Made by a program: the position numbers and the translations under genes. DNA of 64,000 nt from the IMG/VR virus record IMGVR_UViG_3300020451_002055. One strand, written 5' to 3'. Numbering within the stretch: the first letter of the stretch is position 1; every line of letters begins with the position of its first letter. Positions 1 through 64,000 of the stretch are shown here, in pieces. The stretch is from a virus (taxonomy: Duplodnaviria > Heunggongvirae > Uroviricota > Caudoviricetes). Below the pieces are notes generated by a model. It saw only the letters and a list, made by a program, of their open reading frames with translations, ran no database searches and was not told the origin of the DNA.

Positions 1-470
1 TCAAGGGCCTTGAACGCTTTCCTGAGGAAGCTCCTCATCTTCAGAGCGCCATACGTCCCTATATTTCCTACATTCTCTCTGCCATACCGTTCGATGATGT
101 AGTCATAGACTTCCCGCCTGCGCTCGTAGTCAAAATCAGTATCGATATCAGGAAAACCCGCTCTAGCAAATGCACGACGCTTCTCTAGGAACTCGCCTTC
201 CGGCTGCTTATGCGTCATGCCTATGGCCCATGCTGTCCAAGAGTTGACTCGGTTGTCCGAACCGGCTCTCCCCCTGGAAGCATGAAGTGCCTTGACGAAC
301 TCTTCGATTACCATCTTGCCATGTAGCCCCTCAGTCTCATACATGCGCTTGACTTCATCTTTGATGGACTGCTTAATCTCATCAGCCTTTGGATGAGAAT
401 TGATACGCTCCGTAACCTCCGGCTCCTTGAGAGCGGCAATAACTTCTGCTTTAGCATCTTCTGCTGCCAT
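1..470 (-). CDS. dnaE: DNA polymerase III alpha subunit, second (catalytic) part; runs off the window start; missing from the ORF track
   Basis: Manual translation from ATG at 470 (SD AGGAG 6 nt upstream): MAAEDAKAEV...FARAGFPDIDTDFDYERRREVYDYIIERYGRENVGNIGTYGALKMRS. PDIDxDF followed by R.EV..YI.E.YG..NV..I.T is the DnaE catalytic palm signature. Confidence 0.93.
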   Translation of the reverse strand, partial: MAAEDAKAEVIAALKEPEVTERINSHPKADEIKQSIKDEVKRMYETEGLHGKMVIEEFVKALHASRGRAGSDNRVNSWTAWAIGMTHKQPEGEFLEKRRAFARAGFPDIDTDFDYERRREVYDYIIERYGRENVGNIGTYGALKMRSFLRKAFKAL

Positions 471-481
471 ATTAGACTCCT

Positions 482-1879
482 TTAGTACCTATCTACGCCA
501 CCCATATCGTCTTCTGTATCCCTGGCGTCATCAGATGCCACAAGGGTTTGCAGGTCGATATCGTCGTCGCCGAAATTGAAGTCTTGCTCGGTTACAAAAT
601 ACTTGTCATCGAAGCCAAGGAACCTTTCCCAAAGAAGTCCATACTTCAAAGGATCAGGTCCGTAAGAGATGTTTAGACATCTCAGAAGAACGCTACCGAA
701 GCCGGAGCCTCTACCGCAGCCAACGATGATGTCTCGATCTTTCGCCGCAATAATGTAGTCTCGAACAACAAGGAAGTAAGTCGCAAAGTCGTAGCGATTG
801 TTTTCCCAGACAACCTGAACATCTCGCAACTCCATTTTCAGTCGCTCGACATGCTCGGGACTATTCTCCCAACCCAACTCCTTCAAGCCCTGATAAGCCA
901 AATGTTCAAGGTAGTGATATGGGTTAGAAAAGTCTTCAGGTATCGGATACCTTGGGAGCCTCATCTTGCCGGTCAGATTCTCCATGATATTTTCGCTGTC
1001 AACAGATGCCGCAATCTCCACCGTATTGGTTAGGAGATTGGGATGAGAACCGAAATGCATCTGCATCTCATCAACAGATTTGAGATAGAACTCATTGAAC
1101 GGGAAATGGATATGCTTTGGATCAGTCAAGCACTTGGAGGTATACATAGCCATGAGTAACTCCTGCGAAACGCCTTGGCATTTTTCGCAGTAGTGACAAT
1201 CATTACTCGCAATGCATTTGCAGTTCAGTTCATCTGAGAGCTTCAGTACGTCTGGAATGATCATAGCTTCCGCATCGATGCCATGATACATGACTTCGAG
1301 GAAGAAATCTTCGCCGAAGAGTTCCTTGAACTTACCGGCAGCCTTGCGTGCCTGATCGTATCTGTCATGGAGTAAGTTTGCGTTGACAACGCTACTCAAA
1401 CATGCAGAAGAACAGATCAGTCCCTCATGATGCTTCTCTAGAAGGTCGAAGTCAATTCGAGGATCTTGAAAGGCGTATCCCTCTGTCCATGACGCCTGAG
1501 ACAATCTGCAGAGGTTCTGATATCCGGTCCAGTTCTTTGCAATGAGGACGAGGTGACGATTACCCTTGCGGCCATCGGTCTGCCCCTCTTCAAGGACATT
1601 GCCTCGCTTGTCTTTCTTGTTCTTGAAATGGACATGACGGTCTTTGGCCAGATAAAACTCGCAGCCTACGATCGGCTTGATGCCGACCTTCTTGCACTCG
1701 TTCATGAACTTGAACGCGCCGCCCATGTTGCCGTGATCGGTGATCGCTAGAGACTCGAAGCCCATCTTGGCTGCGTAAGCCGGAAACTTGCTGACCTTGT
1801 TGACACCATCAAATGCTGAGTATTCCGTATGATTATGCAGATGCACGAAGTCCGCATTAGTGAGCTTCTTCTTAGCCAT
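482..1879 (-). CDS. dnaE: DNA polymerase III alpha subunit, first part (PHP domain to the GRGS/ERFL region)
   Basis: FVHLHNHTEYS..DG, AITDHGN, KPIVGCEFY, HLVLIAKN..GYQNL, SSACL, ASNDCHY, EFYLKS..EM, GCGRGSGFGS, DPLKYGLLWERFL. PHP metal ligands look intact. Ends in an acidic tail and TAA before the PDID motif. Confidence 0.95.
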   Translation of the reverse strand: MAKKKLTNADFVHLHNHTEYSAFDGVNKVSKFPAYAAKMGFESLAITDHGNMGGAFKFMNECKKVGIKPIVGCEFYLAKDRHVHFKNKKDKRGNVLEEGQTDGRKGNRHLVLIAKNWTGYQNLCRLSQASWTEGYAFQDPRIDFDLLEKHHEGLICSSACLSSVVNANLLHDRYDQARKAAGKFKELFGEDFFLEVMYHGIDAEAMIIPDVLKLSDELNCKCIASNDCHYCEKCQGVSQELLMAMYTSKCLTDPKHIHFPFNEFYLKSVDEMQMHFGSHPNLLTNTVEIAASVDSENIMENLTGKMRLPRYPIPEDFSNPYHYLEHLAYQGLKELGWENSPEHVERLKMELRDVQVVWENNRYDFATYFLVVRDYIIAAKDRDIIVGCGRGSGFGSVLLRCLNISYGPDPLKYGLLWERFLGFDDKYFVTEQDFNFGDDDIDLQTLVASDDARDTEDDMGGVDRY

Positions 1880-1894
1880 TCATCCTCCTAGCGT

Positions 1895-2236
1895 TTAGAT
1901 ATCCAAGAAATCGTCGATTGTAAGACTCTTGGCATCTTCGCTATCGATCGGATTGTTGCCCGTAATTGAGATACTCACAATGTTCTCGAACGGAATGCGC
2001 TTCAATGTCAAGGTGTGAGTTGGACCTATCGAAAGTATGTCTAAGAATCGCTCTTCTGATATAGCAGTTATGCGAAGTTTGTCATACCTGGTGGTAGAAC
2101 CATCTCTCTTGATAGTGCCCGCGAAAGTAGTTCTCTTCTTGTAGAGAGACTTGCATATGTCAAGCTGAGCTTCTTTATCGAAGATGTCTTCGTCAATGAC
2201 AGGTATCAGAACTACCTGCTTGCATTGTATCTGCAT
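1895..2236 (-). CDS. hypothetical protein (113 aa)
   Basis: Tiles the minus-strand gene run with 3-15 nt gaps; no recognisable motif. Confidence 0.7.
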   Translation of the reverse strand: MQIQCKQVVLIPVIDEDIFDKEAQLDICKSLYKKRTTFAGTIKRDGSTTRYDKLRITAISEERFLDILSIGPTHTLTLKRIPFENIVSISITGNNPIDSEDAKSLTIDDFLDI

Positions 2237-2239
2237 CTG

Positions 2240-2719
2240 TCAGTCCTCGACTTCGATTTTGGCCGGGTTCTCAAGAGAATGACTCGACGTATTCTCGATG
2301 AACCTAGTTTCACCCTTGGGCGTCTCAACTTCAATCTCAATCGGTTCCTCGCCCGTCGATCTCTCTCTATCTAGATCGGCCTGCGATCCGGCGATGACAT
2401 GCTTCTTCACAATCGGCTTCTCGGTCTTTGGTCGAGGCTTTCTCAGCGTGAATGCTTTTCGAACCTCATCTCCAAACTTTGAAAGACTCTCAGACAGTCG
2501 ATTGTCGGCAAGTCTCTCGAAAGAATCGCTCATATGAGAAACCATGTCTCCCATGTCTCGACAAATGTAGTGGTGACCGGTTCCATAAAACAAAGCCTCC
2601 TCATGTTCATCGAGGAAGCCTTGAGAGCAGAACGGAGCTAGAGAGAGGAGCCAGTGGACGAGATGCTCTTCGTCTTCGGACAATAGCACGTCAACTATTT
2701 CTCTTGTAAGCGGGTCCAT
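2240..2719 (-). CDS. hypothetical protein (159 aa)
   Basis: Tiles the gene run (1 nt after the upstream stop); no motif. Confidence 0.7.
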   Translation of the reverse strand: MDPLTREIVDVLLSEDEEHLVHWLLSLAPFCSQGFLDEHEEALFYGTGHHYICRDMGDMVSHMSDSFERLADNRLSESLSKFGDEVRKAFTLRKPRPKTEKPIVKKHVIAGSQADLDRERSTGEEPIEIEVETPKGETRFIENTSSHSLENPAKIEVED

Positions 2720-2720
2720 T

Positions 2721-2996
2721 TCATACGCCGCCTTTGGGGAACTTCATTCGAACGCCAGCTTCATCATCTCTGATATACTTAGGCTTAGTCTCATTGATAT
2801 ACTTGCGAGTCTCTTCGCACCATTCCCATGCAGGGCCATTATGCTTGACCATGGGAGCGCAAATAACCCTCTGACAAGGACGACCATCTTCCGGGTTCTT
2901 TGTCAGAGCATCATCGCTCATCTTTTGGAATGTCTCGAAATGCTCGTCTGTAGGGTTTCCGTCTTTGTCTAGATAGGCGTAAACGTATGTTGGCAT
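2721..2996 (-). CDS. FmdB-family regulatory 'zinc ribbon'-like protein, Cys-poor variant
   Basis: MPTYVY...EHFETFQKMSDDALTKNPEDGRPCQRVICAP fits the MPTYEY..C..C..FE..Q.MSD..L..CP.CG...RRLIS pattern without the CxxC pairs. Confidence 0.7.
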   Translation of the reverse strand: MPTYVYAYLDKDGNPTDEHFETFQKMSDDALTKNPEDGRPCQRVICAPMVKHNGPAWEWCEETRKYINETKPKYIRDDEAGVRMKFPKGGV

Positions 2997-3241
2997 TAGA
3001 TGTCCCTATCTTCATACGCTCCATCGGGCATGAAGCCCTCGCAGTTAGTTACTGCCATGAAGCTAGATCCTGATTTGTATAGCTTGACCTTCTGCAGAAC
3101 TCCGAAAACGCTGATATCTACCAGCGATACCGGATTGCCGCATTCTTTGTTGACGCAGCTTTCGCACAGGGGCATCTGAACGCCACCCGGTCCAACAGGC
3201 AGCTTAGCCATAGAGCTAAGTTTGACCTTGTATTGGGTCAA
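2996..3241 (-). CDS. small Cys-containing hypothetical protein
   Basis: CESCVNKEC...C motif; stop/start overlaps with both neighbours. Confidence 0.7.
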   Translation of the reverse strand: MTQYKVKLSSMAKLPVGPGGVQMPLCESCVNKECGNPVSLVDISVFGVLQKVKLYKSGSSFMAVTNCEGFMPDGAYEDRDI

Positions 3242-3804
3242 TCGCTATCCTCTGCCCTTTTGATACTCTTCTTGGAGGCTTTCTTGCTGCCTTCCGCCCT
3301 AGCAGCAGCCCATTCTTCTCGGCTTGAACCTCTTTCCGCGATAATGTCGTCTGCCTTTGCTTTCTTCTTCGGCTCAACGGTAAATGACTCAAAGCCATCC
3401 TTCGGAATGTCAACGCCTTCAAGCGGCTCCGGAATTTCTGGCTCAGGTTTTTCTTCAACTGGCTGTTGAACCGGGGCTCCGGTCTTATACATACCAGGAG
3501 AACCTGTAATCGTCGGCATGCTCACGCGAGCGGAAGGGGTGGTGTTCTCTCTGTATACTGGCTTGGATGCATTCTTACCGCTATGCAGATTGTCAATGCG
3601 ACGAATCTCTTCGCTGACATCAGTAAACATCGCAGCAGGAAAGCTGTATCCGACGTTGTTGTTGTCGTCGAGCATCGAGATCGTCGGACCGAACTCCTTC
3701 GTATGATGATAACGAAGAGCTACAGTTACAGGCGTCTGGTCTGAAGAATCAGTCTCAAACTCCCATTCGAAATCATGGTTTCTCTTGTTCTCTTTGATCG
3801 GCAT
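3238..3804 (-). CDS. hypothetical protein (188 aa)
   Basis: GAGGAG SD upstream; ATGA overlap with the next gene. Confidence 0.75.
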   Translation of the reverse strand: MPIKENKRNHDFEWEFETDSSDQTPVTVALRYHHTKEFGPTISMLDDNNNVGYSFPAAMFTDVSEEIRRIDNLHSGKNASKPVYRENTTPSARVSMPTITGSPGMYKTGAPVQQPVEEKPEPEIPEPLEGVDIPKDGFESFTVEPKKKAKADDIIAERGSSREEWAAARAEGSKKASKKSIKRAEDSD

Positions 3805-4003
3805 TGCTTTTCTCCTCTAGGTGTTGCTTCAGGTAAGCTCTTATCGTCTCTTGAGCCTGCCTATGTTTATCATCGTATGTCTCTTCTATCGACCTGATCG
3901 GCTCAATATAGTTGCCGCATCTCGTGCAAATCTTGCCGAAATGGTTTGAGTGGCCTTCGAAACAAAAGCCGCATTGATCGCATTGAATCCCATTAGACAT
4001 CAT
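3773..4003 (-). CDS. small zinc-ribbon protein
   Basis: CDQC...CTRC pair; fills the gene run. Confidence 0.6.
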   Translation of the reverse strand: MMSNGIQCDQCGFCFEGHSNHFGKICTRCGNYIEPIRSIEETYDDKHRQAQETIRAYLKQHLEEKSNADQREQEKP

Positions 4004-4451
4004 CAGATTCTACATCTGGTTCGGAGAAATCCCGGTGTTCCCTTTCTCCATACTGAGAATCAAACACGCTAGAATCCGCAATGAATGTATCCCATTGCAA
4101 ATGCCAAAAGTCTGTCCATGTATCAATGAGGGACGGAAGCGGTTCAGGCCGTTTCCATCCATACTCTTGAGCCCAATAGCTCAAGCATCGAATATCCGGG
4201 TTATGAATGTCTCGGATAGTAGGAACATAGTCTGCGACAATCAGCCTGCCATCCCAATAAAAATGGCATGAGAACTGAGCAAAACCGAAAGGATTTTGAA
4301 TCGTCACAGTAGAGTCTATCATCCACCTCTCTACCGGCAGGTCTTCAATAATGCCATTTGAACGAGGCTTCTTCATGAGAGCAACAACGTCTTCGTAGTT
4401 GCCGTTAGCCTCCAAGAGAGTTAGATCATTGAATTGGATTTCAAAGTCCAT
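3993..4451 (-). CDS. hypothetical protein (Trp-rich)
   Basis: Likely start MDFEIQF at 4451 by TAATG coupling to the upstream MTase stop (ORF track starts at 4475). Confidence 0.7.
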   Translation of the reverse strand: MDFEIQFNDLTLLEANGNYEDVVALMKKPRSNGIIEDLPVERWMIDSTVTIQNPFGFAQFSCHFYWDGRLIVADYVPTIRDIHNPDIRCLSYWAQEYGWKRPEPLPSLIDTWTDFWHLQWDTFIADSSVFDSQYGEREHRDFSEPDVESDDV

Positions 4452-5230
4452 TAGGCAAAAACATCCAATGCGCAAGCGACACGACTGCGAGCATATTCGA
4501 CGCTATCAATATCGTTGTCTATACCAATGTATTTACGGCGCAACTTCTTAGCTACTGCAGCAGTAGTTCCCGTTCCCATGAATGGGTCAAGTACGATATC
4601 GTCTTGATAGCAGTATAGTTTGACGAGTCTTCGAACTAACTCTTCCGGATAAGGAACGTGATGCTTGCCGCGCTTTCTTGTTTCTGGCTGTATGAACCAC
4701 ATGCTCATGGTCCATTGCTGAAACTCTTTATCTGTCAGATCGCATTTTTCCTTATCGCCTTCAAGACGATAGTCGCCCTTTGACCAAACAAGAACATACT
4801 CATGATTGCGTCGTATGATGGGGTTTGAACATGATCCGTATGAGCCCCAAGCGGTTGCAGAGCCGACTAGGTTCTGCTTATACCAGGCAATCTCTGTGCG
4901 GAACATGAAGTCGTTTTTGCGATTCAGGTTTACAAAATCAGCATATAACGGGCGGTAATATTCCTGAGAACGGTCGCCCATATTTGCGGTCATATCAATA
5001 TTGACGCAAAGACGCCCGCCGGGACGTAGGACTCGATAGCATTCAGCCCATACCTTACCCATCCAATCGAGATATTCCTCATGAGCCATCTCGTCGTCAT
5101 GTTCTGCGTAATCAATGCCAACGTTGTATGGAGGCGAAGTGACGACAAGAGAGACCATATCATTTGGTATCTGCTTGAGACCATCGAGAACATCCATATG
5201 CAGAATCTTGTTTACTACGTCTATTGCCAT
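4451..5230 (-). CDS. DNA methyltransferase, beta class (N4-C/N6-A), SPPY type
   Basis: VTSPPYN, HHVPYPEELVRRLV, VLDPFMGTGTT; GAGG SD before ATG 5230. Confidence 0.93.
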   Translation of the reverse strand: MAIDVVNKILHMDVLDGLKQIPNDMVSLVVTSPPYNVGIDYAEHDDEMAHEEYLDWMGKVWAECYRVLRPGGRLCVNIDMTANMGDRSQEYYRPLYADFVNLNRKNDFMFRTEIAWYKQNLVGSATAWGSYGSCSNPIIRRNHEYVLVWSKGDYRLEGDKEKCDLTDKEFQQWTMSMWFIQPETRKRGKHHVPYPEELVRRLVKLYCYQDDIVLDPFMGTGTTAAVAKKLRRKYIGIDNDIDSVEYARSRVACALDVFA

Positions 5231-5238
5231 GATGCCTC

Positions 5239-6009
5239 TCAAAGAAATACGTCTTGCTGAATTGCTCGCCTACACCTCTCTTCGGCGATGCCAGCAGCTT
5301 CATTCGAAATATCACAACCAACCGGATGTCTGCCTAGTCTCATCGCTGCCTCGATGAATGAGCCGCTGCCCATGAATGGATCGCAAACACGATCTCCATC
5401 ATTCGACCAAAGCTGAACTACTCGCTTCATTAGATCGAGGGGCTTCTGCGTTGCGTATCCTGTCTTCTCCGGTTCATTGCGGCAAATCGCAGGAATATCC
5501 ATCCACCAGTCTTCGAGAATCTTACCTTTGGCCTCGTACTCTTCCCAAGGTATTTTCTCCTTAGACCATGCGGTTTTACCGCCTACATTCATCTTTGTCT
5601 TGTAAGGAACTCTTTGTTCGTTGTAGGTATAGTTGCCTATTCCATACCAGAGCAGATTTTGGTGCTTTCTCGGAAGCCATTTCTTTGAAGATGCAGGATT
5701 ACTGAATCCCCAAATGATCTCGTTTCGAAAATTCTCTCTTCCGAAAATACTGTCCATTAGAACTCTAAGATTGTGAACGCACTTATAGTCTACATGAACA
5801 ACTATGTTAGCATCAGGCAGCATCAGTTCTTGCATGACTCTAAGACGGTCAGACATGAAATCTAGATAGTCATGAAGATTATCGCCTACGCCATAATATG
5901 TGTCCTCGCCCTTATAACTGTAGGGCGGGTCCATGTAAATCAGAGAAAAGCCTTCTGAGTCTCTAAGCTCAAGGCAATCCTTCACATGCAGGTCATACTT
6001 AGTCTTCAT
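5239..6009 (-). CDS. DNA methyltransferase, beta class, DPPY type (likely N6-adenine)
   Basis: LIYMDPPY, FRNEIIW, YATQKPLDL, DPFMGSGS. Confidence 0.93.
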   Translation of the reverse strand: MKTKYDLHVKDCLELRDSEGFSLIYMDPPYSYKGEDTYYGVGDNLHDYLDFMSDRLRVMQELMLPDANIVVHVDYKCVHNLRVLMDSIFGRENFRNEIIWGFSNPASSKKWLPRKHQNLLWYGIGNYTYNEQRVPYKTKMNVGGKTAWSKEKIPWEEYEAKGKILEDWWMDIPAICRNEPEKTGYATQKPLDLMKRVVQLWSNDGDRVCDPFMGSGSFIEAAMRLGRHPVGCDISNEAAGIAEERCRRAIQQDVFL

Positions 6010-6727
6010 CGTCAAATATACTGTCCCAGAACTTTTTGTTGATCTCGTAGCCAACAGCGTTCATGCCCATCTTGCGAGCGGCCCTTGCAGTAGTGCCCGA
6101 GCCCATGAATGGGTCGAGGACAAGGGATCTTTCCGGCAGATTGGCTAGTTTCAAGCATCGAGTCGGTATCTCTTCTGGAAACATATCCTTATGCGGTTTC
6201 TGCTTCTTACTTTGAACTGTCGGATATCCGACGTACCAAACATTACCGGCACACCGAACATCTTGTTTCTGCTGATCTCCATCGAACACTCCATACCGCT
6301 TGACATTGCTCTTATGCATGTATGGAATACCTAGAGAAAGCCTGTCGATTTTGGCCTTACCCTTGCTGAACTGAAAAATGTATTCGAACATATTGTTCAT
6401 GCGATAGTCGCTGTTGATAGGCGTGTAGTGACCGCCGCTAAACGGATTGCTCTTGACCCAAATGATCGTGTCAATCCAGTCAAGCTTCTTAGCTAGCTCG
6501 TTTGCGCATTCAAACGGTCTACCCTTGTCGCTAGCTAGTTGTCCAAAGTTCACGAAAGCCAAAGTTCCCGGCTTCATGACTCTGTAAAGCTCCGATGCTA
6601 GACTTCTCATCAAGCCCGGAGAATACCCGTCCTCATCCTTGTAGGGTGGAGAGGTGATAACAAGATCTACGCTATGATCCCTTATCTCGTCCATGCTCTC
6701 GCAGGACTTCTTGTGAAGTTCTACCAT
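5999..6727 (-). CDS. DNA methyltransferase, beta class, SPPY type
   Basis: DLVITSPPY, HKDMFPEEI, VLDPFMGSGTT, GYEIN; GGAGG SD. Confidence 0.93.
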   Translation of the reverse strand: MVELHKKSCESMDEIRDHSVDLVITSPPYKDEDGYSPGLMRSLASELYRVMKPGTLAFVNFGQLASDKGRPFECANELAKKLDWIDTIIWVKSNPFSGGHYTPINSDYRMNNMFEYIFQFSKGKAKIDRLSLGIPYMHKSNVKRYGVFDGDQQKQDVRCAGNVWYVGYPTVQSKKQKPHKDMFPEEIPTRCLKLANLPERSLVLDPFMGSGTTARAARKMGMNAVGYEINKKFWDSIFDDED

Positions 6728-7415
6728 CTTGGCCTCCGCTAACGTTGCGTCTTAGACGCTCAATCTCTTCCTCTTGTTTTCGACAATTGAAGTGATTGAC
6801 TCTATTGCGGATATGATAACCAAGACCTTCTGGATTATCGTCATCGAACAAGGCCTTCAAACCTTGGACGTTTTCTGCATACAAATACTTCTCTATCATG
6901 CGGCCTGCCTTCTCTGCAATAACAATCTCATCCGGATCAAAGTTGACTGCTTTGAGATAGTCATGCAAAGATTTATTCAGACAGAACGCTAGTTCTAGAG
7001 ACTCCCTCGGGCTAGGTCTATCCGAGTCCGAAGTAATCTCTAAGATCAAGGCATCCATGATGTCTTCGACATTGATGCCGATGCCTTCGCTTAGACGCTC
7101 AACAACCTGTCTTAAGCCCAGGTTTTCATACTCGGCTACAAAATGAACAATGGAGCCGCCGGACTTGCAGCCGTAGCAATAAAAGTCCTCATGATCTCCC
7201 TTGTCATAGATGTAGAACGAAGGAGAGTTATCGTTAGGATGGCTTGGAAGAGGACAATGATATACAAGATTGCCGTTCGTTCGCATCCGAGCATTGACCC
7301 CTCGCTCGGCTAAATAGTCGGATATCTTGTGCTTGAGCTTGATTTGATCGATGACGATCTGAGGAGTCCTGTCTCCTCTCTTCTCAATATGGACATAAGT
7401 AGGGCCTTCGCTCAT
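6672..7415 (-). CDS. DnaG-type CHC2 zinc-finger protein (primase zinc-binding domain without TOPRIM)
   Basis: CPLPSH..DNSPSF...FYCYGCKSGGSIVHFV..YE.L...Q.VERL; the C-terminal half is helical with no VVEG/DxD TOPRIM motifs. Confidence 0.85.
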   Translation of the reverse strand: MSEGPTYVHIEKRGDRTPQIVIDQIKLKHKISDYLAERGVNARMRTNGNLVYHCPLPSHPNDNSPSFYIYDKGDHEDFYCYGCKSGGSIVHFVAEYENLGLRQVVERLSEGIGINVEDIMDALILEITSDSDRPSPRESLELAFCLNKSLHDYLKAVNFDPDEIVIAEKAGRMIEKYLYAENVQGLKALFDDDNPEGLGYHIRNRVNHFNCRKQEEEIERLRRNVSGGQDGRTSQEVLREHGRDKGS

Positions 7416-9007
7416 ATGTCAAAATCATCCGTAAGAACGTTTAGGTTATCCTTCTTTTCCGGCTCTGAGAATATCTCGTCAGTTGACAGATTCTTAGAAG
7501 AAGGCGGAGCGTTGTCGTCTTCGTCGTCAAAGTTCAAGTCACCTATCATATCGATGTCGTCGATCATTGATTCGGCATGCTTTACAGAATCATCTGGCGT
7601 CAAGCATTCCCATGTAGCATCTTCCTCAGAAGAAATGCGACCTATCTCAGGAGCAACATTGAGAACGGCATAGGGCTTGCCGCCAGGAAAGGTCTTTGAC
7701 CCATACCTGGACTTGATACAGAATACCTGAAGTTTCTCGTTCGGTTGCGAGGGCATTGGAACCTGAGCAAAGATATTGTCGGAGTCTGCGGAGAAGTCGT
7801 GAGAACCTCGAACGTCTTCGGAACCAACAGTCTGTTGACCCTCTTTCTCTTTGCGGTGCTTCTTGATTGCATCTCTCGAAAGCTGAGCGGCGGAGATAAC
7901 AGAGAACCCTAGAGATCGGCCTAGCTGACGCAAGTCCTTACACATATGACCAATCTGCTCATGCGTAGGGGCTCTCTCATTGATTACCTCAGGTCTGAGA
8001 ATTGAAATGTAGTCAACGATAACGACATCGGGCTTGAACCAAGCATAGTTTTGTTCAATGAGCTTCTTGATATCAGATACCCGGAGACGATCGATAGGAT
8101 CGAGCATGACGAATCGATGCTTGATATCATTCCATTTGGCTACTTCTCTCTTGACCTTCTCGAACTCGCTATCAGACAGTCGATCAGCATGCTCGATCTT
8201 TCTTAGTTCAACCTTACTCTCGCGAGAAATGACCTTATGAAACAGCATCTCCGCAGGCATCTCAAGAGGGACCATGAGTACGTTCTTGCCATACTGCTTG
8301 AAAATGTTCAATGCGACGTTGAGCATCATAGTCGTCTTGAAGCCGCCTACGTCGGCGACGAAGAGCGTCAGCATGCCGGGTTTCAATCCGACGCCGATGC
8401 TGTAGTCAATCTCTGGAAAACCAGTCAGCAGTCTTTCTTCGGGTTCCTTGCGGCGCTGTTCAAGGTTCTTGAGCCACTCGTCTTCGCCGAACTCCGCTCC
8501 ATCGAGAACTCTGGCCGTGCCCGCATCTGCTTCGCCAGCCAAGCCCTTGAGCTTCTCTGCAAGCTCAGCAGAGGCCTTGTAGATGTTAGACTTGGCTGTC
8601 TTGTTGTAATCCGAAAGGCTATCGTTGGCTCTCTGCCTTACATAATGCTCTTTGAGCTTGCTGATGTAGAAGTCGAAGTCATTCTTGCTAGCATGCTCAG
8701 TATTGGCAATCTCGCTGAACATAGTTGATTCAGCGATGACAACCATGTTCTTAGACTGCTTTGAGTCTTTAGCATCTATCCAGTCTTTGTATTCGCCGCT
8801 CTCGCATGCTTTCGATATGAAATCCATGTATGCGTTCTTAGTTAGAGTCATACCTCTAACATGCATAGCTCGGATACTTACCGCTAGCGGTCGGTACTTG
8901 ATGCTGAAATATTCGGGCTTTGCGTTTGCCGCAAAGTCTTCAGCTAGCTCCGGGTTATTGGTAACTAGGTGTAGTATCTTCCTTTGATGAGTCTCGTATT
9001 CGCTCAT
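7412..9007 (-). CDS. dnaB: DnaB-like replicative helicase
   Basis: LLTGFPEID, ADVGGFKTT (Walker A variant), PLEM, VIVDYI, SAAQLSR, RGS...SADSD, KSRYG. Confidence 0.9.
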   Translation of the reverse strand: MSEYETHQRKILHLVTNNPELAEDFAANAKPEYFSIKYRPLAVSIRAMHVRGMTLTKNAYMDFISKACESGEYKDWIDAKDSKQSKNMVVIAESTMFSEIANTEHASKNDFDFYISKLKEHYVRQRANDSLSDYNKTAKSNIYKASAELAEKLKGLAGEADAGTARVLDGAEFGEDEWLKNLEQRRKEPEERLLTGFPEIDYSIGVGLKPGMLTLFVADVGGFKTTMMLNVALNIFKQYGKNVLMVPLEMPAEMLFHKVISRESKVELRKIEHADRLSDSEFEKVKREVAKWNDIKHRFVMLDPIDRLRVSDIKKLIEQNYAWFKPDVVIVDYISILRPEVINERAPTHEQIGHMCKDLRQLGRSLGFSVISAAQLSRDAIKKHRKEKEGQQTVGSEDVRGSHDFSADSDNIFAQVPMPSQPNEKLQVFCIKSRYGSKTFPGGKPYAVLNVAPEIGRISSEEDATWECLTPDDSVKHAESMIDDIDMIGDLNFDDEDDNAPPSSKNLSTDEIFSEPEKKDNLNVLTDDFDI

Positions 9008-9022
9008 AGATCGCTCCCTCCC

Positions 9023-9847
9023 TTAGACTTTGATCTTGTATGTATTTTGCGATTCTACGATCTTAGCGATTCCGGTCCCCATGACTTCAGACAAAGATAC
9101 CTTGGTTACATCGAAATCAAAGACAAGAATGGTAGGCTTGCCTTCCGATGATCTAGAGACTATGAAGTCGTCAACCGTTTCCTTAGTCCATGATGATGCA
9201 TTACCCTTTTCTATCTTACAGATGTCATCAATGACGAGCCAATCGGCATCGAGAGCATCATGTACATATGAGTCATACCTCTTCAACCCCTGTCGAAGTC
9301 TGAGGAATGAAATCCAATCGTATGTTCTTGCTATGTTTTGAGAAGACATCCGACGCCATATGGCATCGATCATGACGCAGGAAGCTAGAAGCGTCTTGCC
9401 TTTGGGTTCTCTTTTGACTTTGAAGTTCGAGAATCCTACTTGAGCATTGTCTTCGATGCTCTTTTGATCGCCGTGAATGACAAGCGATGAACCCTTCTTG
9501 AACCGTTCATCAAGGACCGAGGCCATGTTTAGCTCGCTCCTTGACATATCTTGCTTGTCTAGAGGGAAGGCCCCCTCATACATATAGGACCAAAGTTCTT
9601 GACGTATTCGATGAGCCTCTCGGACATCGATAATACGTTTATCCTGAACTTTACCCGTATATGAGAAGATATTCGCGTTGCGATACTCTTCTGGTATGAT
9701 TGAACGGATGTTCGCTAGTATTTCAGCGGTTTTATAGCAGACGCAACCGCCCTGCCTCTGACATTGCGAATCTTCGGAATCAAATGTCGGGCACTCAGGT
9801 CTTAGCTGCTTGAGATAGTGCTTGATATAGCTGCTGATGTCTTCCAT
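9023..9847 (-). CDS. DnaC/DnaI/IstB-like AAA+ helicase loader
   Basis: N-terminal Cys cluster, IP.EYRNA, SLVIHG...KGKTLLA, DWLVIDDI, R...GKPTIL; directly upstream of dnaB. Confidence 0.75.
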   Translation of the reverse strand: MEDISSYIKHYLKQLRPECPTFDSEDSQCQRQGGCVCYKTAEILANIRSIIPEEYRNANIFSYTGKVQDKRIIDVREAHRIRQELWSYMYEGAFPLDKQDMSRSELNMASVLDERFKKGSSLVIHGDQKSIEDNAQVGFSNFKVKREPKGKTLLASCVMIDAIWRRMSSQNIARTYDWISFLRLRQGLKRYDSYVHDALDADWLVIDDICKIEKGNASSWTKETVDDFIVSRSSEGKPTILVFDFDVTKVSLSEVMGTGIAKIVESQNTYKIKV

Positions 9848-9871
9848 GCAAATGAAATCGGCTCAATCAAC

Positions 9872-9889
9872 GCTCGCAGATAAGCGAGC
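9872..9889 (-). terminator. short GC-rich hairpin after the AAA ATPase gene (possible weak terminator or processing stem)
   Basis: GCTCGC-6 nt loop-GCGAGC perfect 6-bp stem, 3 nt after the stop; only a poor U-tract (GTTGATT) follows. Confidence 0.3.
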
Positions 9890-9892
9890 CAC

Positions 9893-12805
9893 TCAGCTTT
9901 TGACCTTATGAGTGTTGGCGTATCGAGCGTTCTCTTCGGCCCATTTGCGCATGGCTTCGATCTCTTCTGCACGCATCTTTGAGAGAGGCTTGAACTGACC
10001 TGCGGCCTTCGTGATGTCAGACATCTTCAAATCCCGCTTCTGCTTGAAGGCATAGAACAGCGCTTCATTGACGGCCTTCTCAATTTCTGCTCCGCTGAAC
10101 CCTTCAAGGTCTTTATGCTCAGCAACCTTCTTGAGAGTAAGTCGGCTTTCCTTGGGCATGTTATCAGGATCAATGCCCTTGAGCGTCAACATAATGCGAA
10201 GAATGATCTCTCGTTCTGCGGCATCAGGCAGGTCAATGAAGAAGACCTCATCCAATCGACCGGCTCGCATGAACTCGGGCGGGATATCGTCCATGTTGTT
10301 CGCCGTGCAAATGACAAAGACTGATTTAGTCTTCTCTTGCATCCAGGTAAGGAAAGTAGAGATGACTCGCTTCGTCGTCCCGCTGTCGCCAGAACCTTTG
10401 CCAACTGCTGCGGACAGTGCCTTCTCGACCTCATCAACCCAAAGGACGCAGTTGTGGCAAAGCAGATTATTGGCAAAGAAGTTATGGTTGCCTTCGCAGG
10501 AAAGATCGTAGACCGTATCCTTTCCAACCGGATCAACCGACATGACTCGAATGCCGACGACATCAGAGGTAACAAGCGTAGCGACTTCAGATTCATTTCT
10601 CGAATCTTCAGCAGAAATCATGCCGCCGAGATGATACCCGATATGTTTACTGCGGCGAGAGCAGTCCCCAACAGCATGAGTAATCAGTTTGCTGAGATGA
10701 TCGCTGCTGACTCTTTCAACAACCGCTCGGGCGAGGAGATCGATTTCATGCTGCGAAGCGATGAAGACAGTCCTGTACGTTTTGCGAGGAGCGACGATAC
10801 CGATGCAATGCAGAGCCCGGCAGAGACGGTCCCTCTCCTCCGAGTCTTCGACGATGATGGAAATCTTAGTATTGCGACCAAGCTGGATATTGGATGAGGA
10901 CTCAACAAAACCGGACAGGTAGGCGCTGACAAGTTCGTCATTGAATGAGATCAGGTTCTTCCTGATGTATTCAACGATCTGATAGATGGCCTTGTGATGG
11001 ACATAGCACTGAGTTGTCCCGTCTTCTTGATCCTGCAACTCAGGCTCGATACCAAAGCATGCCTGCATAGCAACCGTATAGGCATAGGCTTTGGAAGAGA
11101 AGAGATGAGCCTTGGAAGAAAAGTCGCCGTCAAAGACAACAAGGTCTTCGCCCTCAAGGAAGCCGGAGCCATCAAGCATACCAGCAATGTAGAGAGCGCA
11201 TTCAGGATTGAATCCGTCTTCCGCGAAAAGAATCTCTTCGCAGCTTGGACCTCTGATGCCCTTCTCGTCAATATCAAACGACTCATCCAGGGCATCTCGG
11301 AGATCGAACGGAATCGGGTCTCGCATGAGTTTCTTGGGAGAGACAACGAAATCATCTGCCTTGATGCGGACAGCCTCGATCCACTCAAGCTGACCGTCTC
11401 GGATGATCATCATCTTGTGATCAGCGGTAACGCGAAGCTGAGCATTCGCCGTAACGATTTCAACGATGTCCCTCTTGCGGGGCTTCTTGACAACCGCTTC
11501 GACTCGGGTTCGCTCAATCTGCAATGAGTCTTCATTGAAAGAATAGGTAAAGAACGGCTTACTCTTGAAGAGAGACTTGTCGCTCATCAGGTCATCAATG
11601 GTATAGACAACGCCATTTGAGTCATAGACCTTGGCCTCGCCTGTGACGCATGGAGCAAGCGTCTCCGCCAAAGCGATTGCCTCTCGGATGTTTGCCTCCG
11701 ACTCGCCGACGAGCGAATCCATGACGGCTCCAAGATCGAGTCGAAGCAGGGGACGCCCAAAGAAGCGAGCGATACCCTTGGCAGACAGCGATTTGCCCAT
11801 GCCCGGAACGCCGCAAAGCAAAACGCCTCGGGGGTCAACAATGCCAAACTCTCTTGCTTCGGGAGAGAACGCAAGCTTTCGATCGCGGACCCAATCGAGC
11901 ATGGGATCAAGACCGCCGATATGGTCAAGCTCAACCTGCGAATCGACATAGGTCAGGGCATCGTTTTTGCTGATAGCAGAACGCTTTGCTTCAATCAGCT
12001 TGCTCAGTTCAAGAGGATGGTGATCAAGCTCCTTGGCAGAGGCAATGGTTTGCATGTACGCGGCCTTGATCTCGGCCATCGTCAAACCAAGAACGGCATC
12101 GACGAGAGCATCGCGATGCTTATTGGCATACTCAGTGATACCAGGATACAGCCCTTGAACCCCTCTTGTGCCAATGATGGTATCAAGCTCGGTCGAAATC
12201 TCTTCTCTGTTGGGACGAGGGAACAGGAGGTTCTCGAAAACGTGCCCGAGACCGGCGGAATCCAGATACTTGGGACCGGTGACGATGACTGTTCCGCCTC
12301 GACTCTCATGGGCAAGTTCCCGAAGGAGGCGTTCAACCTTCGGGTCATATTTTGGAGACAGGTACTTGTGGAAGTCGCAGAGAACAAAAACGACACCTCT
12401 GGCGTGCCGGTATTGGGCGGTTCGGACCTGCTTGACCTTTTCAATGATGTGACGCAGAATTCCGACAGGATCGGTTGCCTGCTTCCCCTCACTGATGGAA
12501 TGATTCATGTTCGGGTTGATACATTGCAACCCATGGACGCAATCCCATCGATAAGCGAGATAGTCGCTCGCCATGACCAGGTGCTTCAAATGGTCAAGGA
12601 ATCGATCCTCTTCGGGAGTCGAAACAAAGAGAAGCGGGTGACGAGAGCGAATCAGAGACATCAGCCGATAGTTGTAGTCTGGTTCGGCTCCCGCATGGAA
12701 CCTGTCCAAATGACTCAACTCAACAGGCGTATGTTCTGTACCTGCCGCAGCCTCAACAGCGGCAACGGGCACTTCAATCGTATCGCTAGTATGTTCTTGG
12801 GACAT
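9893..12805 (-). CDS. Ycf46-like AAA ATPase (degenerate N-terminal plus active C-terminal AAA module) containing an intein
   Basis: RSRHPLLFVSTPEE, VLCDFH, IGGLDPMLDW, PRGVLLCGVPGMGKSLSAK, LDLGAVMDSLVGESE, VLWVDEVEK, FLTWMQE, PPEFMRAGRLDEVFFIDLP, GFSGAEIE. Confidence 0.92.
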   Translation of the reverse strand: MSQEHTSDTIEVPVAAVEAAAGTEHTPVELSHLDRFHAGAEPDYNYRLMSLIRSRHPLLFVSTPEEDRFLDHLKHLVMASDYLAYRWDCVHGLQCINPNMNHSISEGKQATDPVGILRHIIEKVKQVRTAQYRHARGVVFVLCDFHKYLSPKYDPKVERLLRELAHESRGGTVIVTGPKYLDSAGLGHVFENLLFPRPNREEISTELDTIIGTRGVQGLYPGITEYANKHRDALVDAVLGLTMAEIKAAYMQTIASAKELDHHPLELSKLIEAKRSAISKNDALTYVDSQVELDHIGGLDPMLDWVRDRKLAFSPEAREFGIVDPRGVLLCGVPGMGKSLSAKGIARFFGRPLLRLDLGAVMDSLVGESEANIREAIALAETLAPCVTGEAKVYDSNGVVYTIDDLMSDKSLFKSKPFFTYSFNEDSLQIERTRVEAVVKKPRKRDIVEIVTANAQLRVTADHKMMIIRDGQLEWIEAVRIKADDFVVSPKKLMRDPIPFDLRDALDESFDIDEKGIRGPSCEEILFAEDGFNPECALYIAGMLDGSGFLEGEDLVVFDGDFSSKAHLFSSKAYAYTVAMQACFGIEPELQDQEDGTTQCYVHHKAIYQIVEYIRKNLISFNDELVSAYLSGFVESSSNIQLGRNTKISIIVEDSEERDRLCRALHCIGIVAPRKTYRTVFIASQHEIDLLARAVVERVSSDHLSKLITHAVGDCSRRSKHIGYHLGGMISAEDSRNESEVATLVTSDVVGIRVMSVDPVGKDTVYDLSCEGNHNFFANNLLCHNCVLWVDEVEKALSAAVGKGSGDSGTTKRVISTFLTWMQEKTKSVFVICTANNMDDIPPEFMRAGRLDEVFFIDLPDAAEREIILRIMLTLKGIDPDNMPKESRLTLKKVAEHKDLEGFSGAEIEKAVNEALFYAFKQKRDLKMSDITKAAGQFKPLSKMRAEEIEAMRKWAEENARYANTHKVKS
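10451..11650 (-). mobile_element. Intein (400 aa) with degenerate LAGLIDADG endonuclease, inserted just before Walker B
   Basis: Starts CVTGEAKV after LAP; block B VTADH; ends VYDLSCEGNHNFFANNLLCHN with +1 Cys (CVLWVDE). Removing it restores LAPCVLWVDEVEK. Confidence 0.93.
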
Positions 12806-12827
12806 CTACGCACTCCCATAGCCTCGC

Positions 12828-13364
12828 TCAGCGGACCGGAGAGAGCGTGGCATGCAAAGATCGGTCTGACTCTATTATCCGCTCTGCCTTCGCCACCTGC
12901 TGTAGCTTCTCGATCTGTTCTTGCAGAATTTGGCGGGCCTCGGCTTTATACCTGCGCTCTCTTCCTTTGAGAACGATGCCGAACTTGACCTGGTGGCCCT
13001 TCTCAAGGAATTTGGTGATTTTATCGCGCTTGATATTCAGGTCATGCTCTTGAGTGCTGTAGTGAAAGGTTATTTCCTTGAGACTCGGAGTCTTGATGTT
13101 CTGCTTCTTTTTTGACTGCTCATAGCGCATCTTGCCGTAGTCCATGATCTTGCAGACAGGCCATTCGCCCCTATCCCGATTGCCCGGCTTGACCTCAACG
13201 AGGTCTAACCCGACTTCCTCGGCTTTCTGCTTGGCATCTTTGGTGGCGATCTCGCCGTGATTCGTACCTTGCTCGTCAATCAGAATGACGCGAGGGGCTC
13301 GAATGAAATCGTTTATACGGTTGGTGCGTTCGTTATTCGAAGAACGATTGATTTTGCGGTGCAT
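12828..13364 (-). CDS. infC: translation initiation factor IF-3 (start codon uncertain)
   Basis: RINDFIRAPRVILIDEQG, A...AEEVGLDLVEV, PVCKIMDYGK.RYE..KK, KEI.F.....EHDL..K.....KFLEKGHQVK....KGRE. Confidence 0.93.
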   Translation of the reverse strand: MHRKINRSSNNERTNRINDFIRAPRVILIDEQGTNHGEIATKDAKQKAEEVGLDLVEVKPGNRDRGEWPVCKIMDYGKMRYEQSKKKQNIKTPSLKEITFHYSTQEHDLNIKRDKITKFLEKGHQVKFGIVLKGRERRYKAEARQILQEQIEKLQQVAKAERIIESDRSLHATLSPVR

Positions 13365-14196
13365 CTGTATACTCGGCAGCAATAAGCGTGAACGGCTCTC
13401 CCGTTGAGCGGGCAAGCGTTTCAATGAGTTCCGAAAACTCTTTCTTCATATCGGATGGGTATGGTCCTAGATTTTCTGTTTGCGTAAACAACTGGTCTAC
13501 GCCTTGTTTGTTCATCAAATCTAGAACGGACTGACATATCTTGCTTATCGACAAACTCTTGTCATTGTTCTCTTTGTTTCTTAGCCAATAGTAACAAATA
13601 AATAGACCGTATGAACAGAGGAACGATCCAATGCCTTGACGCATGGTTGACTGCATTGCATCTTCGGTCAGCGACGACTCAGGCTCAGCTACTTCCACAT
13701 TGCGTTCTTGAGTTTCCAACTGAACATTCTGTTCTGAACAGAACTTGGCAAAATCTTCGACGTTGCGATCATACCGCAGCATCTTAAAACCAAGATACCC
13801 ATACGATGCAATCAAAGATTCTGCTCGTTCTGAGAAAAACCAATCGAGATAGTATTTGGTCAGCCTGTTAGAGGGCCATTCGCCGAACACTCGCTTGAGG
13901 CCTTCCTGCATTAGCTTTATACCCTCCTGGGCTCCGCCATATGAGATTGACCACCTCTGTCCAGTCAGGTTGACATAATGGGCAAGGCAATATCGGAGCA
14001 TGTCCGGCTTGTTCCATTCGCTAACCTTTTTTGTAGCATAGCCGGGACCGCCTCTGGCATCCCACTTGACTTCCTCAGCTTCAAGTCGTTGTTCGCCAAC
14101 AAGCTCCACTTCTTTCTGCGTATAGGAATATCCATGCAGTTGTTCTTTCGAAGCTTTGCTAGCCGCCGAAAGCATTTCATCCATGTTCTTTATCAT
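13333..14196 (-). CDS. hypothetical protein (287 aa)
   Basis: Long ORF tiling the run; no motif recognised. Confidence 0.75.
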   Translation of the reverse strand: MIKNMDEMLSAASKASKEQLHGYSYTQKEVELVGEQRLEAEEVKWDARGGPGYATKKVSEWNKPDMLRYCLAHYVNLTGQRWSISYGGAQEGIKLMQEGLKRVFGEWPSNRLTKYYLDWFFSERAESLIASYGYLGFKMLRYDRNVEDFAKFCSEQNVQLETQERNVEVAEPESSLTEDAMQSTMRQGIGSFLCSYGLFICYYWLRNKENNDKSLSISKICQSVLDLMNKQGVDQLFTQTENLGPYPSDMKKEFSELIETLARSTGEPFTLIAAEYTDAPQNQSFFE

Positions 14197-14203
14197 GCTC
14201 TGC

Positions 14204-15454
14204 TCACTCGGGTCTAACCGTAATTACATACTCAGTTCCGGAAGATTGATCCTTCCGGTAATGGTACTTATAGTCGATCTCGGAAACAGAAACCTTGTTC
14301 CTGAACATTTTGATCGTATCAACAATTCCGTCGATGTCCGACCAGCTACTATCGTTGTAGCTAAACATCCATATAGCCTGTTTAGGCAAGGAATCCAGAA
14401 GCTCTACGAAGCTTTCTTTGTAGGTCTTCGCTGCAGCAAAACGTTTGGCATCTTTGATAACATCCCTGTTGGGGCTTCCATAGAACAGAAAGTCTTCTAT
14501 GAAATCATACATAGCAGAATAGTCGCTCTGTTCGCCGCCATACGGAGGATCAATGTATACGAGATCGAGCGAGTCTAGAGCCTCTTTAGCATACTTGTTG
14601 TCCGAACGCAATAGCTCAATCGCATCTGACCTTGTTGTCTTGCATACCCTGTCGCCGTGAACAGGTATTTCGAACAGCGGAATATCATCAGCAGAGAATC
14701 CCATCTCGTAACCAGCGTTCCGCTGATGAGCTACTCGATGCTCATACTTTGCAATGATCTGACCGGAATTCAATCTGCCTCCAACAAAGCAGCAGTTCAT
14801 CAGGTAATGGGTCAGAGCAACAACCGCATTGGTATACGGTATGTAGTTACTGTATTCTTTAGTTGGAGGATCAGGTTCTTTGCCGTAGTGCATCATCCAA
14901 ATGGGCTCAACGCTACTTGTTAGCTTATCAAAGCATATATCAGCAAAGTCTCGGTCATCGGAATTCATATTGCCGCGAATGATATCGAGTCTCTTTGCTT
15001 CGGCTTCTGAGAAGCGCAGAGGACAGTAGTTGTCCAAGATACGAGTGCCCGCAGGCTTACCGCTAGGGTCAAGCAGTTGCTCTGTGAACTGTTTTGCCAA
15101 AGCCATGTTGCCGGTGAACTGCGGAATGATCAGCGAAGTCGCATTGAGATAAGACGAGCCAAGAATGTCATTCGCCCAAACGCATGAACCCATCGACTTG
15201 AAGAAGTAGCCGACGAAGCCGCTGCCGGTGAACAGATCGAGGACATTGCCTCCATCGACAACATCAGAAAGGCCCTCCTCGAACAAGACAGATGCGAGGT
15301 CAACAAGGAGCTTTCGCTTATTTCCGACATAGGGATTCTTCACTCTTTCGAGGCTGTATTGAGCTTTTCTGGCTCGGCTGAGCCATGAAGAAAAGCCGCC
15401 ATCGTCGCGGCTATCTTCAAACATATCGATCTGAACCGGTCGCTTTGAACCCAT
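14204..15454 (-). CDS. DNA adenine methyltransferase, alpha class (D12/Dam/FokI-like)
   Basis: PYVGNKRKL, VLDLFTGSG, WANDI, LVYIDPPY, MFSYND. Confidence 0.9.
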   Translation of the reverse strand: MGSKRPVQIDMFEDSRDDGGFSSWLSRARKAQYSLERVKNPYVGNKRKLLVDLASVLFEEGLSDVVDGGNVLDLFTGSGFVGYFFKSMGSCVWANDILGSSYLNATSLIIPQFTGNMALAKQFTEQLLDPSGKPAGTRILDNYCPLRFSEAEAKRLDIIRGNMNSDDRDFADICFDKLTSSVEPIWMMHYGKEPDPPTKEYSNYIPYTNAVVALTHYLMNCCFVGGRLNSGQIIAKYEHRVAHQRNAGYEMGFSADDIPLFEIPVHGDRVCKTTRSDAIELLRSDNKYAKEALDSLDLVYIDPPYGGEQSDYSAMYDFIEDFLFYGSPNRDVIKDAKRFAAAKTYKESFVELLDSLPKQAIWMFSYNDSSWSDIDGIVDTIKMFRNKVSVSEIDYKYHYRKDQSSGTEYVITVRPE

Positions 15455-15500
15455 AGACTTTATGTCGTCAGATCATGGCTCATCAAAGAACCCAACACCA

Positions 15501-17036
15501 TCATTTGTAGTCTCGGATCAAGAACTCAGGCTCAGTGCAATAGATGCTTCTACGCTTGTCACTATGGCTGCGAAGATAACGAGTATTGTCAACGAAATCG
15601 ACTACAAAGGCGTCTTTCTTAGCAATACCTGTGACAGGATCTTTGTAAGAGCGGATGACCCTACCGATGCGCTGCAAAGCTCTTGTCTGAGATTTTCCGC
15701 TGCCTGCAAGAATAAGACCATCGAGAGGCTTGACATCTACGCCCTCGTCAAAAATCGAAGTCGCAATCGTCACCTTCGCTTCTCGGTCCCTCATCTTCTG
15801 AATCCATTCCTCTCGCTGCTTGCCGGTATGAGTACCGTTGATGAAGAAGCTATCAGGTATCATGGACTCAAGAGTATTGCCGTGATCGATATGCTTGACA
15901 AGAATGAGCGTCTGGCGACTACTCTTGGTCATCTGATCTGCCAAGTTAGCAATCATCGTATTGCGTTCAAGATTCTCGACAATGCCTTCTTTGTAGACGG
16001 TCTGATAGGAACCCTCAATGTCAAGCCTCGGCATATGGACGAAGTAGATGCTTGGCTGAACGAGTATGCCCTTTTTGATAAGGAAGGAAGCATTGATGTC
16101 TACGATAGGCTTGCCGAAGCAGGCATCAATAAGCAGGTCATCGCCTTCGTCTCTCCATGGGGTAGCCGAGAGACCGTAACGGAAGCGGGCTGCAAGAGAA
16201 TGGTCCGCAATGATCTGGCATGTCTTGGCAGCCCAGTGTTGAACCTCATCGCATATCATTCCTTGGCATGTTCTGATGACGTTGGCGATCTTCTCCTTGT
16301 CAGTCTCATCGTACTTAGAGTTGTCTGCTCCGTCTTCATCATCGTACTTCGTAAAGCGACCGCCCAGAGAACGGACAGCCGTCTGAACGGTCATGATGTT
16401 GATGTCCTTGATGTCGCAAAGACCGCCTCCGATCATGCCGACTTCAATCGGCTTGCCGTCTTTTCGAATGAACCTTTCGAGTTCTGCCTTCGCCTGTTTG
16501 AGCAGGTCAATGCTCGTAACGTAGAAGATGAAAGGCGTAACGCCAAGCTCTGCAATGATACCCGAAGCGGTAGCTGTCTTGCCTCCGCCCGTAGCCATTT
16601 TGACAATGCCTCGCTGCTGCTTGACAGCATTCTTGATGATTTCTAGCTGATAGTCTCTCGGCTCAAAGTCCGGGCTCATTGAGTATCCGTTGCCAACTTC
16701 TACCTGAACTCTAGCATCGATGATTTTGTAGGGTACGTTTTCAAGCTTGAAGAAATCCCTTGCTCTTGATATGAGACCGGTAGGGAAATGCGTTCCATCT
16801 TTCTTGACATGGCAACGACAATACTTGCGGTTGTAGCAGACGGTACTACGCCAGCCGTCCCACTTGGTATTAGGCTTCCCGTCTTTGCCTCGGGGAGCCT
16901 TCCACATGGCCTTGTCGTCTTGGTATCCCAGGGCTTTCTTGAGGCCCTGATAAACGTCCCTGTCGAGTCTTCCCTCTACATAGGTGACGGTATCGCTGAC
17001 TCTAAGAACTATTTCTGAGTGAGCGGTTTGAGTCAT
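15501..17036 (-). CDS. superfamily 2 DNA helicase (UvsW/XPB-like)
   Basis: PRDYQ, MATGGGKT, ICDEVQH, GLSATPWR, IFDEGVDV, LQRIGRVIR. Confidence 0.92.
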   Translation of the reverse strand: MTQTAHSEIVLRVSDTVTYVEGRLDRDVYQGLKKALGYQDDKAMWKAPRGKDGKPNTKWDGWRSTVCYNRKYCRCHVKKDGTHFPTGLISRARDFFKLENVPYKIIDARVQVEVGNGYSMSPDFEPRDYQLEIIKNAVKQQRGIVKMATGGGKTATASGIIAELGVTPFIFYVTSIDLLKQAKAELERFIRKDGKPIEVGMIGGGLCDIKDINIMTVQTAVRSLGGRFTKYDDEDGADNSKYDETDKEKIANVIRTCQGMICDEVQHWAAKTCQIIADHSLAARFRYGLSATPWRDEGDDLLIDACFGKPIVDINASFLIKKGILVQPSIYFVHMPRLDIEGSYQTVYKEGIVENLERNTMIANLADQMTKSSRQTLILVKHIDHGNTLESMIPDSFFINGTHTGKQREEWIQKMRDREAKVTIATSIFDEGVDVKPLDGLILAGSGKSQTRALQRIGRVIRSYKDPVTGIAKKDAFVVDFVDNTRYLRSHSDKRRSIYCTEPEFLIRDYK

Positions 17037-17289
17037 AAGTCCTCGTCTTCTCTGCTTCTTCGCGAGGACTTTCCGGAACGGTTAGTCCAAGCTGGTATAC
17101 CTGCTTCATCTTTGGCTTCTTCTTTTTCTTCTTGCCCTTCCAGCGATCAATGATGTCTTCATCGCCTTCGTTAGCTCTTTGAGCAGGCACGCCAAAGCTA
17201 CTATGACCCTGGTCTCGATCTACGAAACCTGGTTGGTCATCAAAACTAGCTGCTATTTTCAGAAAGCTATTACTGGCTACTATTCTCAT
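17002..17289 (-). CDS. hypothetical protein with poly-Lys tract
   Basis: Likely start MRIVAS; KGKKKKKKPK; tiles the run. Confidence 0.6.
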   Translation of the reverse strand: MRIVASNSFLKIAASFDDQPGFVDRDQGHSSFGVPAQRANEGDEDIIDRWKGKKKKKKPKMKQVYQLGLTVPESPREEAEKTRTYDSNRSLRNSS

Positions 17290-17536
17290 TGGTATTGCCG
17301 TTCCTTGAAACGCGCTCTTCGGACGCATTCATGTAATACGACATACCGTCTCGAATACCTTGAGCCTTTTTCCAAGCCGCAACATGCTGACCATTGTCGA
17401 GCAGATTCAGTACGCTCTCCATATTGGTCGCATAACGACGGAATACATATGCCATATGGCGGTCAAACTCTTCTGGCGAGGACTCGATAATGCGAAGACG
17501 CTGGTCGCCTTGCTGAGTGTTTTCTGAATTGGACAT
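17270..17536 (-). CDS. hypothetical protein (88 aa)
   Basis: AGGAG SD upstream. Confidence 0.7.
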   Translation of the reverse strand: MSNSENTQQGDQRLRIIESSPEEFDRHMAYVFRRYATNMESVLNLLDNGQHVAAWKKAQGIRDGMSYYMNASEERVSRNGNTNENSSQ

Positions 17537-17545
17537 CCTGTTCTC

Positions 17546-18643
17546 CTACCAAATACGATCTTCGTTTAGAAGACCTTGTAACGTCGATTTCTCATCTACT
17601 TGCATATCGTCAGATTGAATGCGTAGCAACATCTCAAATGGAACTTCGTCTAGGCCTCGAACTCGTCTTTCGTTTTCCACCCGGTTCCATAGATCATCCG
17701 TGATCGTTTTCCAAGTCTCATACACGCCCCAATCCTCAGATCGAGCCGGTTCAAGCATTTTCTCTGTCAATCCTAAGAACCACCAGTTGGTAGCCATCTG
17801 AGCCGTTCTTTTCATGGAATCCTTCGAATCCTGGTAGACCTCGAAAGCGATCTTCTCCAAATCCTCATTCGCGCAAAGAATACTGAGAACCGCAAAGAAT
17901 GAGGCCGCTTCCTGATCATTCGTGAATGACATGCGGACGAAATCAACCATCCGCTCCTTCATATAGAAGTTGCAGAACGTGTCTGATATAACAGCCGGTA
18001 CATCCTCCTCAGAATCGCACATCGAGTGAAGAGCTTCATAGAGAAGAAATGCTGAACGGACAGAGCTTGACTGGACATCGAGGTTCACGAAAATAAACGA
18101 GCCCTCATTGTTGGTCATTCGAGGGCCTTGCTCTGTCTCTTCATTGACCCAAATACAAGCGTCTGCAATGCCTGAGTGCCCGGCAATGATTCTCATGTTC
18201 GAGAACTCAAGACGCTGTGCCGGACAAATGATATTCCTCAGAAGCCCCCATACCATAGGAAACTGGTCAAGTCGCATAGCTATGGCATCGCCATTGCTTT
18301 CGATAGGGTCGATTGACTCATTCTCAAAATCATAAGCTAATCCCCTAATCACCGAAAGAGCGAAGTTAACGACAGCTTGCCTTTCGCTCTCAGAAGGAAG
18401 AGAGACCCCTACAATGCTCTTTAGATAGTAAACATAGATGGATACCATCGCAAACATATTGCGAGTCAAAGACTCCTCTTCCGGCAAGACCATAACGCCT
18501 CCCTTCAACGAAGGTTCAACCTTGGGCTTGAACTCAATACCAAGATCAACAAAGTCAGCATCGAGTTGATGACAGACAATTCTTAGTATTCGGTGAGGAA
18601 GAAGGAAGTCGCTGATGTGAGTTTTGTCATTCCGGTTCGTCAT
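17546..18643 (-). CDS. hypothetical protein (~365 aa)
   Basis: Long ORF; GAGG SD before MTNRND. Confidence 0.8.
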   Translation of the reverse strand: MTNRNDKTHISDFLLPHRILRIVCHQLDADFVDLGIEFKPKVEPSLKGGVMVLPEEESLTRNMFAMVSIYVYYLKSIVGVSLPSESERQAVVNFALSVIRGLAYDFENESIDPIESNGDAIAMRLDQFPMVWGLLRNIICPAQRLEFSNMRIIAGHSGIADACIWVNEETEQGPRMTNNEGSFIFVNLDVQSSSVRSAFLLYEALHSMCDSEEDVPAVISDTFCNFYMKERMVDFVRMSFTNDQEAASFFAVLSILCANEDLEKIAFEVYQDSKDSMKRTAQMATNWWFLGLTEKMLEPARSEDWGVYETWKTITDDLWNRVENERRVRGLDEVPFEMLLRIQSDDMQVDEKSTLQGLLNEDRIW

Positions 18644-19058
18644 TTTGCACCTCAGGATCAATACCTAAATATCGGAGAAATTCCTCGTAGCTTTTACTGC
18701 TATGAAGAACCCGTTTCAAGGCCTCGATCTCTTTATTCGATATCTTGCTGCCCGAACTCTTGACAGAGGAAGGGTCCGATACCTCTTCTGAGCTATGCAT
18801 TGAGATGATCTGTTCCAGGAGAGCAACAAGGTCAGCTTCGGGATCGCTCGGGTCAGCAATCCAAAGTGATTTCTTAGAGCAACTGGGACAAACATACTCG
18901 AAAGTCAGCACATAGCCGCCTTTTGAGGGGTTATCTTCGCTAAAGTCCTTCTGCCTGACTCCGACGCCAATAACGCCATGAACATGAGTCTCAGCTTTGC
19001 AATAAGGGCATTTCTGCTCATTCAGAAACGGATTCGCCCATGGAGGTAGTGGGATCAT
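18627..19058 (-). CDS. zinc-binding hypothetical protein
   Basis: CPYC...CPSC; likely start MIPLPP. Confidence 0.7.
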   Translation of the reverse strand: MIPLPPWANPFLNEQKCPYCKAETHVHGVIGVGVRQKDFSEDNPSKGGYVLTFEYVCPSCSKKSLWIADPSDPEADLVALLEQIISMHSSEEVSDPSSVKSSGSKISNKEIEALKRVLHSSKSYEEFLRYLGIDPEVQNDEPE

Positions 19059-20277
19059 TAGGGTGCCTTCTCGGATGATCAAGATTGATGTTATAGGAGT
19101 ATGTAATACCCCTCTCATCATGAATACCGAAAAGCTTCTGTTCAGCCCTTGTGCCAGGTAGATTATTCTTCAAAGAGTATACATCAGAACCAACGAACGA
19201 ACCGTTCATTACGACCCTACCGCTATGCGATGTATACTCGCCCGCATTATGGAAGTGACCGCAGACCGCGTAGTGAAGCTTCTTGCCCATTGTGGCCTGC
19301 ATCTTGTTCTTGACTTCAAGCAATCCTTGGATAGGAGTGTTCTTACTCTTAACATCATCTCCATGGCAAAGCAAGAAGTTATGGTTTTGAATATCGACGA
19401 TCTCAAACCAAGACATAGGTATATCGAATGTTATTCTTGGATTGTTACGAAACTCGGTTTCTAGCATTCGATAAATAACAATGTCCCAGTTACAGAAGTC
19501 CTTTTCAACTCCGCTTGGGGCAACCCTGCCATGATTACCCCGAATGCCATAGAAATGAATCTTCTCAAAGATTGTCAACCAGTACCAGATAGCGTCAGAC
19601 AGTGCTTGAACGCCATACATAACCTGGTCGTAAATGTTTGTTGAGATGTAAACCGGAGACCATTTGCCTGCGGCATTCATGCCATCAACGATGTCTCCGA
19701 GGCAAAAAATATGCATCTCAGGAATGGCGTACATATGCGAATGCAGTTCATAGATATCGGCAACAGCGTACTGCATGTTCTGCATTCTTTGGCGGAAAAT
19801 GTCAACGTTGTATTCTGACAATCCTCCGGTCTCTTGCTTGGAATGCTCATGGCCGATATGGAGATCGCTCAAAACGACCCCCATATGCTCAGGAGTTCCT
19901 TCTTTCTGAGATCTTGGAGCCCACTTGCTAAGCTTAGCTTCTGGTCGTTTTTCTATTGCTCTGCAGAGCTTGTCCGCAATGAGGTCGGTTCGAGAGCGAT
20001 GGACTGCGAGACGATTGTCTGCAACAACCTTGTTGTATTCTTCAAAGGTTTCCGTCTTGCGCTTCTTGATTCGCTCCTGAACCTTGTCCGGAATATCCGT
20101 GTCTTCCCAGTTCGTATTGCGATACTTGTCCCAGCATGCTTGTTCAGTTCGCCCAAGAATCTCTGCAATCTGCTTATAAGGAGTGCCCAAGACTCGATGC
20201 TCCCAAAGCGTCGTTGTGTCTTCGATGCTCCAAGGTCCGGTCTTTATCTCTCTACTCTGCTCGTTCGATCTACTCAA
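19018..20277 (-). CDS. calcineurin-like metallophosphoesterase with N-terminal Myb/HTH-like domain
   Basis: SDLHIG, LGDIVDG, RGNHGR, CHGD, CGHFH; N-terminal GPWSIED...YKQIAEILGRTEQACWDKY. Confidence 0.88.
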   Translation of the reverse strand: MSRSNEQSREIKTGPWSIEDTTTLWEHRVLGTPYKQIAEILGRTEQACWDKYRNTNWEDTDIPDKVQERIKKRKTETFEEYNKVVADNRLAVHRSRTDLIADKLCRAIEKRPEAKLSKWAPRSQKEGTPEHMGVVLSDLHIGHEHSKQETGGLSEYNVDIFRQRMQNMQYAVADIYELHSHMYAIPEMHIFCLGDIVDGMNAAGKWSPVYISTNIYDQVMYGVQALSDAIWYWLTIFEKIHFYGIRGNHGRVAPSGVEKDFCNWDIVIYRMLETEFRNNPRITFDIPMSWFEIVDIQNHNFLLCHGDDVKSKNTPIQGLLEVKNKMQATMGKKLHYAVCGHFHNAGEYTSHSGRVVMNGSFVGSDVYSLKNNLPGTRAEQKLFGIHDERGITYSYNINLDHPRRHPNDPTTSMGESVSE

Positions 20278-21029
20278 AGCTGCGCTCCTTGTTCTACAGC
20301 GGCATGATATTCATCTCGGAATCGACGCCATACCTGCATGTGAGCGTCAATCATTTCGCTTTTGTGTTTCTGCGTCATTCCATCAGGATTTTTTCGGTAG
20401 TAGATAAGCATCTCTGGAATGTTCGCCATCTGCTTACCTTCAATCAATGCTCTGGCCCAAAGGTCCATATCGGGAACCGTGTAGATACTCTTGTCGAGCG
20501 TATAACCGCCAAGCTCATCAAAGTCTGCTTTGCGGAACATAGTTGTCGGATCGATCATGGGGTTCTGCTTCAAGCGAAGCAAACTCATAACAATCTGCCT
20601 CTGACGTATAGGAGGGTAAGACATAATCCCTGTCTGTTCACTGTCATGATCGATAGAAATCGCATGCCCGCCTACGCAGAACACGTTTTCATGAACATCG
20701 AGATAGCGAACTTGAGTCTCAAACCGATGCGGAAGACTGATATCATCGCCATCATGAATGGCGATATACTCGCCTCTTGCAAGGGCTATAGCCTCATTTC
20801 TCCGCGTAGGTATCTTCTTATTCTCTCTGCTATCTACAAGATCAACCCTCTCATCGCCGCCGACGATATCGCTAACGATCCTCCATGTAGAATCTGTTGA
20901 TCCATCATTGAGCAAAACCCATTGAAAGTCCGTATAACTCTGATCAAGAACAGACCGCAATGATTCCTCAATGAAGCGTTCGCAGTTGTATACTGTCGTG
21001 ATTACTGTCAACTTAGGCTTGGAAGACAT
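20274..21029 (-). CDS. glycosyltransferase family 2
   Basis: TVITTVYN.ERFI, NDGSTD, RNEAIALARGEYIAIHDGDD, GGY, DMDLW. Confidence 0.93.
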   Translation of the reverse strand: MSSKPKLTVITTVYNCERFIEESLRSVLDQSYTDFQWVLLNDGSTDSTWRIVSDIVGGDERVDLVDSRENKKIPTRRNEAIALARGEYIAIHDGDDISLPHRFETQVRYLDVHENVFCVGGHAISIDHDSEQTGIMSYPPIRQRQIVMSLLRLKQNPMIDPTTMFRKADFDELGGYTLDKSIYTVPDMDLWARALIEGKQMANIPEMLIYYRKNPDGMTQKHKSEMIDAHMQVWRRFRDEYHAAVEQGAQL

Positions 21030-22128
21030 CTCGGTATTGCTCCTTGATCTTTGACCAGTCGTAATCTCTGAGCATAAGCTCCTTGCCGTCTCTGCTCAAC
21101 TGATTTCTTAGATCATTGTCTGTCAATATTGATGTAAGACCATCTGAAAAAGCCTTGTAAACAGGCGTCGAATATTGCAACTGACCTCGCTGCTTCTTAT
21201 CGCTTCTGCAAACAATGCCTCCGGCGAGAGAAGGCACGTTGCCGACATTCAATGAGACATAGGGCAGACCGGCAGCCATACACTCTAAGACAACGAGCGG
21301 CGCGACCTCGGTTTGCGAGGGAAACGCGAATACGTCTGCCTCAAAGAATGCCTGTATCGTTTCTTGCCGCGGAATATTCTTGAGCGAACTCGAAGAATAC
21401 TTAGCCTTGCGGCGCATCATATCATGCCTGCGTCTTAGGGCTTCTGCAGGAGCAAAGTTGACGTTCGTGGATATAAAACAAGCATGGATGTCGGGAACTT
21501 GAGAATTGACCTGCGTTAGAATATGATGCAAATGTTCTTGTCCCTTACCAGGAAAGAAGTTAGATACGCAAAGTATCAACTTCTTATCCTTGGGGATGTT
21601 ATGCATTTCTCTAAAGCTAAAACCCTGCGGCTTGAACTCATTGAGATCAACAGCATTTCGTATAACTTTGACGGGTATATCCATGGATTCGCATGTTGTA
21701 TAATCCAAGTAGTCATCAGAATGAGTTATGACCTGGAAATGCTCATGATTTCGCTGAAACAAAGCAAAAGTATCGCCATGAGCCCGCATATGGTTCATGC
21801 CGACAAGGGCTATGCTCTTTTTGCCAGGTATAGTTTCTGGATGCCTAACCAGAGCAGGCCACATCAAAAACGAGTCGCTGTAAACAAAGGTATGATCGGG
21901 CTTTAACTCTCGTAACTGCTCCATGAAAAGACGCTCGGTCTTCATGTGAGGCATAATGCGGACGCCGTTCTTGACTGTTTCTCGATCAGCCCATTTTGCA
22001 AGAACAATGCATTCCATACCGTAGTCTTGGGTCATAGATTCAGTGACCTGTTGAACTACTTTCTCAGAACCGCCTACATGAAAAGGGGCAGCATGATTGA
22101 CGCATACTACGAGTCGTTTAGGTTTCAT
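21013..22128 (-). CDS. glycosyltransferase family 4
   Basis: HVGGSE, IRNAVD, PGKGQ, DVFAFPSQTEVAPLVVLECMAAGLP (EX7E), YDW. Confidence 0.93.
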   Translation of the reverse strand: MKPKRLVVCVNHAAPFHVGGSEKVVQQVTESMTQDYGMECIVLAKWADRETVKNGVRIMPHMKTERLFMEQLRELKPDHTFVYSDSFLMWPALVRHPETIPGKKSIALVGMNHMRAHGDTFALFQRNHEHFQVITHSDDYLDYTTCESMDIPVKVIRNAVDLNEFKPQGFSFREMHNIPKDKKLILCVSNFFPGKGQEHLHHILTQVNSQVPDIHACFISTNVNFAPAEALRRRHDMMRRKAKYSSSSLKNIPRQETIQAFFEADVFAFPSQTEVAPLVVLECMAAGLPYVSLNVGNVPSLAGGIVCRSDKKQRGQLQYSTPVYKAFSDGLTSILTDNDLRNQLSRDGKELMLRDYDWSKIKEQYRDVFQA

Positions 22129-22877
22129 GTCTTCAAAGCCTCAACAAGGTCTTGACGCTGAGGACGAAACTTTCTCTTTGCCCATTTGGTGCAAAACTCA
22201 GAGTAGCTGTTCTTGAAAATCTCCATCTTCTTAGAGTTCTTACCAAGAGTCTGGTGAGGCAGATGAACAATCCTAGCTTTGTAGTTCCACGCAAGTCTGC
22301 CCTCATCATCCATGATGCGAAAACAGAAGTCGGGATCCTCAAAGTAAGCCGGATTGAATCGCTCATCGAACATACCAAGACGCTCAGGCAATTCCCCTCG
22401 CATAAGCATGCCTCCGCAACCCACATATGTCCAAGGATCGTTCGGTCGCTTTGCTTGCTGCACAGGATAGAATCGACTGTTCATGAGCCAAGCTTCGACG
22501 CCAACAACCCTTGCCCTGGTCCCCTTGAGTACAGAGTGGTGTTGCTCTAGCCAGCCCTCTTGGACATATTGATCGTTATCCAAGAACATGAGATATTCAG
22601 GCTTATCGCTTAGGTTCTTATATAGGTCAAATCCGTAGTTTCTGCCGCCGATGACACCCATGTTCGTAACGCTCGCAGAATAGACCATATTGGCCCGCTT
22701 TCCGGCTTCTTCTGCCAGATATTCGGCAGAGCCGTCATCTGAACCGTTATCAATCATGATTAGCAGCAGATTGTCTTGATCCGTGTTTGCATCGAGATGC
22801 TGCATGAAACGCTTCGTCGTTTCAATGCCGTTGTGAGACAAGACAACTAGGGCTGTTCGGATATCGCCTGTTCCCAT
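22125..22877 (-). CDS. glycosyltransferase family 2
   Basis: IDNGSDDG, NMGVIGGRN, FLDND, GWL, FDERF..AYFEDPDFCFR. Confidence 0.93.
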   Translation of the reverse strand: MGTGDIRTALVVLSHNGIETTKRFMQHLDANTDQDNLLLIMIDNGSDDGSAEYLAEEAGKRANMVYSASVTNMGVIGGRNYGFDLYKNLSDKPEYLMFLDNDQYVQEGWLEQHHSVLKGTRARVVGVEAWLMNSRFYPVQQAKRPNDPWTYVGCGGMLMRGELPERLGMFDERFNPAYFEDPDFCFRIMDDEGRLAWNYKARIVHLPHQTLGKNSKKMEIFKNSYSEFCTKWAKRKFRPQRQDLVEALKT

Positions 22878-22901
22878 GACAGACCTATCGGATGTTCGGC
22901 G

Positions 22902-25900
22902 TTATGTATCTTGGATTGTCACGGTATTACTGCGAACAGTAACGCCAACCGATATGCCATCGAACGGAACGACCTCAGCATACCATTGGTCTCCTGCAGC
23001 CGTGTTTGTTGCAAGGATAAAGCCTTCGTTTGCCAGGCTAGCTACTTCTGAGAAGTCCTCTTCGCCGCTTCTCTTGCGATACCAGCGGATCGAGCTTTCA
23101 TCTTGCTGACTCTGCGAGCCCTGTGCAATGTCGTTATCGAAGAAGGTATAGTTCAGATCCAGGCCGGAATCAACCGCCGGGCTCTCTGGCGTTATGATAA
23201 CGCTTGATACGATCGGAGGCGCGTTCTCGACAGTGACCGGAGCAGAGCGGACAGGATCGCTAATTAGGTTACCAGATGCCGGTCGAACTTCGACTTCAAG
23301 AACATTGCCAATGATCATTGCAACAACTGCTCCGGAGATTTCGCCCGGTACGATCTCGTTATTGCTCAGCCCGTTGACAGACTCATTGAGAATGCCTCGC
23401 TTGAACTCGACGCCGTTGACATACCAAATGATCGTAGACTCGTTCTCTCCTCCATCATCGAAGAAGTTGAAGTCCGCGATAGCAGTAGTCGATGTAGTTA
23501 CCGTATCTTGGAGCCCGCCGGTTTGCGTTCTACCCCGGATAGATATCTCTGTAATGAATGGCGGGGCAGCTACGATCTCAACAGACGGAGAACGAATGAC
23601 TTCGCCAAAGTTGAGACCATCGCTCGGTCGAACGGTGAAGTATACAATGTCGCCTACAGAAACAAGGCTTTCTTCCCGCTCTCTAGCAAACTCTTCAATG
23701 CTTGTTCCGTCAGGCACATCTTCCGGCGTAAAGCTAAAGCCAAAGGACCAGATAGGGTCAAGGAAGTTGTTAATGTTGTTCCATTCTCTTAGATCGCGAA
23801 GGAACTCAGCTTCAACGCCGTTGATGTACCATCTGATCTGAGTCTGCTCAGTATCTTCCTCGTCTCCATTGAGATCAAAGAATCGATAGGTTGCAGAGAT
23901 AGTAGTATATGTTGCCGGAGCAGAAGGCACAACCCTAGGCTCTTGAGCTTCAGGCGGACGCTCCGAAAGCGGAGGCGGCAAGAATACATTGGTATTCCAC
24001 ATGTAGCCAACGCCTCGGATATTGATATCCTCGCTCGCAAAGCGATTGATAACTTGAATGCCGATTCTGAACTGGTCAGAATTCTCAATATCGATATTGA
24101 ATGGGCCGGTTCTCTTTCTCTTGAAGACGATCAAACCCTGTCTCGGGTATGCTCTGTATTCTGTTGCCTCGATGACATTATCAAGGGAATCTCGAACCGT
24201 AATCTGCGATGTCAAATCCCAAGCCCCGTAGGTAGTCTTCCATACAAAGCCATCGATATTGATCAGAGACTCTTTGAGAACTGCCTCTTCCTGATCCGTT
24301 CGAATAGGAATGAAGAGCTTTCCGTATTGATCTACTGCGGGCCTTGCTCCGGTTCTGAAATCTTCCCAAGAAGAAGAGTTACTTGTTGCGACTCCAACAA
24401 GAACTTCGCTCTCGGGCGGATCATTTGCATCGACCGCAACTGCGATCTGCTGAGCCCCAAAGAGGGAGCTATCTGCATTGAGATACAAGAAACTGATCTT
24501 GGGGAGGCTGTACCTGATGTTGATACCAGTCAATGCTGGCACGCCCGGCGTTGCCAGGTTCTCATATGCCTCCAAAATAGAAGCAGACAATCCGGAAAGC
24601 AGAGACACTCTAAACTTGAAGAAACGACCAGTCAGTCTAAAGAAGTCAACTTCGCTATTTGGACTGAACTGATCTGATGGTTCAGAAAAGTTGAAGCCAT
24701 CATCCGAAGCGGAAACCGTCCAGTTGCCATCAGTGTTCTCGAACAGAGTATAATCGAGAACGATTGAGTTGACAACGCTGATCTGACCGAGATCAATAAC
24801 AAGCTCGTAAGCACCGAAGCCGACAGAACCAGCGGCTCGACCGATCATGTTATTGAGTATTTCATTGAGGAAGTTAGCATCAAGAACCGTTTGCGATTGG
24901 CCTCCGGTTTCAGAAGCAATAACCTCAAGGTCATCCGTATCGGTTCTAGCCAGCAAAGCTGAAAGCGTTACGGGGAAAACGACTGAGAAGTTATTGACTA
25001 GAACCGGAACCTCAGCAAATCCATCGATAGCCTGAACATTCTCAAGAGCAGTCTCTAGGCCTATGAAGGATAGGCTCTCTTCATTGTCAGTCTGAACATA
25101 GATGACCTTTGAAGCAGTATCGAGAGCTTCATCAAGCATAACTTCAGCGATAGCGCCAAGGCCGTCATAGAACGGCGATGCTCCAAAGGGGACGGCGTTG
25201 CGAAGGCGCTCTACGATTTCCAAAGCCTCTTCAGCGGTTCCATCATTCGTATTGATGTAAGGAATAACCTGAGGAACCCATTCTATGTCGCTGAAATACT
25301 GAACAGACGGACTCTCTAGCTGCGGAGTCTGCGGAGGGTTAAGGTCAAAGACAGGATTATCTCTATCCGCCAGGTCATCGCCAATAGGCGTTCCGCCTGC
25401 ATTGTCGTCAACATCTGGGCCATCGTCATCGCCGTTGCCATCTGGATCTGGCGGTTCAGGAAGCTCTTGAGTTACAGTATACGAACGACATCCTTCAAAC
25501 TGAGGCGAATACGGATCTGTAGGAGGCGGGTCCAGAACATCCGGCTGACCGTCGTCGTCGGTATCATCATTCGTATCATCTGAATCATCGTCATCCCCGG
25601 TGTCTTGGAACTGGTCAGGATCTTCGTTGTCATCAAAATCGACAACCGTCTGACCATAATAGAAGTCATCGATAACGGTAAGCTGAATACGGATGACGTA
25701 TGGATTGCGAACGTCGCCCTCATTGATAATAAGCGGCTCAGTTTCATCTGCAGAATCGGTATCCTCTTGTTGTCGAGCAAGCTCAAGCTTCCTGCGAATC
25801 TCATCTACCTTGTCAAGAATGTCTTCTGATCTTGGTAGCAACGTAGTAGAAGCAAGACCATTGACAGCAATGATATCGTTGCTTGAGAAAACAACAGGAT

Positions 25901-28900
25901 AAATAAGAGCCGCACGACTTACATTGTCAGAGGCGGTCTGCTGGTCGTCATCGCTTCCGCCGCCACCACCCTGTAGATCATCTGCGTCGTCATCTTCCTC
26001 GCTATCCGGAAGCAATACGAAGCCTCGAACAAGAATTCGTATATCATCAGTCGGCCTCTCGCCAACATCATCAATGAGTTCGATATCTACGCCCGCCGAT
26101 TGCTTGCCATCAAGCCGTATGCGATCTGGCGTTACTTCTGCATTGATCTGCAAAAAGCCAGCAGGGCGACCGCTCGTAATGCCTCCGGCCACATAGACGT
26201 AGCGGAAGTCATCAGAAGTCATACCAAAAGCCTGCCTCGGGATTTCGACTCCTGCAAGCTCAGTAAACGTAAACGGATCAGGCGATACCGAAGGATCAAC
26301 AGATTCAAAAGTCCTTGAAACGCTTGCCTTTCTTGTCGCTCCTCCCAAGAAGTATGGGGTATCTTGGACGACTGCAGTTCCACCCTTGTATCGAGGCTGC
26401 GGAATATCTGCATAGTCCTGCTCGTCTCGCTCGATAGTCAACGTGTCAAGATCAATCTTGTAGGTATCAGTCAGGAAAATGATTTCCTGGCTCTGCCCTT
26501 CTCCGATTGGAACAGCGCCGCCTGAGACTCTAATGGTATTATCTGCTTCATTGTAGAATGCGAAAGGAGCAATACGCTCATAGAGAACCTCATCTTCGCC
26601 AGTAAACTGATCGGAGACGCTCCATTCATCAAGATCTATATCATAGATGACTACTCGGTCGTTTAGCTCCTGTATTCCGCCTTGGGATCCTACAAGCCTG
26701 ATGCCTCCAACAAAGTAGACCTTGCTGTCAACCTTGATAGCAGTCCCCATGGCAACGCCATACGAAAGGAAGTCATTGTCATCAAGAGTTGGCATCGATG
26801 TGATCGGCAGCCATGTATCGATAAGCGGATCATATACCTCGCAAAGTTGAGTTACGACAATACTGTTATCAACAACCGCGAAACCGCCAAAGACATAAAC
26901 TTTGCCCGCGTCCTCGATGGCATGGTGGTAGAACCTTGGCGTGGTCATTGGGGCCATGTCGGTCCATGTTTGCGAATCGATGCGATACTGCTCGTTGTAG
27001 AACGATACCGTATTGCCATCTAGACCGCCGATTGCATACAGGACTTCGCCGTAAGCGTCAAAGGTCCAAGTAAGAGTTAGAGCCCCTCTTGGATGGTTGA
27101 GATCATTTGGGAGGGATTCCCATTCATCAGTGACCGTATCATAGATATCGATCGTGCCGCTGTAGAGGTTGTTGATTACTGCTTCCTGATCGTCCTCATC
27201 CTCATCATCTGGCTGTTCGTCTTCAACCTCGTAGCGGATAGTTACGCATGCGGTCATGCTCCGCTCAGCATCTCCTCGCTTGTCGTAGTTTACCTCTGCT
27301 TGTATCTGAGCCTCAAACTCTTGAATTGGGCTCATTGGGAGAAGAGAGAAAGAGGCATAAGACCTTTCCTCTGATCCATCAATCAACGGATCAACAATAG
27401 TCTCTGTGAATACAACCTGCTGAGGCACTTGAATCTTAGTCGGATTGTTGCCGCCAACCGTTATGCGAATTGGAGTTCCGTTGGGAACAGGGCGTCCGGC
27501 AAACGATACTCTAACAACAAAGGTATGAGACGACTGACCATCAACCAAAAGCTCATTGACAGGCTCATTATCTCTTCGCACTTGAACAATGCGAATATCA
27601 AGCGGTTCTTTAAGCCTAACAATGCATGGCGGGATGCCGTTTTCTGCATCGCCGCCGCCAGAAAGGTATCTAATCTCTCCGTCGAGTTCGGTCTCAGTAC
27701 GACCGAAGATGATGTTGTCTCCTTGTTCCTCTCGGTAAGTAAAGTCAATGGCTGCGCATCGATTCTCAACCGGATCATTATCATCTCCTCCGCTAGATTG
27801 CGGAGGCGGGCCTATGAAGGTATTGATGCGAAGAAAAGCCTCTGTTGTCTGCTCTTCTTCAAGAGGTATAACCGCAAACCCTAATTCTTCCTCGTTATTC
27901 GAGAACGTGGGCTCATCGATGTAGGGATCAAAACCTATCTCAAGATCAGGTCCGTAGAGTATTTCGAAGTTATTACCTGTCTCTACCTCGACCGGCTGAC
28001 CGGTGTTGAGAATGAACAACGTTCCATTAAAGTCGTCTGCGCAAGAACGGAAAATTTGACCAAATAGTCCGCCTGCCTGGTTGGGGTCTTTCCATATGGT
28101 TAGTTTCTCGTAATCATATCCGTCTGCCCACATTTCGACTTGATATTGCCGTAGGTGCATAAGGAATCGAGAACCAAAACCGCCCTGAGTCTGCTGCGGA
28201 TAAATGAAGGCTGGTTTCTCATCGAATGCAGAAAGACCATCGTAAACGATGTCAGTCCTAATAGCATATAGCTCGGGAAGCAACTGCGGGCCAAACTGCC
28301 CTTCAAAGATATACCATGTAACACCGCAAGCCGGTCCAAAGAAGACTCTGCGTGCCTGTCCATTGATGACTCTAGAGAACACGCCGGGACCGGTTTGAAC
28401 GGCATTATCGGTAGAATAGAACGGCCTATCTTTTCCGGATACGCCCTTTCTTAGTCTCCATTTGACAATCTCGTTATCAGGTATTCTCTCTCTGCGGTCC
28501 GGGTTATCTGGATCAATCAGATATGCAGCGGCAAACTGCTCTGCAATATCAACGCAGTCAGGAGCCGGAACGCTTTCTGTCAACTCGATGCGAAGAATGT
28601 TCTCGAAAGCGATATAGAGCTTGCGGCGACCGAAGAAGCCGTTGTAGCTCGCCTTGGCAAAGAACATGACGCCCTGCGGGAAATCAGGAACTTGGAGCGG
28701 TATATCAGCATAGCTGAACTGAGTAATGACGCCTTCGTTGTCCTCTTCCTCTCCCAACAAAAGATCAACAGTTGTAGAGGGAGGAAGAACTGTCCTGCTC
28801 TTGCGATCAGAGAAGGATGGTTCAAATGGCTGCGGCGGATCAGAGTCATTGTCATCGCAATCAGGATCAGAAGCCTCATGCACAGCAACAAAGACCTTAC

Positions 28901-31900
28901 CGCCATCAGTAATGGCTTCGTCTCTATAGGTTACTCGAACCCTTGCAACAAAAGGCTCTTGCCTTCTAATGTATGTTCCATCAAAGTCTTTGGTCTGATC
29001 ACTAACAAGAAGACCGCCGGTGCTTTGCGTAAGAACATCATTGAGATCAACTGTTGCCTTGCAGACGTGTTCAACTCTATCTCCACGGAGATTGATCAGT
29101 TGCATACCGAACGGGTTGTCAAGCTTTATACTGATCGGTCGAGAGTTGAACTCAAAGATATTCGATGACGGGTTCTCCCTATCCGGTATTTCGAAAGATA
29201 CAAAAACGCTGAAGTTGATAGAGTTCAAAGCAGAAAGGATATCAAAGTCATCTGACATGCGCAAGATGCCTCGGATAACGCCGTTGCCTTGAGGAGTGGT
29301 AGTAAGTATGTGCGCCTCTTCGAAAGAGGGCGTAGTAGTATCTCTGTTGACTTGCTCGCCGAATACGTCTTCGCTGTTTCCCGAACCAGAGACGCTGCCG
29401 CTAGTCGTGAATTTCAGGTTTGACTCATCAGCGACAGGGGCTCCGAACTCATCGGTAATCTGAGCGAATAGAGCAACTCGCTGATCAAACCAGCCCTCAA
29501 GCGACTTCTGGAATATGACAGGCTGTTCCCAGGCTAAGCTGATCGCATCGTCAGTAACGACTTCATATCGAAGCTTGCGGACCTCAAGAAGCGGAATGCC
29601 AGTTTCATCAGCGTCTTCTAGAGGAGTCTCGCTTGTATAGGTTTCGGTTGAAACGTAGCCATACTTGTCTGTTGTTACAAATGCATAGAAGGCTTCTTGA
29701 TTATTAGGGATGTTCCTGTGAACAAAGCTAGTCTGGCTTGGATTGCCTCGGAAGATAAGCTCTGAATCTGAGTTTCCCTGCTCATCGATAATAGGGAATC
29801 GGTTGTCCGAGTAGAATATCTTGACTTCGCGAGCAGCATCAGTTAGCCCCGGAATCGACCACTGGAAGTATATCTTCCTATTGCCTACTTGAGTGGTTAT
29901 GTTCTGAATAGTTGGAAGAGCAGGAGGACCGCCGACTACTCTGTCGCGTTGCTCGTCGCTCTCAAACTCTGGTATTGTTACCGAAAGAACAGGAGAATCG
30001 CTCCATAGCGAATAGTTGCCTATGGCATTCTGGGAGAATATCTTGTAATGATACTCTCTGCCATGTATGAAGTCTTTAGATACTGTGAAGAAGAAGTTGC
30101 CCGGAGAGGCTTCTGATTCGTAGATAACAGTTCCGTCATTCTCATGGTACGGTATGTCGCCAAAACCGATATCAACTAGTTCAAAATCACCTGAATCTGG
30201 ATCATCTATTCTATCTTGAAGTCTTGGACCGGCTTCTTCCTTTTCAACAACTCTGACGTTACCATCAACATAGTTGTAATCTGCAGGAACCGTATAGTTG
30301 AATGCAAGTATGCGATCGCCGTTGTCTAGCTCTTTTTGCTCGTTATCGCCCGGAAGAGTTGCTGCTTCTTGTATGTAGAGAATATCTCTCTCAACGCTAT
30401 GGACAGATACTTCTGTTATCTTGCCAAAGAACGTAGAGGAGCCATCCAAAGCTCCTATCTCAAAGGAGTTAATGAGAGAGGCCACCGCGCTACCGCTAGG
30501 CAAAGAACCTTGAGCAGCGATCGCTCCATTCACATAGATGATTGCATTATTAGTATCCGGATTCCAGGTTACAGCAACATGGTTCCATTCATTCTCAATA
30601 AGAGGAGAAGATGACGTAGTAACACCTGTAGCAGCCCTATTCCAAATCTGCAAGTCTTTGCCTGCTCTGATAAGGAAAAAGCCAAAGCCCTCAATAAATG
30701 AGCCGGTCGGTCCTTTTTCTCCAAATACAAACTGAGCAACAGGATTGGCTTGCTCAAATGGCAGAATCCATGCCATAAAAGTAAAACCGCTACCCGCCCC
30801 CATAAGAGATGTGGAAGGGGTGTCTCTTAGGTGTCTCCAATACTGATCGATGCCATTGAGCCGGACGCCTGATCTTCCGATAGGCGTATCTTCCTCATTC
30901 AACCATCTTGGTTCTTCTTGATTGATGGCAGATAGATGGTACTGGTTCGGAGTAAAATCAAAGGCCTCTAAACCTGCTGCCTCGTTGAAATGCCAAAGCG
31001 CTGTTACGTCATCATCTAGACGGATGCCAGAGCCTCGAAGGATCGTAGCGTTAAAGGTTCCAATACCGTTGGGAAGGATTCGAGGGCGAGGTATAGCTGA
31101 TATCTGCTTGCCTTCGCTGAATGTTCCGAACTGATCATAGGTGTAGACTGTGTAGAAGTAGTCTTCGCCCTCTTCAAGATTATCGTCGAAAGCTCTGTCT
31201 AGGAAGCCTTCGGTAACAATGTCTCCGTCTACGGCATTGTTCGAGAACAGTGCTTCCTTGCGAAGAACCCGAACGCCTGCATATCCGCTTTCTTGGTCCG
31301 CGAAAAAGGCATCAGCAATAGCTCCGCCATCGCCGGTGTCCACTTGGTCATCCTCAATGACGGCAAAGAAGTTGACGCGAATCGGAGTTGATTCGAATGA
31401 GAATAGATTGAAGCTAACTTGGCCCGGATAGGTGGCATCGAGCCTAGTAATGAGGCGACGAAGAATCTCGTGGCGAGTCTTGGGCTCGTCGTTCCATGTC
31501 ATTGAACCAGACTGATCAACAAGCAGCGAAACAATTCGATCAGGCAACCGAAGAGAAACCTCATTGGTAACTCCGTCATCGTTTTGAATCTCTGTATTCA
31601 AAAAGACCGGGTTGGTGTCCGGATCATCAAACTTGTTGGTACGATCTATAAAGGCCTCTGCGGGCGGAGTCTGAATGACGCAGCCGGTCTCGTCAAGAGC
31701 ATCGACAAAGAACCACATAGTAAGAGCGAACCGGAGATCAGATGCCTCCCATCCTGCTCCGTCTTCATTGGTAAAGGACTGAAGAGCTATATAGGGGTCT
31801 ACATCAGAACTCGCCAAATCCCATACGATATATGAATCATCGTCGCTTCCGACCGGATATAGAGAGAATGAGAAGTTATTGTCGTAATCTACCGTTGATC

Positions 31901-32597
31901 CGGCAAACTTCTGCATATCAAAGTTGTATTGATCGTCCAGTTGTAGTTCGGAATAGGTAGATTTAGCGTCATAGAATGGACCCAATCCTCCCGGTCCGCT
32001 TGGTCCTGTTTTGTGAACGCCTGCATGAAGAGTGATGTATGGATACTGATCATACTCAACCGTGCCCGGAAGAGGCCCATTTGGAACGACGCAAATGTAA
32101 TCAACGTATGTATCAGCAGTCAGAACGCTAAGAGTGAGAACTCTATCTTGCCTGTCAGGAACGACGATCTCAGTGGATAGCACCTGCCAAGAGCCCGGAG
32201 AAGGAACAACTTCATCGGCATCTTGAACCTGGTCGCCATCCATGAACAGTCTGAACTGTATCTTCGACGATGAAGTCTTGTAGCGGATGTAAACGTCATA
32301 CCGTCTAGCATTCTCTGATCTAAACGGGTAATGGAGTTTGGACTTATCTGAGCCCGCTCCGAACTCCGTAAAATACATGGCTCCGAAGCCTGTCGAGCCT
32401 GCCTCGAATGGATCATGACGGACAGCCGGATTGCCTCGTTCCCATTCAGAGAAGTTTGTCGCGTCAATAAAGACAGGATCATCATCTGTAAAACTGAATC
32501 CGACGCCGGATTCTACGTTTGTGGGCCACAGGTATGTCGTTGCCTTACGAAAAGGCATATCGCTACTAGATATAAAGCCTTGGGCTGTTAGTTTCAT
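22902..32597 (-). CDS. giant multidomain putative virion protein (CBM-like, split vWA, FN3, LamG, Kelch propeller, three C-terminal Ig-like repeats)
   Basis: VDQSGSM MIDAS; ALWHFNE/FTFMAWI/EWNHVAVTW/FFGKITEV LamG; LYAIGG, VYVFGG, VYFVGG, YVAGG Kelch repeats; WY.NG...GD..Y..V.P.DG repeats; no signal peptide. Confidence 0.85.
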   Translation of the reverse strand: MKLTAQGFISSSDMPFRKATTYLWPTNVESGVGFSFTDDDPVFIDATNFSEWERGNPAVRHDPFEAGSTGFGAMYFTEFGAGSDKSKLHYPFRSENARRYDVYIRYKTSSSKIQFRLFMDGDQVQDADEVVPSPGSWQVLSTEIVVPDRQDRVLTLSVLTADTYVDYICVVPNGPLPGTVEYDQYPYITLHAGVHKTGPSGPGGLGPFYDAKSTYSELQLDDQYNFDMQKFAGSTVDYDNNFSFSLYPVGSDDDSYIVWDLASSDVDPYIALQSFTNEDGAGWEASDLRFALTMWFFVDALDETGCVIQTPPAEAFIDRTNKFDDPDTNPVFLNTEIQNDDGVTNEVSLRLPDRIVSLLVDQSGSMTWNDEPKTRHEILRRLITRLDATYPGQVSFNLFSFESTPIRVNFFAVIEDDQVDTGDGGAIADAFFADQESGYAGVRVLRKEALFSNNAVDGDIVTEGFLDRAFDDNLEEGEDYFYTVYTYDQFGTFSEGKQISAIPRPRILPNGIGTFNATILRGSGIRLDDDVTALWHFNEAAGLEAFDFTPNQYHLSAINQEEPRWLNEEDTPIGRSGVRLNGIDQYWRHLRDTPSTSLMGAGSGFTFMAWILPFEQANPVAQFVFGEKGPTGSFIEGFGFFLIRAGKDLQIWNRAATGVTTSSSPLIENEWNHVAVTWNPDTNNAIIYVNGAIAAQGSLPSGSAVASLINSFEIGALDGSSTFFGKITEVSVHSVERDILYIQEAATLPGDNEQKELDNGDRILAFNYTVPADYNYVDGNVRVVEKEEAGPRLQDRIDDPDSGDFELVDIGFGDIPYHENDGTVIYESEASPGNFFFTVSKDFIHGREYHYKIFSQNAIGNYSLWSDSPVLSVTIPEFESDEQRDRVVGGPPALPTIQNITTQVGNRKIYFQWSIPGLTDAAREVKIFYSDNRFPIIDEQGNSDSELIFRGNPSQTSFVHRNIPNNQEAFYAFVTTDKYGYVSTETYTSETPLEDADETGIPLLEVRKLRYEVVTDDAISLAWEQPVIFQKSLEGWFDQRVALFAQITDEFGAPVADESNLKFTTSGSVSGSGNSEDVFGEQVNRDTTTPSFEEAHILTTTPQGNGVIRGILRMSDDFDILSALNSINFSVFVSFEIPDRENPSSNIFEFNSRPISIKLDNPFGMQLINLRGDRVEHVCKATVDLNDVLTQSTGGLLVSDQTKDFDGTYIRRQEPFVARVRVTYRDEAITDGGKVFVAVHEASDPDCDDNDSDPPQPFEPSFSDRKSRTVLPPSTTVDLLLGEEEDNEGVITQFSYADIPLQVPDFPQGVMFFAKASYNGFFGRRKLYIAFENILRIELTESVPAPDCVDIAEQFAAAYLIDPDNPDRRERIPDNEIVKWRLRKGVSGKDRPFYSTDNAVQTGPGVFSRVINGQARRVFFGPACGVTWYIFEGQFGPQLLPELYAIRTDIVYDGLSAFDEKPAFIYPQQTQGGFGSRFLMHLRQYQVEMWADGYDYEKLTIWKDPNQAGGLFGQIFRSCADDFNGTLFILNTGQPVEVETGNNFEILYGPDLEIGFDPYIDEPTFSNNEEELGFAVIPLEEEQTTEAFLRINTFIGPPPQSSGGDDNDPVENRCAAIDFTYREEQGDNIIFGRTETELDGEIRYLSGGGDAENGIPPCIVRLKEPLDIRIVQVRRDNEPVNELLVDGQSSHTFVVRVSFAGRPVPNGTPIRITVGGNNPTKIQVPQQVVFTETIVDPLIDGSEERSYASFSLLPMSPIQEFEAQIQAEVNYDKRGDAERSMTACVTIRYEVEDEQPDDEDEDDQEAVINNLYSGTIDIYDTVTDEWESLPNDLNHPRGALTLTWTFDAYGEVLYAIGGLDGNTVSFYNEQYRIDSQTWTDMAPMTTPRFYHHAIEDAGKVYVFGGFAVVDNSIVVTQLCEVYDPLIDTWLPITSMPTLDDNDFLSYGVAMGTAIKVDSKVYFVGGIRLVGSQGGIQELNDRVVIYDIDLDEWSVSDQFTGEDEVLYERIAPFAFYNEADNTIRVSGGAVPIGEGQSQEIIFLTDTYKIDLDTLTIERDEQDYADIPQPRYKGGTAVVQDTPYFLGGATRKASVSRTFESVDPSVSPDPFTFTELAGVEIPRQAFGMTSDDFRYVYVAGGITSGRPAGFLQINAEVTPDRIRLDGKQSAGVDIELIDDVGERPTDDIRILVRGFVLLPDSEEDDDADDLQGGGGGSDDDQQTASDNVSRAALIYPVVFSSNDIIAVNGLASTTLLPRSEDILDKVDEIRRKLELARQQEDTDSADETEPLIINEGDVRNPYVIRIQLTVIDDFYYGQTVVDFDDNEDPDQFQDTGDDDDSDDTNDDTDDDGQPDVLDPPPTDPYSPQFEGCRSYTVTQELPEPPDPDGNGDDDGPDVDDNAGGTPIGDDLADRDNPVFDLNPPQTPQLESPSVQYFSDIEWVPQVIPYINTNDGTAEEALEIVERLRNAVPFGASPFYDGLGAIAEVMLDEALDTASKVIYVQTDNEESLSFIGLETALENVQAIDGFAEVPVLVNNFSVVFPVTLSALLARTDTDDLEVIASETGGQSQTVLDANFLNEILNNMIGRAAGSVGFGAYELVIDLGQISVVNSIVLDYTLFENTDGNWTVSASDDGFNFSEPSDQFSPNSEVDFFRLTGRFFKFRVSLLSGLSASILEAYENLATPGVPALTGINIRYSLPKISFLYLNADSSLFGAQQIAVAVDANDPPESEVLVGVATSNSSSWEDFRTGARPAVDQYGKLFIPIRTDQEEAVLKESLINIDGFVWKTTYGAWDLTSQITVRDSLDNVIEATEYRAYPRQGLIVFKRKRTGPFNIDIENSDQFRIGIQVINRFASEDINIRGVGYMWNTNVFLPPPLSERPPEAQEPRVVPSAPATYTTISATYRFFDLNGDEEDTEQTQIRWYINGVEAEFLRDLREWNNINNFLDPIWSFGFSFTPEDVPDGTSIEEFAREREESLVSVGDIVYFTVRPSDGLNFGEVIRSPSVEIVAAPPFITEISIRGRTQTGGLQDTVTTSTTAIADFNFFDDGGENESTIIWYVNGVEFKRGILNESVNGLSNNEIVPGEISGAVVAMIIGNVLEVEVRPASGNLISDPVRSAPVTVENAPPIVSSVIITPESPAVDSGLDLNYTFFDNDIAQGSQSQQDESSIRWYRKRSGEEDFSEVASLANEGFILATNTAAGDQWYAEVVPFDGISVGVTVRSNTVTIQDT

Positions 32598-32637
32598 AGA
32601 TTACACTCAGCGTCTATCAGAATATCGGCCAGCGGAC

Positions 32638-35600
32638 TCAAAGTCTCTGACCGGATACGAGACGCCGTAGCTGAGTCTGAGACTTGATCTTGAATGAGTT
32701 GTAAGAGAACATCCATACATCGTCTTCCACGATGATGACCTTATGAATCGTGTCAAGCTCCGAATCGGAGATCGTGAATCCAAAATCATTGATGGTAACA
32801 AGCCTGCCGTCATCGAGGCCAGCGACAACCTGAAGCTGGCTTGCATCAATATCATTCGCCACGATGTCTCTAGATTCCTCTGCGTCATTGAAAACATCTA
32901 TCAATCGCAGACTGACTCGCTCTGCATAGAAGAAACCACCGTCCTCGTAAATACCCTCATCGGTTGCTACATATATGCGATTGCGGTATTTCACTAGACC
33001 ATTGATAGACCTGTTAGCAGTACCAATGCTAGTCCAAGTAAAGCCATCTGTCGTGTAAAATACCTCAGAATCGGCAATGGCGAATCCTGCATCCGGAGCA
33101 ATCATGGAATCAACGTTTGAAGATGTCTCTTGGACAAGAGTCCATTGATCGTCCAGTTCTCTTCGAGCATAAATACCATCCTCTCCGCCAACAGCCAAGT
33201 TGGTGTTGAAGAAGTTGATGAACTCGAATACTTCAGAGGTCCAGCCCAAGCCGGGATCTCTCGATACAGTGTTTTCATTTAGATCATATATGTAAAGAGC
33301 AGTCTGGTCTAGAATGTAGACTTTGCTATTTCTGACGAACATATCTTTGATCTGCAGATCTCTTCTTCGATCAAGAACAACCTCATCAATCTCATATGTG
33401 TCAGAATCGATAGACAGAACTCCGCCAGGTCCGCCAACCCATACCTGCCCTAGCTCTTCAATGTAGACTACAGCCGTTGCATATGGAAGAGAGAAGTTTC
33501 TTCGCCCAAAGTCAGCCAAGACTTCAAAGTCAACGGTCGAGTTGAATACGTCGTAAACGTCGCTACTGCATGGGAGTATGTATTTTGCCTGATACGGAGG
33601 AACCATAGCCATAGCCGACTCATTGGTCCTCGTCATATTCAGTCCCATCTGAACCACATTCGAGTCTCTTGTCTGAGCCAAATGCGAAGGCAATCCGGAG
33701 TTGACCCATTCGAACGTATCTTCGATAGTGGCATGAGGCAGACTTGTATTATCGAAGGTTGGGTTGGTTATATCTAGGGTAAGCACATCTCTTTTAGTCA
33801 AAGGAGAACTGATAACCACGATACCGTTGACAGAGTTCGCTACCGCTACCAAGGCAAACTCGGAATATGGAGGGTCCGCGTCGGCTCCGTCAATGGCGGT
33901 ATTGACAGGGTTATATCTGGGAACTCCAAATCCGTCAATAGGATCAGTGCCCGCGCCTTGAACTTGGACGAACTCGACTTCCTGATTAGCTATAGCATCT
34001 GCTCTGTCCGAGAACAAAACATCATCCGCTACTGTTCCTTCGGCTGCATAAATAACGAGGCCTTGGGCCTGCATCGATTCTACATCTTCTGCGCTGAAGG
34101 CCATCTGAGGAGTTAGCATAACTCCTACCTCTGTCGATTCCGGATCGAACTCAAAACTGGCAGAACCTTGAAGATCAAGGAACTCATTGTATCGAACGAT
34201 CCATGGCGAAAAGGTGATCAGGCTCTCATCAATCTCTTCCGCAGCGGAAAGCGGCAAGCACGATCCATATATCTTGTTGTTCGCTAGAGACTGATTGATA
34301 GCAAGCTCAAGATAGAAGTTCAAAACATCATCGGCGCACGCGTTGTGCAAAGCTATCGAAGAGGCTCCGGCGTCTAGCCAAGGTTGCCAGTTCTGCTCGA
34401 AGTAATTGCGGTGAAGAGAGTTGTCAGCAAGGTCATACGGAACTGCATTGTCGTAATCGATCTCATGTGTATCAAGCTTTGTCAAATCAGGCTCGAAACG
34501 GATGCCTCCCATTACTGAGACCTCGATAGCCTCAAGACGGTTGGCTATCCAATCTGCGAGAATGGTCTCGATCTCAGTTTGCCTAGAAGAGATAATCGGA
34601 CCCCATTGGTTCGGACTGTAGTAGCCAGAATTATTGATCTGATTGCCTGCTGGCATGTAGAACATGAAACGTCGGAAACCTTTGTTATAGTCCGCTTGCA
34701 TGCGGTCAATCAGATTTGATACGCCTTCAGCAGCTTCCCACCAAGAAGCGAATCCATTGACCGCTCCGGTTGAACTAAGGAAAGAGTCTTCCCATAGGAC
34801 ATATAGTCGAACCGGTCTCCTGTCAATACCCCCAAGAGGACCGGCTGCCGTAGATGTCAACTGCAAAGGCATGAACTCTTCAAGCTCATCAGCTTGAATC
34901 GGAGCAACAGACAGCGGCCTCAAGTCTTGGCCGGTACTACTGAGACCTCCCATGGCCCTATTTCTAGAGCCTCCTGCAAATCCTCGACCAGACGATTTTG
35001 GGAGATATGTTGGGATCTCGTTCTTGTAATCGCTCTGGATAGCCCCATCAGGATCGGTCTGACCGTTGTAAGCCAAAGCGATAGCATTCGCTCCTGCTGC
35101 AAACGGCAACTGCAACTGCTGACGGAAGTTAGATTCAGAAAGGGGTTGTCTGGTATACGGCGGAAGCGATGCATACAAGTGGTTGAAAACAGGAACGACA
35201 TACGAGACGCCGTAAAGCGTCTGCAGCCTATGAGCTTCTAGAACATTGCTTGAAATGTAGGTAGCATTGGTATCAAGAGTATTCTCGATTCCATTCTGAG
35301 GAGTTGCCCCATCGCTTACAGAGAACCTGAGAGGCTTGATAGCTGGCGGCAATACATCAACTATCTCCCATAGCCATGAAAGCTCGTTGTTGATTCGCTG
35401 ACCAATGTTATAGGTATCGCCCATCAACTCGTCGAAACGGTTGCCGTAACCAACGACGCCCGGAGCAGGGCTGACAAGATTCGAGTCCTTGTAGATGGCG
35501 CTCGGTAGGTTGATGAAACCAATTTTGGCATTCGGTATAGCCTTACGAAGACCCCGTACCGTTGCTTCGTAGAAAGAGCGAGAGATAGCATTCCATTGCT

Positions 35601-38600
35601 CTTTCATATAAGGCTCTAGTTCCGTTTCCGGGTCAAGAGCGTTAACAGTTGAAGGGTCAGAGCAATAGAGGTAGTTGTAGAAGTCTTCTCTATAGTTCTT
35701 GTCTTCATAGAAAAGCTTTCCGGACGTACAGATAGAATCATCGAAGTCCTCATCCGTGAAATACCCATCCGAAGACTCGTATGCAGAGTAATCAAAATGA
35801 GGATGCCATCTGCCCCGATAATCAACGAGGACCATGCCGCTATACTCTCTGTTCTTAACCTTTCTGAGAGTATCAGCATAGACTTGTATTTCGTGCCTGT
35901 CTATCCATGTTTCATCAGCCAACATCTGATGAGGACCGGCAGTTGGATAAAGACCAAGCTCCGTCAAGCTCAATATGAAAGCATCGAATGAGATATCTCT
36001 TCTCTCATAGCTAATGGTATCAGCTAGACTTTTCGGGTACAATCCGAATAAGCTATTGTCTTCAATGCGATTGCTTGTAACTGGTCTTCGTACTGGCGAT
36101 CTGCTGCTAGCCAAATTGACGAGAGGCCCATCCCCGTCTCCGCTTCCATCGTCATCATCGCCATCTGGCGGAATGTAAAGGAACGCGGTTGTAGAGTCTC
36201 CGACGTATGAGTCATTCGATGGAGTTATCCTTGCATAAAGGAAGTCTCCGGTCGCATTGATTTCGGAGTTCAAGAAAGAAAAGCTCGTCTCGCTATCATC
36301 GACTATGGAGCGAGCGATCATGTCAGTGAATGAACTATTACGAGATACCTCAACGAGGAACTCATCGGTATAGCCATTAGCATCTTCATTCCAGTTGACC
36401 GATGTTGTTGTGTCGCCTTGAACAAAAAAGAACGACTGAACAGTAGTTGGACGATTAGGCTGATAGTCCAACTGGTTAGAAGCCGTTTGAGAGTTAGCAT
36501 ATATTTCGGGTCTAAAACCATTTTGGTATAGCCAAGCGATAGAGTCTTCTGTCACGCTTGTATTGCCGTAGTTTCCTGCTCGGGTTTGTCCAACTACTTC
36601 GCATCTAGGAACAATAAACTTGAGCATATCAAGCGTGCCTATTGGCTCATTGTTCTCAGCGCCGCTAAATATTTTGGTTTCGACTACCCATTGCTGAGTC
36701 CATGTAGCCATGACATCGCAAGAATCAGGTTCTTCCGCCATGTAGAAATCAGGCCCATAGGCTTCTCTAAGGTATTGTATACGGGGATAGCTTCGACCAT
36801 ATGACTGATCCGGGAACGCATCAAATCCGCAGCCTTCCCATCCCCACTCAACAAGGGCATCTAGCTCTCTTGCCTCTCGTATCCTTGACTCTTCTCCGTT
36901 ATCATGGTATATCTGTTCCGCATCTGTTGTATAAAAGTCTTCCGTCATACGAGTAGAACGACCCCACCATCCTGAGAATTTGACATCGGGATTATCCTCA
37001 AGATAATCAAGCATCTCATTGATGGTAGCAGCAGAAACCGGGAAGTAGTTCGGATTAGCAGCATCAGCAAATGCGGCAGGAGACATGCCAATGTGTCTCC
37101 ATGGCTCTCCTGTAATTCTGCGAATAATGAAGTTGTTCCAGTCTCGTTCATTTCTTGCAGTCTCAATAGAGTTTTCTATGAAGTTTCCCCAACCTCCAAC
37201 TCGCTCCGGAAAGCTTGCAACAAAAAACCAAGGGTTTGTGTCATCTAGAATGGAGAAGTTGGTAAACGTAGAAATATCTAGCGAAGAACCAAAGTTGACA
37301 TACATGCGATCATTTTCGGTGTCAACGTACCACGTATTTGATTCTGGATTCGCGAAAAACTCATCTCCGTCGAATACTTGCAAATATAGATGAGTAGCAG
37401 AGGGAGGATGAGCTTGCGCTGCAGCTACCCTTACCTTTAGAGCCTCTCCTTCATTGAGAGTTGCAAAGGCTATCTGAGATGTATCAACGCCCGAGTCGAA
37501 AAGCGCATCAACAGATGGGACAGTATCAACAAATCTCCATCCGTCTCCATCAGCTATTGTAGATGCAACATTATCGTTGTATCCGGGCTGACCGCCAAAT
37601 GAGCCTGACAGATTTAGTCGTCCATCAAAGTTTGGATTGTATTTAATGTCGCCAGCAAAGGCTCTAACGATGCGACGATACTTATCGATCCAAGAGAAAT
37701 CTCCCGTAACCTCATCATTTACAGTATCAAATCTAAGAAGAAGAGTAAAGGTGTATTCTTCTCCGGGCTCTAGCTCATAAGTATCTCCAAAGCTGCCTTC
37801 TTGAGGCCCGGTAACTGAGCCTGTAAGAGTAGGGCTATCTTCCCACTTGAGAATCTTACGCCAACCAGTTACTCCTGCTGCTCCGCCGCCAGTAGATCTA
37901 CCATGAACAAAACGAAGACGCTTAGTATCTTCTTCTCGGAATACTTCCTTATGAACAACCCATGCCTCGCTGTATTTGATATCATAGCCAAGGCTACCGT
38001 TGTCAGCTCCTCTGTGCTGAAATATGAACGCAGGAACTTGAAGATTGTTCGGATAGACTGCCTGATTCAGGAAGATACCGGTGCCGCCGGTGCCGCCGTT
38101 CTGAGCGGTTTGAGTTGTACCTGTTACTTCTGTAGTTATTGTCCTGTATACATGCTCTTGGACTTCGGTAGTGAACTCGTTACCAGCCGTCAAAGACAGC
38201 CAGTCGTTATGAGCATTTATATCCATGATCTCTACAGTTGATGCAGTAGGATTGTAGACCCTATGCTTGACATTGAGGCCCCAGAACCCATCCTCTTTTA
38301 CGATATCGTAAGTTATCTCGCAGCGAACGCCCGTAAGCGTGCCTCTGAAAACCGCTTCAAAATCGCTGATCGTGTCATCTGTAAAGATACGCATGACAAG
38401 CGCATCATTTGCATCATTCGTCCGTATATCAATGCGATCTGATTGCTCATCAACATAGAACTTGTCGTTAGATGTATCGCCCAGTTGACCGTTAGGCTGC
38501 CATACAGCGAAGTCAAGCGTCTGATTGCCCGAAGACATTCGGATGTCAGCAGTTAGATACTCGAAAGAGCCTTGAGGGAAGGTGACGGTGACTTCCTGAA

Positions 38601-38841
38601 TTTCGCCTGGCTCAAGAACAACGCCGCTATCGATTGAGATATCAGGATGATCTGATCTTGTAATAGTAAACTGAGCAGTTTCAGTCTCAGTTCCTACATT
38701 TTTTACATGAAAACTACCCGTTGTTTGTCCTAAAGAGATTTGAGCCGGGTCAAACTCAACAACTCCCGTATTAGCTATAACCGCGTCCTCGATTCCAAAA
38801 GCGAATGGGACTACATTGTCTACTGCAAATGGCTTTGCCAT
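32638..38841 (-). CDS. large putative virion/receptor-binding protein with glycoside-hydrolase-like domains (including GH56-like) and C-terminal beta-propeller
   Basis: LGLYP, YSGMVLVDY, RSFYEATVRGLRKAIPNAKIGF, NNELSWLW..VD.L.P; FN3-like segment; VGG.GG/VATDEG propeller repeats. Confidence 0.75.
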   Translation of the reverse strand: MAKPFAVDNVVPFAFGIEDAVIANTGVVEFDPAQISLGQTTGSFHVKNVGTETETAQFTITRSDHPDISIDSGVVLEPGEIQEVTVTFPQGSFEYLTADIRMSSGNQTLDFAVWQPNGQLGDTSNDKFYVDEQSDRIDIRTNDANDALVMRIFTDDTISDFEAVFRGTLTGVRCEITYDIVKEDGFWGLNVKHRVYNPTASTVEIMDINAHNDWLSLTAGNEFTTEVQEHVYRTITTEVTGTTQTAQNGGTGGTGIFLNQAVYPNNLQVPAFIFQHRGADNGSLGYDIKYSEAWVVHKEVFREEDTKRLRFVHGRSTGGGAAGVTGWRKILKWEDSPTLTGSVTGPQEGSFGDTYELEPGEEYTFTLLLRFDTVNDEVTGDFSWIDKYRRIVRAFAGDIKYNPNFDGRLNLSGSFGGQPGYNDNVASTIADGDGWRFVDTVPSVDALFDSGVDTSQIAFATLNEGEALKVRVAAAQAHPPSATHLYLQVFDGDEFFANPESNTWYVDTENDRMYVNFGSSLDISTFTNFSILDDTNPWFFVASFPERVGGWGNFIENSIETARNERDWNNFIIRRITGEPWRHIGMSPAAFADAANPNYFPVSAATINEMLDYLEDNPDVKFSGWWGRSTRMTEDFYTTDAEQIYHDNGEESRIREARELDALVEWGWEGCGFDAFPDQSYGRSYPRIQYLREAYGPDFYMAEEPDSCDVMATWTQQWVVETKIFSGAENNEPIGTLDMLKFIVPRCEVVGQTRAGNYGNTSVTEDSIAWLYQNGFRPEIYANSQTASNQLDYQPNRPTTVQSFFFVQGDTTTSVNWNEDANGYTDEFLVEVSRNSSFTDMIARSIVDDSETSFSFLNSEINATGDFLYARITPSNDSYVGDSTTAFLYIPPDGDDDDGSGDGDGPLVNLASSRSPVRRPVTSNRIEDNSLFGLYPKSLADTISYERRDISFDAFILSLTELGLYPTAGPHQMLADETWIDRHEIQVYADTLRKVKNREYSGMVLVDYRGRWHPHFDYSAYESSDGYFTDEDFDDSICTSGKLFYEDKNYREDFYNYLYCSDPSTVNALDPETELEPYMKEQWNAISRSFYEATVRGLRKAIPNAKIGFINLPSAIYKDSNLVSPAPGVVGYGNRFDELMGDTYNIGQRINNELSWLWEIVDVLPPAIKPLRFSVSDGATPQNGIENTLDTNATYISSNVLEAHRLQTLYGVSYVVPVFNHLYASLPPYTRQPLSESNFRQQLQLPFAAGANAIALAYNGQTDPDGAIQSDYKNEIPTYLPKSSGRGFAGGSRNRAMGGLSSTGQDLRPLSVAPIQADELEEFMPLQLTSTAAGPLGGIDRRPVRLYVLWEDSFLSSTGAVNGFASWWEAAEGVSNLIDRMQADYNKGFRRFMFYMPAGNQINNSGYYSPNQWGPIISSRQTEIETILADWIANRLEAIEVSVMGGIRFEPDLTKLDTHEIDYDNAVPYDLADNSLHRNYFEQNWQPWLDAGASSIALHNACADDVLNFYLELAINQSLANNKIYGSCLPLSAAEEIDESLITFSPWIVRYNEFLDLQGSASFEFDPESTEVGVMLTPQMAFSAEDVESMQAQGLVIYAAEGTVADDVLFSDRADAIANQEVEFVQVQGAGTDPIDGFGVPRYNPVNTAIDGADADPPYSEFALVAVANSVNGIVVISSPLTKRDVLTLDITNPTFDNTSLPHATIEDTFEWVNSGLPSHLAQTRDSNVVQMGLNMTRTNESAMAMVPPYQAKYILPCSSDVYDVFNSTVDFEVLADFGRRNFSLPYATAVVYIEELGQVWVGGPGGVLSIDSDTYEIDEVVLDRRRDLQIKDMFVRNSKVYILDQTALYIYDLNENTVSRDPGLGWTSEVFEFINFFNTNLAVGGEDGIYARRELDDQWTLVQETSSNVDSMIAPDAGFAIADSEVFYTTDGFTWTSIGTANRSINGLVKYRNRIYVATDEGIYEDGGFFYAERVSLRLIDVFNDAEESRDIVANDIDASQLQVVAGLDDGRLVTINDFGFTISDSELDTIHKVIIVEDDVWMFSYNSFKIKSQTQLRRLVSGQRL

Positions 38842-38893
38842 CTAGATACCCTTTATCCAGAAGTTACTATACCTGAATCATCGACCAAAACGG

Positions 38894-41800
38894 TTATCCG
38901 CTTGCCGATCCGCCTCCACCCCCGAGACCGCCTCCGTCTCCGCCAGAGCCGTCACCCTCTCCATCGGAACCATCGCCTGGAGCAACTCCCCCATTGGTGT
39001 CTTCCGAGGAGGACGGGCCATCAAGATCAGCATCTTCAAGGGACGAGTTGTTAGAGTAGGTTCCAAAGTCCTCAAGGCCCAAATTCTGATAGCTGTCATC
39101 AGAAGATAGCAAGAGAACTCTGAAAGCTGGTATCGCAAATGGGACTATCACTTCATCATTACCATCAAGTTCAGTAACAACCCTTGCTTCAGGGTAAATT
39201 TGAGACAAGAATCTATCGATGCTGTTTAGGAAAATGACAACATTCGACTTGGTAAAGCCAGCTAGGACAGGATTATCGTCGTCCTCTCCGGTGTCAACTA
39301 GGGCAGTTGCTATATTGATCAGATTCGTTCTTGCGATATCCGCTCCTGCCTTATGAGCATTTCTGTCATTGTAGACTGGCAAAGATAGCTCGCTGATCGC
39401 CTGAGCAGGCCTTTCAGCAACGCTCCAATCGTTTGCCGCAAAGCCATTGACAAAAAGTTGAACGCCAGATATGAAGTTGGCATCTGCCCATCCTCCGTTC
39501 TGCGTCTGATACTTTTGATACTGATTTGCTATAGTAACGACAGCATCGACTCGCTGTTTTTCATCAAAGCAAACAAACTTACGCAGGTCTCTTGTTGCCG
39601 TAGTATATCTAAAGCCTATTCGCTGCTCGACGCCATTGACATATATGGTCGGAACAATATCAGATCTACGCTCCCATTGCAAACTCATAGAGCCCGGATT
39701 TGGAGCAAGGTAAAGCTGCTCCTCTGTTCCGACAAACATCTTGTCATCAATGATATTCATGGAACTTGGAGGCGGAGTATAGTTGCCGATGTTCATCTGA
39801 GGAAACGCTATTTCAAAGTTGAACTCTTCATCGTTTACAATGTCAGTACCCGGGACAGTAACAAGAAGACCCTTATCAGTCGTGACAAATATTCTGTCTC
39901 GCCAAATAACGAGCTTTCTCATAAGGTCTACGTCTCTTAGGATAGCGACTCGCTGAAACTCTTCTTCTCCTGGCCTTCTTCGCCATACTATGAACTGAGT
40001 GATACAGAATAGGACATCTCCATAGAACTTGAACTGGAAAATAGGTCTTTGATCAGGCATCTCATCGCTAAAGTCCCAACGGAAACCAGCATTGTCGGTT
40101 TCAAAAATACCAAGCTCATTGCTGACAATGATGCGATCTCGAACATGATCATAGACTGTATCGTAAGATTCAGTTGAGTCGGGACCAAAGATCGGAGTCT
40201 GTTCCCAGAAGTAGAAGTCTCGACCGATATCTCTTACTAGCTTGAAAACGCCAAGGTCCGAGGTGCAGAATATGTCTCCCTCAGGAGTCTCCGATATGCC
40301 CCTAGTTACCTTGGAGTTCTCCATCCCCCTTACTTCTCGCCAAACGCTGAAGCCGCCTTGTTCGCCGCCGCGAGAAGCGAATACGCCTCTATTGGTCAAG
40401 GCAAAATATAGGTTGACGCTTCGAGAATAGTAAAACTCAATAACCGGCGTTACAAGGCTAAGCTGCCTTTCCCAACTGGCTCCGAAGTCCGTACTTGTGT
40501 AGATGCCGTCACTACTGCTACCAACAAGAACGTCGCCCTCGGATGTTTCTGCTAGTATGATATCATACCATGTAATAGCATCTCCGATGATTGCATCTTC
40601 TGCAATGGGAGCAAAACGATAACCATCGTCAACTGCAATAGTGTTGATCTGAACAGGAATCAAAGGCTCTTTGATCCGACCTTCGTGTCCAAGATCGGGC
40701 AACTGCCTTTCCTCGACAAGCCCGATTGTTACCTGATTAGCAGAAGCGTCTTCAAGCCTTTCTTGAGGAAGAGAGCCCTGAGTCTCCGTAAGACCTTGGA
40801 AGACTACAACAAGTTCAGGAGGGTCTTCAAATGGAAAATCTTCGTCATCGTCTCTTAGGAACTCAGCCGGAGCCAGTCTTTGCTCAAAGGTGATTCTCCC
40901 AAGTTCTCTATCGAGGTTGAACAGCAAGTTGAACTCTGCCGCCAACTGACCATTCAGATAGACCTCAAATGCAAAAGTATCAGACAGATCAGCAGTTGTA
41001 GTGTAGTTCTGGAAGTCTTGAGTAATCCAGTCATCAACTCGAATAGTATCTCCCAAGTTGATTCGACGGTCATCAATACGAGTAAAGAACTCGTGCTTAT
41101 GCTCTGCAATAAGTTCTTGGGCCTTCTCTCGGATAGGGTCTTCAAGATCTTGTATTTCTCTGACCGCGGACTGATCGATAGTCATGACGCCGTTCGATGT
41201 CTCGACGGTGCCCAAGAACAACGCGCTGGTAACGGCGATGTCAGACTCGGTTATGAACAAATCGGCCTCGTTGCGGAACTTGCGAACGATGTAGTAGTAG
41301 GTGCCTGCAAACTTCAAAGCCTCGGGATCATTGTAGGCCGTTTGAGATGGAGTCGTTGTTCCGATCAACTCGAACTCATAGGTGTTATTGATTGAGCGGA
41401 ATATCTCATAGCCATCAAACTGACCTGCTGTTGGATCCCAAATGAGATCAATACCAGTGCCCAAGCCGTCCAACTGTGCGACAAGATTAGTAGGAGTTCC
41501 GAGTTCTCCGGATACAGTAGGAGTAAGCAAAGTCAAGTTATAGTCGAAGAACTCATCATCGATCGGATTGAGCGATTCTCTGCCGTAAAGGTCGATCGTT
41601 GTAACGAAGTAGGCATATGTTGTGCCATTGCTTACATCGTAGTCAGTATATGAAAATGTCGTGCTATCAACAGACTCTACCCGGGTAAAATCTGAAGCAT
41701 TGTATACAACTTGCTGTTCAGCCCTATAGATACGATACCCTCTAGCTATCAAGCTGTTGGGTTGATTCCATGAGATAGTAACCTCAGCATCATTCGCCAC

Positions 41801-43462
41801 TCCGAGAATCTGATTGGGAGCTTGAGGCCTAGGAAGATTACTCAAGTCGGGAATATCAAAGGTCACTTCTCGATCAACACTCTCATTGCCGAACTCATCA
41901 ACGGATCGGACCGAGAATCTAAAAGTAGAGTTAGCCGCAACAAGGTCTTGAGTTACAATGTAGCTTTGCGATCTGCCAACAGCAACATCTTCTGCTATTA
42001 CGAGAGAATTGCTTGGGTCGGAGTTGTCCTCTCTGACTAGGTTGACAACATTGTTGGTAAAGATAGAAGTCGAGTTGAACCAACTGAACTCGATAGTCTG
42101 ATCAGGACGCTGCTCTGCCCTTAGCCTTGACGGAGGTCTCGGCGATTCGTAAGTTCTTGTTCTATGGCGAGCGATACGACCAATGCTAGGATTGCCATCT
42201 GCATCGATAGCTCTGACGGTTACGAAGTATACCGTTCTGGTTCTGATGCTTCTATTGCGAGTTACTCCGTCGTCATCAATGTACGAGTATATCTTGAAAT
42301 CGCGAAAGTTCTCATTTGGTTCTCGAATCCAAACAGAGGTAATGATGTCGCTGTTCTCGGAATCAACCTCTTCGATGCGGATTTCATGAGCAATCGGAGG
42401 GTTTGGATCGTAAGGCTCGATGAACGGATCCCACTCAACGGCAAGGATCGTGTCGGATACGAAGCCATCGCTCTCCTTATCGAATAGCCTTAGTCCGACA
42501 ACATCTCTTGGTCCGGTGAAGAACTCAGGCGTGGCATAGAGAGTAACGCCCGAAGATTCAACTCCATTATCCCCTACGGATACAAGACGTACCTGATACT
42601 TCTGGCTGTTTTCAAGATCAAGAATAGACGTATATACAAGATTGCCTGCGACATCGTAAACCTCGGTATCGCCAGTAGCCTGATTCTCCAAGTTAACAGG
42701 AGTTACATATGCTCGATAAAACTCGATATCTCCGAACGCCGCTGGCCGCCAGAGCAGATGGATGGCGTTTGTAGCTGGCGTGATCGAGACATTGATTGGA
42801 TCAGTGGGAGGGGTTGTATCTAGATCTGTTGTTACGGATAGCGTAGATGTCTGAGAACTCTCATTGCCGGTAAAGTCTACGGCGCTGATGCGATAGTAAT
42901 ATGTGGTATCGTCATCGAGATCGCTATCCAGGTAACTCGTCTCTGAAGTTGATTCCAAAAGCTCAAATTCTATGTTGTCTTCGCTTTTGTAGAGATTGAA
43001 CTCTTTGAAATCAAAGTCAGAAGTATTCTCATCCCATTCCAGAAGAATAGAGGATACAGATGTTTGAGCCGCTGCAAAGTTGCTAGGAATTGCCGGATCG
43101 GTAACATCGATATGTTCGTAAGTGGCTATGTTAGAAAAGGCTCCAGCCTGCCCGATAACGCCGGGACGCCTCTTCATCCATACATAGACGAAGTTGTTAT
43201 CGAGCAAGGATCGGCTGTAGTCACCGAAGGTTCTGATGATATTTCGATCAATGACTCCCATTCCTGCGCTGACGTTTATTGACAGGCTCGATGGGCTAGG
43301 TTGCGTTATCACCCATCCATTGACCCGGCCCGGACCAATGATGTCCGAGAGGAATGCCATATGCTGATCAATAGACGTAAAACGGGCCTTATCGACAGTA
43401 GCCGAATAGTAATCGCCAGACACGAATGCCTGAAAACCAAAATGGGGCGTCCTAGTAGGCAT
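38894..43462 (-). CDS. putative tail-fibre/virion protein with tandem FN3 domains and BNR-like beta-propeller
   Basis: N-terminal TPHFGF..F..G...D..RF..ID and SINVSAG resemble tail-fibre anchors; YYYRISAVDFTGNES-type FN3 repeats; STDFGASW BNR motif; Gly/Asp C-terminal tail. Confidence 0.8.
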   Translation of the reverse strand: MPTRTPHFGFQAFVSGDYYSATVDKARFTSIDQHMAFLSDIIGPGRVNGWVITQPSPSSLSINVSAGMGVIDRNIIRTFGDYSRSLLDNNFVYVWMKRRPGVIGQAGAFSNIATYEHIDVTDPAIPSNFAAAQTSVSSILLEWDENTSDFDFKEFNLYKSEDNIEFELLESTSETSYLDSDLDDDTTYYYRISAVDFTGNESSQTSTLSVTTDLDTTPPTDPINVSITPATNAIHLLWRPAAFGDIEFYRAYVTPVNLENQATGDTEVYDVAGNLVYTSILDLENSQKYQVRLVSVGDNGVESSGVTLYATPEFFTGPRDVVGLRLFDKESDGFVSDTILAVEWDPFIEPYDPNPPIAHEIRIEEVDSENSDIITSVWIREPNENFRDFKIYSYIDDDGVTRNRSIRTRTVYFVTVRAIDADGNPSIGRIARHRTRTYESPRPPSRLRAEQRPDQTIEFSWFNSTSIFTNNVVNLVREDNSDPSNSLVIAEDVAVGRSQSYIVTQDLVAANSTFRFSVRSVDEFGNESVDREVTFDIPDLSNLPRPQAPNQILGVANDAEVTISWNQPNSLIARGYRIYRAEQQVVYNASDFTRVESVDSTTFSYTDYDVSNGTTYAYFVTTIDLYGRESLNPIDDEFFDYNLTLLTPTVSGELGTPTNLVAQLDGLGTGIDLIWDPTAGQFDGYEIFRSINNTYEFELIGTTTPSQTAYNDPEALKFAGTYYYIVRKFRNEADLFITESDIAVTSALFLGTVETSNGVMTIDQSAVREIQDLEDPIREKAQELIAEHKHEFFTRIDDRRINLGDTIRVDDWITQDFQNYTTTADLSDTFAFEVYLNGQLAAEFNLLFNLDRELGRITFEQRLAPAEFLRDDDEDFPFEDPPELVVVFQGLTETQGSLPQERLEDASANQVTIGLVEERQLPDLGHEGRIKEPLIPVQINTIAVDDGYRFAPIAEDAIIGDAITWYDIILAETSEGDVLVGSSSDGIYTSTDFGASWERQLSLVTPVIEFYYSRSVNLYFALTNRGVFASRGGEQGGFSVWREVRGMENSKVTRGISETPEGDIFCTSDLGVFKLVRDIGRDFYFWEQTPIFGPDSTESYDTVYDHVRDRIIVSNELGIFETDNAGFRWDFSDEMPDQRPIFQFKFYGDVLFCITQFIVWRRRPGEEEFQRVAILRDVDLMRKLVIWRDRIFVTTDKGLLVTVPGTDIVNDEEFNFEIAFPQMNIGNYTPPPSSMNIIDDKMFVGTEEQLYLAPNPGSMSLQWERRSDIVPTIYVNGVEQRIGFRYTTATRDLRKFVCFDEKQRVDAVVTIANQYQKYQTQNGGWADANFISGVQLFVNGFAANDWSVAERPAQAISELSLPVYNDRNAHKAGADIARTNLINIATALVDTGEDDDNPVLAGFTKSNVVIFLNSIDRFLSQIYPEARVVTELDGNDEVIVPFAIPAFRVLLLSSDDSYQNLGLEDFGTYSNNSSLEDADLDGPSSSEDTNGGVAPGDGSDGEGDGSGGDGGGLGGGGGSASG

Positions 43463-43465
43463 ATC

Positions 43466-46400
43466 TTATGACGACGGCGTTGAGCCGCGAAGCGTTATAA
43501 ACTGATTACCCTCAAGCTCTAGCATGACAGAGAAGTTCTTTACTACTGGAACATCGACATATTCGCCGCAATAGATCGATGTATCAATGTCTCTGGCTCG
43601 GAAGGTAAACGAGTTACTTGCGTTGACAAACTCTGTTCCGTCGAATGCGTCAATCGAGAGATAGTAGGTTGTTCTAGGCTCAAAGATAGACAGATCAGGT
43701 CTGTAGGTCAAGTCTCGGATGCCTCCTGCCGGTATAGTTAGGCCATCTGACGGAAGAGCGCCTCCGGTTCCAACAAACCATCCGGTCGAATCATTGCCGC
43801 TGTATGCAGTATTGAGAAGCTCAGTTCTTTCCGGGTTTGCATAGAAGCGAATACGGAACTGGTAGTCCTTGCTCGTAGCCGTCTCGTTCTGGAAGTCGAA
43901 GTCGATCTCATCAACGAACGTTGTACCGCAAGCCTCAATGAAGGAGCGATCAGAAAAGAGGACAGTGAAGTTATCATCGACATCGACCGCCTCAACAGTA
44001 ACGTAGTAGTAGCTGTTGCAAGCAATAGGCGTATCGCCGACAGGAACGAACGAGATACTAGCTGACTCTCCATTCTCAAGAGCAACGCCCTCAGAAAGCA
44101 GAAGCTCTCCATCAGCCGACCATCCAGCGGTCGAATTGGCAGAGTAGGCCTGATACGCAAGATTCTCTCTAGCGAAATCCTCGTAGAAGGATATGCGGAA
44201 GTGGTAAAGGCTCTCGTTGTCCGTATTCGTATAGTCGAACTCAACAGCATTGAAGAACAACAACGAGTTGTATGGGCCATACTCGCCGAAGTCTTCAGCT
44301 ATGGTCTCGCCTCTAGATGGGGTGATGAGACGGATACCGACCCTCAAGTTGCTTCCTACTTGCTCGTTGTTTGAGGTAAATACTCGGTTCTCATCGATGA
44401 TCTGATACTCAGCAAAATCAACAGAGTTGTTGAGGTTGAATCCGAAGATGACATCTGCAGCAACAGGTATCATCTTGGTTGATGTCAGAATGCCGCTCTT
44501 GACTCTGCTTGGCAGCAAGAAGTTAGTCGTGAAGAAATGAGTAGACTCAGAAGCAATGCTGCGGACGATGACCGATCTCAGCGATGGGCTAAGGTCTCGT
44601 ATCTCGCTCGTCATCGTAATGCGGAACTGTAGATACTGCCCGTTGATGAACGATATGTCTCCGGTCTGAGCCGTTCCATCAAAGCTGATTTCGAACTCAG
44701 AATCAAGCAGGTCATCTCGGCTGTCTCCGGTTCTAACCTCGACAAGCATCGAGGTTCCGGTTGGTATCGTTGCATCCCAGTCGATGCGATCCCATGAGAT
44801 AAGACCGTTCGTTCCGTTGAATATCTCGCTAAAGTAAACGCCGACTTCTTCGTCAACTCTATCCGCGGAATAGAATCGATCATCGCCGTCAACGGTGTTG
44901 ACTGTATCGCCGAACTCATCTACTTCCAAAATGCGGTTGCTATTCGTGAAGCCAACGAGGTCTTCTAGCGTTATCGTTGCAAACAAGTTCGGATCAAGAA
45001 CAGTTTGAGCATCATCAGTAAAGAGGTTCGTCTCGTTACCTGCTCGGTCAATAAGCTTGAGGTAGACTCTTCTAATGATGTCCTCGTCAGCGATTCGCTG
45101 TATCGAGGAATCAGAGATAAACCAAACCTCGCCTTCTGCTCCTCCGACGATATCTCTGATATCCTCATCATGAGTATACTGCGAGTTCCAGACGTTCTGC
45201 AAGGCATAGAGCGTTCTGCCGATGGAGGCGTATAGCGTATCGTCGATGCTTTCCATACTCCAAACAGGAGCATTGACAGTTCTGAAGGATGAGATGAACG
45301 GACCATCCGGAAGCGTGCTTCTACGGATAAGAGCGGTCGATCCCGATCCGGTCAGAACAAGCTTCTTACCATTGACCTCAGCGAAACCTACGCTAACAAC
45401 CTGAGGATCGGAGTCCGTGCTAAGAATCTGCGAGGTACTGTTTTTCGGATCAAGCCTGTAAACTCGACCTTGATCGCCCGTGCCTGCATATAGTTCGCCC
45501 TCTGCGGCTACGAGATCGAAAATCGAGCTACTGATCTGAGTAAACTCGGTCTCGAAGTTCTGTCCGTCGTAAGAGTAAAGCTGCCCTTCAACTCCGCCGC
45601 CGCCGATGTAAAGCTTGTTGTTGAGTATCTCAGCGCAATATGCAAACGGCTGAGAAATCGTGGCAGCAACGATGTAGTCATCTCCATTGAGCGTTAGATA
45701 CACCTTACCGCTTTGGCCTGCAGTTGGGTTGCCGGTTCCTATGACAATGCGATCTTGGAACTGAATCAAAAACTCAACAGTGCTGTTTGGATCGCCATCT
45801 TCAAGAATGGCCCTTCTCTCAAACGTCTGATTCTCATTGCTATAGATATAGACCTGAGCAGGATTTGAAGTCGCTGCAACCATAACCGGGTCTTCTCCGG
45901 ACTTCTGCCAAAGCATCAATCTACGACCGACGCCCTCTTCGAATGTAAACTGAGTGCTGACATTCTCAAAGATGACTCCCAAGTCATGAGTATACTGAGT
46001 TTGGAATGGCAAGGATGGCTGAGGCGTGTCTCCGTCCGAAGTAAAGTTGGGGAAGTTGGAAACGACAAAACTATCAACGCCAGATGTAGCGTCGAATGGA
46101 AGATATTCATCTCCAGACTGAACTTGTCTAATGAAAGTCTGTATCGTGGTTCTTGTAAGCTGCTCTCCAAGTTCGATTCTGCCTACCGGAGGCTGAGTGT
46201 CAAGAGTGATGCGATCGAACGGTAGATCAGTAGTCTCGTCGTTGATCTGTATAGCATTAATGTCGCCGCCAGTCAGGGCGTAAATACCGCCGTTGGCTGA
46301 GAGCATCTTATTGACCTCTGTTACAAGAATGCCCTCCGCTACCTGAGCAGCCCTGTTCTGCTGGAAGCGGTTGAGTATTTCTACATCGAATCGAATGTTT

Positions 46401-49400
46401 ACCTGAACGATATCGCTGTTTCTTAGCGGATACTCGAATCGAAGTAGCTTCTTAGATGGAGAGAATCTGTAGCCTCTTGTTATCTTGTTGCCATTGAGTA
46501 TGATCTCATAGAGAACGTTATCAGGAATCTCAAGATCATCTACCCCTACAAGCTCAAAGGTCTGCAGATCATCATTGCGCTCCGTATCGACAGTTACAAG
46601 AGTAAAGTCGTTTGAACGGAATCTAGATATATCAATGGCGTCAGTTCCAAACGCTTCATCTCCAAAGTTTACCTGGTAAATATCATGTGTTGTTGCTATG
46701 AAGAGGATATTAGGATCTCTCCATATGATCGCCCTTGCATTGTTGAACCTTGGAATCAAAACATCCGCAGCGTCTTCTTGACGAAGAGATACCGGAGGGG
46801 CAACCGCAGAACCAAAGTCTAGACGCTCAATGCTGATGCCAGTCATCTTGTTGATACCGGCAGTAGTAGCTATATACCTGATAGCCGTGTTTCGGATCGC
46901 TATATCGATGATCTTATTCGAAGCAAGACCGTTCTTCTGAGTAAACGAAGTAATCGAGTTGCGGAAGAATCGTACAAGACCCTGATTAGTTCCGACCCAC
47001 GCAACATCATTGGCGTCTATACGGACTTTGTTGATTACATTACTTGGGAGGCCGTTGTCAATCGTAAACGTCTGCGCGGTTTGAACAGCAACAGGAGCAG
47101 CATTCTGCGTTGATCGGATGACTGCAAGAATCGGTCTGACATCGATGGTTGTCAATCCCGAATCGGAACCTACGATGAGAGTCCTATCGCTATCCATGTC
47201 AAGAGAGTTTGCTGATGTAGGGATAGAGTCGCCCGTCAACTTGACAAAGTAAGCATGATCCGTGCTGAGGTAAACTCCATCCTCAGCAGCTAGGTACATA
47301 TTTGAGGCTCTATCGAACGCTATATCTCTGATCTCAAGACCATTGATATTGAACTCATCTTGGTTGAAAGCAAATATCTCATCCCTTCTGCGATCAAAGA
47401 AGAACAGTCCCTTATCGGTTCCGAGCCATGCATCTCCGTAGTTATTGACAGCAGAACATAGGACATTGACTCTTGGTATATTAGCCGTAGCAGATGTAAC
47501 GAGGCCGATATTGAATGGCCCAACCGATCCATCAAGATTGTAACGGATTCGGTTGATGATCATCTTTGCGCCGAGATTATTCGAGAAATCGCCGAAGCGA
47601 AGTTCTTTGCGGAACTCGACGCCGCTCACCTCTAGGTCTCGCTGATCTGTAATGTATGGATCAGGATTGATGTCGTACTGCGGCTCCCAAGTCTTATCAA
47701 AGACAGCATCTCGAATGCTTGTGAACTGTCGCGCATTTGATAGGCTCTGATTATAAGCTGCTGCAAACTCTGTCTCGTAAAGGATATGCATATTGCCCAA
47801 GGAATCAGGAGCGATAACCGGACGACGAGATTGACGCTTGTCGCTTTCGAATATCTCAACATCAAAGCCCCCTCGGGAAGTGCCGATCAGAGAGTTGCTG
47901 CTCTCCCATTTGCGGAAGCTTGAATCATAGCGAGATATGAACACCTTGCTCGATATCTGCCCGAAGTTCGGATCGTCAAATGATTCAACATACGGGTCGT
48001 ATGGATCAAATGGATTGTTGAAAGACCTCTCGAACGCGCAGTAGAGGAAGTTGTCTGTAGGATCAGATGCAAGAGATGGGAACTTTGCGTCCTGATTACC
48101 TGTAGTTACCTGAACAACCGCATTGGCAAGATTGATACGGCCTGAGGTTCTTCTGCCGAAGATTTGCCATACGCCCTCGACTAGCTGTTGCCAAACATAG
48201 TGAATATTGCCCTTTGGATCTGAGTGAATATCAACATGGTCGGCTCTTGCTCCAGGCAAAGATACCTGAGTAGAAGAAGAACCCTGATGGCCGGTGTTCC
48301 ATCCAATTCGAGGAGTTCCGCCAAATACAACCGAAGTTCCATTGGCAACTCGGCGCTCCAATGCATCAAGTTGCTGCAGCGTATAAGGATATCCGGGGCC
48401 TTGATGGTAGCCAGATTTGACTATAGTATTACCATTCGAAAGACGCTCCGTCCAGGCAATGTAAGGTGTATTGCCTGCGACAAACAAAGCCGGACGACGG
48501 CTACCTGCCTGCCCGTTTGTAAGCTGCGTATCTCCCGTTCCAAATGCTCCCGAGTCCCAGTTACCTGTAGCCCCGTCCCTAAAGGCGTAGAATATCTCCG
48601 GCTCGCCGAGACGATAATCTTCCCATACAACATGGACGTTATTGCGGTTATCAGTTGCGACTCGTGGGCGCAAGGAATTCCCAATGTTAGAGCTTATTGC
48701 GAAAGGTTGCGACCACTCAGAGCCGCTTCTTTGAACGGCATAGATGTCAGTGTAATCGCTTCTCGAAGACTCAAAGACTACATATGCGTTGCCAAGAGTA
48801 TCTACAGCAATATCAGGATGAGCCGCGTCGAAGACCTCGGATACAATAGCCTCCGGATCGCTCCAACCAGCTTCAGTTGTATACTCGGCAAAGTAAACTT
48901 GCCTTCTGTTCGCATTGCCGGAATCATGCCAAACTACATATGTCTTACCAGACTCATAGTAGACTCTAGGCCTCGATGAATCGCCTTCGTTCGATGCAGT
49001 CTCAGTAAGAACGGACTCAGCAAGTACTCGGAAATCCCGATCAGTGGGAGTCTTGACATATATCTGAAGACCCTCTCCTTGCCCAGTTATGCGATATTGG
49101 TTACGAGTAGTTGCATCTACAGGATACGACTTGCCGGTTGACTTGACAATGATCTCTTGCGGCAAGAAGTAGATGTTCTCGTAATAAGTACCGTCGTTTA
49201 GATAAAGCCCGCAGCCTTCCGGCTCATCAATATCAGATGGACGATCGCTGTCCTCGATGTTTTCGATTCGAACATCGAAATCAACAGTCCAACCCTTGCT
49301 GTTGGAAACAGAATCAAACCATCCGGTTCCAGGCTTCCTATGCGAATAGAACCATTTGCCGCCTGCAGTCTTGGAATATGGGTTCGGGTCATAAGGATCA

Positions 49401-51889
49401 ATAGCCAAGAAATCGCCCGTTAGGACCGTAAAGCCATTGTATTGATCATTGGCAGGCCAAAGGGGAGTGCCCGCGCTAATGAAACCTCCGCCTGAAAACA
49501 GAGAGAGATTTGTAGCAGGCTGCCCGCCCGTGCCATTGAGAGCGGTTAGATCAAAGATAAACCCGAAGAACGAACGATAAATACCTTCTGTTTGGTAATC
49601 GATATCAGTTCTAGACAACTCTTCAATAAGATCGTCTATGGTTTTATTGATGAGGCTGATCGAAAAGTTATCAGTCAGAGTTATGTTATCAAACGGATGA
49701 TAGATAATCAGGTTGTTATCTGTGATCTCTATTTCGTAGGTTATGGTAATGAACGGGAACGTATACTCAATAGCAAGGGCTCCGACATTTTCTTGCGGAG
49801 TAAATAGTAGCCTGTCATCAGTTCTGCTCTGGTTCGCAAAGGTCGTATCGATAACGAGACCTTCAGAAGTAAAGCTTGAAGCAATGAACGGTGTTGTCTG
49901 AGTTAGCTCCCATTTATCCGAAACAGGATCAATGCCTGCTGTGAAAACCGAGAACTGATCGAACGTATTGAGAAAGAAGTTCTCAAAGTAAGAAGAGCCC
50001 TTCGAATGATTGACGAAGGTGGTTTTGCCATCCGGCGAACCAGACATTGAATTGACTTTCAGGTCGAACTCATCAATATTCTCGACGGTTGCAAGAACGG
50101 GCTGCTCAGTTTCAACGATGCGATAAATGCTTCCTGACTCATCAGGATTGGTCGAGTTGACAGATACAAGAACATCGCCTTGATGCTCCGTTATGTCCGT
50201 AACATCTTCTCCAACGAATCGGATGAACTGCTGAGCTTCGATAGAAGAAAACGGAGTCGGGTCGATACTCGGGTCGTAAGAACCCTCGACCGTGTAGACA
50301 ATCCTCTTGAAGTGGCCGATGACATCCGAATCTGCCGTGGTTCCTAAATCAATGAAACGATCGCTTGTTTCTTGAACAAAAGCATCGGTTCCGTCAAGGA
50401 TAAGCTCATTCGCAGCAAAGACCTTGATGGTATCTCCCTGACCAGTGATCAAGAAGTTCTTCATTGATGTAACATCTAGAACGGCTCGGCGAACAACCGA
50501 CGAGCCCAGCAATAGCCTGACCTCGTTAGTTAGAAGGCGAATCTCTGCAAATCGAGAACCATCAGCTATAGAGATGCGCTGATAGTTACTAGAGTCAGCC
50601 GGTCCCTCAACTCTGGCTGCAACCTCCATTGTCCAGCCGGTAGCATTGCTGACTGAAGAATCCCAAAGGGAACCTGCTATGCGGAAGTTGGCAAAAGCAG
50701 CCTCGCCAAAGCTGTCGTTGGTATCGCTTGAAGCAACGCTGACGTAGTAGTCAACTCCTCGTCGAACTACATTATCAGGTATGGTATACTGTTCAGAGAA
50801 CGTCTCAACGACTTCATCAAGTACATTAGATGCTCCCGGAGCGGTTCCTATGCGTATTCTGGCAAAACGGCTGACCTTGCCCTTGGGAGAAATGACATCC
50901 CATTCAACCGTAGGGTTGACACTGTTGATGTTGATATTGTTGGCGGAGCCGTCTACTCTTACATTCAGAACCTTGAATCCGGCAGATACGACTTCCACTT
51001 CAGATGAAGATACTGATTCGTTATCAAATAGGCCGTCGCTTGGCGTAATGGTATAGAAGACCCGATCGCCGGGATTGAGATCAAGACGAGCAAACCTGCT
51101 ATCCTGAGCAGCAACAACCTCCGTGTCGTTGACAAACCAATTGAACCTGCTTTTATCATCGATCAGACGCTTACCAGTGTTAGGGTCATCGATGGCATAA
51201 GAAGCCTCAAGGATGTCATTGGGATTCGGAGTCGAAGGCAGAATCCTAACGTTGCTAACGGTAGGCGGCAACTTCTGAACAAGAACAGAGTTGCTCGCTA
51301 TGGTTGCTCCTCGCTCAAGCTGATCGACAGGCGTTACCTGAGCATACCATGTATCATTGAACTTTACATAGTCCCGCGAAATTCTTGAGTAGCCATCAAA
51401 CTGATTGAGATATACGCCGTTGCGGAACCAGCGAATATCGGCTGATGCATCCGTCTCTGGAAGATTGTAGGACAGAATGAGGTCGTCGGTCTCGGAAGGC
51501 TCTGACGGGGTAAGCTCTACATTCTGAACAAATGGAAGCCTGTTGACCTGAAAACTGAAACGCTGCCATCCGCTGATGGAGCCAGAAGAGTCCCGAAGCC
51601 GGAACTGACCATAGTAAATGACACCCCTTGAAAGGGTCTTACTGGGAACAGTAAAAGTCCTAGAACGGGCTCTGACCCATGGAGACGAGAACGTGGTTCC
51701 GTTAAAACCGTCAAATCCCCAGTTGAGGTTTGAGGTTGAAATCCTGAACTCGTAGTTAGACTGAATAACGCTGCGCCTTGGCGTTGTGTAATCCCAGTTG
51801 ATACCAACATCGCCGTAGCGGACCTCAATAGGAGTGCCACTAGCAAACGATCGGTCATTGACTGATACAGATGTAATCGTTATTGCCAT
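43466..51889 (-). CDS. giant multidomain putative virion protein (Ig-like repeats, concanavalin-like domains, several beta-propellers)
   Basis: WFRNG/WFVND Ig repeats; PDIAVD..GN.YVV / HVVWED propeller; NGLPSN.I / WVGTNQGL two-component-type propeller; duplicated SVSN..GWT domain. Confidence 0.82.
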   Translation of the reverse strand: MAITITSVSVNDRSFASGTPIEVRYGDVGINWDYTTPRRSVIQSNYEFRISTSNLNWGFDGFNGTTFSSPWVRARSRTFTVPSKTLSRGVIYYGQFRLRDSSGSISGWQRFSFQVNRLPFVQNVELTPSEPSETDDLILSYNLPETDASADIRWFRNGVYLNQFDGYSRISRDYVKFNDTWYAQVTPVDQLERGATIASNSVLVQKLPPTVSNVRILPSTPNPNDILEASYAIDDPNTGKRLIDDKSRFNWFVNDTEVVAAQDSRFARLDLNPGDRVFYTITPSDGLFDNESVSSSEVEVVSAGFKVLNVRVDGSANNININSVNPTVEWDVISPKGKVSRFARIRIGTAPGASNVLDEVVETFSEQYTIPDNVVRRGVDYYVSVASSDTNDSFGEAAFANFRIAGSLWDSSVSNATGWTMEVAARVEGPADSSNYQRISIADGSRFAEIRLLTNEVRLLLGSSVVRRAVLDVTSMKNFLITGQGDTIKVFAANELILDGTDAFVQETSDRFIDLGTTADSDVIGHFKRIVYTVEGSYDPSIDPTPFSSIEAQQFIRFVGEDVTDITEHQGDVLVSVNSTNPDESGSIYRIVETEQPVLATVENIDEFDLKVNSMSGSPDGKTTFVNHSKGSSYFENFFLNTFDQFSVFTAGIDPVSDKWELTQTTPFIASSFTSEGLVIDTTFANQSRTDDRLLFTPQENVGALAIEYTFPFITITYEIEITDNNLIIYHPFDNITLTDNFSISLINKTIDDLIEELSRTDIDYQTEGIYRSFFGFIFDLTALNGTGGQPATNLSLFSGGGFISAGTPLWPANDQYNGFTVLTGDFLAIDPYDPNPYSKTAGGKWFYSHRKPGTGWFDSVSNSKGWTVDFDVRIENIEDSDRPSDIDEPEGCGLYLNDGTYYENIYFLPQEIIVKSTGKSYPVDATTRNQYRITGQGEGLQIYVKTPTDRDFRVLAESVLTETASNEGDSSRPRVYYESGKTYVVWHDSGNANRRQVYFAEYTTEAGWSDPEAIVSEVFDAAHPDIAVDTLGNAYVVFESSRSDYTDIYAVQRSGSEWSQPFAISSNIGNSLRPRVATDNRNNVHVVWEDYRLGEPEIFYAFRDGATGNWDSGAFGTGDTQLTNGQAGSRRPALFVAGNTPYIAWTERLSNGNTIVKSGYHQGPGYPYTLQQLDALERRVANGTSVVFGGTPRIGWNTGHQGSSSTQVSLPGARADHVDIHSDPKGNIHYVWQQLVEGVWQIFGRRTSGRINLANAVVQVTTGNQDAKFPSLASDPTDNFLYCAFERSFNNPFDPYDPYVESFDDPNFGQISSKVFISRYDSSFRKWESSNSLIGTSRGGFDVEIFESDKRQSRRPVIAPDSLGNMHILYETEFAAAYNQSLSNARQFTSIRDAVFDKTWEPQYDINPDPYITDQRDLEVSGVEFRKELRFGDFSNNLGAKMIINRIRYNLDGSVGPFNIGLVTSATANIPRVNVLCSAVNNYGDAWLGTDKGLFFFDRRRDEIFAFNQDEFNINGLEIRDIAFDRASNMYLAAEDGVYLSTDHAYFVKLTGDSIPTSANSLDMDSDRTLIVGSDSGLTTIDVRPILAVIRSTQNAAPVAVQTAQTFTIDNGLPSNVINKVRIDANDVAWVGTNQGLVRFFRNSITSFTQKNGLASNKIIDIAIRNTAIRYIATTAGINKMTGISIERLDFGSAVAPPVSLRQEDAADVLIPRFNNARAIIWRDPNILFIATTHDIYQVNFGDEAFGTDAIDISRFRSNDFTLVTVDTERNDDLQTFELVGVDDLEIPDNVLYEIILNGNKITRGYRFSPSKKLLRFEYPLRNSDIVQVNIRFDVEILNRFQQNRAAQVAEGILVTEVNKMLSANGGIYALTGGDINAIQINDETTDLPFDRITLDTQPPVGRIELGEQLTRTTIQTFIRQVQSGDEYLPFDATSGVDSFVVSNFPNFTSDGDTPQPSLPFQTQYTHDLGVIFENVSTQFTFEEGVGRRLMLWQKSGEDPVMVAATSNPAQVYIYSNENQTFERRAILEDGDPNSTVEFLIQFQDRIVIGTGNPTAGQSGKVYLTLNGDDYIVAATISQPFAYCAEILNNKLYIGGGGVEGQLYSYDGQNFETEFTQISSSIFDLVAAEGELYAGTGDQGRVYRLDPKNSTSQILSTDSDPQVVSVGFAEVNGKKLVLTGSGSTALIRRSTLPDGPFISSFRTVNAPVWSMESIDDTLYASIGRTLYALQNVWNSQYTHDEDIRDIVGGAEGEVWFISDSSIQRIADEDIIRRVYLKLIDRAGNETNLFTDDAQTVLDPNLFATITLEDLVGFTNSNRILEVDEFGDTVNTVDGDDRFYSADRVDEEVGVYFSEIFNGTNGLISWDRIDWDATIPTGTSMLVEVRTGDSRDDLLDSEFEISFDGTAQTGDISFINGQYLQFRITMTSEIRDLSPSLRSVIVRSIASESTHFFTTNFLLPSRVKSGILTSTKMIPVAADVIFGFNLNNSVDFAEYQIIDENRVFTSNNEQVGSNLRVGIRLITPSRGETIAEDFGEYGPYNSLLFFNAVEFDYTNTDNESLYHFRISFYEDFARENLAYQAYSANSTAGWSADGELLLSEGVALENGESASISFVPVGDTPIACNSYYYVTVEAVDVDDNFTVLFSDRSFIEACGTTFVDEIDFDFQNETATSKDYQFRIRFYANPERTELLNTAYSGNDSTGWFVGTGGALPSDGLTIPAGGIRDLTYRPDLSIFEPRTTYYLSIDAFDGTEFVNASNSFTFRARDIDTSIYCGEYVDVPVVKNFSVMLELEGNQFITLRGSTPSS

Positions 51890-51898
51890 AGACTATAC

Positions 51899-53032
51899 TC
51901 AGATCCTTACGGATGCCTGGTTAATACGCAGCGCTCCCTCATCAACCGTAACGGTAGCTTCTGCGGACAAAAGATTGGGTCGGACAAAGCTAATTTCCTC
52001 TCGATTCGCAAAGTCCCTCCTAGACTGCCAGAGCAGACGATCGCCTTTATAGACCCTACCATCTGATCGACCAGCATAGACATTAGTACCATTGCTGAAC
52101 ACGGCTCGCAGATCAAGGCTTGAAGGATCATCAAATCCGAACATCATTGTGACCTGATCTTGATTAGATAGATCAGAGAAGGCAACAAACTCGCTACCTA
52201 GATTGATATGCCTAGCTACTATTTCAGATGAAGCTTGATACTTGTTCGTGAAGAAAAGCTCATCTATCGTTCCAAAATGATTTCGAACAAGACCGCTAAA
52301 GCCCGGAGCGGAGTCATTGATGCGTAGAGTTCTTGGAGTCAGGTTGTTTCTATCGATTAGCTGAGGTATTTCTGAACCGGTTACAATTGATGTGGAGACC
52401 CTCTTGCCATCAATATACAAAACGATCGATCGAGATGCTCCGCTGTAGGCAATGTAAAAGTGATGGAAATCGCTTGTTGAATAGGTTTCATTGCTTCTAA
52501 GAACAACGTCTCCCGTAGTGCCTCCGAGAAAGATATACATCTGATTTCGCTCGTTCTCTACTGACTCCTCAAAAATGCAGAACCCGGTTGATGCTTCATA
52601 GATATTGGTCGTGTTATTCAGTGAAATATTAGAAGCATTGATCAGAGCCAAGCGGTAGTAGCTCGTTTCGTTTGATTCAAGAGATAGCACCGGTCTAAGC
52701 CAAACAGGTCGGAGCCAAAAGCCAAGAGAAAATCGACTTCTAGCGCTAAAGTTGACATTTACATCAACGCCGGATGTAGGCCTCATCCTCAAAGCTCTAC
52801 CGGAAACTCCCTCAGCAAAAGTGGGATTTGTATTGCCTCGAATATTGGCATTGCGACCAGATATCTCATCTCGGATAGGAAGACTCTCAAACTTGATAAG
52901 GCTAGGCGCTTCTCTGTTGCGTCGGAAGATTATTTCTCGAACGGACTCAGCGCTAACTGTAGCAGAGCTTGCTATGTCAGATACAAATGTTCTTTGGTTT
53001 AGGTTTGCCATATCATACCTTTGAGAACTCAA
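51899..53032 (-). CDS. LamG/concanavalin A-like domain protein (putative structural)
   Basis: EGVSGRAL, FSLGFWLRP, DFHHFYIAY, LYIDG, GTIDEL. Confidence 0.82.
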   Translation of the reverse strand: MSSQRYDMANLNQRTFVSDIASSATVSAESVREIIFRRNREAPSLIKFESLPIRDEISGRNANIRGNTNPTFAEGVSGRALRMRPTSGVDVNVNFSARSRFSLGFWLRPVWLRPVLSLESNETSYYRLALINASNISLNNTTNIYEASTGFCIFEESVENERNQMYIFLGGTTGDVVLRSNETYSTSDFHHFYIAYSGASRSIVLYIDGKRVSTSIVTGSEIPQLIDRNNLTPRTLRINDSAPGFSGLVRNHFGTIDELFFTNKYQASSEIVARHINLGSEFVAFSDLSNQDQVTMMFGFDDPSSLDLRAVFSNGTNVYAGRSDGRVYKGDRLLWQSRRDFANREEISFVRPNLLSAEATVTVDEGALRINQASVRI

Positions 53033-54539
53033 GAGTCAAGGCAAGTCTATTATTCTCTTGTCCTGCATTATCATCGTCCAGTTCTCTCTCAATCCATATG
53101 TAGATTGCTTCTTTGGGGCCTAGCGTGGTCGAATCCCTTTCCCCGGAGGTCGATCTCTGTCCTCCAACATCAATGCTGACTCCAGAGGCAAAGCCATCTG
53201 CGCTTTGAAAATCCTCGATCAAATAAGGGGGAGCTATATCCGGACCAGTATTGTTTGCAACTTGAGGTTTGGTTACTCCGCTTGGTATTCTCTGAGATGG
53301 AGCAGTATCAACGTAATATCTATCTCCCGATGCAGGCACGAATGGCAAATCCTCATCAAAGCTGAACGTGCCCGTTGCTCCGTCGTATGCGGTTACAACT
53401 CTAGACTGACCCGCATTTTGTCCTGTCGTGAACACGACCGGAGCAGTCACATAGTGATCGTCTGCAAGATCATTCGCAAGAGACGAATCAACTACAGAGG
53501 AAAGCGTTCCGCCTGTCGCTGAAGAAGATCTGTATTCGCTTCTAGGGATTTCGATCGAAAGATTCCATCTCGACCCATTATTTCTACTAGGTATCTTGAC
53601 ATATACCTCTGCTTTTCTTGCATTTAGGCCGCTAGATTCATTGCGAACTGCAATGCATCGATATTGACGCCTATCCTTACTGAATCCTGAAGTGAATACG
53701 CTGTTCTCTGAAAGACCTCGGACAACAGCGCCTCGGAAATGGACTCGCAGAGGCGTGTCAAAAGCATTTCTTGAAGAAACGATTGCAGTATTACCCGTCC
53801 ATGTTTCTACCTGAATGATTTCATCTTGAATCTGTATATAGTCGTATGCGGTCAGAGAATCATCAGCGCACTCAATCTGCCTATCAGTAAAAGAAACCTC
53901 GGATGACAATGTGGTAGACGGTATAACTTCGGTTGGACTAATAAAGCCGCCTATAGACTGAGCCGGGTTGGACTGAGCCAAGTTCGGCTCAACGCTGGTT
54001 AGGTAATACTTGATCTGAGGCTTGATGTCAACGGGTTCAGGCGGATTGATTTCTCCGATATCAAGGCCAGAGAAAAAGTACGACCATTGATTAGTGGCAT
54101 CGAAGATTCCGCTCTTAAGAAGAGAGTCAACATCTGATAGCTCAAAATTATTGAGAACATTCGCTACAACGCCAGGAACATTGCTGATCAGATCAGCGAG
54201 TTCGATCAGAGCCATGCCTTCTACTAGAGGAATCTGTATCGGATTGGCTAGATCTCCATTGACTGTTCTGAGCCATCCGTAAAATACCTTACGACCTCCC
54301 GTGCCTTCTTGAACGCTAAAGTAGGCATCGGTATAAGGGGAATACGGGTCAGCATTATTTGAGTATGCTACTCTAAGAACAGCGTCATTCGTATCAAGAT
54401 CAGCCGTTGGGTCAAATGCATCGAAGAGGACTTCATCGTCCTCTACATCAGGAAGCAAATCTGAACTATTGGGCGGAGATGAGGTCTGAGGACTAATAAA
54501 TCCTCCGCCGACTCCGCTAGGCCCGCCGAAACTACTCAT
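53013..54539 (-). CDS. putative phage structural protein
   Basis: SIGGFIS..., YRCIAVRN, GQSRVVTAYDG...PASGDRY, L.P.E..YIWIER modules resemble phage virion accessory proteins. Confidence 0.7.
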   Translation of the reverse strand: MSSFGGPSGVGGGFISPQTSSPPNSSDLLPDVEDDEVLFDAFDPTADLDTNDAVLRVAYSNNADPYSPYTDAYFSVQEGTGGRKVFYGWLRTVNGDLANPIQIPLVEGMALIELADLISNVPGVVANVLNNFELSDVDSLLKSGIFDATNQWSYFFSGLDIGEINPPEPVDIKPQIKYYLTSVEPNLAQSNPAQSIGGFISPTEVIPSTTLSSEVSFTDRQIECADDSLTAYDYIQIQDEIIQVETWTGNTAIVSSRNAFDTPLRVHFRGAVVRGLSENSVFTSGFSKDRRQYRCIAVRNESSGLNARKAEVYVKIPSRNNGSRWNLSIEIPRSEYRSSSATGGTLSSVVDSSLANDLADDHYVTAPVVFTTGQNAGQSRVVTAYDGATGTFSFDEDLPFVPASGDRYYVDTAPSQRIPSGVTKPQVANNTGPDIAPPYLIEDFQSADGFASGVSIDVGGQRSTSGERDSTTLGPKEAIYIWIERELDDDNAGQENNRLALTLEFSKV

Positions 54540-56008
54540 GATAAGTCAACCTCAGTAAATGTGGCATTGTCGTAAACGATGATCTTAGTCGAGTTTCTCA
54601 GAATGATGTAGAGTAAGGCGTCATCAGAGTATAGCTTTTCGATAGGAGCATTGAAGGTTTGAATTAGATTGACAGCGGCTTCATCATAGCGGTAAAGCAT
54701 GCCGCCAACCGTTCCAATGTATAGATTATCGCTGTAGTTCTCCATGCTTATGACCTCGGATTGACTCTCCTCTAACTCGATGACAGGAGCAGGACCAAGC
54801 CCTGAATCTCGATAAATCAAAGCTCTTCCATCGTCTGTAGCAACAGCTATATATACGGTATCGGTCAGCAGAGCGAGAGCGTTGATATCTTCGTTCGTTC
54901 TCAGTATGAGAGAAGCTCCGCTGTTATCGATACGATAAAGGCCGGGTTGACTTTCATTGATAGCTGCCCAAACGACATCTCCTGTAGCAGTTCTCTGAAG
55001 AACGATGTCGGAAATAATCGAGTTGTCTCTTTCGAAACCCACTCTAAAGGGTCTCTGAATCTCAGAAGTCCTATTGCCTCCGTAGTCTTGAAACAAGACT
55101 TTGAGAACCTTGTCTCCATCGCCTTCATCAAACGTGTAATACTTGATCTCGGCGAATGCCTCTGCAGGACGATCTATGTCCTCGCCTTCGCCCTCTGAGG
55201 TATTAGTCCGCTCGATGAAGCGCATAGCATGGATGCCGGTGGTTTCATCAAATGCGAACAGCTTGACAGTAACGTCTTCTTCGCGAGTAAACTGGTCTGC
55301 ATTGTTGATCTGAACAAAACCGGTAGGAGGCTTAGTGTCAATCAAGAAAAAACCCTCATTGAAGATGGATACATTCTCAATATTGGTCTCTTGAGACTTA
55401 TTGCCATCATCATCCGCCAGATAGGTAACAATGACGTAATCATCTGCTGGCGGCAAAGAAGAGGTATCCCATATGATAGGTCCAGTGCCCGGAGGGATAC
55501 CCTGAGCAACAGGAGTATATGGAACGCCCGCCTTGTTAGACCTGAAGTATATGTAATACTTTGCCCTCTGACCAAATGTATTTAGAATAGCAGAGTCATC
55601 AAAACTGATCTCAACTGAACTGCCATATCGGGCTCCCGGCAGAGGAGACAAGACAGCAGGAGCAGGTGGTTGTTCTCTTCTAAGAGAAAACAGGTCAGCG
55701 GATACTGAAAACTCGCTTCTCTCTCCTCTGATGTTGACCGACCTGATAGCAACTTTGCATCGCTGACTTTTAATGCTGTTGCCTATTTTCCAGTTGAAGA
55801 AGTTATTACCAGCAGGCAATACTGCAATCTTTTTCCAATCTGGTTCATCAAGCTGATCATAAAACTCGCTGTAGAACACTTCATACCAAACCTGCGTCAG
55901 ATCATTGGAGGGCTGCAGAGGCTCTTCCCATTCGATCTTGATCACGCGGCCAATAATGTCTTCGCGGCCGTTTGGGTATAGGAGTGTTGGTTTATTAGGT
56001 CTTGCCAT
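54536..56008 (-). CDS. FN3/Ig-like plus beta-propeller putative structural protein
   Basis: P..P.LLYPNGRE, IIWDTSSLP, DTKPPTG.V.IN, FQDYGGN, LYIGTVGG. Confidence 0.75.
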   Translation of the reverse strand: MARPNKPTLLYPNGREDIIGRVIKIEWEEPLQPSNDLTQVWYEVFYSEFYDQLDEPDWKKIAVLPAGNNFFNWKIGNSIKSQRCKVAIRSVNIRGERSEFSVSADLFSLRREQPPAPAVLSPLPGARYGSSVEISFDDSAILNTFGQRAKYYIYFRSNKAGVPYTPVAQGIPPGTGPIIWDTSSLPPADDYVIVTYLADDDGNKSQETNIENVSIFNEGFFLIDTKPPTGFVQINNADQFTREEDVTVKLFAFDETTGIHAMRFIERTNTSEGEGEDIDRPAEAFAEIKYYTFDEGDGDKVLKVLFQDYGGNRTSEIQRPFRVGFERDNSIISDIVLQRTATGDVVWAAINESQPGLYRIDNSGASLILRTNEDINALALLTDTVYIAVATDDGRALIYRDSGLGPAPVIELEESQSEVISMENYSDNLYIGTVGGMLYRYDEAAVNLIQTFNAPIEKLYSDDALLYIILRNSTKIIVYDNATFTEVDLS

Positions 56009-56011
56009 TTA

Positions 56012-59000
56012 TTATTCCTCAGGAGGCGTCTCAAGAGGACCGTCGCCGCCGCCTGCCCATTGGCTATTGCCTCCGGTTTCGCCGATGTCTTCCTTGCCCC
56101 TATTATCGACGCCAAACCTGTTCTTCTTGTAGTATGCAGGATTTCCGAATGATCCTCTGACATCATCCTCGCTATAGTTCTCAATAAAGAGATCGAGGTT
56201 GTTGAGAATGGAAATGCTCTGATCCAAGTTTTGCGGAGACAAGAGACGTAAGAGCCTTTCGTTCTGATCAGCAACCGAAATTGGATTGCATTGACCCGGA
56301 ACGCTGATCAAGATAACCGCCAGACCGTCAACATTGACAACGGTATCGTCTTCCTCAACGATAAATGAACCGGAATAAATGCCATCCGATTGCTTCGTAA
56401 GCGGAAGATTTAGCTGGTCATTCAGCCCTTGCTGGTAGACGCTAAAAGTCAGACCGGAAAGAGATGAGTATCTATCAAGGGAACGAACTCGCTCTAGAAG
56501 TTCAAGCCTTTCCGGGTCATCAAAGGTGACTCGGAGATAGATAGTATTCTGATCTTCCTCTGCAACCTCCTCTGAGATGGACTGTAAATTCTCGTCGGTG
56601 ATTCGAGTTGCAGTCTCCTTGTTTCCAAGAACCGGGTAACTATTGTATGAAGCAACTGGGTTCTCAAAAGCTTCATCATAGAAGAAGTCGATCTTATATC
56701 GAAGCTGCTTATAGATAGCCTGGAACTCAATGCAGAACTGCTCCGTCTTGCCAAAGTAAGTAAGAATCTCGCAACAAACCCTTTTGGTCCCATTGCCTTC
56801 CGAAGCAATCCATGGAGCTATGAAGCGGTCTTTCGATATGAAGTATCCTCGGAAGAAGTCTCGCTCGGCAGCAGTACCGTCAGTATCGGTGCGCTGTTCT
56901 GGAAGGTTTGGGCCAATAGGTAGCCATTCGGTGAAATCATCATCTTCTTCGTTCTTGAGACGGTAAGCGTAGGTGCCTGGAACTCCGATGATATCAAGCT
57001 CGATGAAACAGTCGTTGACAACCGGTATTGGGCTGTCGATATCAAGGTAGGTCGAGTATACGACATACTCATCTCTGACTCTCATCTTCTGATACTGCTC
57101 GATGTCCCGCTCCGGACCGGCGGTTACATAGTAGAACGTCTCGTCCGTGCCATCAGTGAACATGCATGGAACAATAAGGTCTGGATTGAAAGCTTCGTAA
57201 GCACAACCAATACTGCATCCTTGATGGTAGACCTTGGTTCCGTCATGAAATGCGGTATTGATGTTCTGGAACGGGTCAATGAATACCGTAGCATCATGAA
57301 GGACAAGGTTTGTCAGATCAGGCTGATCTGCGTCTGCCGATTCTGCGAAGTACGTCATTCGTCGATCGTAGCTGCCTTGAGCAGACGAGTAGAACTTGTC
57401 TTCAGCAGCATTGTAAACGCCAAAGAAGTAGTCCGGAGAAAGAGCAGGCTGATCTGACTGCATGCGGGTAAAGCGATAGTCTTGCCATGAGATGTAGAAC
57501 AGGTCGTTCCTAGCGGCATCTACCCTTGCATTGATCGCCTCTCTATCGGTTTGCGTTATGCGATAGTCGTCAAAGCCCTGACCACTGCAAAGCCAACTCA
57601 TAGAGTCCTTATCTTCTCGCCAAATATCCGCATCCGTCTGACTGCATGGGCAAAGGAACGAGCCTTCTCGGATTGTAGTAAACGCTCCCTCGTAGAATCG
57701 CTCGATCTTGTAGTAATAGTTGACACCGCAAAGCAATGGCTTCTTGAATACAGGATTAGCATTAGCATCTGCTGGCAATACAGCAACAGAAGAGAGGTAA
57801 GACTTGTCTGCCTCTGAGTAGAAGTCTGCCGCAATGCGTATGGTCTCAAGGTCGCCCAAGACCGTTCGGAAATCGGTTTCGGTAGCAGCAGAAAAGCCTC
57901 CGCCGCCTGCAGGTTCATATGTCCAGTTTGAAGTGCCCGCCTGAAGGGGCAGAGAGAACTGAGTGTATGAACTGTTGCGATCCGGCCTGCTGGACGCAGT
58001 ATAGCGAAGCGTTGCTCCGCCATTAGCCTCTAGATCAACGATTAGGTTCTGAGAGCCAGCAGAAGGACTATAACCGACATCGAGTCTCATCGATATTTCG
58101 AGCTTGCCTCCGTAATGGCCTTCGAGATCTCCGGAGAACTTTGGCGGAGCAACAAACCATGCGTCGGAAGGAAGGCTATCAACATAGCTCAAAGCTCCGT
58201 TACCATTGTCGTTTTCCCATGTAGCCTGAACCGTGCCAGAGGCGTCTTCGACTTGCCAATCATCGGCCCCAAAGGTAAAGAAGCTTGATATCGAGCGCCT
58301 ATTGTCCTGAGCGCCCTGATCCTCGAACTTCTCAAATGGCAAAACTTCCGGGTCGAAACCAATGGTGATTGTATCGTTCTCGGTGACATCTACGCCATCT
58401 GCGGGAAAACCATTCGGGCCAAAAACCCAACCGTCTGTATCGAATAGCGTAAAAGCAGAGTAGATTGTAGACTCCATATCGCTATCTGCGAAGAACGAAA
58501 TACGGAAATGAAGATCATTCTGAGTCAGGTCGTTGTTGTTGAAGTAATCTGTCTCGATAGCGCATCGAGGCGACTGCTCAAACGGGCAATGGTAAACGAA
58601 GTCTGACGATCCGCTAACTTCGGCTAGCGGAGCAACAACAACCCTAATCGAGTCGATGAGGTTACCAGAAACCGCCATAGTTCCGGAGATAGTTCTTCTA
58701 TCCGCGGAAATTCTTAGAACGTCAGTCTCGCTATCAAGTCCGCCAGTGGAAGCATCAGTAGCATAAGTTATGTCGTCTCTGCCGAGAGTTGGGTTTGTTT
58801 CGGAAAGAGATGAGTTACCTGCATAGATTGCCAAGATCGGCCCCTCGAAAGTAATCGAGAAGTCGCCCGTGCCGCCAGAGGTTGTTGGATCATACTGCAG
58901 GTAATAAGAAGCAACGATCTCACCCTCCTCAAAACCTTGCAATATACCAGAACCTCCAATTGCAAAGTCCGGAGTGCTTTCAGACTGCCCTATAGTGTCA

Positions 59001-62000
59001 AGAATATCAGAAGCATTTAGAGCAACCTGAGCGAACTCAGCCTCCTTGAGCGATTCCTTGAAGAAAATAACGCTGTCATTCTCGTAATCGCCAGCTTCAA
59101 TGCTTGTCCCGAAAGGAGGAGTGACGGATACCGCGTCCTCAAACGAGGCAACATCTGCTTCATTGACTTCAACGCTCTCGTAAACAACATCTACATAGTA
59201 GATGCGGTCGTCAAGACCATCGTCATCAGAAACAGTGTAAGACACAGAGATCGTCTCTCCTATGGGAACGAAAATTCCGTCAGCGTTCATCTGAGCGCCA
59301 TTGACCTTCCATCCTAGAATGCTCTCTCTTGAATCAATAGATTCAGCCAGCATAGTCTTATCTCTGTCAGAATAGAAGTTCAATACGAAGTAGAACGTGC
59401 CTGAGCTTTCTGCCTCAAAGCTGAACTCAACTCCGCATGTTAAGGCATCAGGAACAGAATCAAGATATGGATCATATGGATCAAGGTCTTCTTCTCTCTG
59501 ATATCTAAACTCATTTGCCTCATCAATACGGCACTGATTGATGTACATAGGGTCTTCTATGCTGTTCAAAGCAGCGTATATCTGATGATATCTACCTCTG
59601 CGGTTATCATGCCATGCAACAACCCTGCGCCCCTTCTTGTCAACTCCAATAGAAGGCTCAAGGCTATTGCCCGTTGAGTTTGTTATTCTAGTTTCAAACC
59701 TAAAGGGAGTTGATCTATTTCGCATACCAGCATAGTAGATTTCCCAGTATTCATCTCTGTTCGACTGCCATACAATATGGGCCTTACCCATGGTATCAAC
59801 AGCCAAATCAGGATTGCGATTCTGGTTCTCGGTAGATAGCGTTATAGGGAGTCTAGTTATATCCCCGAAGGTAGAAAGCTGGAAGTTGATTGCATATTCA
59901 TCAGAAGAGACAAGTATCTCATCATTAGCATTCTGAGAAACGAGTTCATTCGGTATCCTAGATACCTGATACACTCGAACTGCATCGATAATGGGAGCGA
60001 AATCCTTGAACGGAGACTGACTATCGGATACGTTTTGGAATCGTATCGTAGTCGATGTGGACGACGCAGTAAACTTGACGACATATGTAGTCCAGTTAGG
60101 CTCGGTCTCCCCAACTCGAATCGTTGTTTCGAAAGTCTCATCTGCTGCGGCTGCAGTTACTCGAACCTTTCGAGTAACATCAACGCCCAAAGTCTGGGAA
60201 GCGTCAGGATTGCTCGACAAAACGAAAGATATGGAATACTCTTCTCCTACCTCAGTTGCCAACGTCTGCTCTATAAAACCGAGATTGGAGTCATCAACGC
60301 CTGTCAGTCCGACCGAATAATCTCCGATGAAGGAGACAGATCCAGCCGGAGCATAACCTACGCCGATCTCGTTTCCGATAACCCAAGGGGAAATAGACTC
60401 ATCGCCCGGCACCAGACTGACAGAGGCCTGAACCGGTAGCGTATTCGACTCAAAGTCTCCGTTGAGGAGAATATCATTGATCGTTTCAGGAACAACCATT
60501 TGAGCAGTCGTTCTATCATGAGCGGAAAGATTGATATATGCTGTGTTCGCCTGAATAGAATGAGGCCCGATAGCAGCATTCTCATACTTGAGAAGAAGCG
60601 GTCTATCATCATACTCATTACCGTTAAAGGGCAACTGCTCTTGAGTCAAGAAGACATTGTTGTCCGGCCAGCCTAGACCTATATCAAATGCTCTATACTG
60701 ATCTGAAAAGTCAGCAATGAAGTTCTCGCCGAGTTTTATCTCATTGTCAACCGTAACTATGATATCGCCATGGAACCTGGAGTTTTGTTCCGAAGCATAA
60801 GGGTTGATAGCGAGTCGCCCATCAATGTAGTCTTGGTTTGCCTTACTGTAATGAATGGCAACCTTGATGTTCTTGGCTTCCTCAAAATCGATTGGATCGC
60901 CGAACTGTCTGAGCAAATGATACTTCTTGTTCGCAGCATCACCGGTTGATTCATCTTCAGATGTAGCCAAGACTAGAGCAAACTTATAGCGACCAGTATA
61001 TACTACTTCCTCAATCTCTCGGATGTAGGTGTCAGCGCTTCCTGTAGTAAGCTCGTTCCTCTCCAAATATCCGAATAGCGGGTCTACATTCAAGGCCTTG
61101 AATCGAATTTTTTCTGGCATCAAGGCAATCATGAAGTGATTGAGGTTGCGACCAGAGTTGGCTACAACAGCATCGATATCTTCGGCTGATACAAACTCTG
61201 CAGCTTCGGTATGAGTTACATGGCGAGCATCGGTTCCTCCAGATTCAGAAGAGCCGCTGAAGTCGCCGAACTTGTAAGCTCCCACAACTGGAATGATCTT
61301 GTCGTAGAAGGCATCGTACCTGTCAAGCGTAAAGACATTGAGATTCTTGACATATGTATCATTGACCGACTTAGAGAACTGACTCTTGAAGTCTCGGAAA
61401 CGCTTGTCAATGTCTGCCTCGTCCAGTCGAGGATAAGCCGTATCATTGAGCGAGGTTACAGATAGATCGAATGAGACCTGATAGCTTAGCTGAGAAAACA
61501 GCCCATCGAACTCAACATCGCTCTGATCCTTGTCAAGACGATAGACAGCCATAGCCGCCCCATCTGCAGGAGAACCCTCGATGCCGACTGTGCTTGAGCC
61601 GCTAAGAGAGCAACCGGCTGTTCCGGCCAAGAACCTCGTCCATCCGGTCTGCAAAGCGGTAGGCTGAGTGAACCGGACAAGAGAACTGGCGAAGTCGTCT
61701 CGCAACTGCTGCTTCTCAAGAGCGGATACAAAAACCTGATTCGAAACGATCTTCGATCCGGGACCAAGGATACTGTAGTATATCTGCGTGGGACCGCCGT
61801 TGCGGTCTGACTCCCATACAAGATGCAGATTGCCCATGCTATCGCATTCTGCTCTTGCGTTTTTGTTCTCTCCCTCGAAGGTGATCTGCTTCCATTCGAG
61901 ATCGCTATCGACGTTTCCAAGCGAGAAACCAAAGTAGAATAGCTGGTAAACTCCGTTTACCGGAGCCTGACAGATAGCGTAACAATAGGAAGAACCATTA

Positions 62001-63703
62001 GTCCTGTCCGGAACCGCTGCTATAGTCGGATTGACAGCAGGAAGCTCTCTCTGGAATGGGTCTTTGATATATGGCAAAGGATTGACGTTCGACAACCCCT
62101 CATCAGAGGGAGAACTGCTTGATACGATAACGAACTCTTGGCAGTAGAGCGTCTCTGCTACTCTTGGTCCAATCCCATTGTTGACGCCTTCAGGAACCTC
62201 AATACGCAGAATAGAAGGGACCGTCCTACCGACAACGCCGTAGGTCTGCGATCCAAGTTGAGGGCTCAAGAAAACAATGGTCGAACCGGCGTCATCGAGA
62301 GCGGCATCATTAGAGACAAGTATCTCTAGCGTCTTGTTACTGTTTAGTTGAACGCTTGCGACCGCATTTCCTGTTGAGTTAGAACGAATCGAGAAGCGAT
62401 TCTCTGAAAAGACATCAATACGGTTGCCCGTAGTGAATACTTCGATGTCATTGTCAACAAGAAGCTCAGATTCCCTTATTCGCGAAACAAGAGTCGAAAT
62501 GATCGACCCCGAATCGACGCCATGCTCATAACGTATCTCAGTAAACTCGCCCGTAGAGAGGCGGAAAATGAGACCGACAAAACCTTCGGAACCATCTTCT
62601 TCTAGCGTGAAGCTATGGTAAAACTGAGGAGGCTCAAGAATGGTGCCCGTGCGGACCGGGTTGCCATCAAACTTGAGGGTAGATGGGGCATGGGCAACAT
62701 AGATACGACTCGCCAGAGTCGGAACCGTCGTCAGATCCGCATCGACAGACGGATCAAAGGCTGAAGAAAAAGCGACAAGACCCGTTCCATTGGGAAGCAG
62801 AGTCGAGTCAAGGCTGTTGAATATTCGACAGATACCATCCTCAGTAACGGGAGCGACTGAGGCTTCGGTAATGGGTCCGCAGAAGCCAATGCGAGAGTTG
62901 ACGTAGCCGGACTCGCTATCGAAGATAGTAGGCTCTCCAACGACGGCTCCATCGAAGCAGAAATCATCGAGGGTGCGGAGTCTAAGGCCTGGCGGCGGAT
63001 CTGGATCGAGGATGGCGCATTCAGGAGCATCCGGCTCGTTGGTCGCCTGCAGAACTCTCATAGTCTCCGGAACATAGTGAACGCTCGTTCCGGCTTCATA
63101 TATCTGCTTAAAGCCGTCATCGTTCTTAGAGAACGTGATAGGGAACTTGTTCATCGATCCCGCGGAAAAAGGAGAACCGGACATCAGGTCGATGCCTCGG
63201 ATATGCATCGTCCCGTAGCCCTTGCTGTTCGATCGGACGATGAAGCCCCTACCGTTGATCCAAACCTTGATACGGCTGTTCGGATCGGTCTCGACCTCGA
63301 TGACGGCCTGATCCTCCGGTCCTACGAACGGCGGAGAAACAACAACCTTGTCGCCGGAGGACGACGATCTTTCCGGTAGCTGAATTTGGAATGCGAATGC
63401 GGCAATGTCCCGAAGAGACCATGAATCGCCGTTTTGCTGCTCGATGTTTGCATAGATAGAGACAACCTCGGTCTCTGAGTCTTCAGAGATGTTGAGATCG
63501 ATGGTTCCCGATATCTCATCGGTACCCGGCTTGATCGTTACATGCTGCGATGAGCCATCAACCTTGCAATCAAGGTTGTGCGTGATGTTCTCGAAGCTAA
63601 CTCGCTGCAACTGATCTGACAAAAGGCCAGTCAGCTTGAAACTGATAGCCCTGGTATCTGATAGCTTAGCGCTTGCTGGTTGTAGTTTAAGGGTTGCTGA
63701 CAC
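56012..63703 (-). CDS. giant multidomain putative virion protein (propeller segments, DUF642/choice-of-anchor-C-like and laminin IV domains)
   Basis: GTG start overlapping the upstream GT4; GNLHLVWES/AHIVWQSNRD repeats; LLNGDFE...FTASSTSTTIRF..IIDAVRV; WFVAPPKFSGD....YGGKL. Confidence 0.82.
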   Translation of the reverse strand: MSATLKLQPASAKLSDTRAISFKLTGLLSDQLQRVSFENITHNLDCKVDGSSQHVTIKPGTDEISGTIDLNISEDSETEVVSIYANIEQQNGDSWSLRDIAAFAFQIQLPERSSSSGDKVVVSPPFVGPEDQAVIEVETDPNSRIKVWINGRGFIVRSNSKGYGTMHIRGIDLMSGSPFSAGSMNKFPITFSKNDDGFKQIYEAGTSVHYVPETMRVLQATNEPDAPECAILDPDPPPGLRLRTLDDFCFDGAVVGEPTIFDSESGYVNSRIGFCGPITEASVAPVTEDGICRIFNSLDSTLLPNGTGLVAFSSAFDPSVDADLTTVPTLASRIYVAHAPSTLKFDGNPVRTGTILEPPQFYHSFTLEEDGSEGFVGLIFRLSTGEFTEIRYEHGVDSGSIISTLVSRIRESELLVDNDIEVFTTGNRIDVFSENRFSIRSNSTGNAVASVQLNSNKTLEILVSNDAALDDAGSTIVFLSPQLGSQTYGVVGRTVPSILRIEVPEGVNNGIGPRVAETLYCQEFVIVSSSSPSDEGLSNVNPLPYIKDPFQRELPAVNPTIAAVPDRTNGSSYCYAICQAPVNGVYQLFYFGFSLGNVDSDLEWKQITFEGENKNARAECDSMGNLHLVWESDRNGGPTQIYYSILGPGSKIVSNQVFVSALEKQQLRDDFASSLVRFTQPTALQTGWTRFLAGTAGCSLSGSSTVGIEGSPADGAAMAVYRLDKDQSDVEFDGLFSQLSYQVSFDLSVTSLNDTAYPRLDEADIDKRFRDFKSQFSKSVNDTYVKNLNVFTLDRYDAFYDKIIPVVGAYKFGDFSGSSESGGTDARHVTHTEAAEFVSAEDIDAVVANSGRNLNHFMIALMPEKIRFKALNVDPLFGYLERNELTTGSADTYIREIEEVVYTGRYKFALVLATSEDESTGDAANKKYHLLRQFGDPIDFEEAKNIKVAIHYSKANQDYIDGRLAINPYASEQNSRFHGDIIVTVDNEIKLGENFIADFSDQYRAFDIGLGWPDNNVFLTQEQLPFNGNEYDDRPLLLKYENAAIGPHSIQANTAYINLSAHDRTTAQMVVPETINDILLNGDFESNTLPVQASVSLVPGDESISPWVIGNEIGVGYAPAGSVSFIGDYSVGLTGVDDSNLGFIEQTLATEVGEEYSISFVLSSNPDASQTLGVDVTRKVRVTAAAADETFETTIRVGETEPNWTTYVVKFTASSTSTTIRFQNVSDSQSPFKDFAPIIDAVRVYQVSRIPNELVSQNANDEILVSSDEYAINFQLSTFGDITRLPITLSTENQNRNPDLAVDTMGKAHIVWQSNRDEYWEIYYAGMRNRSTPFRFETRITNSTGNSLEPSIGVDKKGRRVVAWHDNRRGRYHQIYAALNSIEDPMYINQCRIDEANEFRYQREEDLDPYDPYLDSVPDALTCGVEFSFEAESSGTFYFVLNFYSDRDKTMLAESIDSRESILGWKVNGAQMNADGIFVPIGETISVSYTVSDDDGLDDRIYYVDVVYESVEVNEADVASFEDAVSVTPPFGTSIEAGDYENDSVIFFKESLKEAEFAQVALNASDILDTIGQSESTPDFAIGGSGILQGFEEGEIVASYYLQYDPTTSGGTGDFSITFEGPILAIYAGNSSLSETNPTLGRDDITYATDASTGGLDSETDVLRISADRRTISGTMAVSGNLIDSIRVVVAPLAEVSGSSDFVYHCPFEQSPRCAIETDYFNNNDLTQNDLHFRISFFADSDMESTIYSAFTLFDTDGWVFGPNGFPADGVDVTENDTITIGFDPEVLPFEKFEDQGAQDNRRSISSFFTFGADDWQVEDASGTVQATWENDNGNGALSYVDSLPSDAWFVAPPKFSGDLEGHYGGKLEISMRLDVGYSPSAGSQNLIVDLEANGGATLRYTASSRPDRNSSYTQFSLPLQAGTSNWTYEPAGGGGFSAATETDFRTVLGDLETIRIAADFYSEADKSYLSSVAVLPADANANPVFKKPLLCGVNYYYKIERFYEGAFTTIREGSFLCPCSQTDADIWREDKDSMSWLCSGQGFDDYRITQTDREAINARVDAARNDLFYISWQDYRFTRMQSDQPALSPDYFFGVYNAAEDKFYSSAQGSYDRRMTYFAESADADQPDLTNLVLHDATVFIDPFQNINTAFHDGTKVYHQGCSIGCAYEAFNPDLIVPCMFTDGTDETFYYVTAGPERDIEQYQKMRVRDEYVVYSTYLDIDSPIPVVNDCFIELDIIGVPGTYAYRLKNEEDDDFTEWLPIGPNLPEQRTDTDGTAAERDFFRGYFISKDRFIAPWIASEGNGTKRVCCEILTYFGKTEQFCIEFQAIYKQLRYKIDFFYDEAFENPVASYNSYPVLGNKETATRITDENLQSISEEVAEEDQNTIYLRVTFDDPERLELLERVRSLDRYSSLSGLTFSVYQQGLNDQLNLPLTKQSDGIYSGSFIVEEDDTVVNVDGLAVILISVPGQCNPISVADQNERLLRLLSPQNLDQSISILNNLDLFIENYSEDDVRGSFGNPAYYKKNRFGVDNRGKEDIGETGGNSQWAGGGDGPLETPPEE

Positions 63704-63998
63704 CGTAGACCTGCTCCATCATTTTGTCGAAGTATGAGACAATCTGGTTGTAACCGAAACTGTTCTGAACGAGACTGCAGCCTCTCTCCGATTTGGCCTT
63801 TGCCGTATCATAATCATCGACCACTGACCTCATTGCCTTTGCTATATCCTCAACTCTTAGTCGAGGCCATTTCTGAGCGGCGAACTGCGGGATATCATCC
63901 ATCATGTCATGAAAGAGGAATCCGTCAGGTTCTATGAGCGTGCAAGTATCATTGCTTGCATACTCGGTGCAGCCCGAAAAGTTAGTAACGATGACAGG
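63687..63998 (-). CDS. glycosyltransferase family 4, C-terminal part (5' end outside the window)
   Basis: Frame is open to the window end: PVIVTNFSGCTEY...W....VEDIAKAMRSVVDDY..AKAK..RG...V..F, the typical GT4 C-terminus. Confidence 0.75.
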   Translation of the reverse strand, partial: PVIVTNFSGCTEYASNDTCTLIEPDGFLFHDMMDDIPQFAAQKWPRLRVEDIAKAMRSVVDDYDTAKAKSERGCSLVQNSFGYNQIVSYFDKMMEQVYGVSNP

Positions 63999-64000
63999 GA

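Follow-up and report, generated by a model that had tools for sequence, protein, structure and literature searches.

The window is a 64,000-nucleotide stretch of DNA from an uncultured, half-megabase marine phage whose clade of relatives consists of marine phages of roughly 0.5 Mb. It carries a cluster of genes for giant proteins, and the operon that encodes the motif proteins described here ends in GT2, GT4, and GT2 glycosyltransferase (GT) genes (Table 1). The giant proteins are adhesin-like and, to judge from weak PHROG matches and gene position, probably belong to the outer virion. The 2807-aa protein combines an Ig-like N terminus, a LamG-like domain, a sialidase/PLL-lectin-like beta-propeller, and two C-terminal beta-sandwich repeats. 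Blades and repeats are common to several giant proteins, and the cluster also encodes Kelch and WD40-like propellers.

An earlier note on this DNA proposed that the tripeptide Asp-Pro-Tyr (DPY) recurs across the giant proteins as a tag read by a phage enzyme. All ten exact copies that it listed lie precisely where it placed them, on the minus strand; besides the three in the 3231-aa protein, they start at residues 831, 1295, 1298, and 1410 of the 2807-aa protein, residue 64 of the 508-aa protein, and residues 1408 and 1411 of the 2563-aa protein. Its two variants, EPYDPNP and EYGPY, are also present.

Table 1. Genes and motif sites in the window
Feature	Position	Strand	Basis or remark
Three overlapping GT genes, 25 nt downstream of the 3231-aa gene	20274..22877	-	Pfam
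GT2	20274-21029	-	Pfam
GT4	21013-22128	-	Pfam
GT2	22125-22877	-	Pfam
3231-aa giant protein: LamG, Kelch propeller, partial vWA; DPY at residues 267, 1557, 2361	22902..32597	-	ORF, Pfam
DPY (context DPYSPQF), residue 2361, acidic low-complexity linker	25509..25517	-	
DPY, residue 1557	27921..27929	-	Orthologue alignment
DPY, residue 267	31791..31799	-	Kept in 8/8 orthologues covering the region
1522-aa protein (fn3); variant EPYDPNP at 42398-42418, residues 349-355	38894..43462	-	
2807-aa protein	43466..51889	-	Five motif loops
EYGPY, residues 2536-2540, start of first C-terminal beta-sandwich repeat	44270..44284	-	
DEY, residues 1927-1929, cryptic variant unit	46103..46111	-	Alignment columns 2589-2601
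DPY, residues 1410-1412	47654..47662	-	Alignment, model
DPYDPY, residues 1295-1300	47990..48007	-	Alignment, model
DPYDPNPY, residues 831-838	49376..49399	-	Alignment, model
508-aa protein; DPYSPY at 54333-54350, residues 64-69	53013..54539	-	
2563-aa protein: CBM/DUF642, Laminin_B, propeller blades, beta-sandwich repeats	56012..63703	-	
Loop between Cys1391 and Cys1423 of the 2563-aa protein; DPYDPY at 59465-59482, residues 1408-1413	59435..59533	-	

Frequency and arrangement of DPY

Eight proteins totaling 13,565 aa contain the ten DPY copies between them. Composition predicts 2.27, within the two to three estimated earlier, and about 3.5 are expected after a first-order correction calculated by hand from dipeptide counts. 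The 22 upstream replication-module open reading frames (ORFs; positions 1 to 22877) contain none versus 0.9 expected, and the earlier note had likewise seen none there. Taken by itself, DPY has a Poisson p of 1.3e-4 and ranks second among 8,000 tripeptides. The enrichment test against shuffled sequences that had been suggested nevertheless fails in the window alone: an equally or more extreme tripeptide was present in 32% of 2,000 shuffles of the giant proteins, the Bonferroni-corrected p is 1, and the window-only count is not significant after multiple-testing correction. The tandem arrangement is significant, as the probability of at least two directly adjacent pairs, conditioned on per-protein counts, is 4e-5. 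Moreover, the ten sites are encoded by seven distinct 9-mers with background codon usage, and thus they do not constitute a DNA repeat, again as claimed. An exact 9-nt tandem does occur in the DNA at one site, the DPYDPY of the 2563-aa protein, and several sites have Asp-rich flanks. By comparison, the tripeptide DGY is not enriched, with 5 copies versus 3.4 expected, and DAY has 2 versus 3.1.

Restriction to the giant proteins, for which a genome-wide comparison had been proposed, is found in relatives. In the complete 488-kb relative G002, the four giant orthologues contain 11 DPY versus 1.56 expected, whereas the other 475 ORFs contain 9 versus 13.2 expected. Across 22 IMG/VR loci, ORFs of at least 1,000 aa contain 60 DPY (12.7 expected) and smaller ORFs contain 6 (7.4 expected). 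By these counts, DPY enrichment is confined to the giant-protein cluster.

Conservation and unit pattern

Orthologues retain the motif at nine sites in five protein families, for the most part even at 30 to 40% identity. The conserved units are islands of conservation within variable, indel-rich loops, in which the alignments are uncertain. The 2807-aa family (48 aligned sequences, 76% to 27% identity) holds 128 DPY versus 14.9 expected, spread over 21 distinct alignment columns, and three of its loops retain DPY, xPY, or xEY. DPYDPNPY reads DPYxPDPY in many orthologues, with the second Tyr kept in 42 of 43; DPYDPY 1295-1300 is retained down to 27% identity, with conservation of 0.6 to 0.9 in the motif versus 0.1 to 0.3 in its flanks; and the Tyr of site 1410-1412 is retained in 35 of 42 sequences. 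Other lineages carry one to three DPY at the position of DEY, and EYGPY is almost invariant across the family. In the 2563-aa family (11 sequences, down to 30% identity), a Pro and the second Tyr of DPYDPY are invariant, as are Cys1391 and Cys1423, and conservation is 90% or higher at each remaining D, Y, D, and P. As for the 3231-aa protein, the orthologues that retain DPY 267 are 41 to 70% identical over the query; DPY 1557 is kept in four near orthologues and in four of five aligned far ones, whereas a middle clade has D-E-D or D-E-A instead; and DPY 2361 is retained in the three closest orthologues only. In 12 of 18 relatives, both close and distant, the EPYDPNP column of the 1522-aa protein reads DPY. 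The motif of the 508-aa protein is DPY in three of four near orthologues and NPY in the fourth, and it was not found in the farther ones. Taken together, the comparisons indicate that DPY is a real, protein-level motif under selection and not a product of chance.

The general unit is [D/N/S]-[P/E]-Y; one to four copies of it stand in tandem or nearly adjacent, and copy number at a single loop ranges from one to four between lineages. Position 1 prefers D > N > S > T/G and position 2 prefers P > E, which are the preferences of helix N-cap/N1 positions and of Asx-Pro turns. Phe accounts for 3 of 204 residues (1.5%) in the motif Tyr columns versus 552 of 3,816 (14.5%) in 86 other Tyr-majority columns (Phe against other replacements, Fisher's test p = 4e-6), and the propeller-blade motif GWS[DE]P[YFE], unlike the DPY units, does exchange Y and F. 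Because Phe almost never substitutes for it, the tyrosine hydroxyl of the motif appears to matter.

Placement of the motif was said to be convergent and nonhomologous throughout. That does not hold for the DPYDPY of the 2563-aa protein and the EYGPY of the 2807-aa protein, which align by profile-profile comparison (hhalign probability 99%, E = 2.9e-18) and open a beta-sandwich module that the two proteins share and that 72 cluster representatives contain. A twin-DPY leader precedes the module in many of the 72, and of 78 domain instances from representatives clustered at 50% identity, 31 have DPY, a distribution indicating that this widespread module carried the twin-DPY loop ancestrally. For the sites of the 508-aa and 1522-aa proteins, homology to the 2807-aa sites was not detected. 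Finally, ten distant homologues without the motif (four with cellular or domain names) contain no DPY versus 4.3 expected from summed expectations.

Predicted structure

The loop-like contexts described earlier are borne out, as the sites lie in segments predicted to be flexible. All three tandem sites that were modelled lie where AlphaFold assigns a pLDDT below 50 within otherwise confident models: DPYDPNPY 831-838 in model residues 49-64, DPYDPY 1295-1300 in a loop (513-532) between two propeller strands, and the DPYDPY of the 2563-aa protein in model residues 246-270. Some motif loops lie at domain boundaries and some between strands of the sialidase/lectin-like propeller, and site 1410 begins a predicted helix (632-638). 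From pLDDT and secondary structure only, we infer that the motif tyrosines are exposed.

Glycosyltransferases

The three GTs are similar to GTs for polysaccharides or small molecules (EpsE, BshA/MshA), and all matches to NCBIfam families fall below the curated cutoffs, with no family of known acceptor above them. Of the 18 to 19 relatives' records searched, 17 carry orthologues of the GT2 at 20274-21029 and of the GT4, downstream of the 3231-aa orthologue and mostly within 10 kb of it. Co-occurrence with the motif had been offered as a check, and in these records GT2/GT4 presence does not covary with DPY count; relatives L015, L024, and L019 have no DPY in their 2807-aa and 1522-aa orthologues and still carry the GTs. 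The GT2 and GT4 genes are syntenic core genes whatever the DPY count, and thus leave the sequon reading neither supported nor rejected. Sulfotransferase genes and genes of the prolyl-hydroxylase type occur sporadically, each in one of five genomes, and no conserved candidate modifying enzyme that covaries with the motif was found among the relatives.

Discussion

How the motif acts may be explained, tentatively, by self-capping turns that display tyrosine as noncovalent contact points. Each unit would most likely form a short turn whose backbone is capped by the side chain of Asp, Asn, or Ser, with Pro or Glu in first position and the tyrosine side chain held outward into solvent. Selection would keep this turn and, most strongly, the hydroxyl of its tyrosine, and the loops would order only on packing against another surface in the assembled appendage, perhaps a neighboring domain, another subunit, a partner protein from the same cluster, or a ligand. 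Low pLDDT in otherwise confident models is typical of segments that order only on binding. A contact function would require no enzyme and, as D/N/S followed by P/E is what a self-capping turn needs, the pattern is explicable without one. Starting from the directly observed motif, conservation, cluster restriction, low-confidence loops, substitution pattern, and copy-number variation, we infer the turn geometry and the contact function. Against this reading, low pLDDT is equally expected of a posttranslational modification site that the model omits, copy-number variation and a strict tyrosine hydroxyl fit a modification acceptor equally well, three GTs accompany the operon throughout the clade, and the contact partner or surface is still hypothetical.

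Two known classes of motif resemble these putative turns. Asx-Pro turns and helix N-capping boxes are local structural motifs, exemplified by the Asn-Pro turns in the NPNA repeats of the Plasmodium circumsporozoite protein. On sequence pattern and predicted helix start, and with a putative geometry, the DPY units are similar in having D/N/S (or T/G) followed by Pro or Glu, in being short and tandem capable, and in one case starting a predicted helix. They differ in the strictly conserved Tyr from which Phe is excluded, in being confined to one phage protein set, and in forming conservation islands in variable loops. Short linear motifs (SLiMs) lie in disordered regions, where a partner domain such as a Kelch or WD40 propeller recognizes them. 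Like SLiMs, the DPY motif is three to six residues long, multicopy, and conserved within low-confidence, indel-rich segments, and it occurs in several proteins of a cluster that also encodes Kelch/WD40-like propellers; unlike SLiMs, which have mostly been described from eukaryotic intracellular proteins, it lies in phage structural proteins and has only a putative reader.

Alternatively, the motif tyrosines might be covalent acceptors, most simply through cytoplasmic O-glycosylation by the three downstream GTs reading the D-P-Y turn, which we consider unlikely. To our knowledge, there is no Tyr sequon in any virus. Predicted exposure in low-confidence loops, a tyrosine hydroxyl that excludes Phe, units variable in number, restriction to products of an operon that ends in GTs, and a GT pair syntenic across the clade would all suit an acceptor. 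Against it, Pro/Glu exchange at position -1, natural for a turn, is awkward for a tight sequon. Moreover, about 10 sites per 13.5 kaa at deeply conserved positions are unlike a shielding glycan, the GTs look like enzymes for polysaccharides or small molecules and persist in DPY-poor relatives, and other modifying genes are sporadic. Tyr O-glycosylation does occur on bacterial S-layer proteins, as the earlier note stated (PMC2943079), and phage GTs glycosylate the mycobacteriophage capsid and tail (Freeman et al. 2023, as cited in PMC12582341). In the S-layer case, however, glycan transfer is attributed to an O-oligosaccharyltransferase acting during secretion rather than to soluble GTs (PMC2943079), and the noncanonical N-glycan sites of chlorovirus Vp54 are Asn (PMC5408694). 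Such systems are precedents for atypical acceptor sites and for Tyr O-linkage, and they resemble this locus in that GT genes adjoin structural genes; they differ in having established glycans, whereas here glycosylation is putative and the GTs do not covary with the motif. Of the proposed enzyme-read tag, a selected, cluster-confined motif in predicted flexible loops that appears to need its tyrosine hydroxyl is supported, and the reading by GTs is not.

We are similarly doubtful that the motif is a purely local fold device, in which turn formers or helix caps, with Tyr as a linker "stopper," rigidify domain junctions, are neither read nor touched by anything, and recur by shared module descent. 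The D/N/S then P/E pattern, the helix capped at site 1410, the homology of DPYDPY to EYGPY, the twin-DPY leader inherited with the beta-sandwich module, and the blades and repeats common to the giant proteins fit this explanation. A rigid local device should be predicted confidently, but pLDDT stays below 50 at the tandem sites, one loop may hold one to four copies, and Phe is excluded even though Y and F swap freely in a structural blade context. Furthermore, the ten motif-less distant homologues fall short of expectation, and no homology to the 2807-aa sites was detected for the 508-aa and 1522-aa ones.

We regard a chemical role of the motif itself as improbable, whether coordination of a metal such as Fe(III) or Ca(II) by tyrosinate and aspartate, oxidative Tyr-Tyr cross-linking, or Asp-Pro self-cleavage followed by cross-linking. 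FrpC performs such a "clip-and-link" reaction, with self-cleavage at a labile Asp-Pro bond and then cross-linking. Conservation of both Asp and Tyr with its hydroxyl, tandem units, the two invariant Cys flanking the 2563-aa loop, and Asp-rich flanks are compatible with chemistry of this kind, but frequent Asn or Ser in place of Asp weakens both metal binding and cleavage, Glu in place of Pro removes the labile bond, and general Pfam scans do not hint at a self-processing module. Phage T4 long and short tail fibers carry His-x-His metal-binding repeats. By analogy, DPY may likewise be a tiny repeated motif in fiber-type phage proteins that depends on side-chain chemistry and assembly; it differs from the metal site of the trimeric T4 fiber in its residues and in its place in loops of propeller and beta-sandwich modules. 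Finally, chance, with DPY as the luckiest of 8,000 tripeptides in loop-rich proteins that contain Asp, Pro, and Tyr, would accommodate the shuffles and the corrected p value but has a negligible probability, being refuted by orthologue conservation of nine sites, independent replication in G002, tandem adjacency, and recurrence across domain instances.

Distribution of DPY in the window and its relatives

The tripeptide DPY is concentrated in the giant proteins of the window. The earlier note had counted ten copies there and none upstream, and both counts hold: the ten lie where they had been placed, against 2.27 expected in 13,565 aa, and the 22 upstream ORFs contain none against 0.9 expected. 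For DPY taken alone, the enrichment has a P value of 1.3e-4 and ranks second of 8,000 tripeptides in the giant proteins of the window, but a tripeptide at least as extreme arises in 32% of shuffles. Formally, because so many shuffles equal or beat DPY, enrichment is absent within the window after correction, a result that the earlier note had taken to speak against its own proposal of a modification sequon. The adjacency of pairs and the variety of codons, in turn, already exceed chance. Given the counts, two directly adjacent DPY pairs have a P value of 4e-5. Moreover, the ten sites are encoded by seven different 9-mers, in keeping with the view that they are not a DNA repeat, and we therefore conclude that selection acts at the level of the protein. 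A DNA-level cause, either a repeat or a GATC/Dam site within GAT-CCN, was rejected, as the codons vary and match background usage. A tandem repeat or slippage of recent origin was rejected as well, as the sites persist to about 30% protein identity. The sole exact 9-nt tandem among the sites is the pair in the 2563-aa protein.

Enrichment is restricted to the giant-protein cluster in related genomes also. The relatives are IMG/VR contigs of 170 to 548 kb, two of which (488 and 498 kb) have direct terminal repeats. In G002, the complete 488-kb relative, 479 ORFs were called, and they contain 20 DPY overall against 14.8 expected. Four giant orthologues account for 11 of these (1.56 expected), and the remaining 475 ORFs account for 9 (13.2 expected); of the other nine ORFs that reach 1,000 aa, eight have none. 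Across 22 IMG/VR loci, ORFs of at least 1,000 aa contain 60 DPY against 12.7 expected, and smaller ORFs contain 6 against 7.4. Of all D-x-Y tripeptides, DPY alone is enriched; DGY and DAY occur about as often as expected. No relative of the 2807-aa protein was found among the GenBank phages searched. Searches for related loci that started from the 3231-aa protein or from either of two distant giant proteins (P0083 and P0078) alone returned nothing; alignments and genome searches did yield relatives.

All genes of the window lie on one strand, and the replication module closes, beside the giant cluster, with three glycosyltransferase genes that overlap one another and are arranged as GT2, GT4, and GT2 (see the table). 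The cluster encodes LamG, Kelch, fn3, Ig-like, CBM/DUF642, Laminin_B, GH56-like, and propeller modules. Its PHROG matches are weak and limited to single domains (fn3 to tail-fibre J and Kelch to "virion structural protein"), and so the giant proteins are only likely to be outer virion proteins. The Kelch and WD40-like domains encoded in the cluster are candidates, and candidates only, for reading DPY. We note that the largest cluster protein without any DPY is the 2067-aa protein.

Features of the window, of the structural model, and of related records
Feature	Source	Position	Strand	Content
Replication module	Window	1-22877	-	PHP part of DnaE, DnaB helicase, intein-bearing AAA ATPase, D12-class methyltransferase, helicase, metallophosphatase
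AAA+ ATPase, 970 aa	Window	9893-12805	-	Interrupted by an intein; Intein_splicing match at residues 405-785, between the halves of the AAA domain
Giant cluster	Window	22902-63703	-	Eight proteins: 3231, 2067, 1522, 2807, 377, 508, 490, and 2563 aa
2067-aa protein	Window	32638-38841	-	GH56 hyaluronidase-like match, residues 1072-1254, E = 9e-7
Beta-sandwich module, 2807-aa protein	Window	43466-44400	-	Repeated
Beta-sandwich module, 2563-aa protein	Window	58604-60256	-	Repeated
Fourth loop, 2807-aa protein	Window	46103-46111		DEY
Segment with multi-unit site	AlphaFold model of 2807-aa protein	Model residues 49-64		pLDDT below 50
Segment with multi-unit site	AlphaFold model of 2807-aa protein	Model residues 513-532		pLDDT below 50; between two strands
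GT2 orthologue	Relative	G018:C1:152710-153423		One in-frame TGA
N-terminal part of 3231-aa orthologue	Relative	G010:C1:28619-29464		One TGA and three TAA
Sulfotransfer_3 gene	Relative	G002:C1:243948-244523
2OG-Fe(II) oxygenase genes	Relative	G003:C1:269411-269677 and 408878-409123		Two genes over the family cut-off; a third match is weaker

Conservation and structural setting of the motif

The motif is maintained over long evolutionary distances. A database search with the 2807-aa protein gave 48 full-length orthologues of 76 to 27% identity, and the conservation that the earlier note had proposed to check was borne out, as the motif is kept family-wide in three loops: DPYxP(D/N)PY at residue 831, DPYDPY at 1295, and DPY at 1410. 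In the most divergent members, these loops read xPY or xEY instead. The flanks are variable and rich in indels, and in the 1295 loop, the conservation of motif columns is 0.6 to 0.9 and that of their neighbors is 0.1 to 0.3. The family as a whole contains 128 DPY (14.9 expected), spread over 21 distinct alignment columns, and DPY is the only one of the 15 tripeptides most enriched by total occurrences to occupy more than 10. A fourth loop, DEY in the window, is DPY, DPY...DPY, or DPYDPYNVDPY in other lineages. We note that the locus L018 (IMGVR_UViG_3300045125_000158, positions 10001-11943) gave a 35% tblastn match to the propeller region, with TAA, TAG, and TGA stops throughout all three forward frames, no long ORF, and a GC content of 33%. 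The match might reflect an assembly with many errors, decay of the gene, or spurious joining of matches, and L018 was excluded from the analyses on account of its stops in all frames.

Retention in the other families is graded. In the 2563-aa family, Pro and the second Tyr of DPYDPY never vary, conservation of the remaining four residues is at least 90%, and two invariant Cys enclose the loop. Of the three sites in the 3231-aa family, 267 is retained by eight of eight orthologues, 1557 by near and far clades though not by a middle clade, and 2361 by the nearest orthologues only. The 508-aa family keeps its site in the near clade only, and the 1522-aa protein has EPY in the window where 12 of 18 relatives have DPY.

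Substitutions at the motif follow a pattern. In five columns of 48 sequences, position 1 is D, then N, then S, then T or G in order of preference, position 2 is P, then E, then A, S, or T, and position 3 is Tyr. Phe makes up 3 of 204 residues in these Tyr columns, against 14.5% across 86 further columns of this alignment in which Tyr is the majority residue (Fisher P = 4e-6 for replacements of Tyr by Phe versus other residues). Unlike DPY, GWS[DE]P[YFE], a structural motif of the propeller blades, interchanges Y and F freely.

Predicted structures place most of the modeled sites in low-confidence segments. Residues 780 to 1480 of the 2807-aa protein were modeled by AlphaFold with a mean pLDDT of 84 and a pTM of 0.80 as a beta-sandwich followed by a sialidase/PLL-lectin-like propeller. 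Both multi-unit sites fall within two of the four segments with pLDDT below 50, and the single site at 1410 is at the start of a helix (model residues 632 to 638). In the model of residues 1150 to 1700 of the 2563-aa protein (pLDDT 74), DPYDPY is inside a segment with pLDDT below 50 (model residues 246 to 270) between propeller blades and a beta-sandwich. DSSP assigns a 3-residue helix after DPYDPY, in a model where the tandem site itself has pLDDT below 50. From these models, we infer that the motif is exposed.

Possible functions of DPY

How DPY might act is suggested by its substitutions. An Asx-Pro turn or helix N-cap requires D, N, or S and then P or E; the N-cap residue is D, N, S, or T, and position N1 is Pro or Glu. 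Positions 1 and 2 of the motif fit this pattern. Thus, the unit is most simply a self-capping turn that presents a Tyr. The turn would hold out the Tyr, and the Tyr would be a non-covalent contact point in the assembled appendage. As a conserved island in variable flanks with pLDDT below 50, the motif also resembles a SLiM, in which such an island spans 3 to 10 residues. We tentatively favor the reading of the motifs as non-covalent contact points, with considerable doubt. That the turn is instead a purely local fold device is unlikely. Conservation in low-confidence loops, the exclusion of Phe, the varying copy number, and confinement to the products of one cluster argue that the Tyr acts beyond stabilization of the fold.

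Modification of the Tyr is an unlikely alternative to contact points. The motif shares with glycosylation sequons a short recurring [D/N/S]-[P/E]-Y consensus, low-confidence loops, a conserved Tyr, and the exclusion of Phe. The specific proposal, that the GT2-GT4-GT2 operon at the end of the giant cluster O-glycosylates the tyrosines of DPY in the cytoplasm and that DPY is a tyrosine-directed sequon, is improbable; if it proved true, tyrosine glycosylation directed by a sequon would have its first example in a virus particle. Tyr O-glycosylation of S-layers, to which the earlier note had pointed, is real, and in that system an oligosaccharyltransferase is believed to transfer the glycan at secretion (PMC2943079). 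Non-canonical sites can serve for glycosylation in viruses (PMC5408694), and glycosylation of phage virions is not without precedent (Freeman 2023, as cited in PMC12582341). The literature search returned nothing relevant on DPYDPY and nothing on an Asx-Pro turn.

The glycosyltransferases are widespread among the relatives. Single-copy orthologues of GT4 and of the GT2 at 20274-21029 occur in 17 of the 18 to 19 relatives' records searched, downstream of the 3231-aa orthologue and mostly within 10 kb of it, and they are core genes of the module. Relatives with no DPY in their 2807-aa and 1522-aa orthologues still have glycosyltransferases: the loci L015 and L024 keep both orthologues, and L019 has Pfam-level GT2 and GT1 matches only. 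Thus, there is no variation to correlate with the motif. When an acceptor was sought through NCBIfam and PDB homologues, the only matches were generic; the best named relatives are EpsE, TuaG, BshA, and MshA, enzymes of polysaccharides or small molecules, and all fall far below the curated NCBIfam cut-offs. Tyr sulfation and Pro hydroxylation by a conserved phage enzyme were rejected: sulfotransferase PF13469 is present in only one of five large or complete relatives, although a host enzyme could conceivably act in its place, and 2OG-oxygenase genes are sporadic.

Metal binding, cross-linking, or cleavage chemistry at the motif is very improbable. FrpC-type self-processing depends on a Ca-dependent module of about 170 residues after the scissile D-P bond, and general Pfam scans of the giant proteins gave no match to an FrpC-type module. 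Chance, for which the shuffles of the window speak and against which the adjacent pairs and varied codons speak, is exceedingly improbable.

Huge phages spend tens of kilobases on giant, poorly understood multi-domain proteins. DPY is tiny, tyrosine bearing, deeply conserved, confined to these phages, and present in multiple copies, and it marks the few positions in these proteins that are fixed by selection. Those positions are therefore concrete targets for mutagenesis, mass spectrometry, and multimer modeling. If the glycosyltransferases of the operon read the motif, it would be a new protein-glycosylation sequon and a portable tag, and a role in docking or contact would reveal how the appendages hold together. 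Under either reading, DPY is a sequence signature for spotting this class of giant phage protein in metagenomes.

A beta-sandwich module shared by motif sites

At least one pair of sites is homologous. The earlier note had considered the sites convergent, and this does not hold for DPYDPY of the 2563-aa protein and EYGPY of the 2807-aa protein, which align (profile-profile probability 99%, E = 2.9e-18) and are both at the N-terminal edge of a common beta-sandwich repeat. For the 508-aa and 1522-aa sites, no homology to the 2807-aa sites was detected with single-sequence queries, which are of low sensitivity. The module has a core motif like F-Y-x-D-(R/P)-E-(K/R)-T and no Pfam match here, and second copies start F-x-Y-C-P-x-E-Q-x-x-(R/K)-C.

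The module is found well beyond the window. A search of 1.84 billion cluster representatives recovered it in 72 proteins, and the members looked up are all metagenomic. DPY precedes 31 of 78 module instances, usually as DPY-x(0-3)-DPY with up to three or four units; this leader is often between two Cys and is missing from second domain copies. No DPY is present in ten distant homologues without the motif, for which the summed expectation is 4.3; four of the ten are listed under cellular or domain names. At the same module boundary, a more distant family reads QQDPYLAS, and it also has a conserved EDPYFVFGDPNY at its C terminus. In the distant A3 family (P0073 to P0084, giant proteins of 2,200 to 3,700 aa), EDPYFVFGDPNY is a conserved tail at the extreme C terminus, and a very Cys-rich region at about consensus positions 420 to 1000 has runs such as CCCC and dozens of invariant Cys. 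Finally, a twin-DPY module is present in P0109 (NCBI MAG26191.1), a 3293-aa protein deposited under a "Candidatus Pacearchaeota archaeon" MAG, which probably reflects the binning of a phage contig with a cellular genome.
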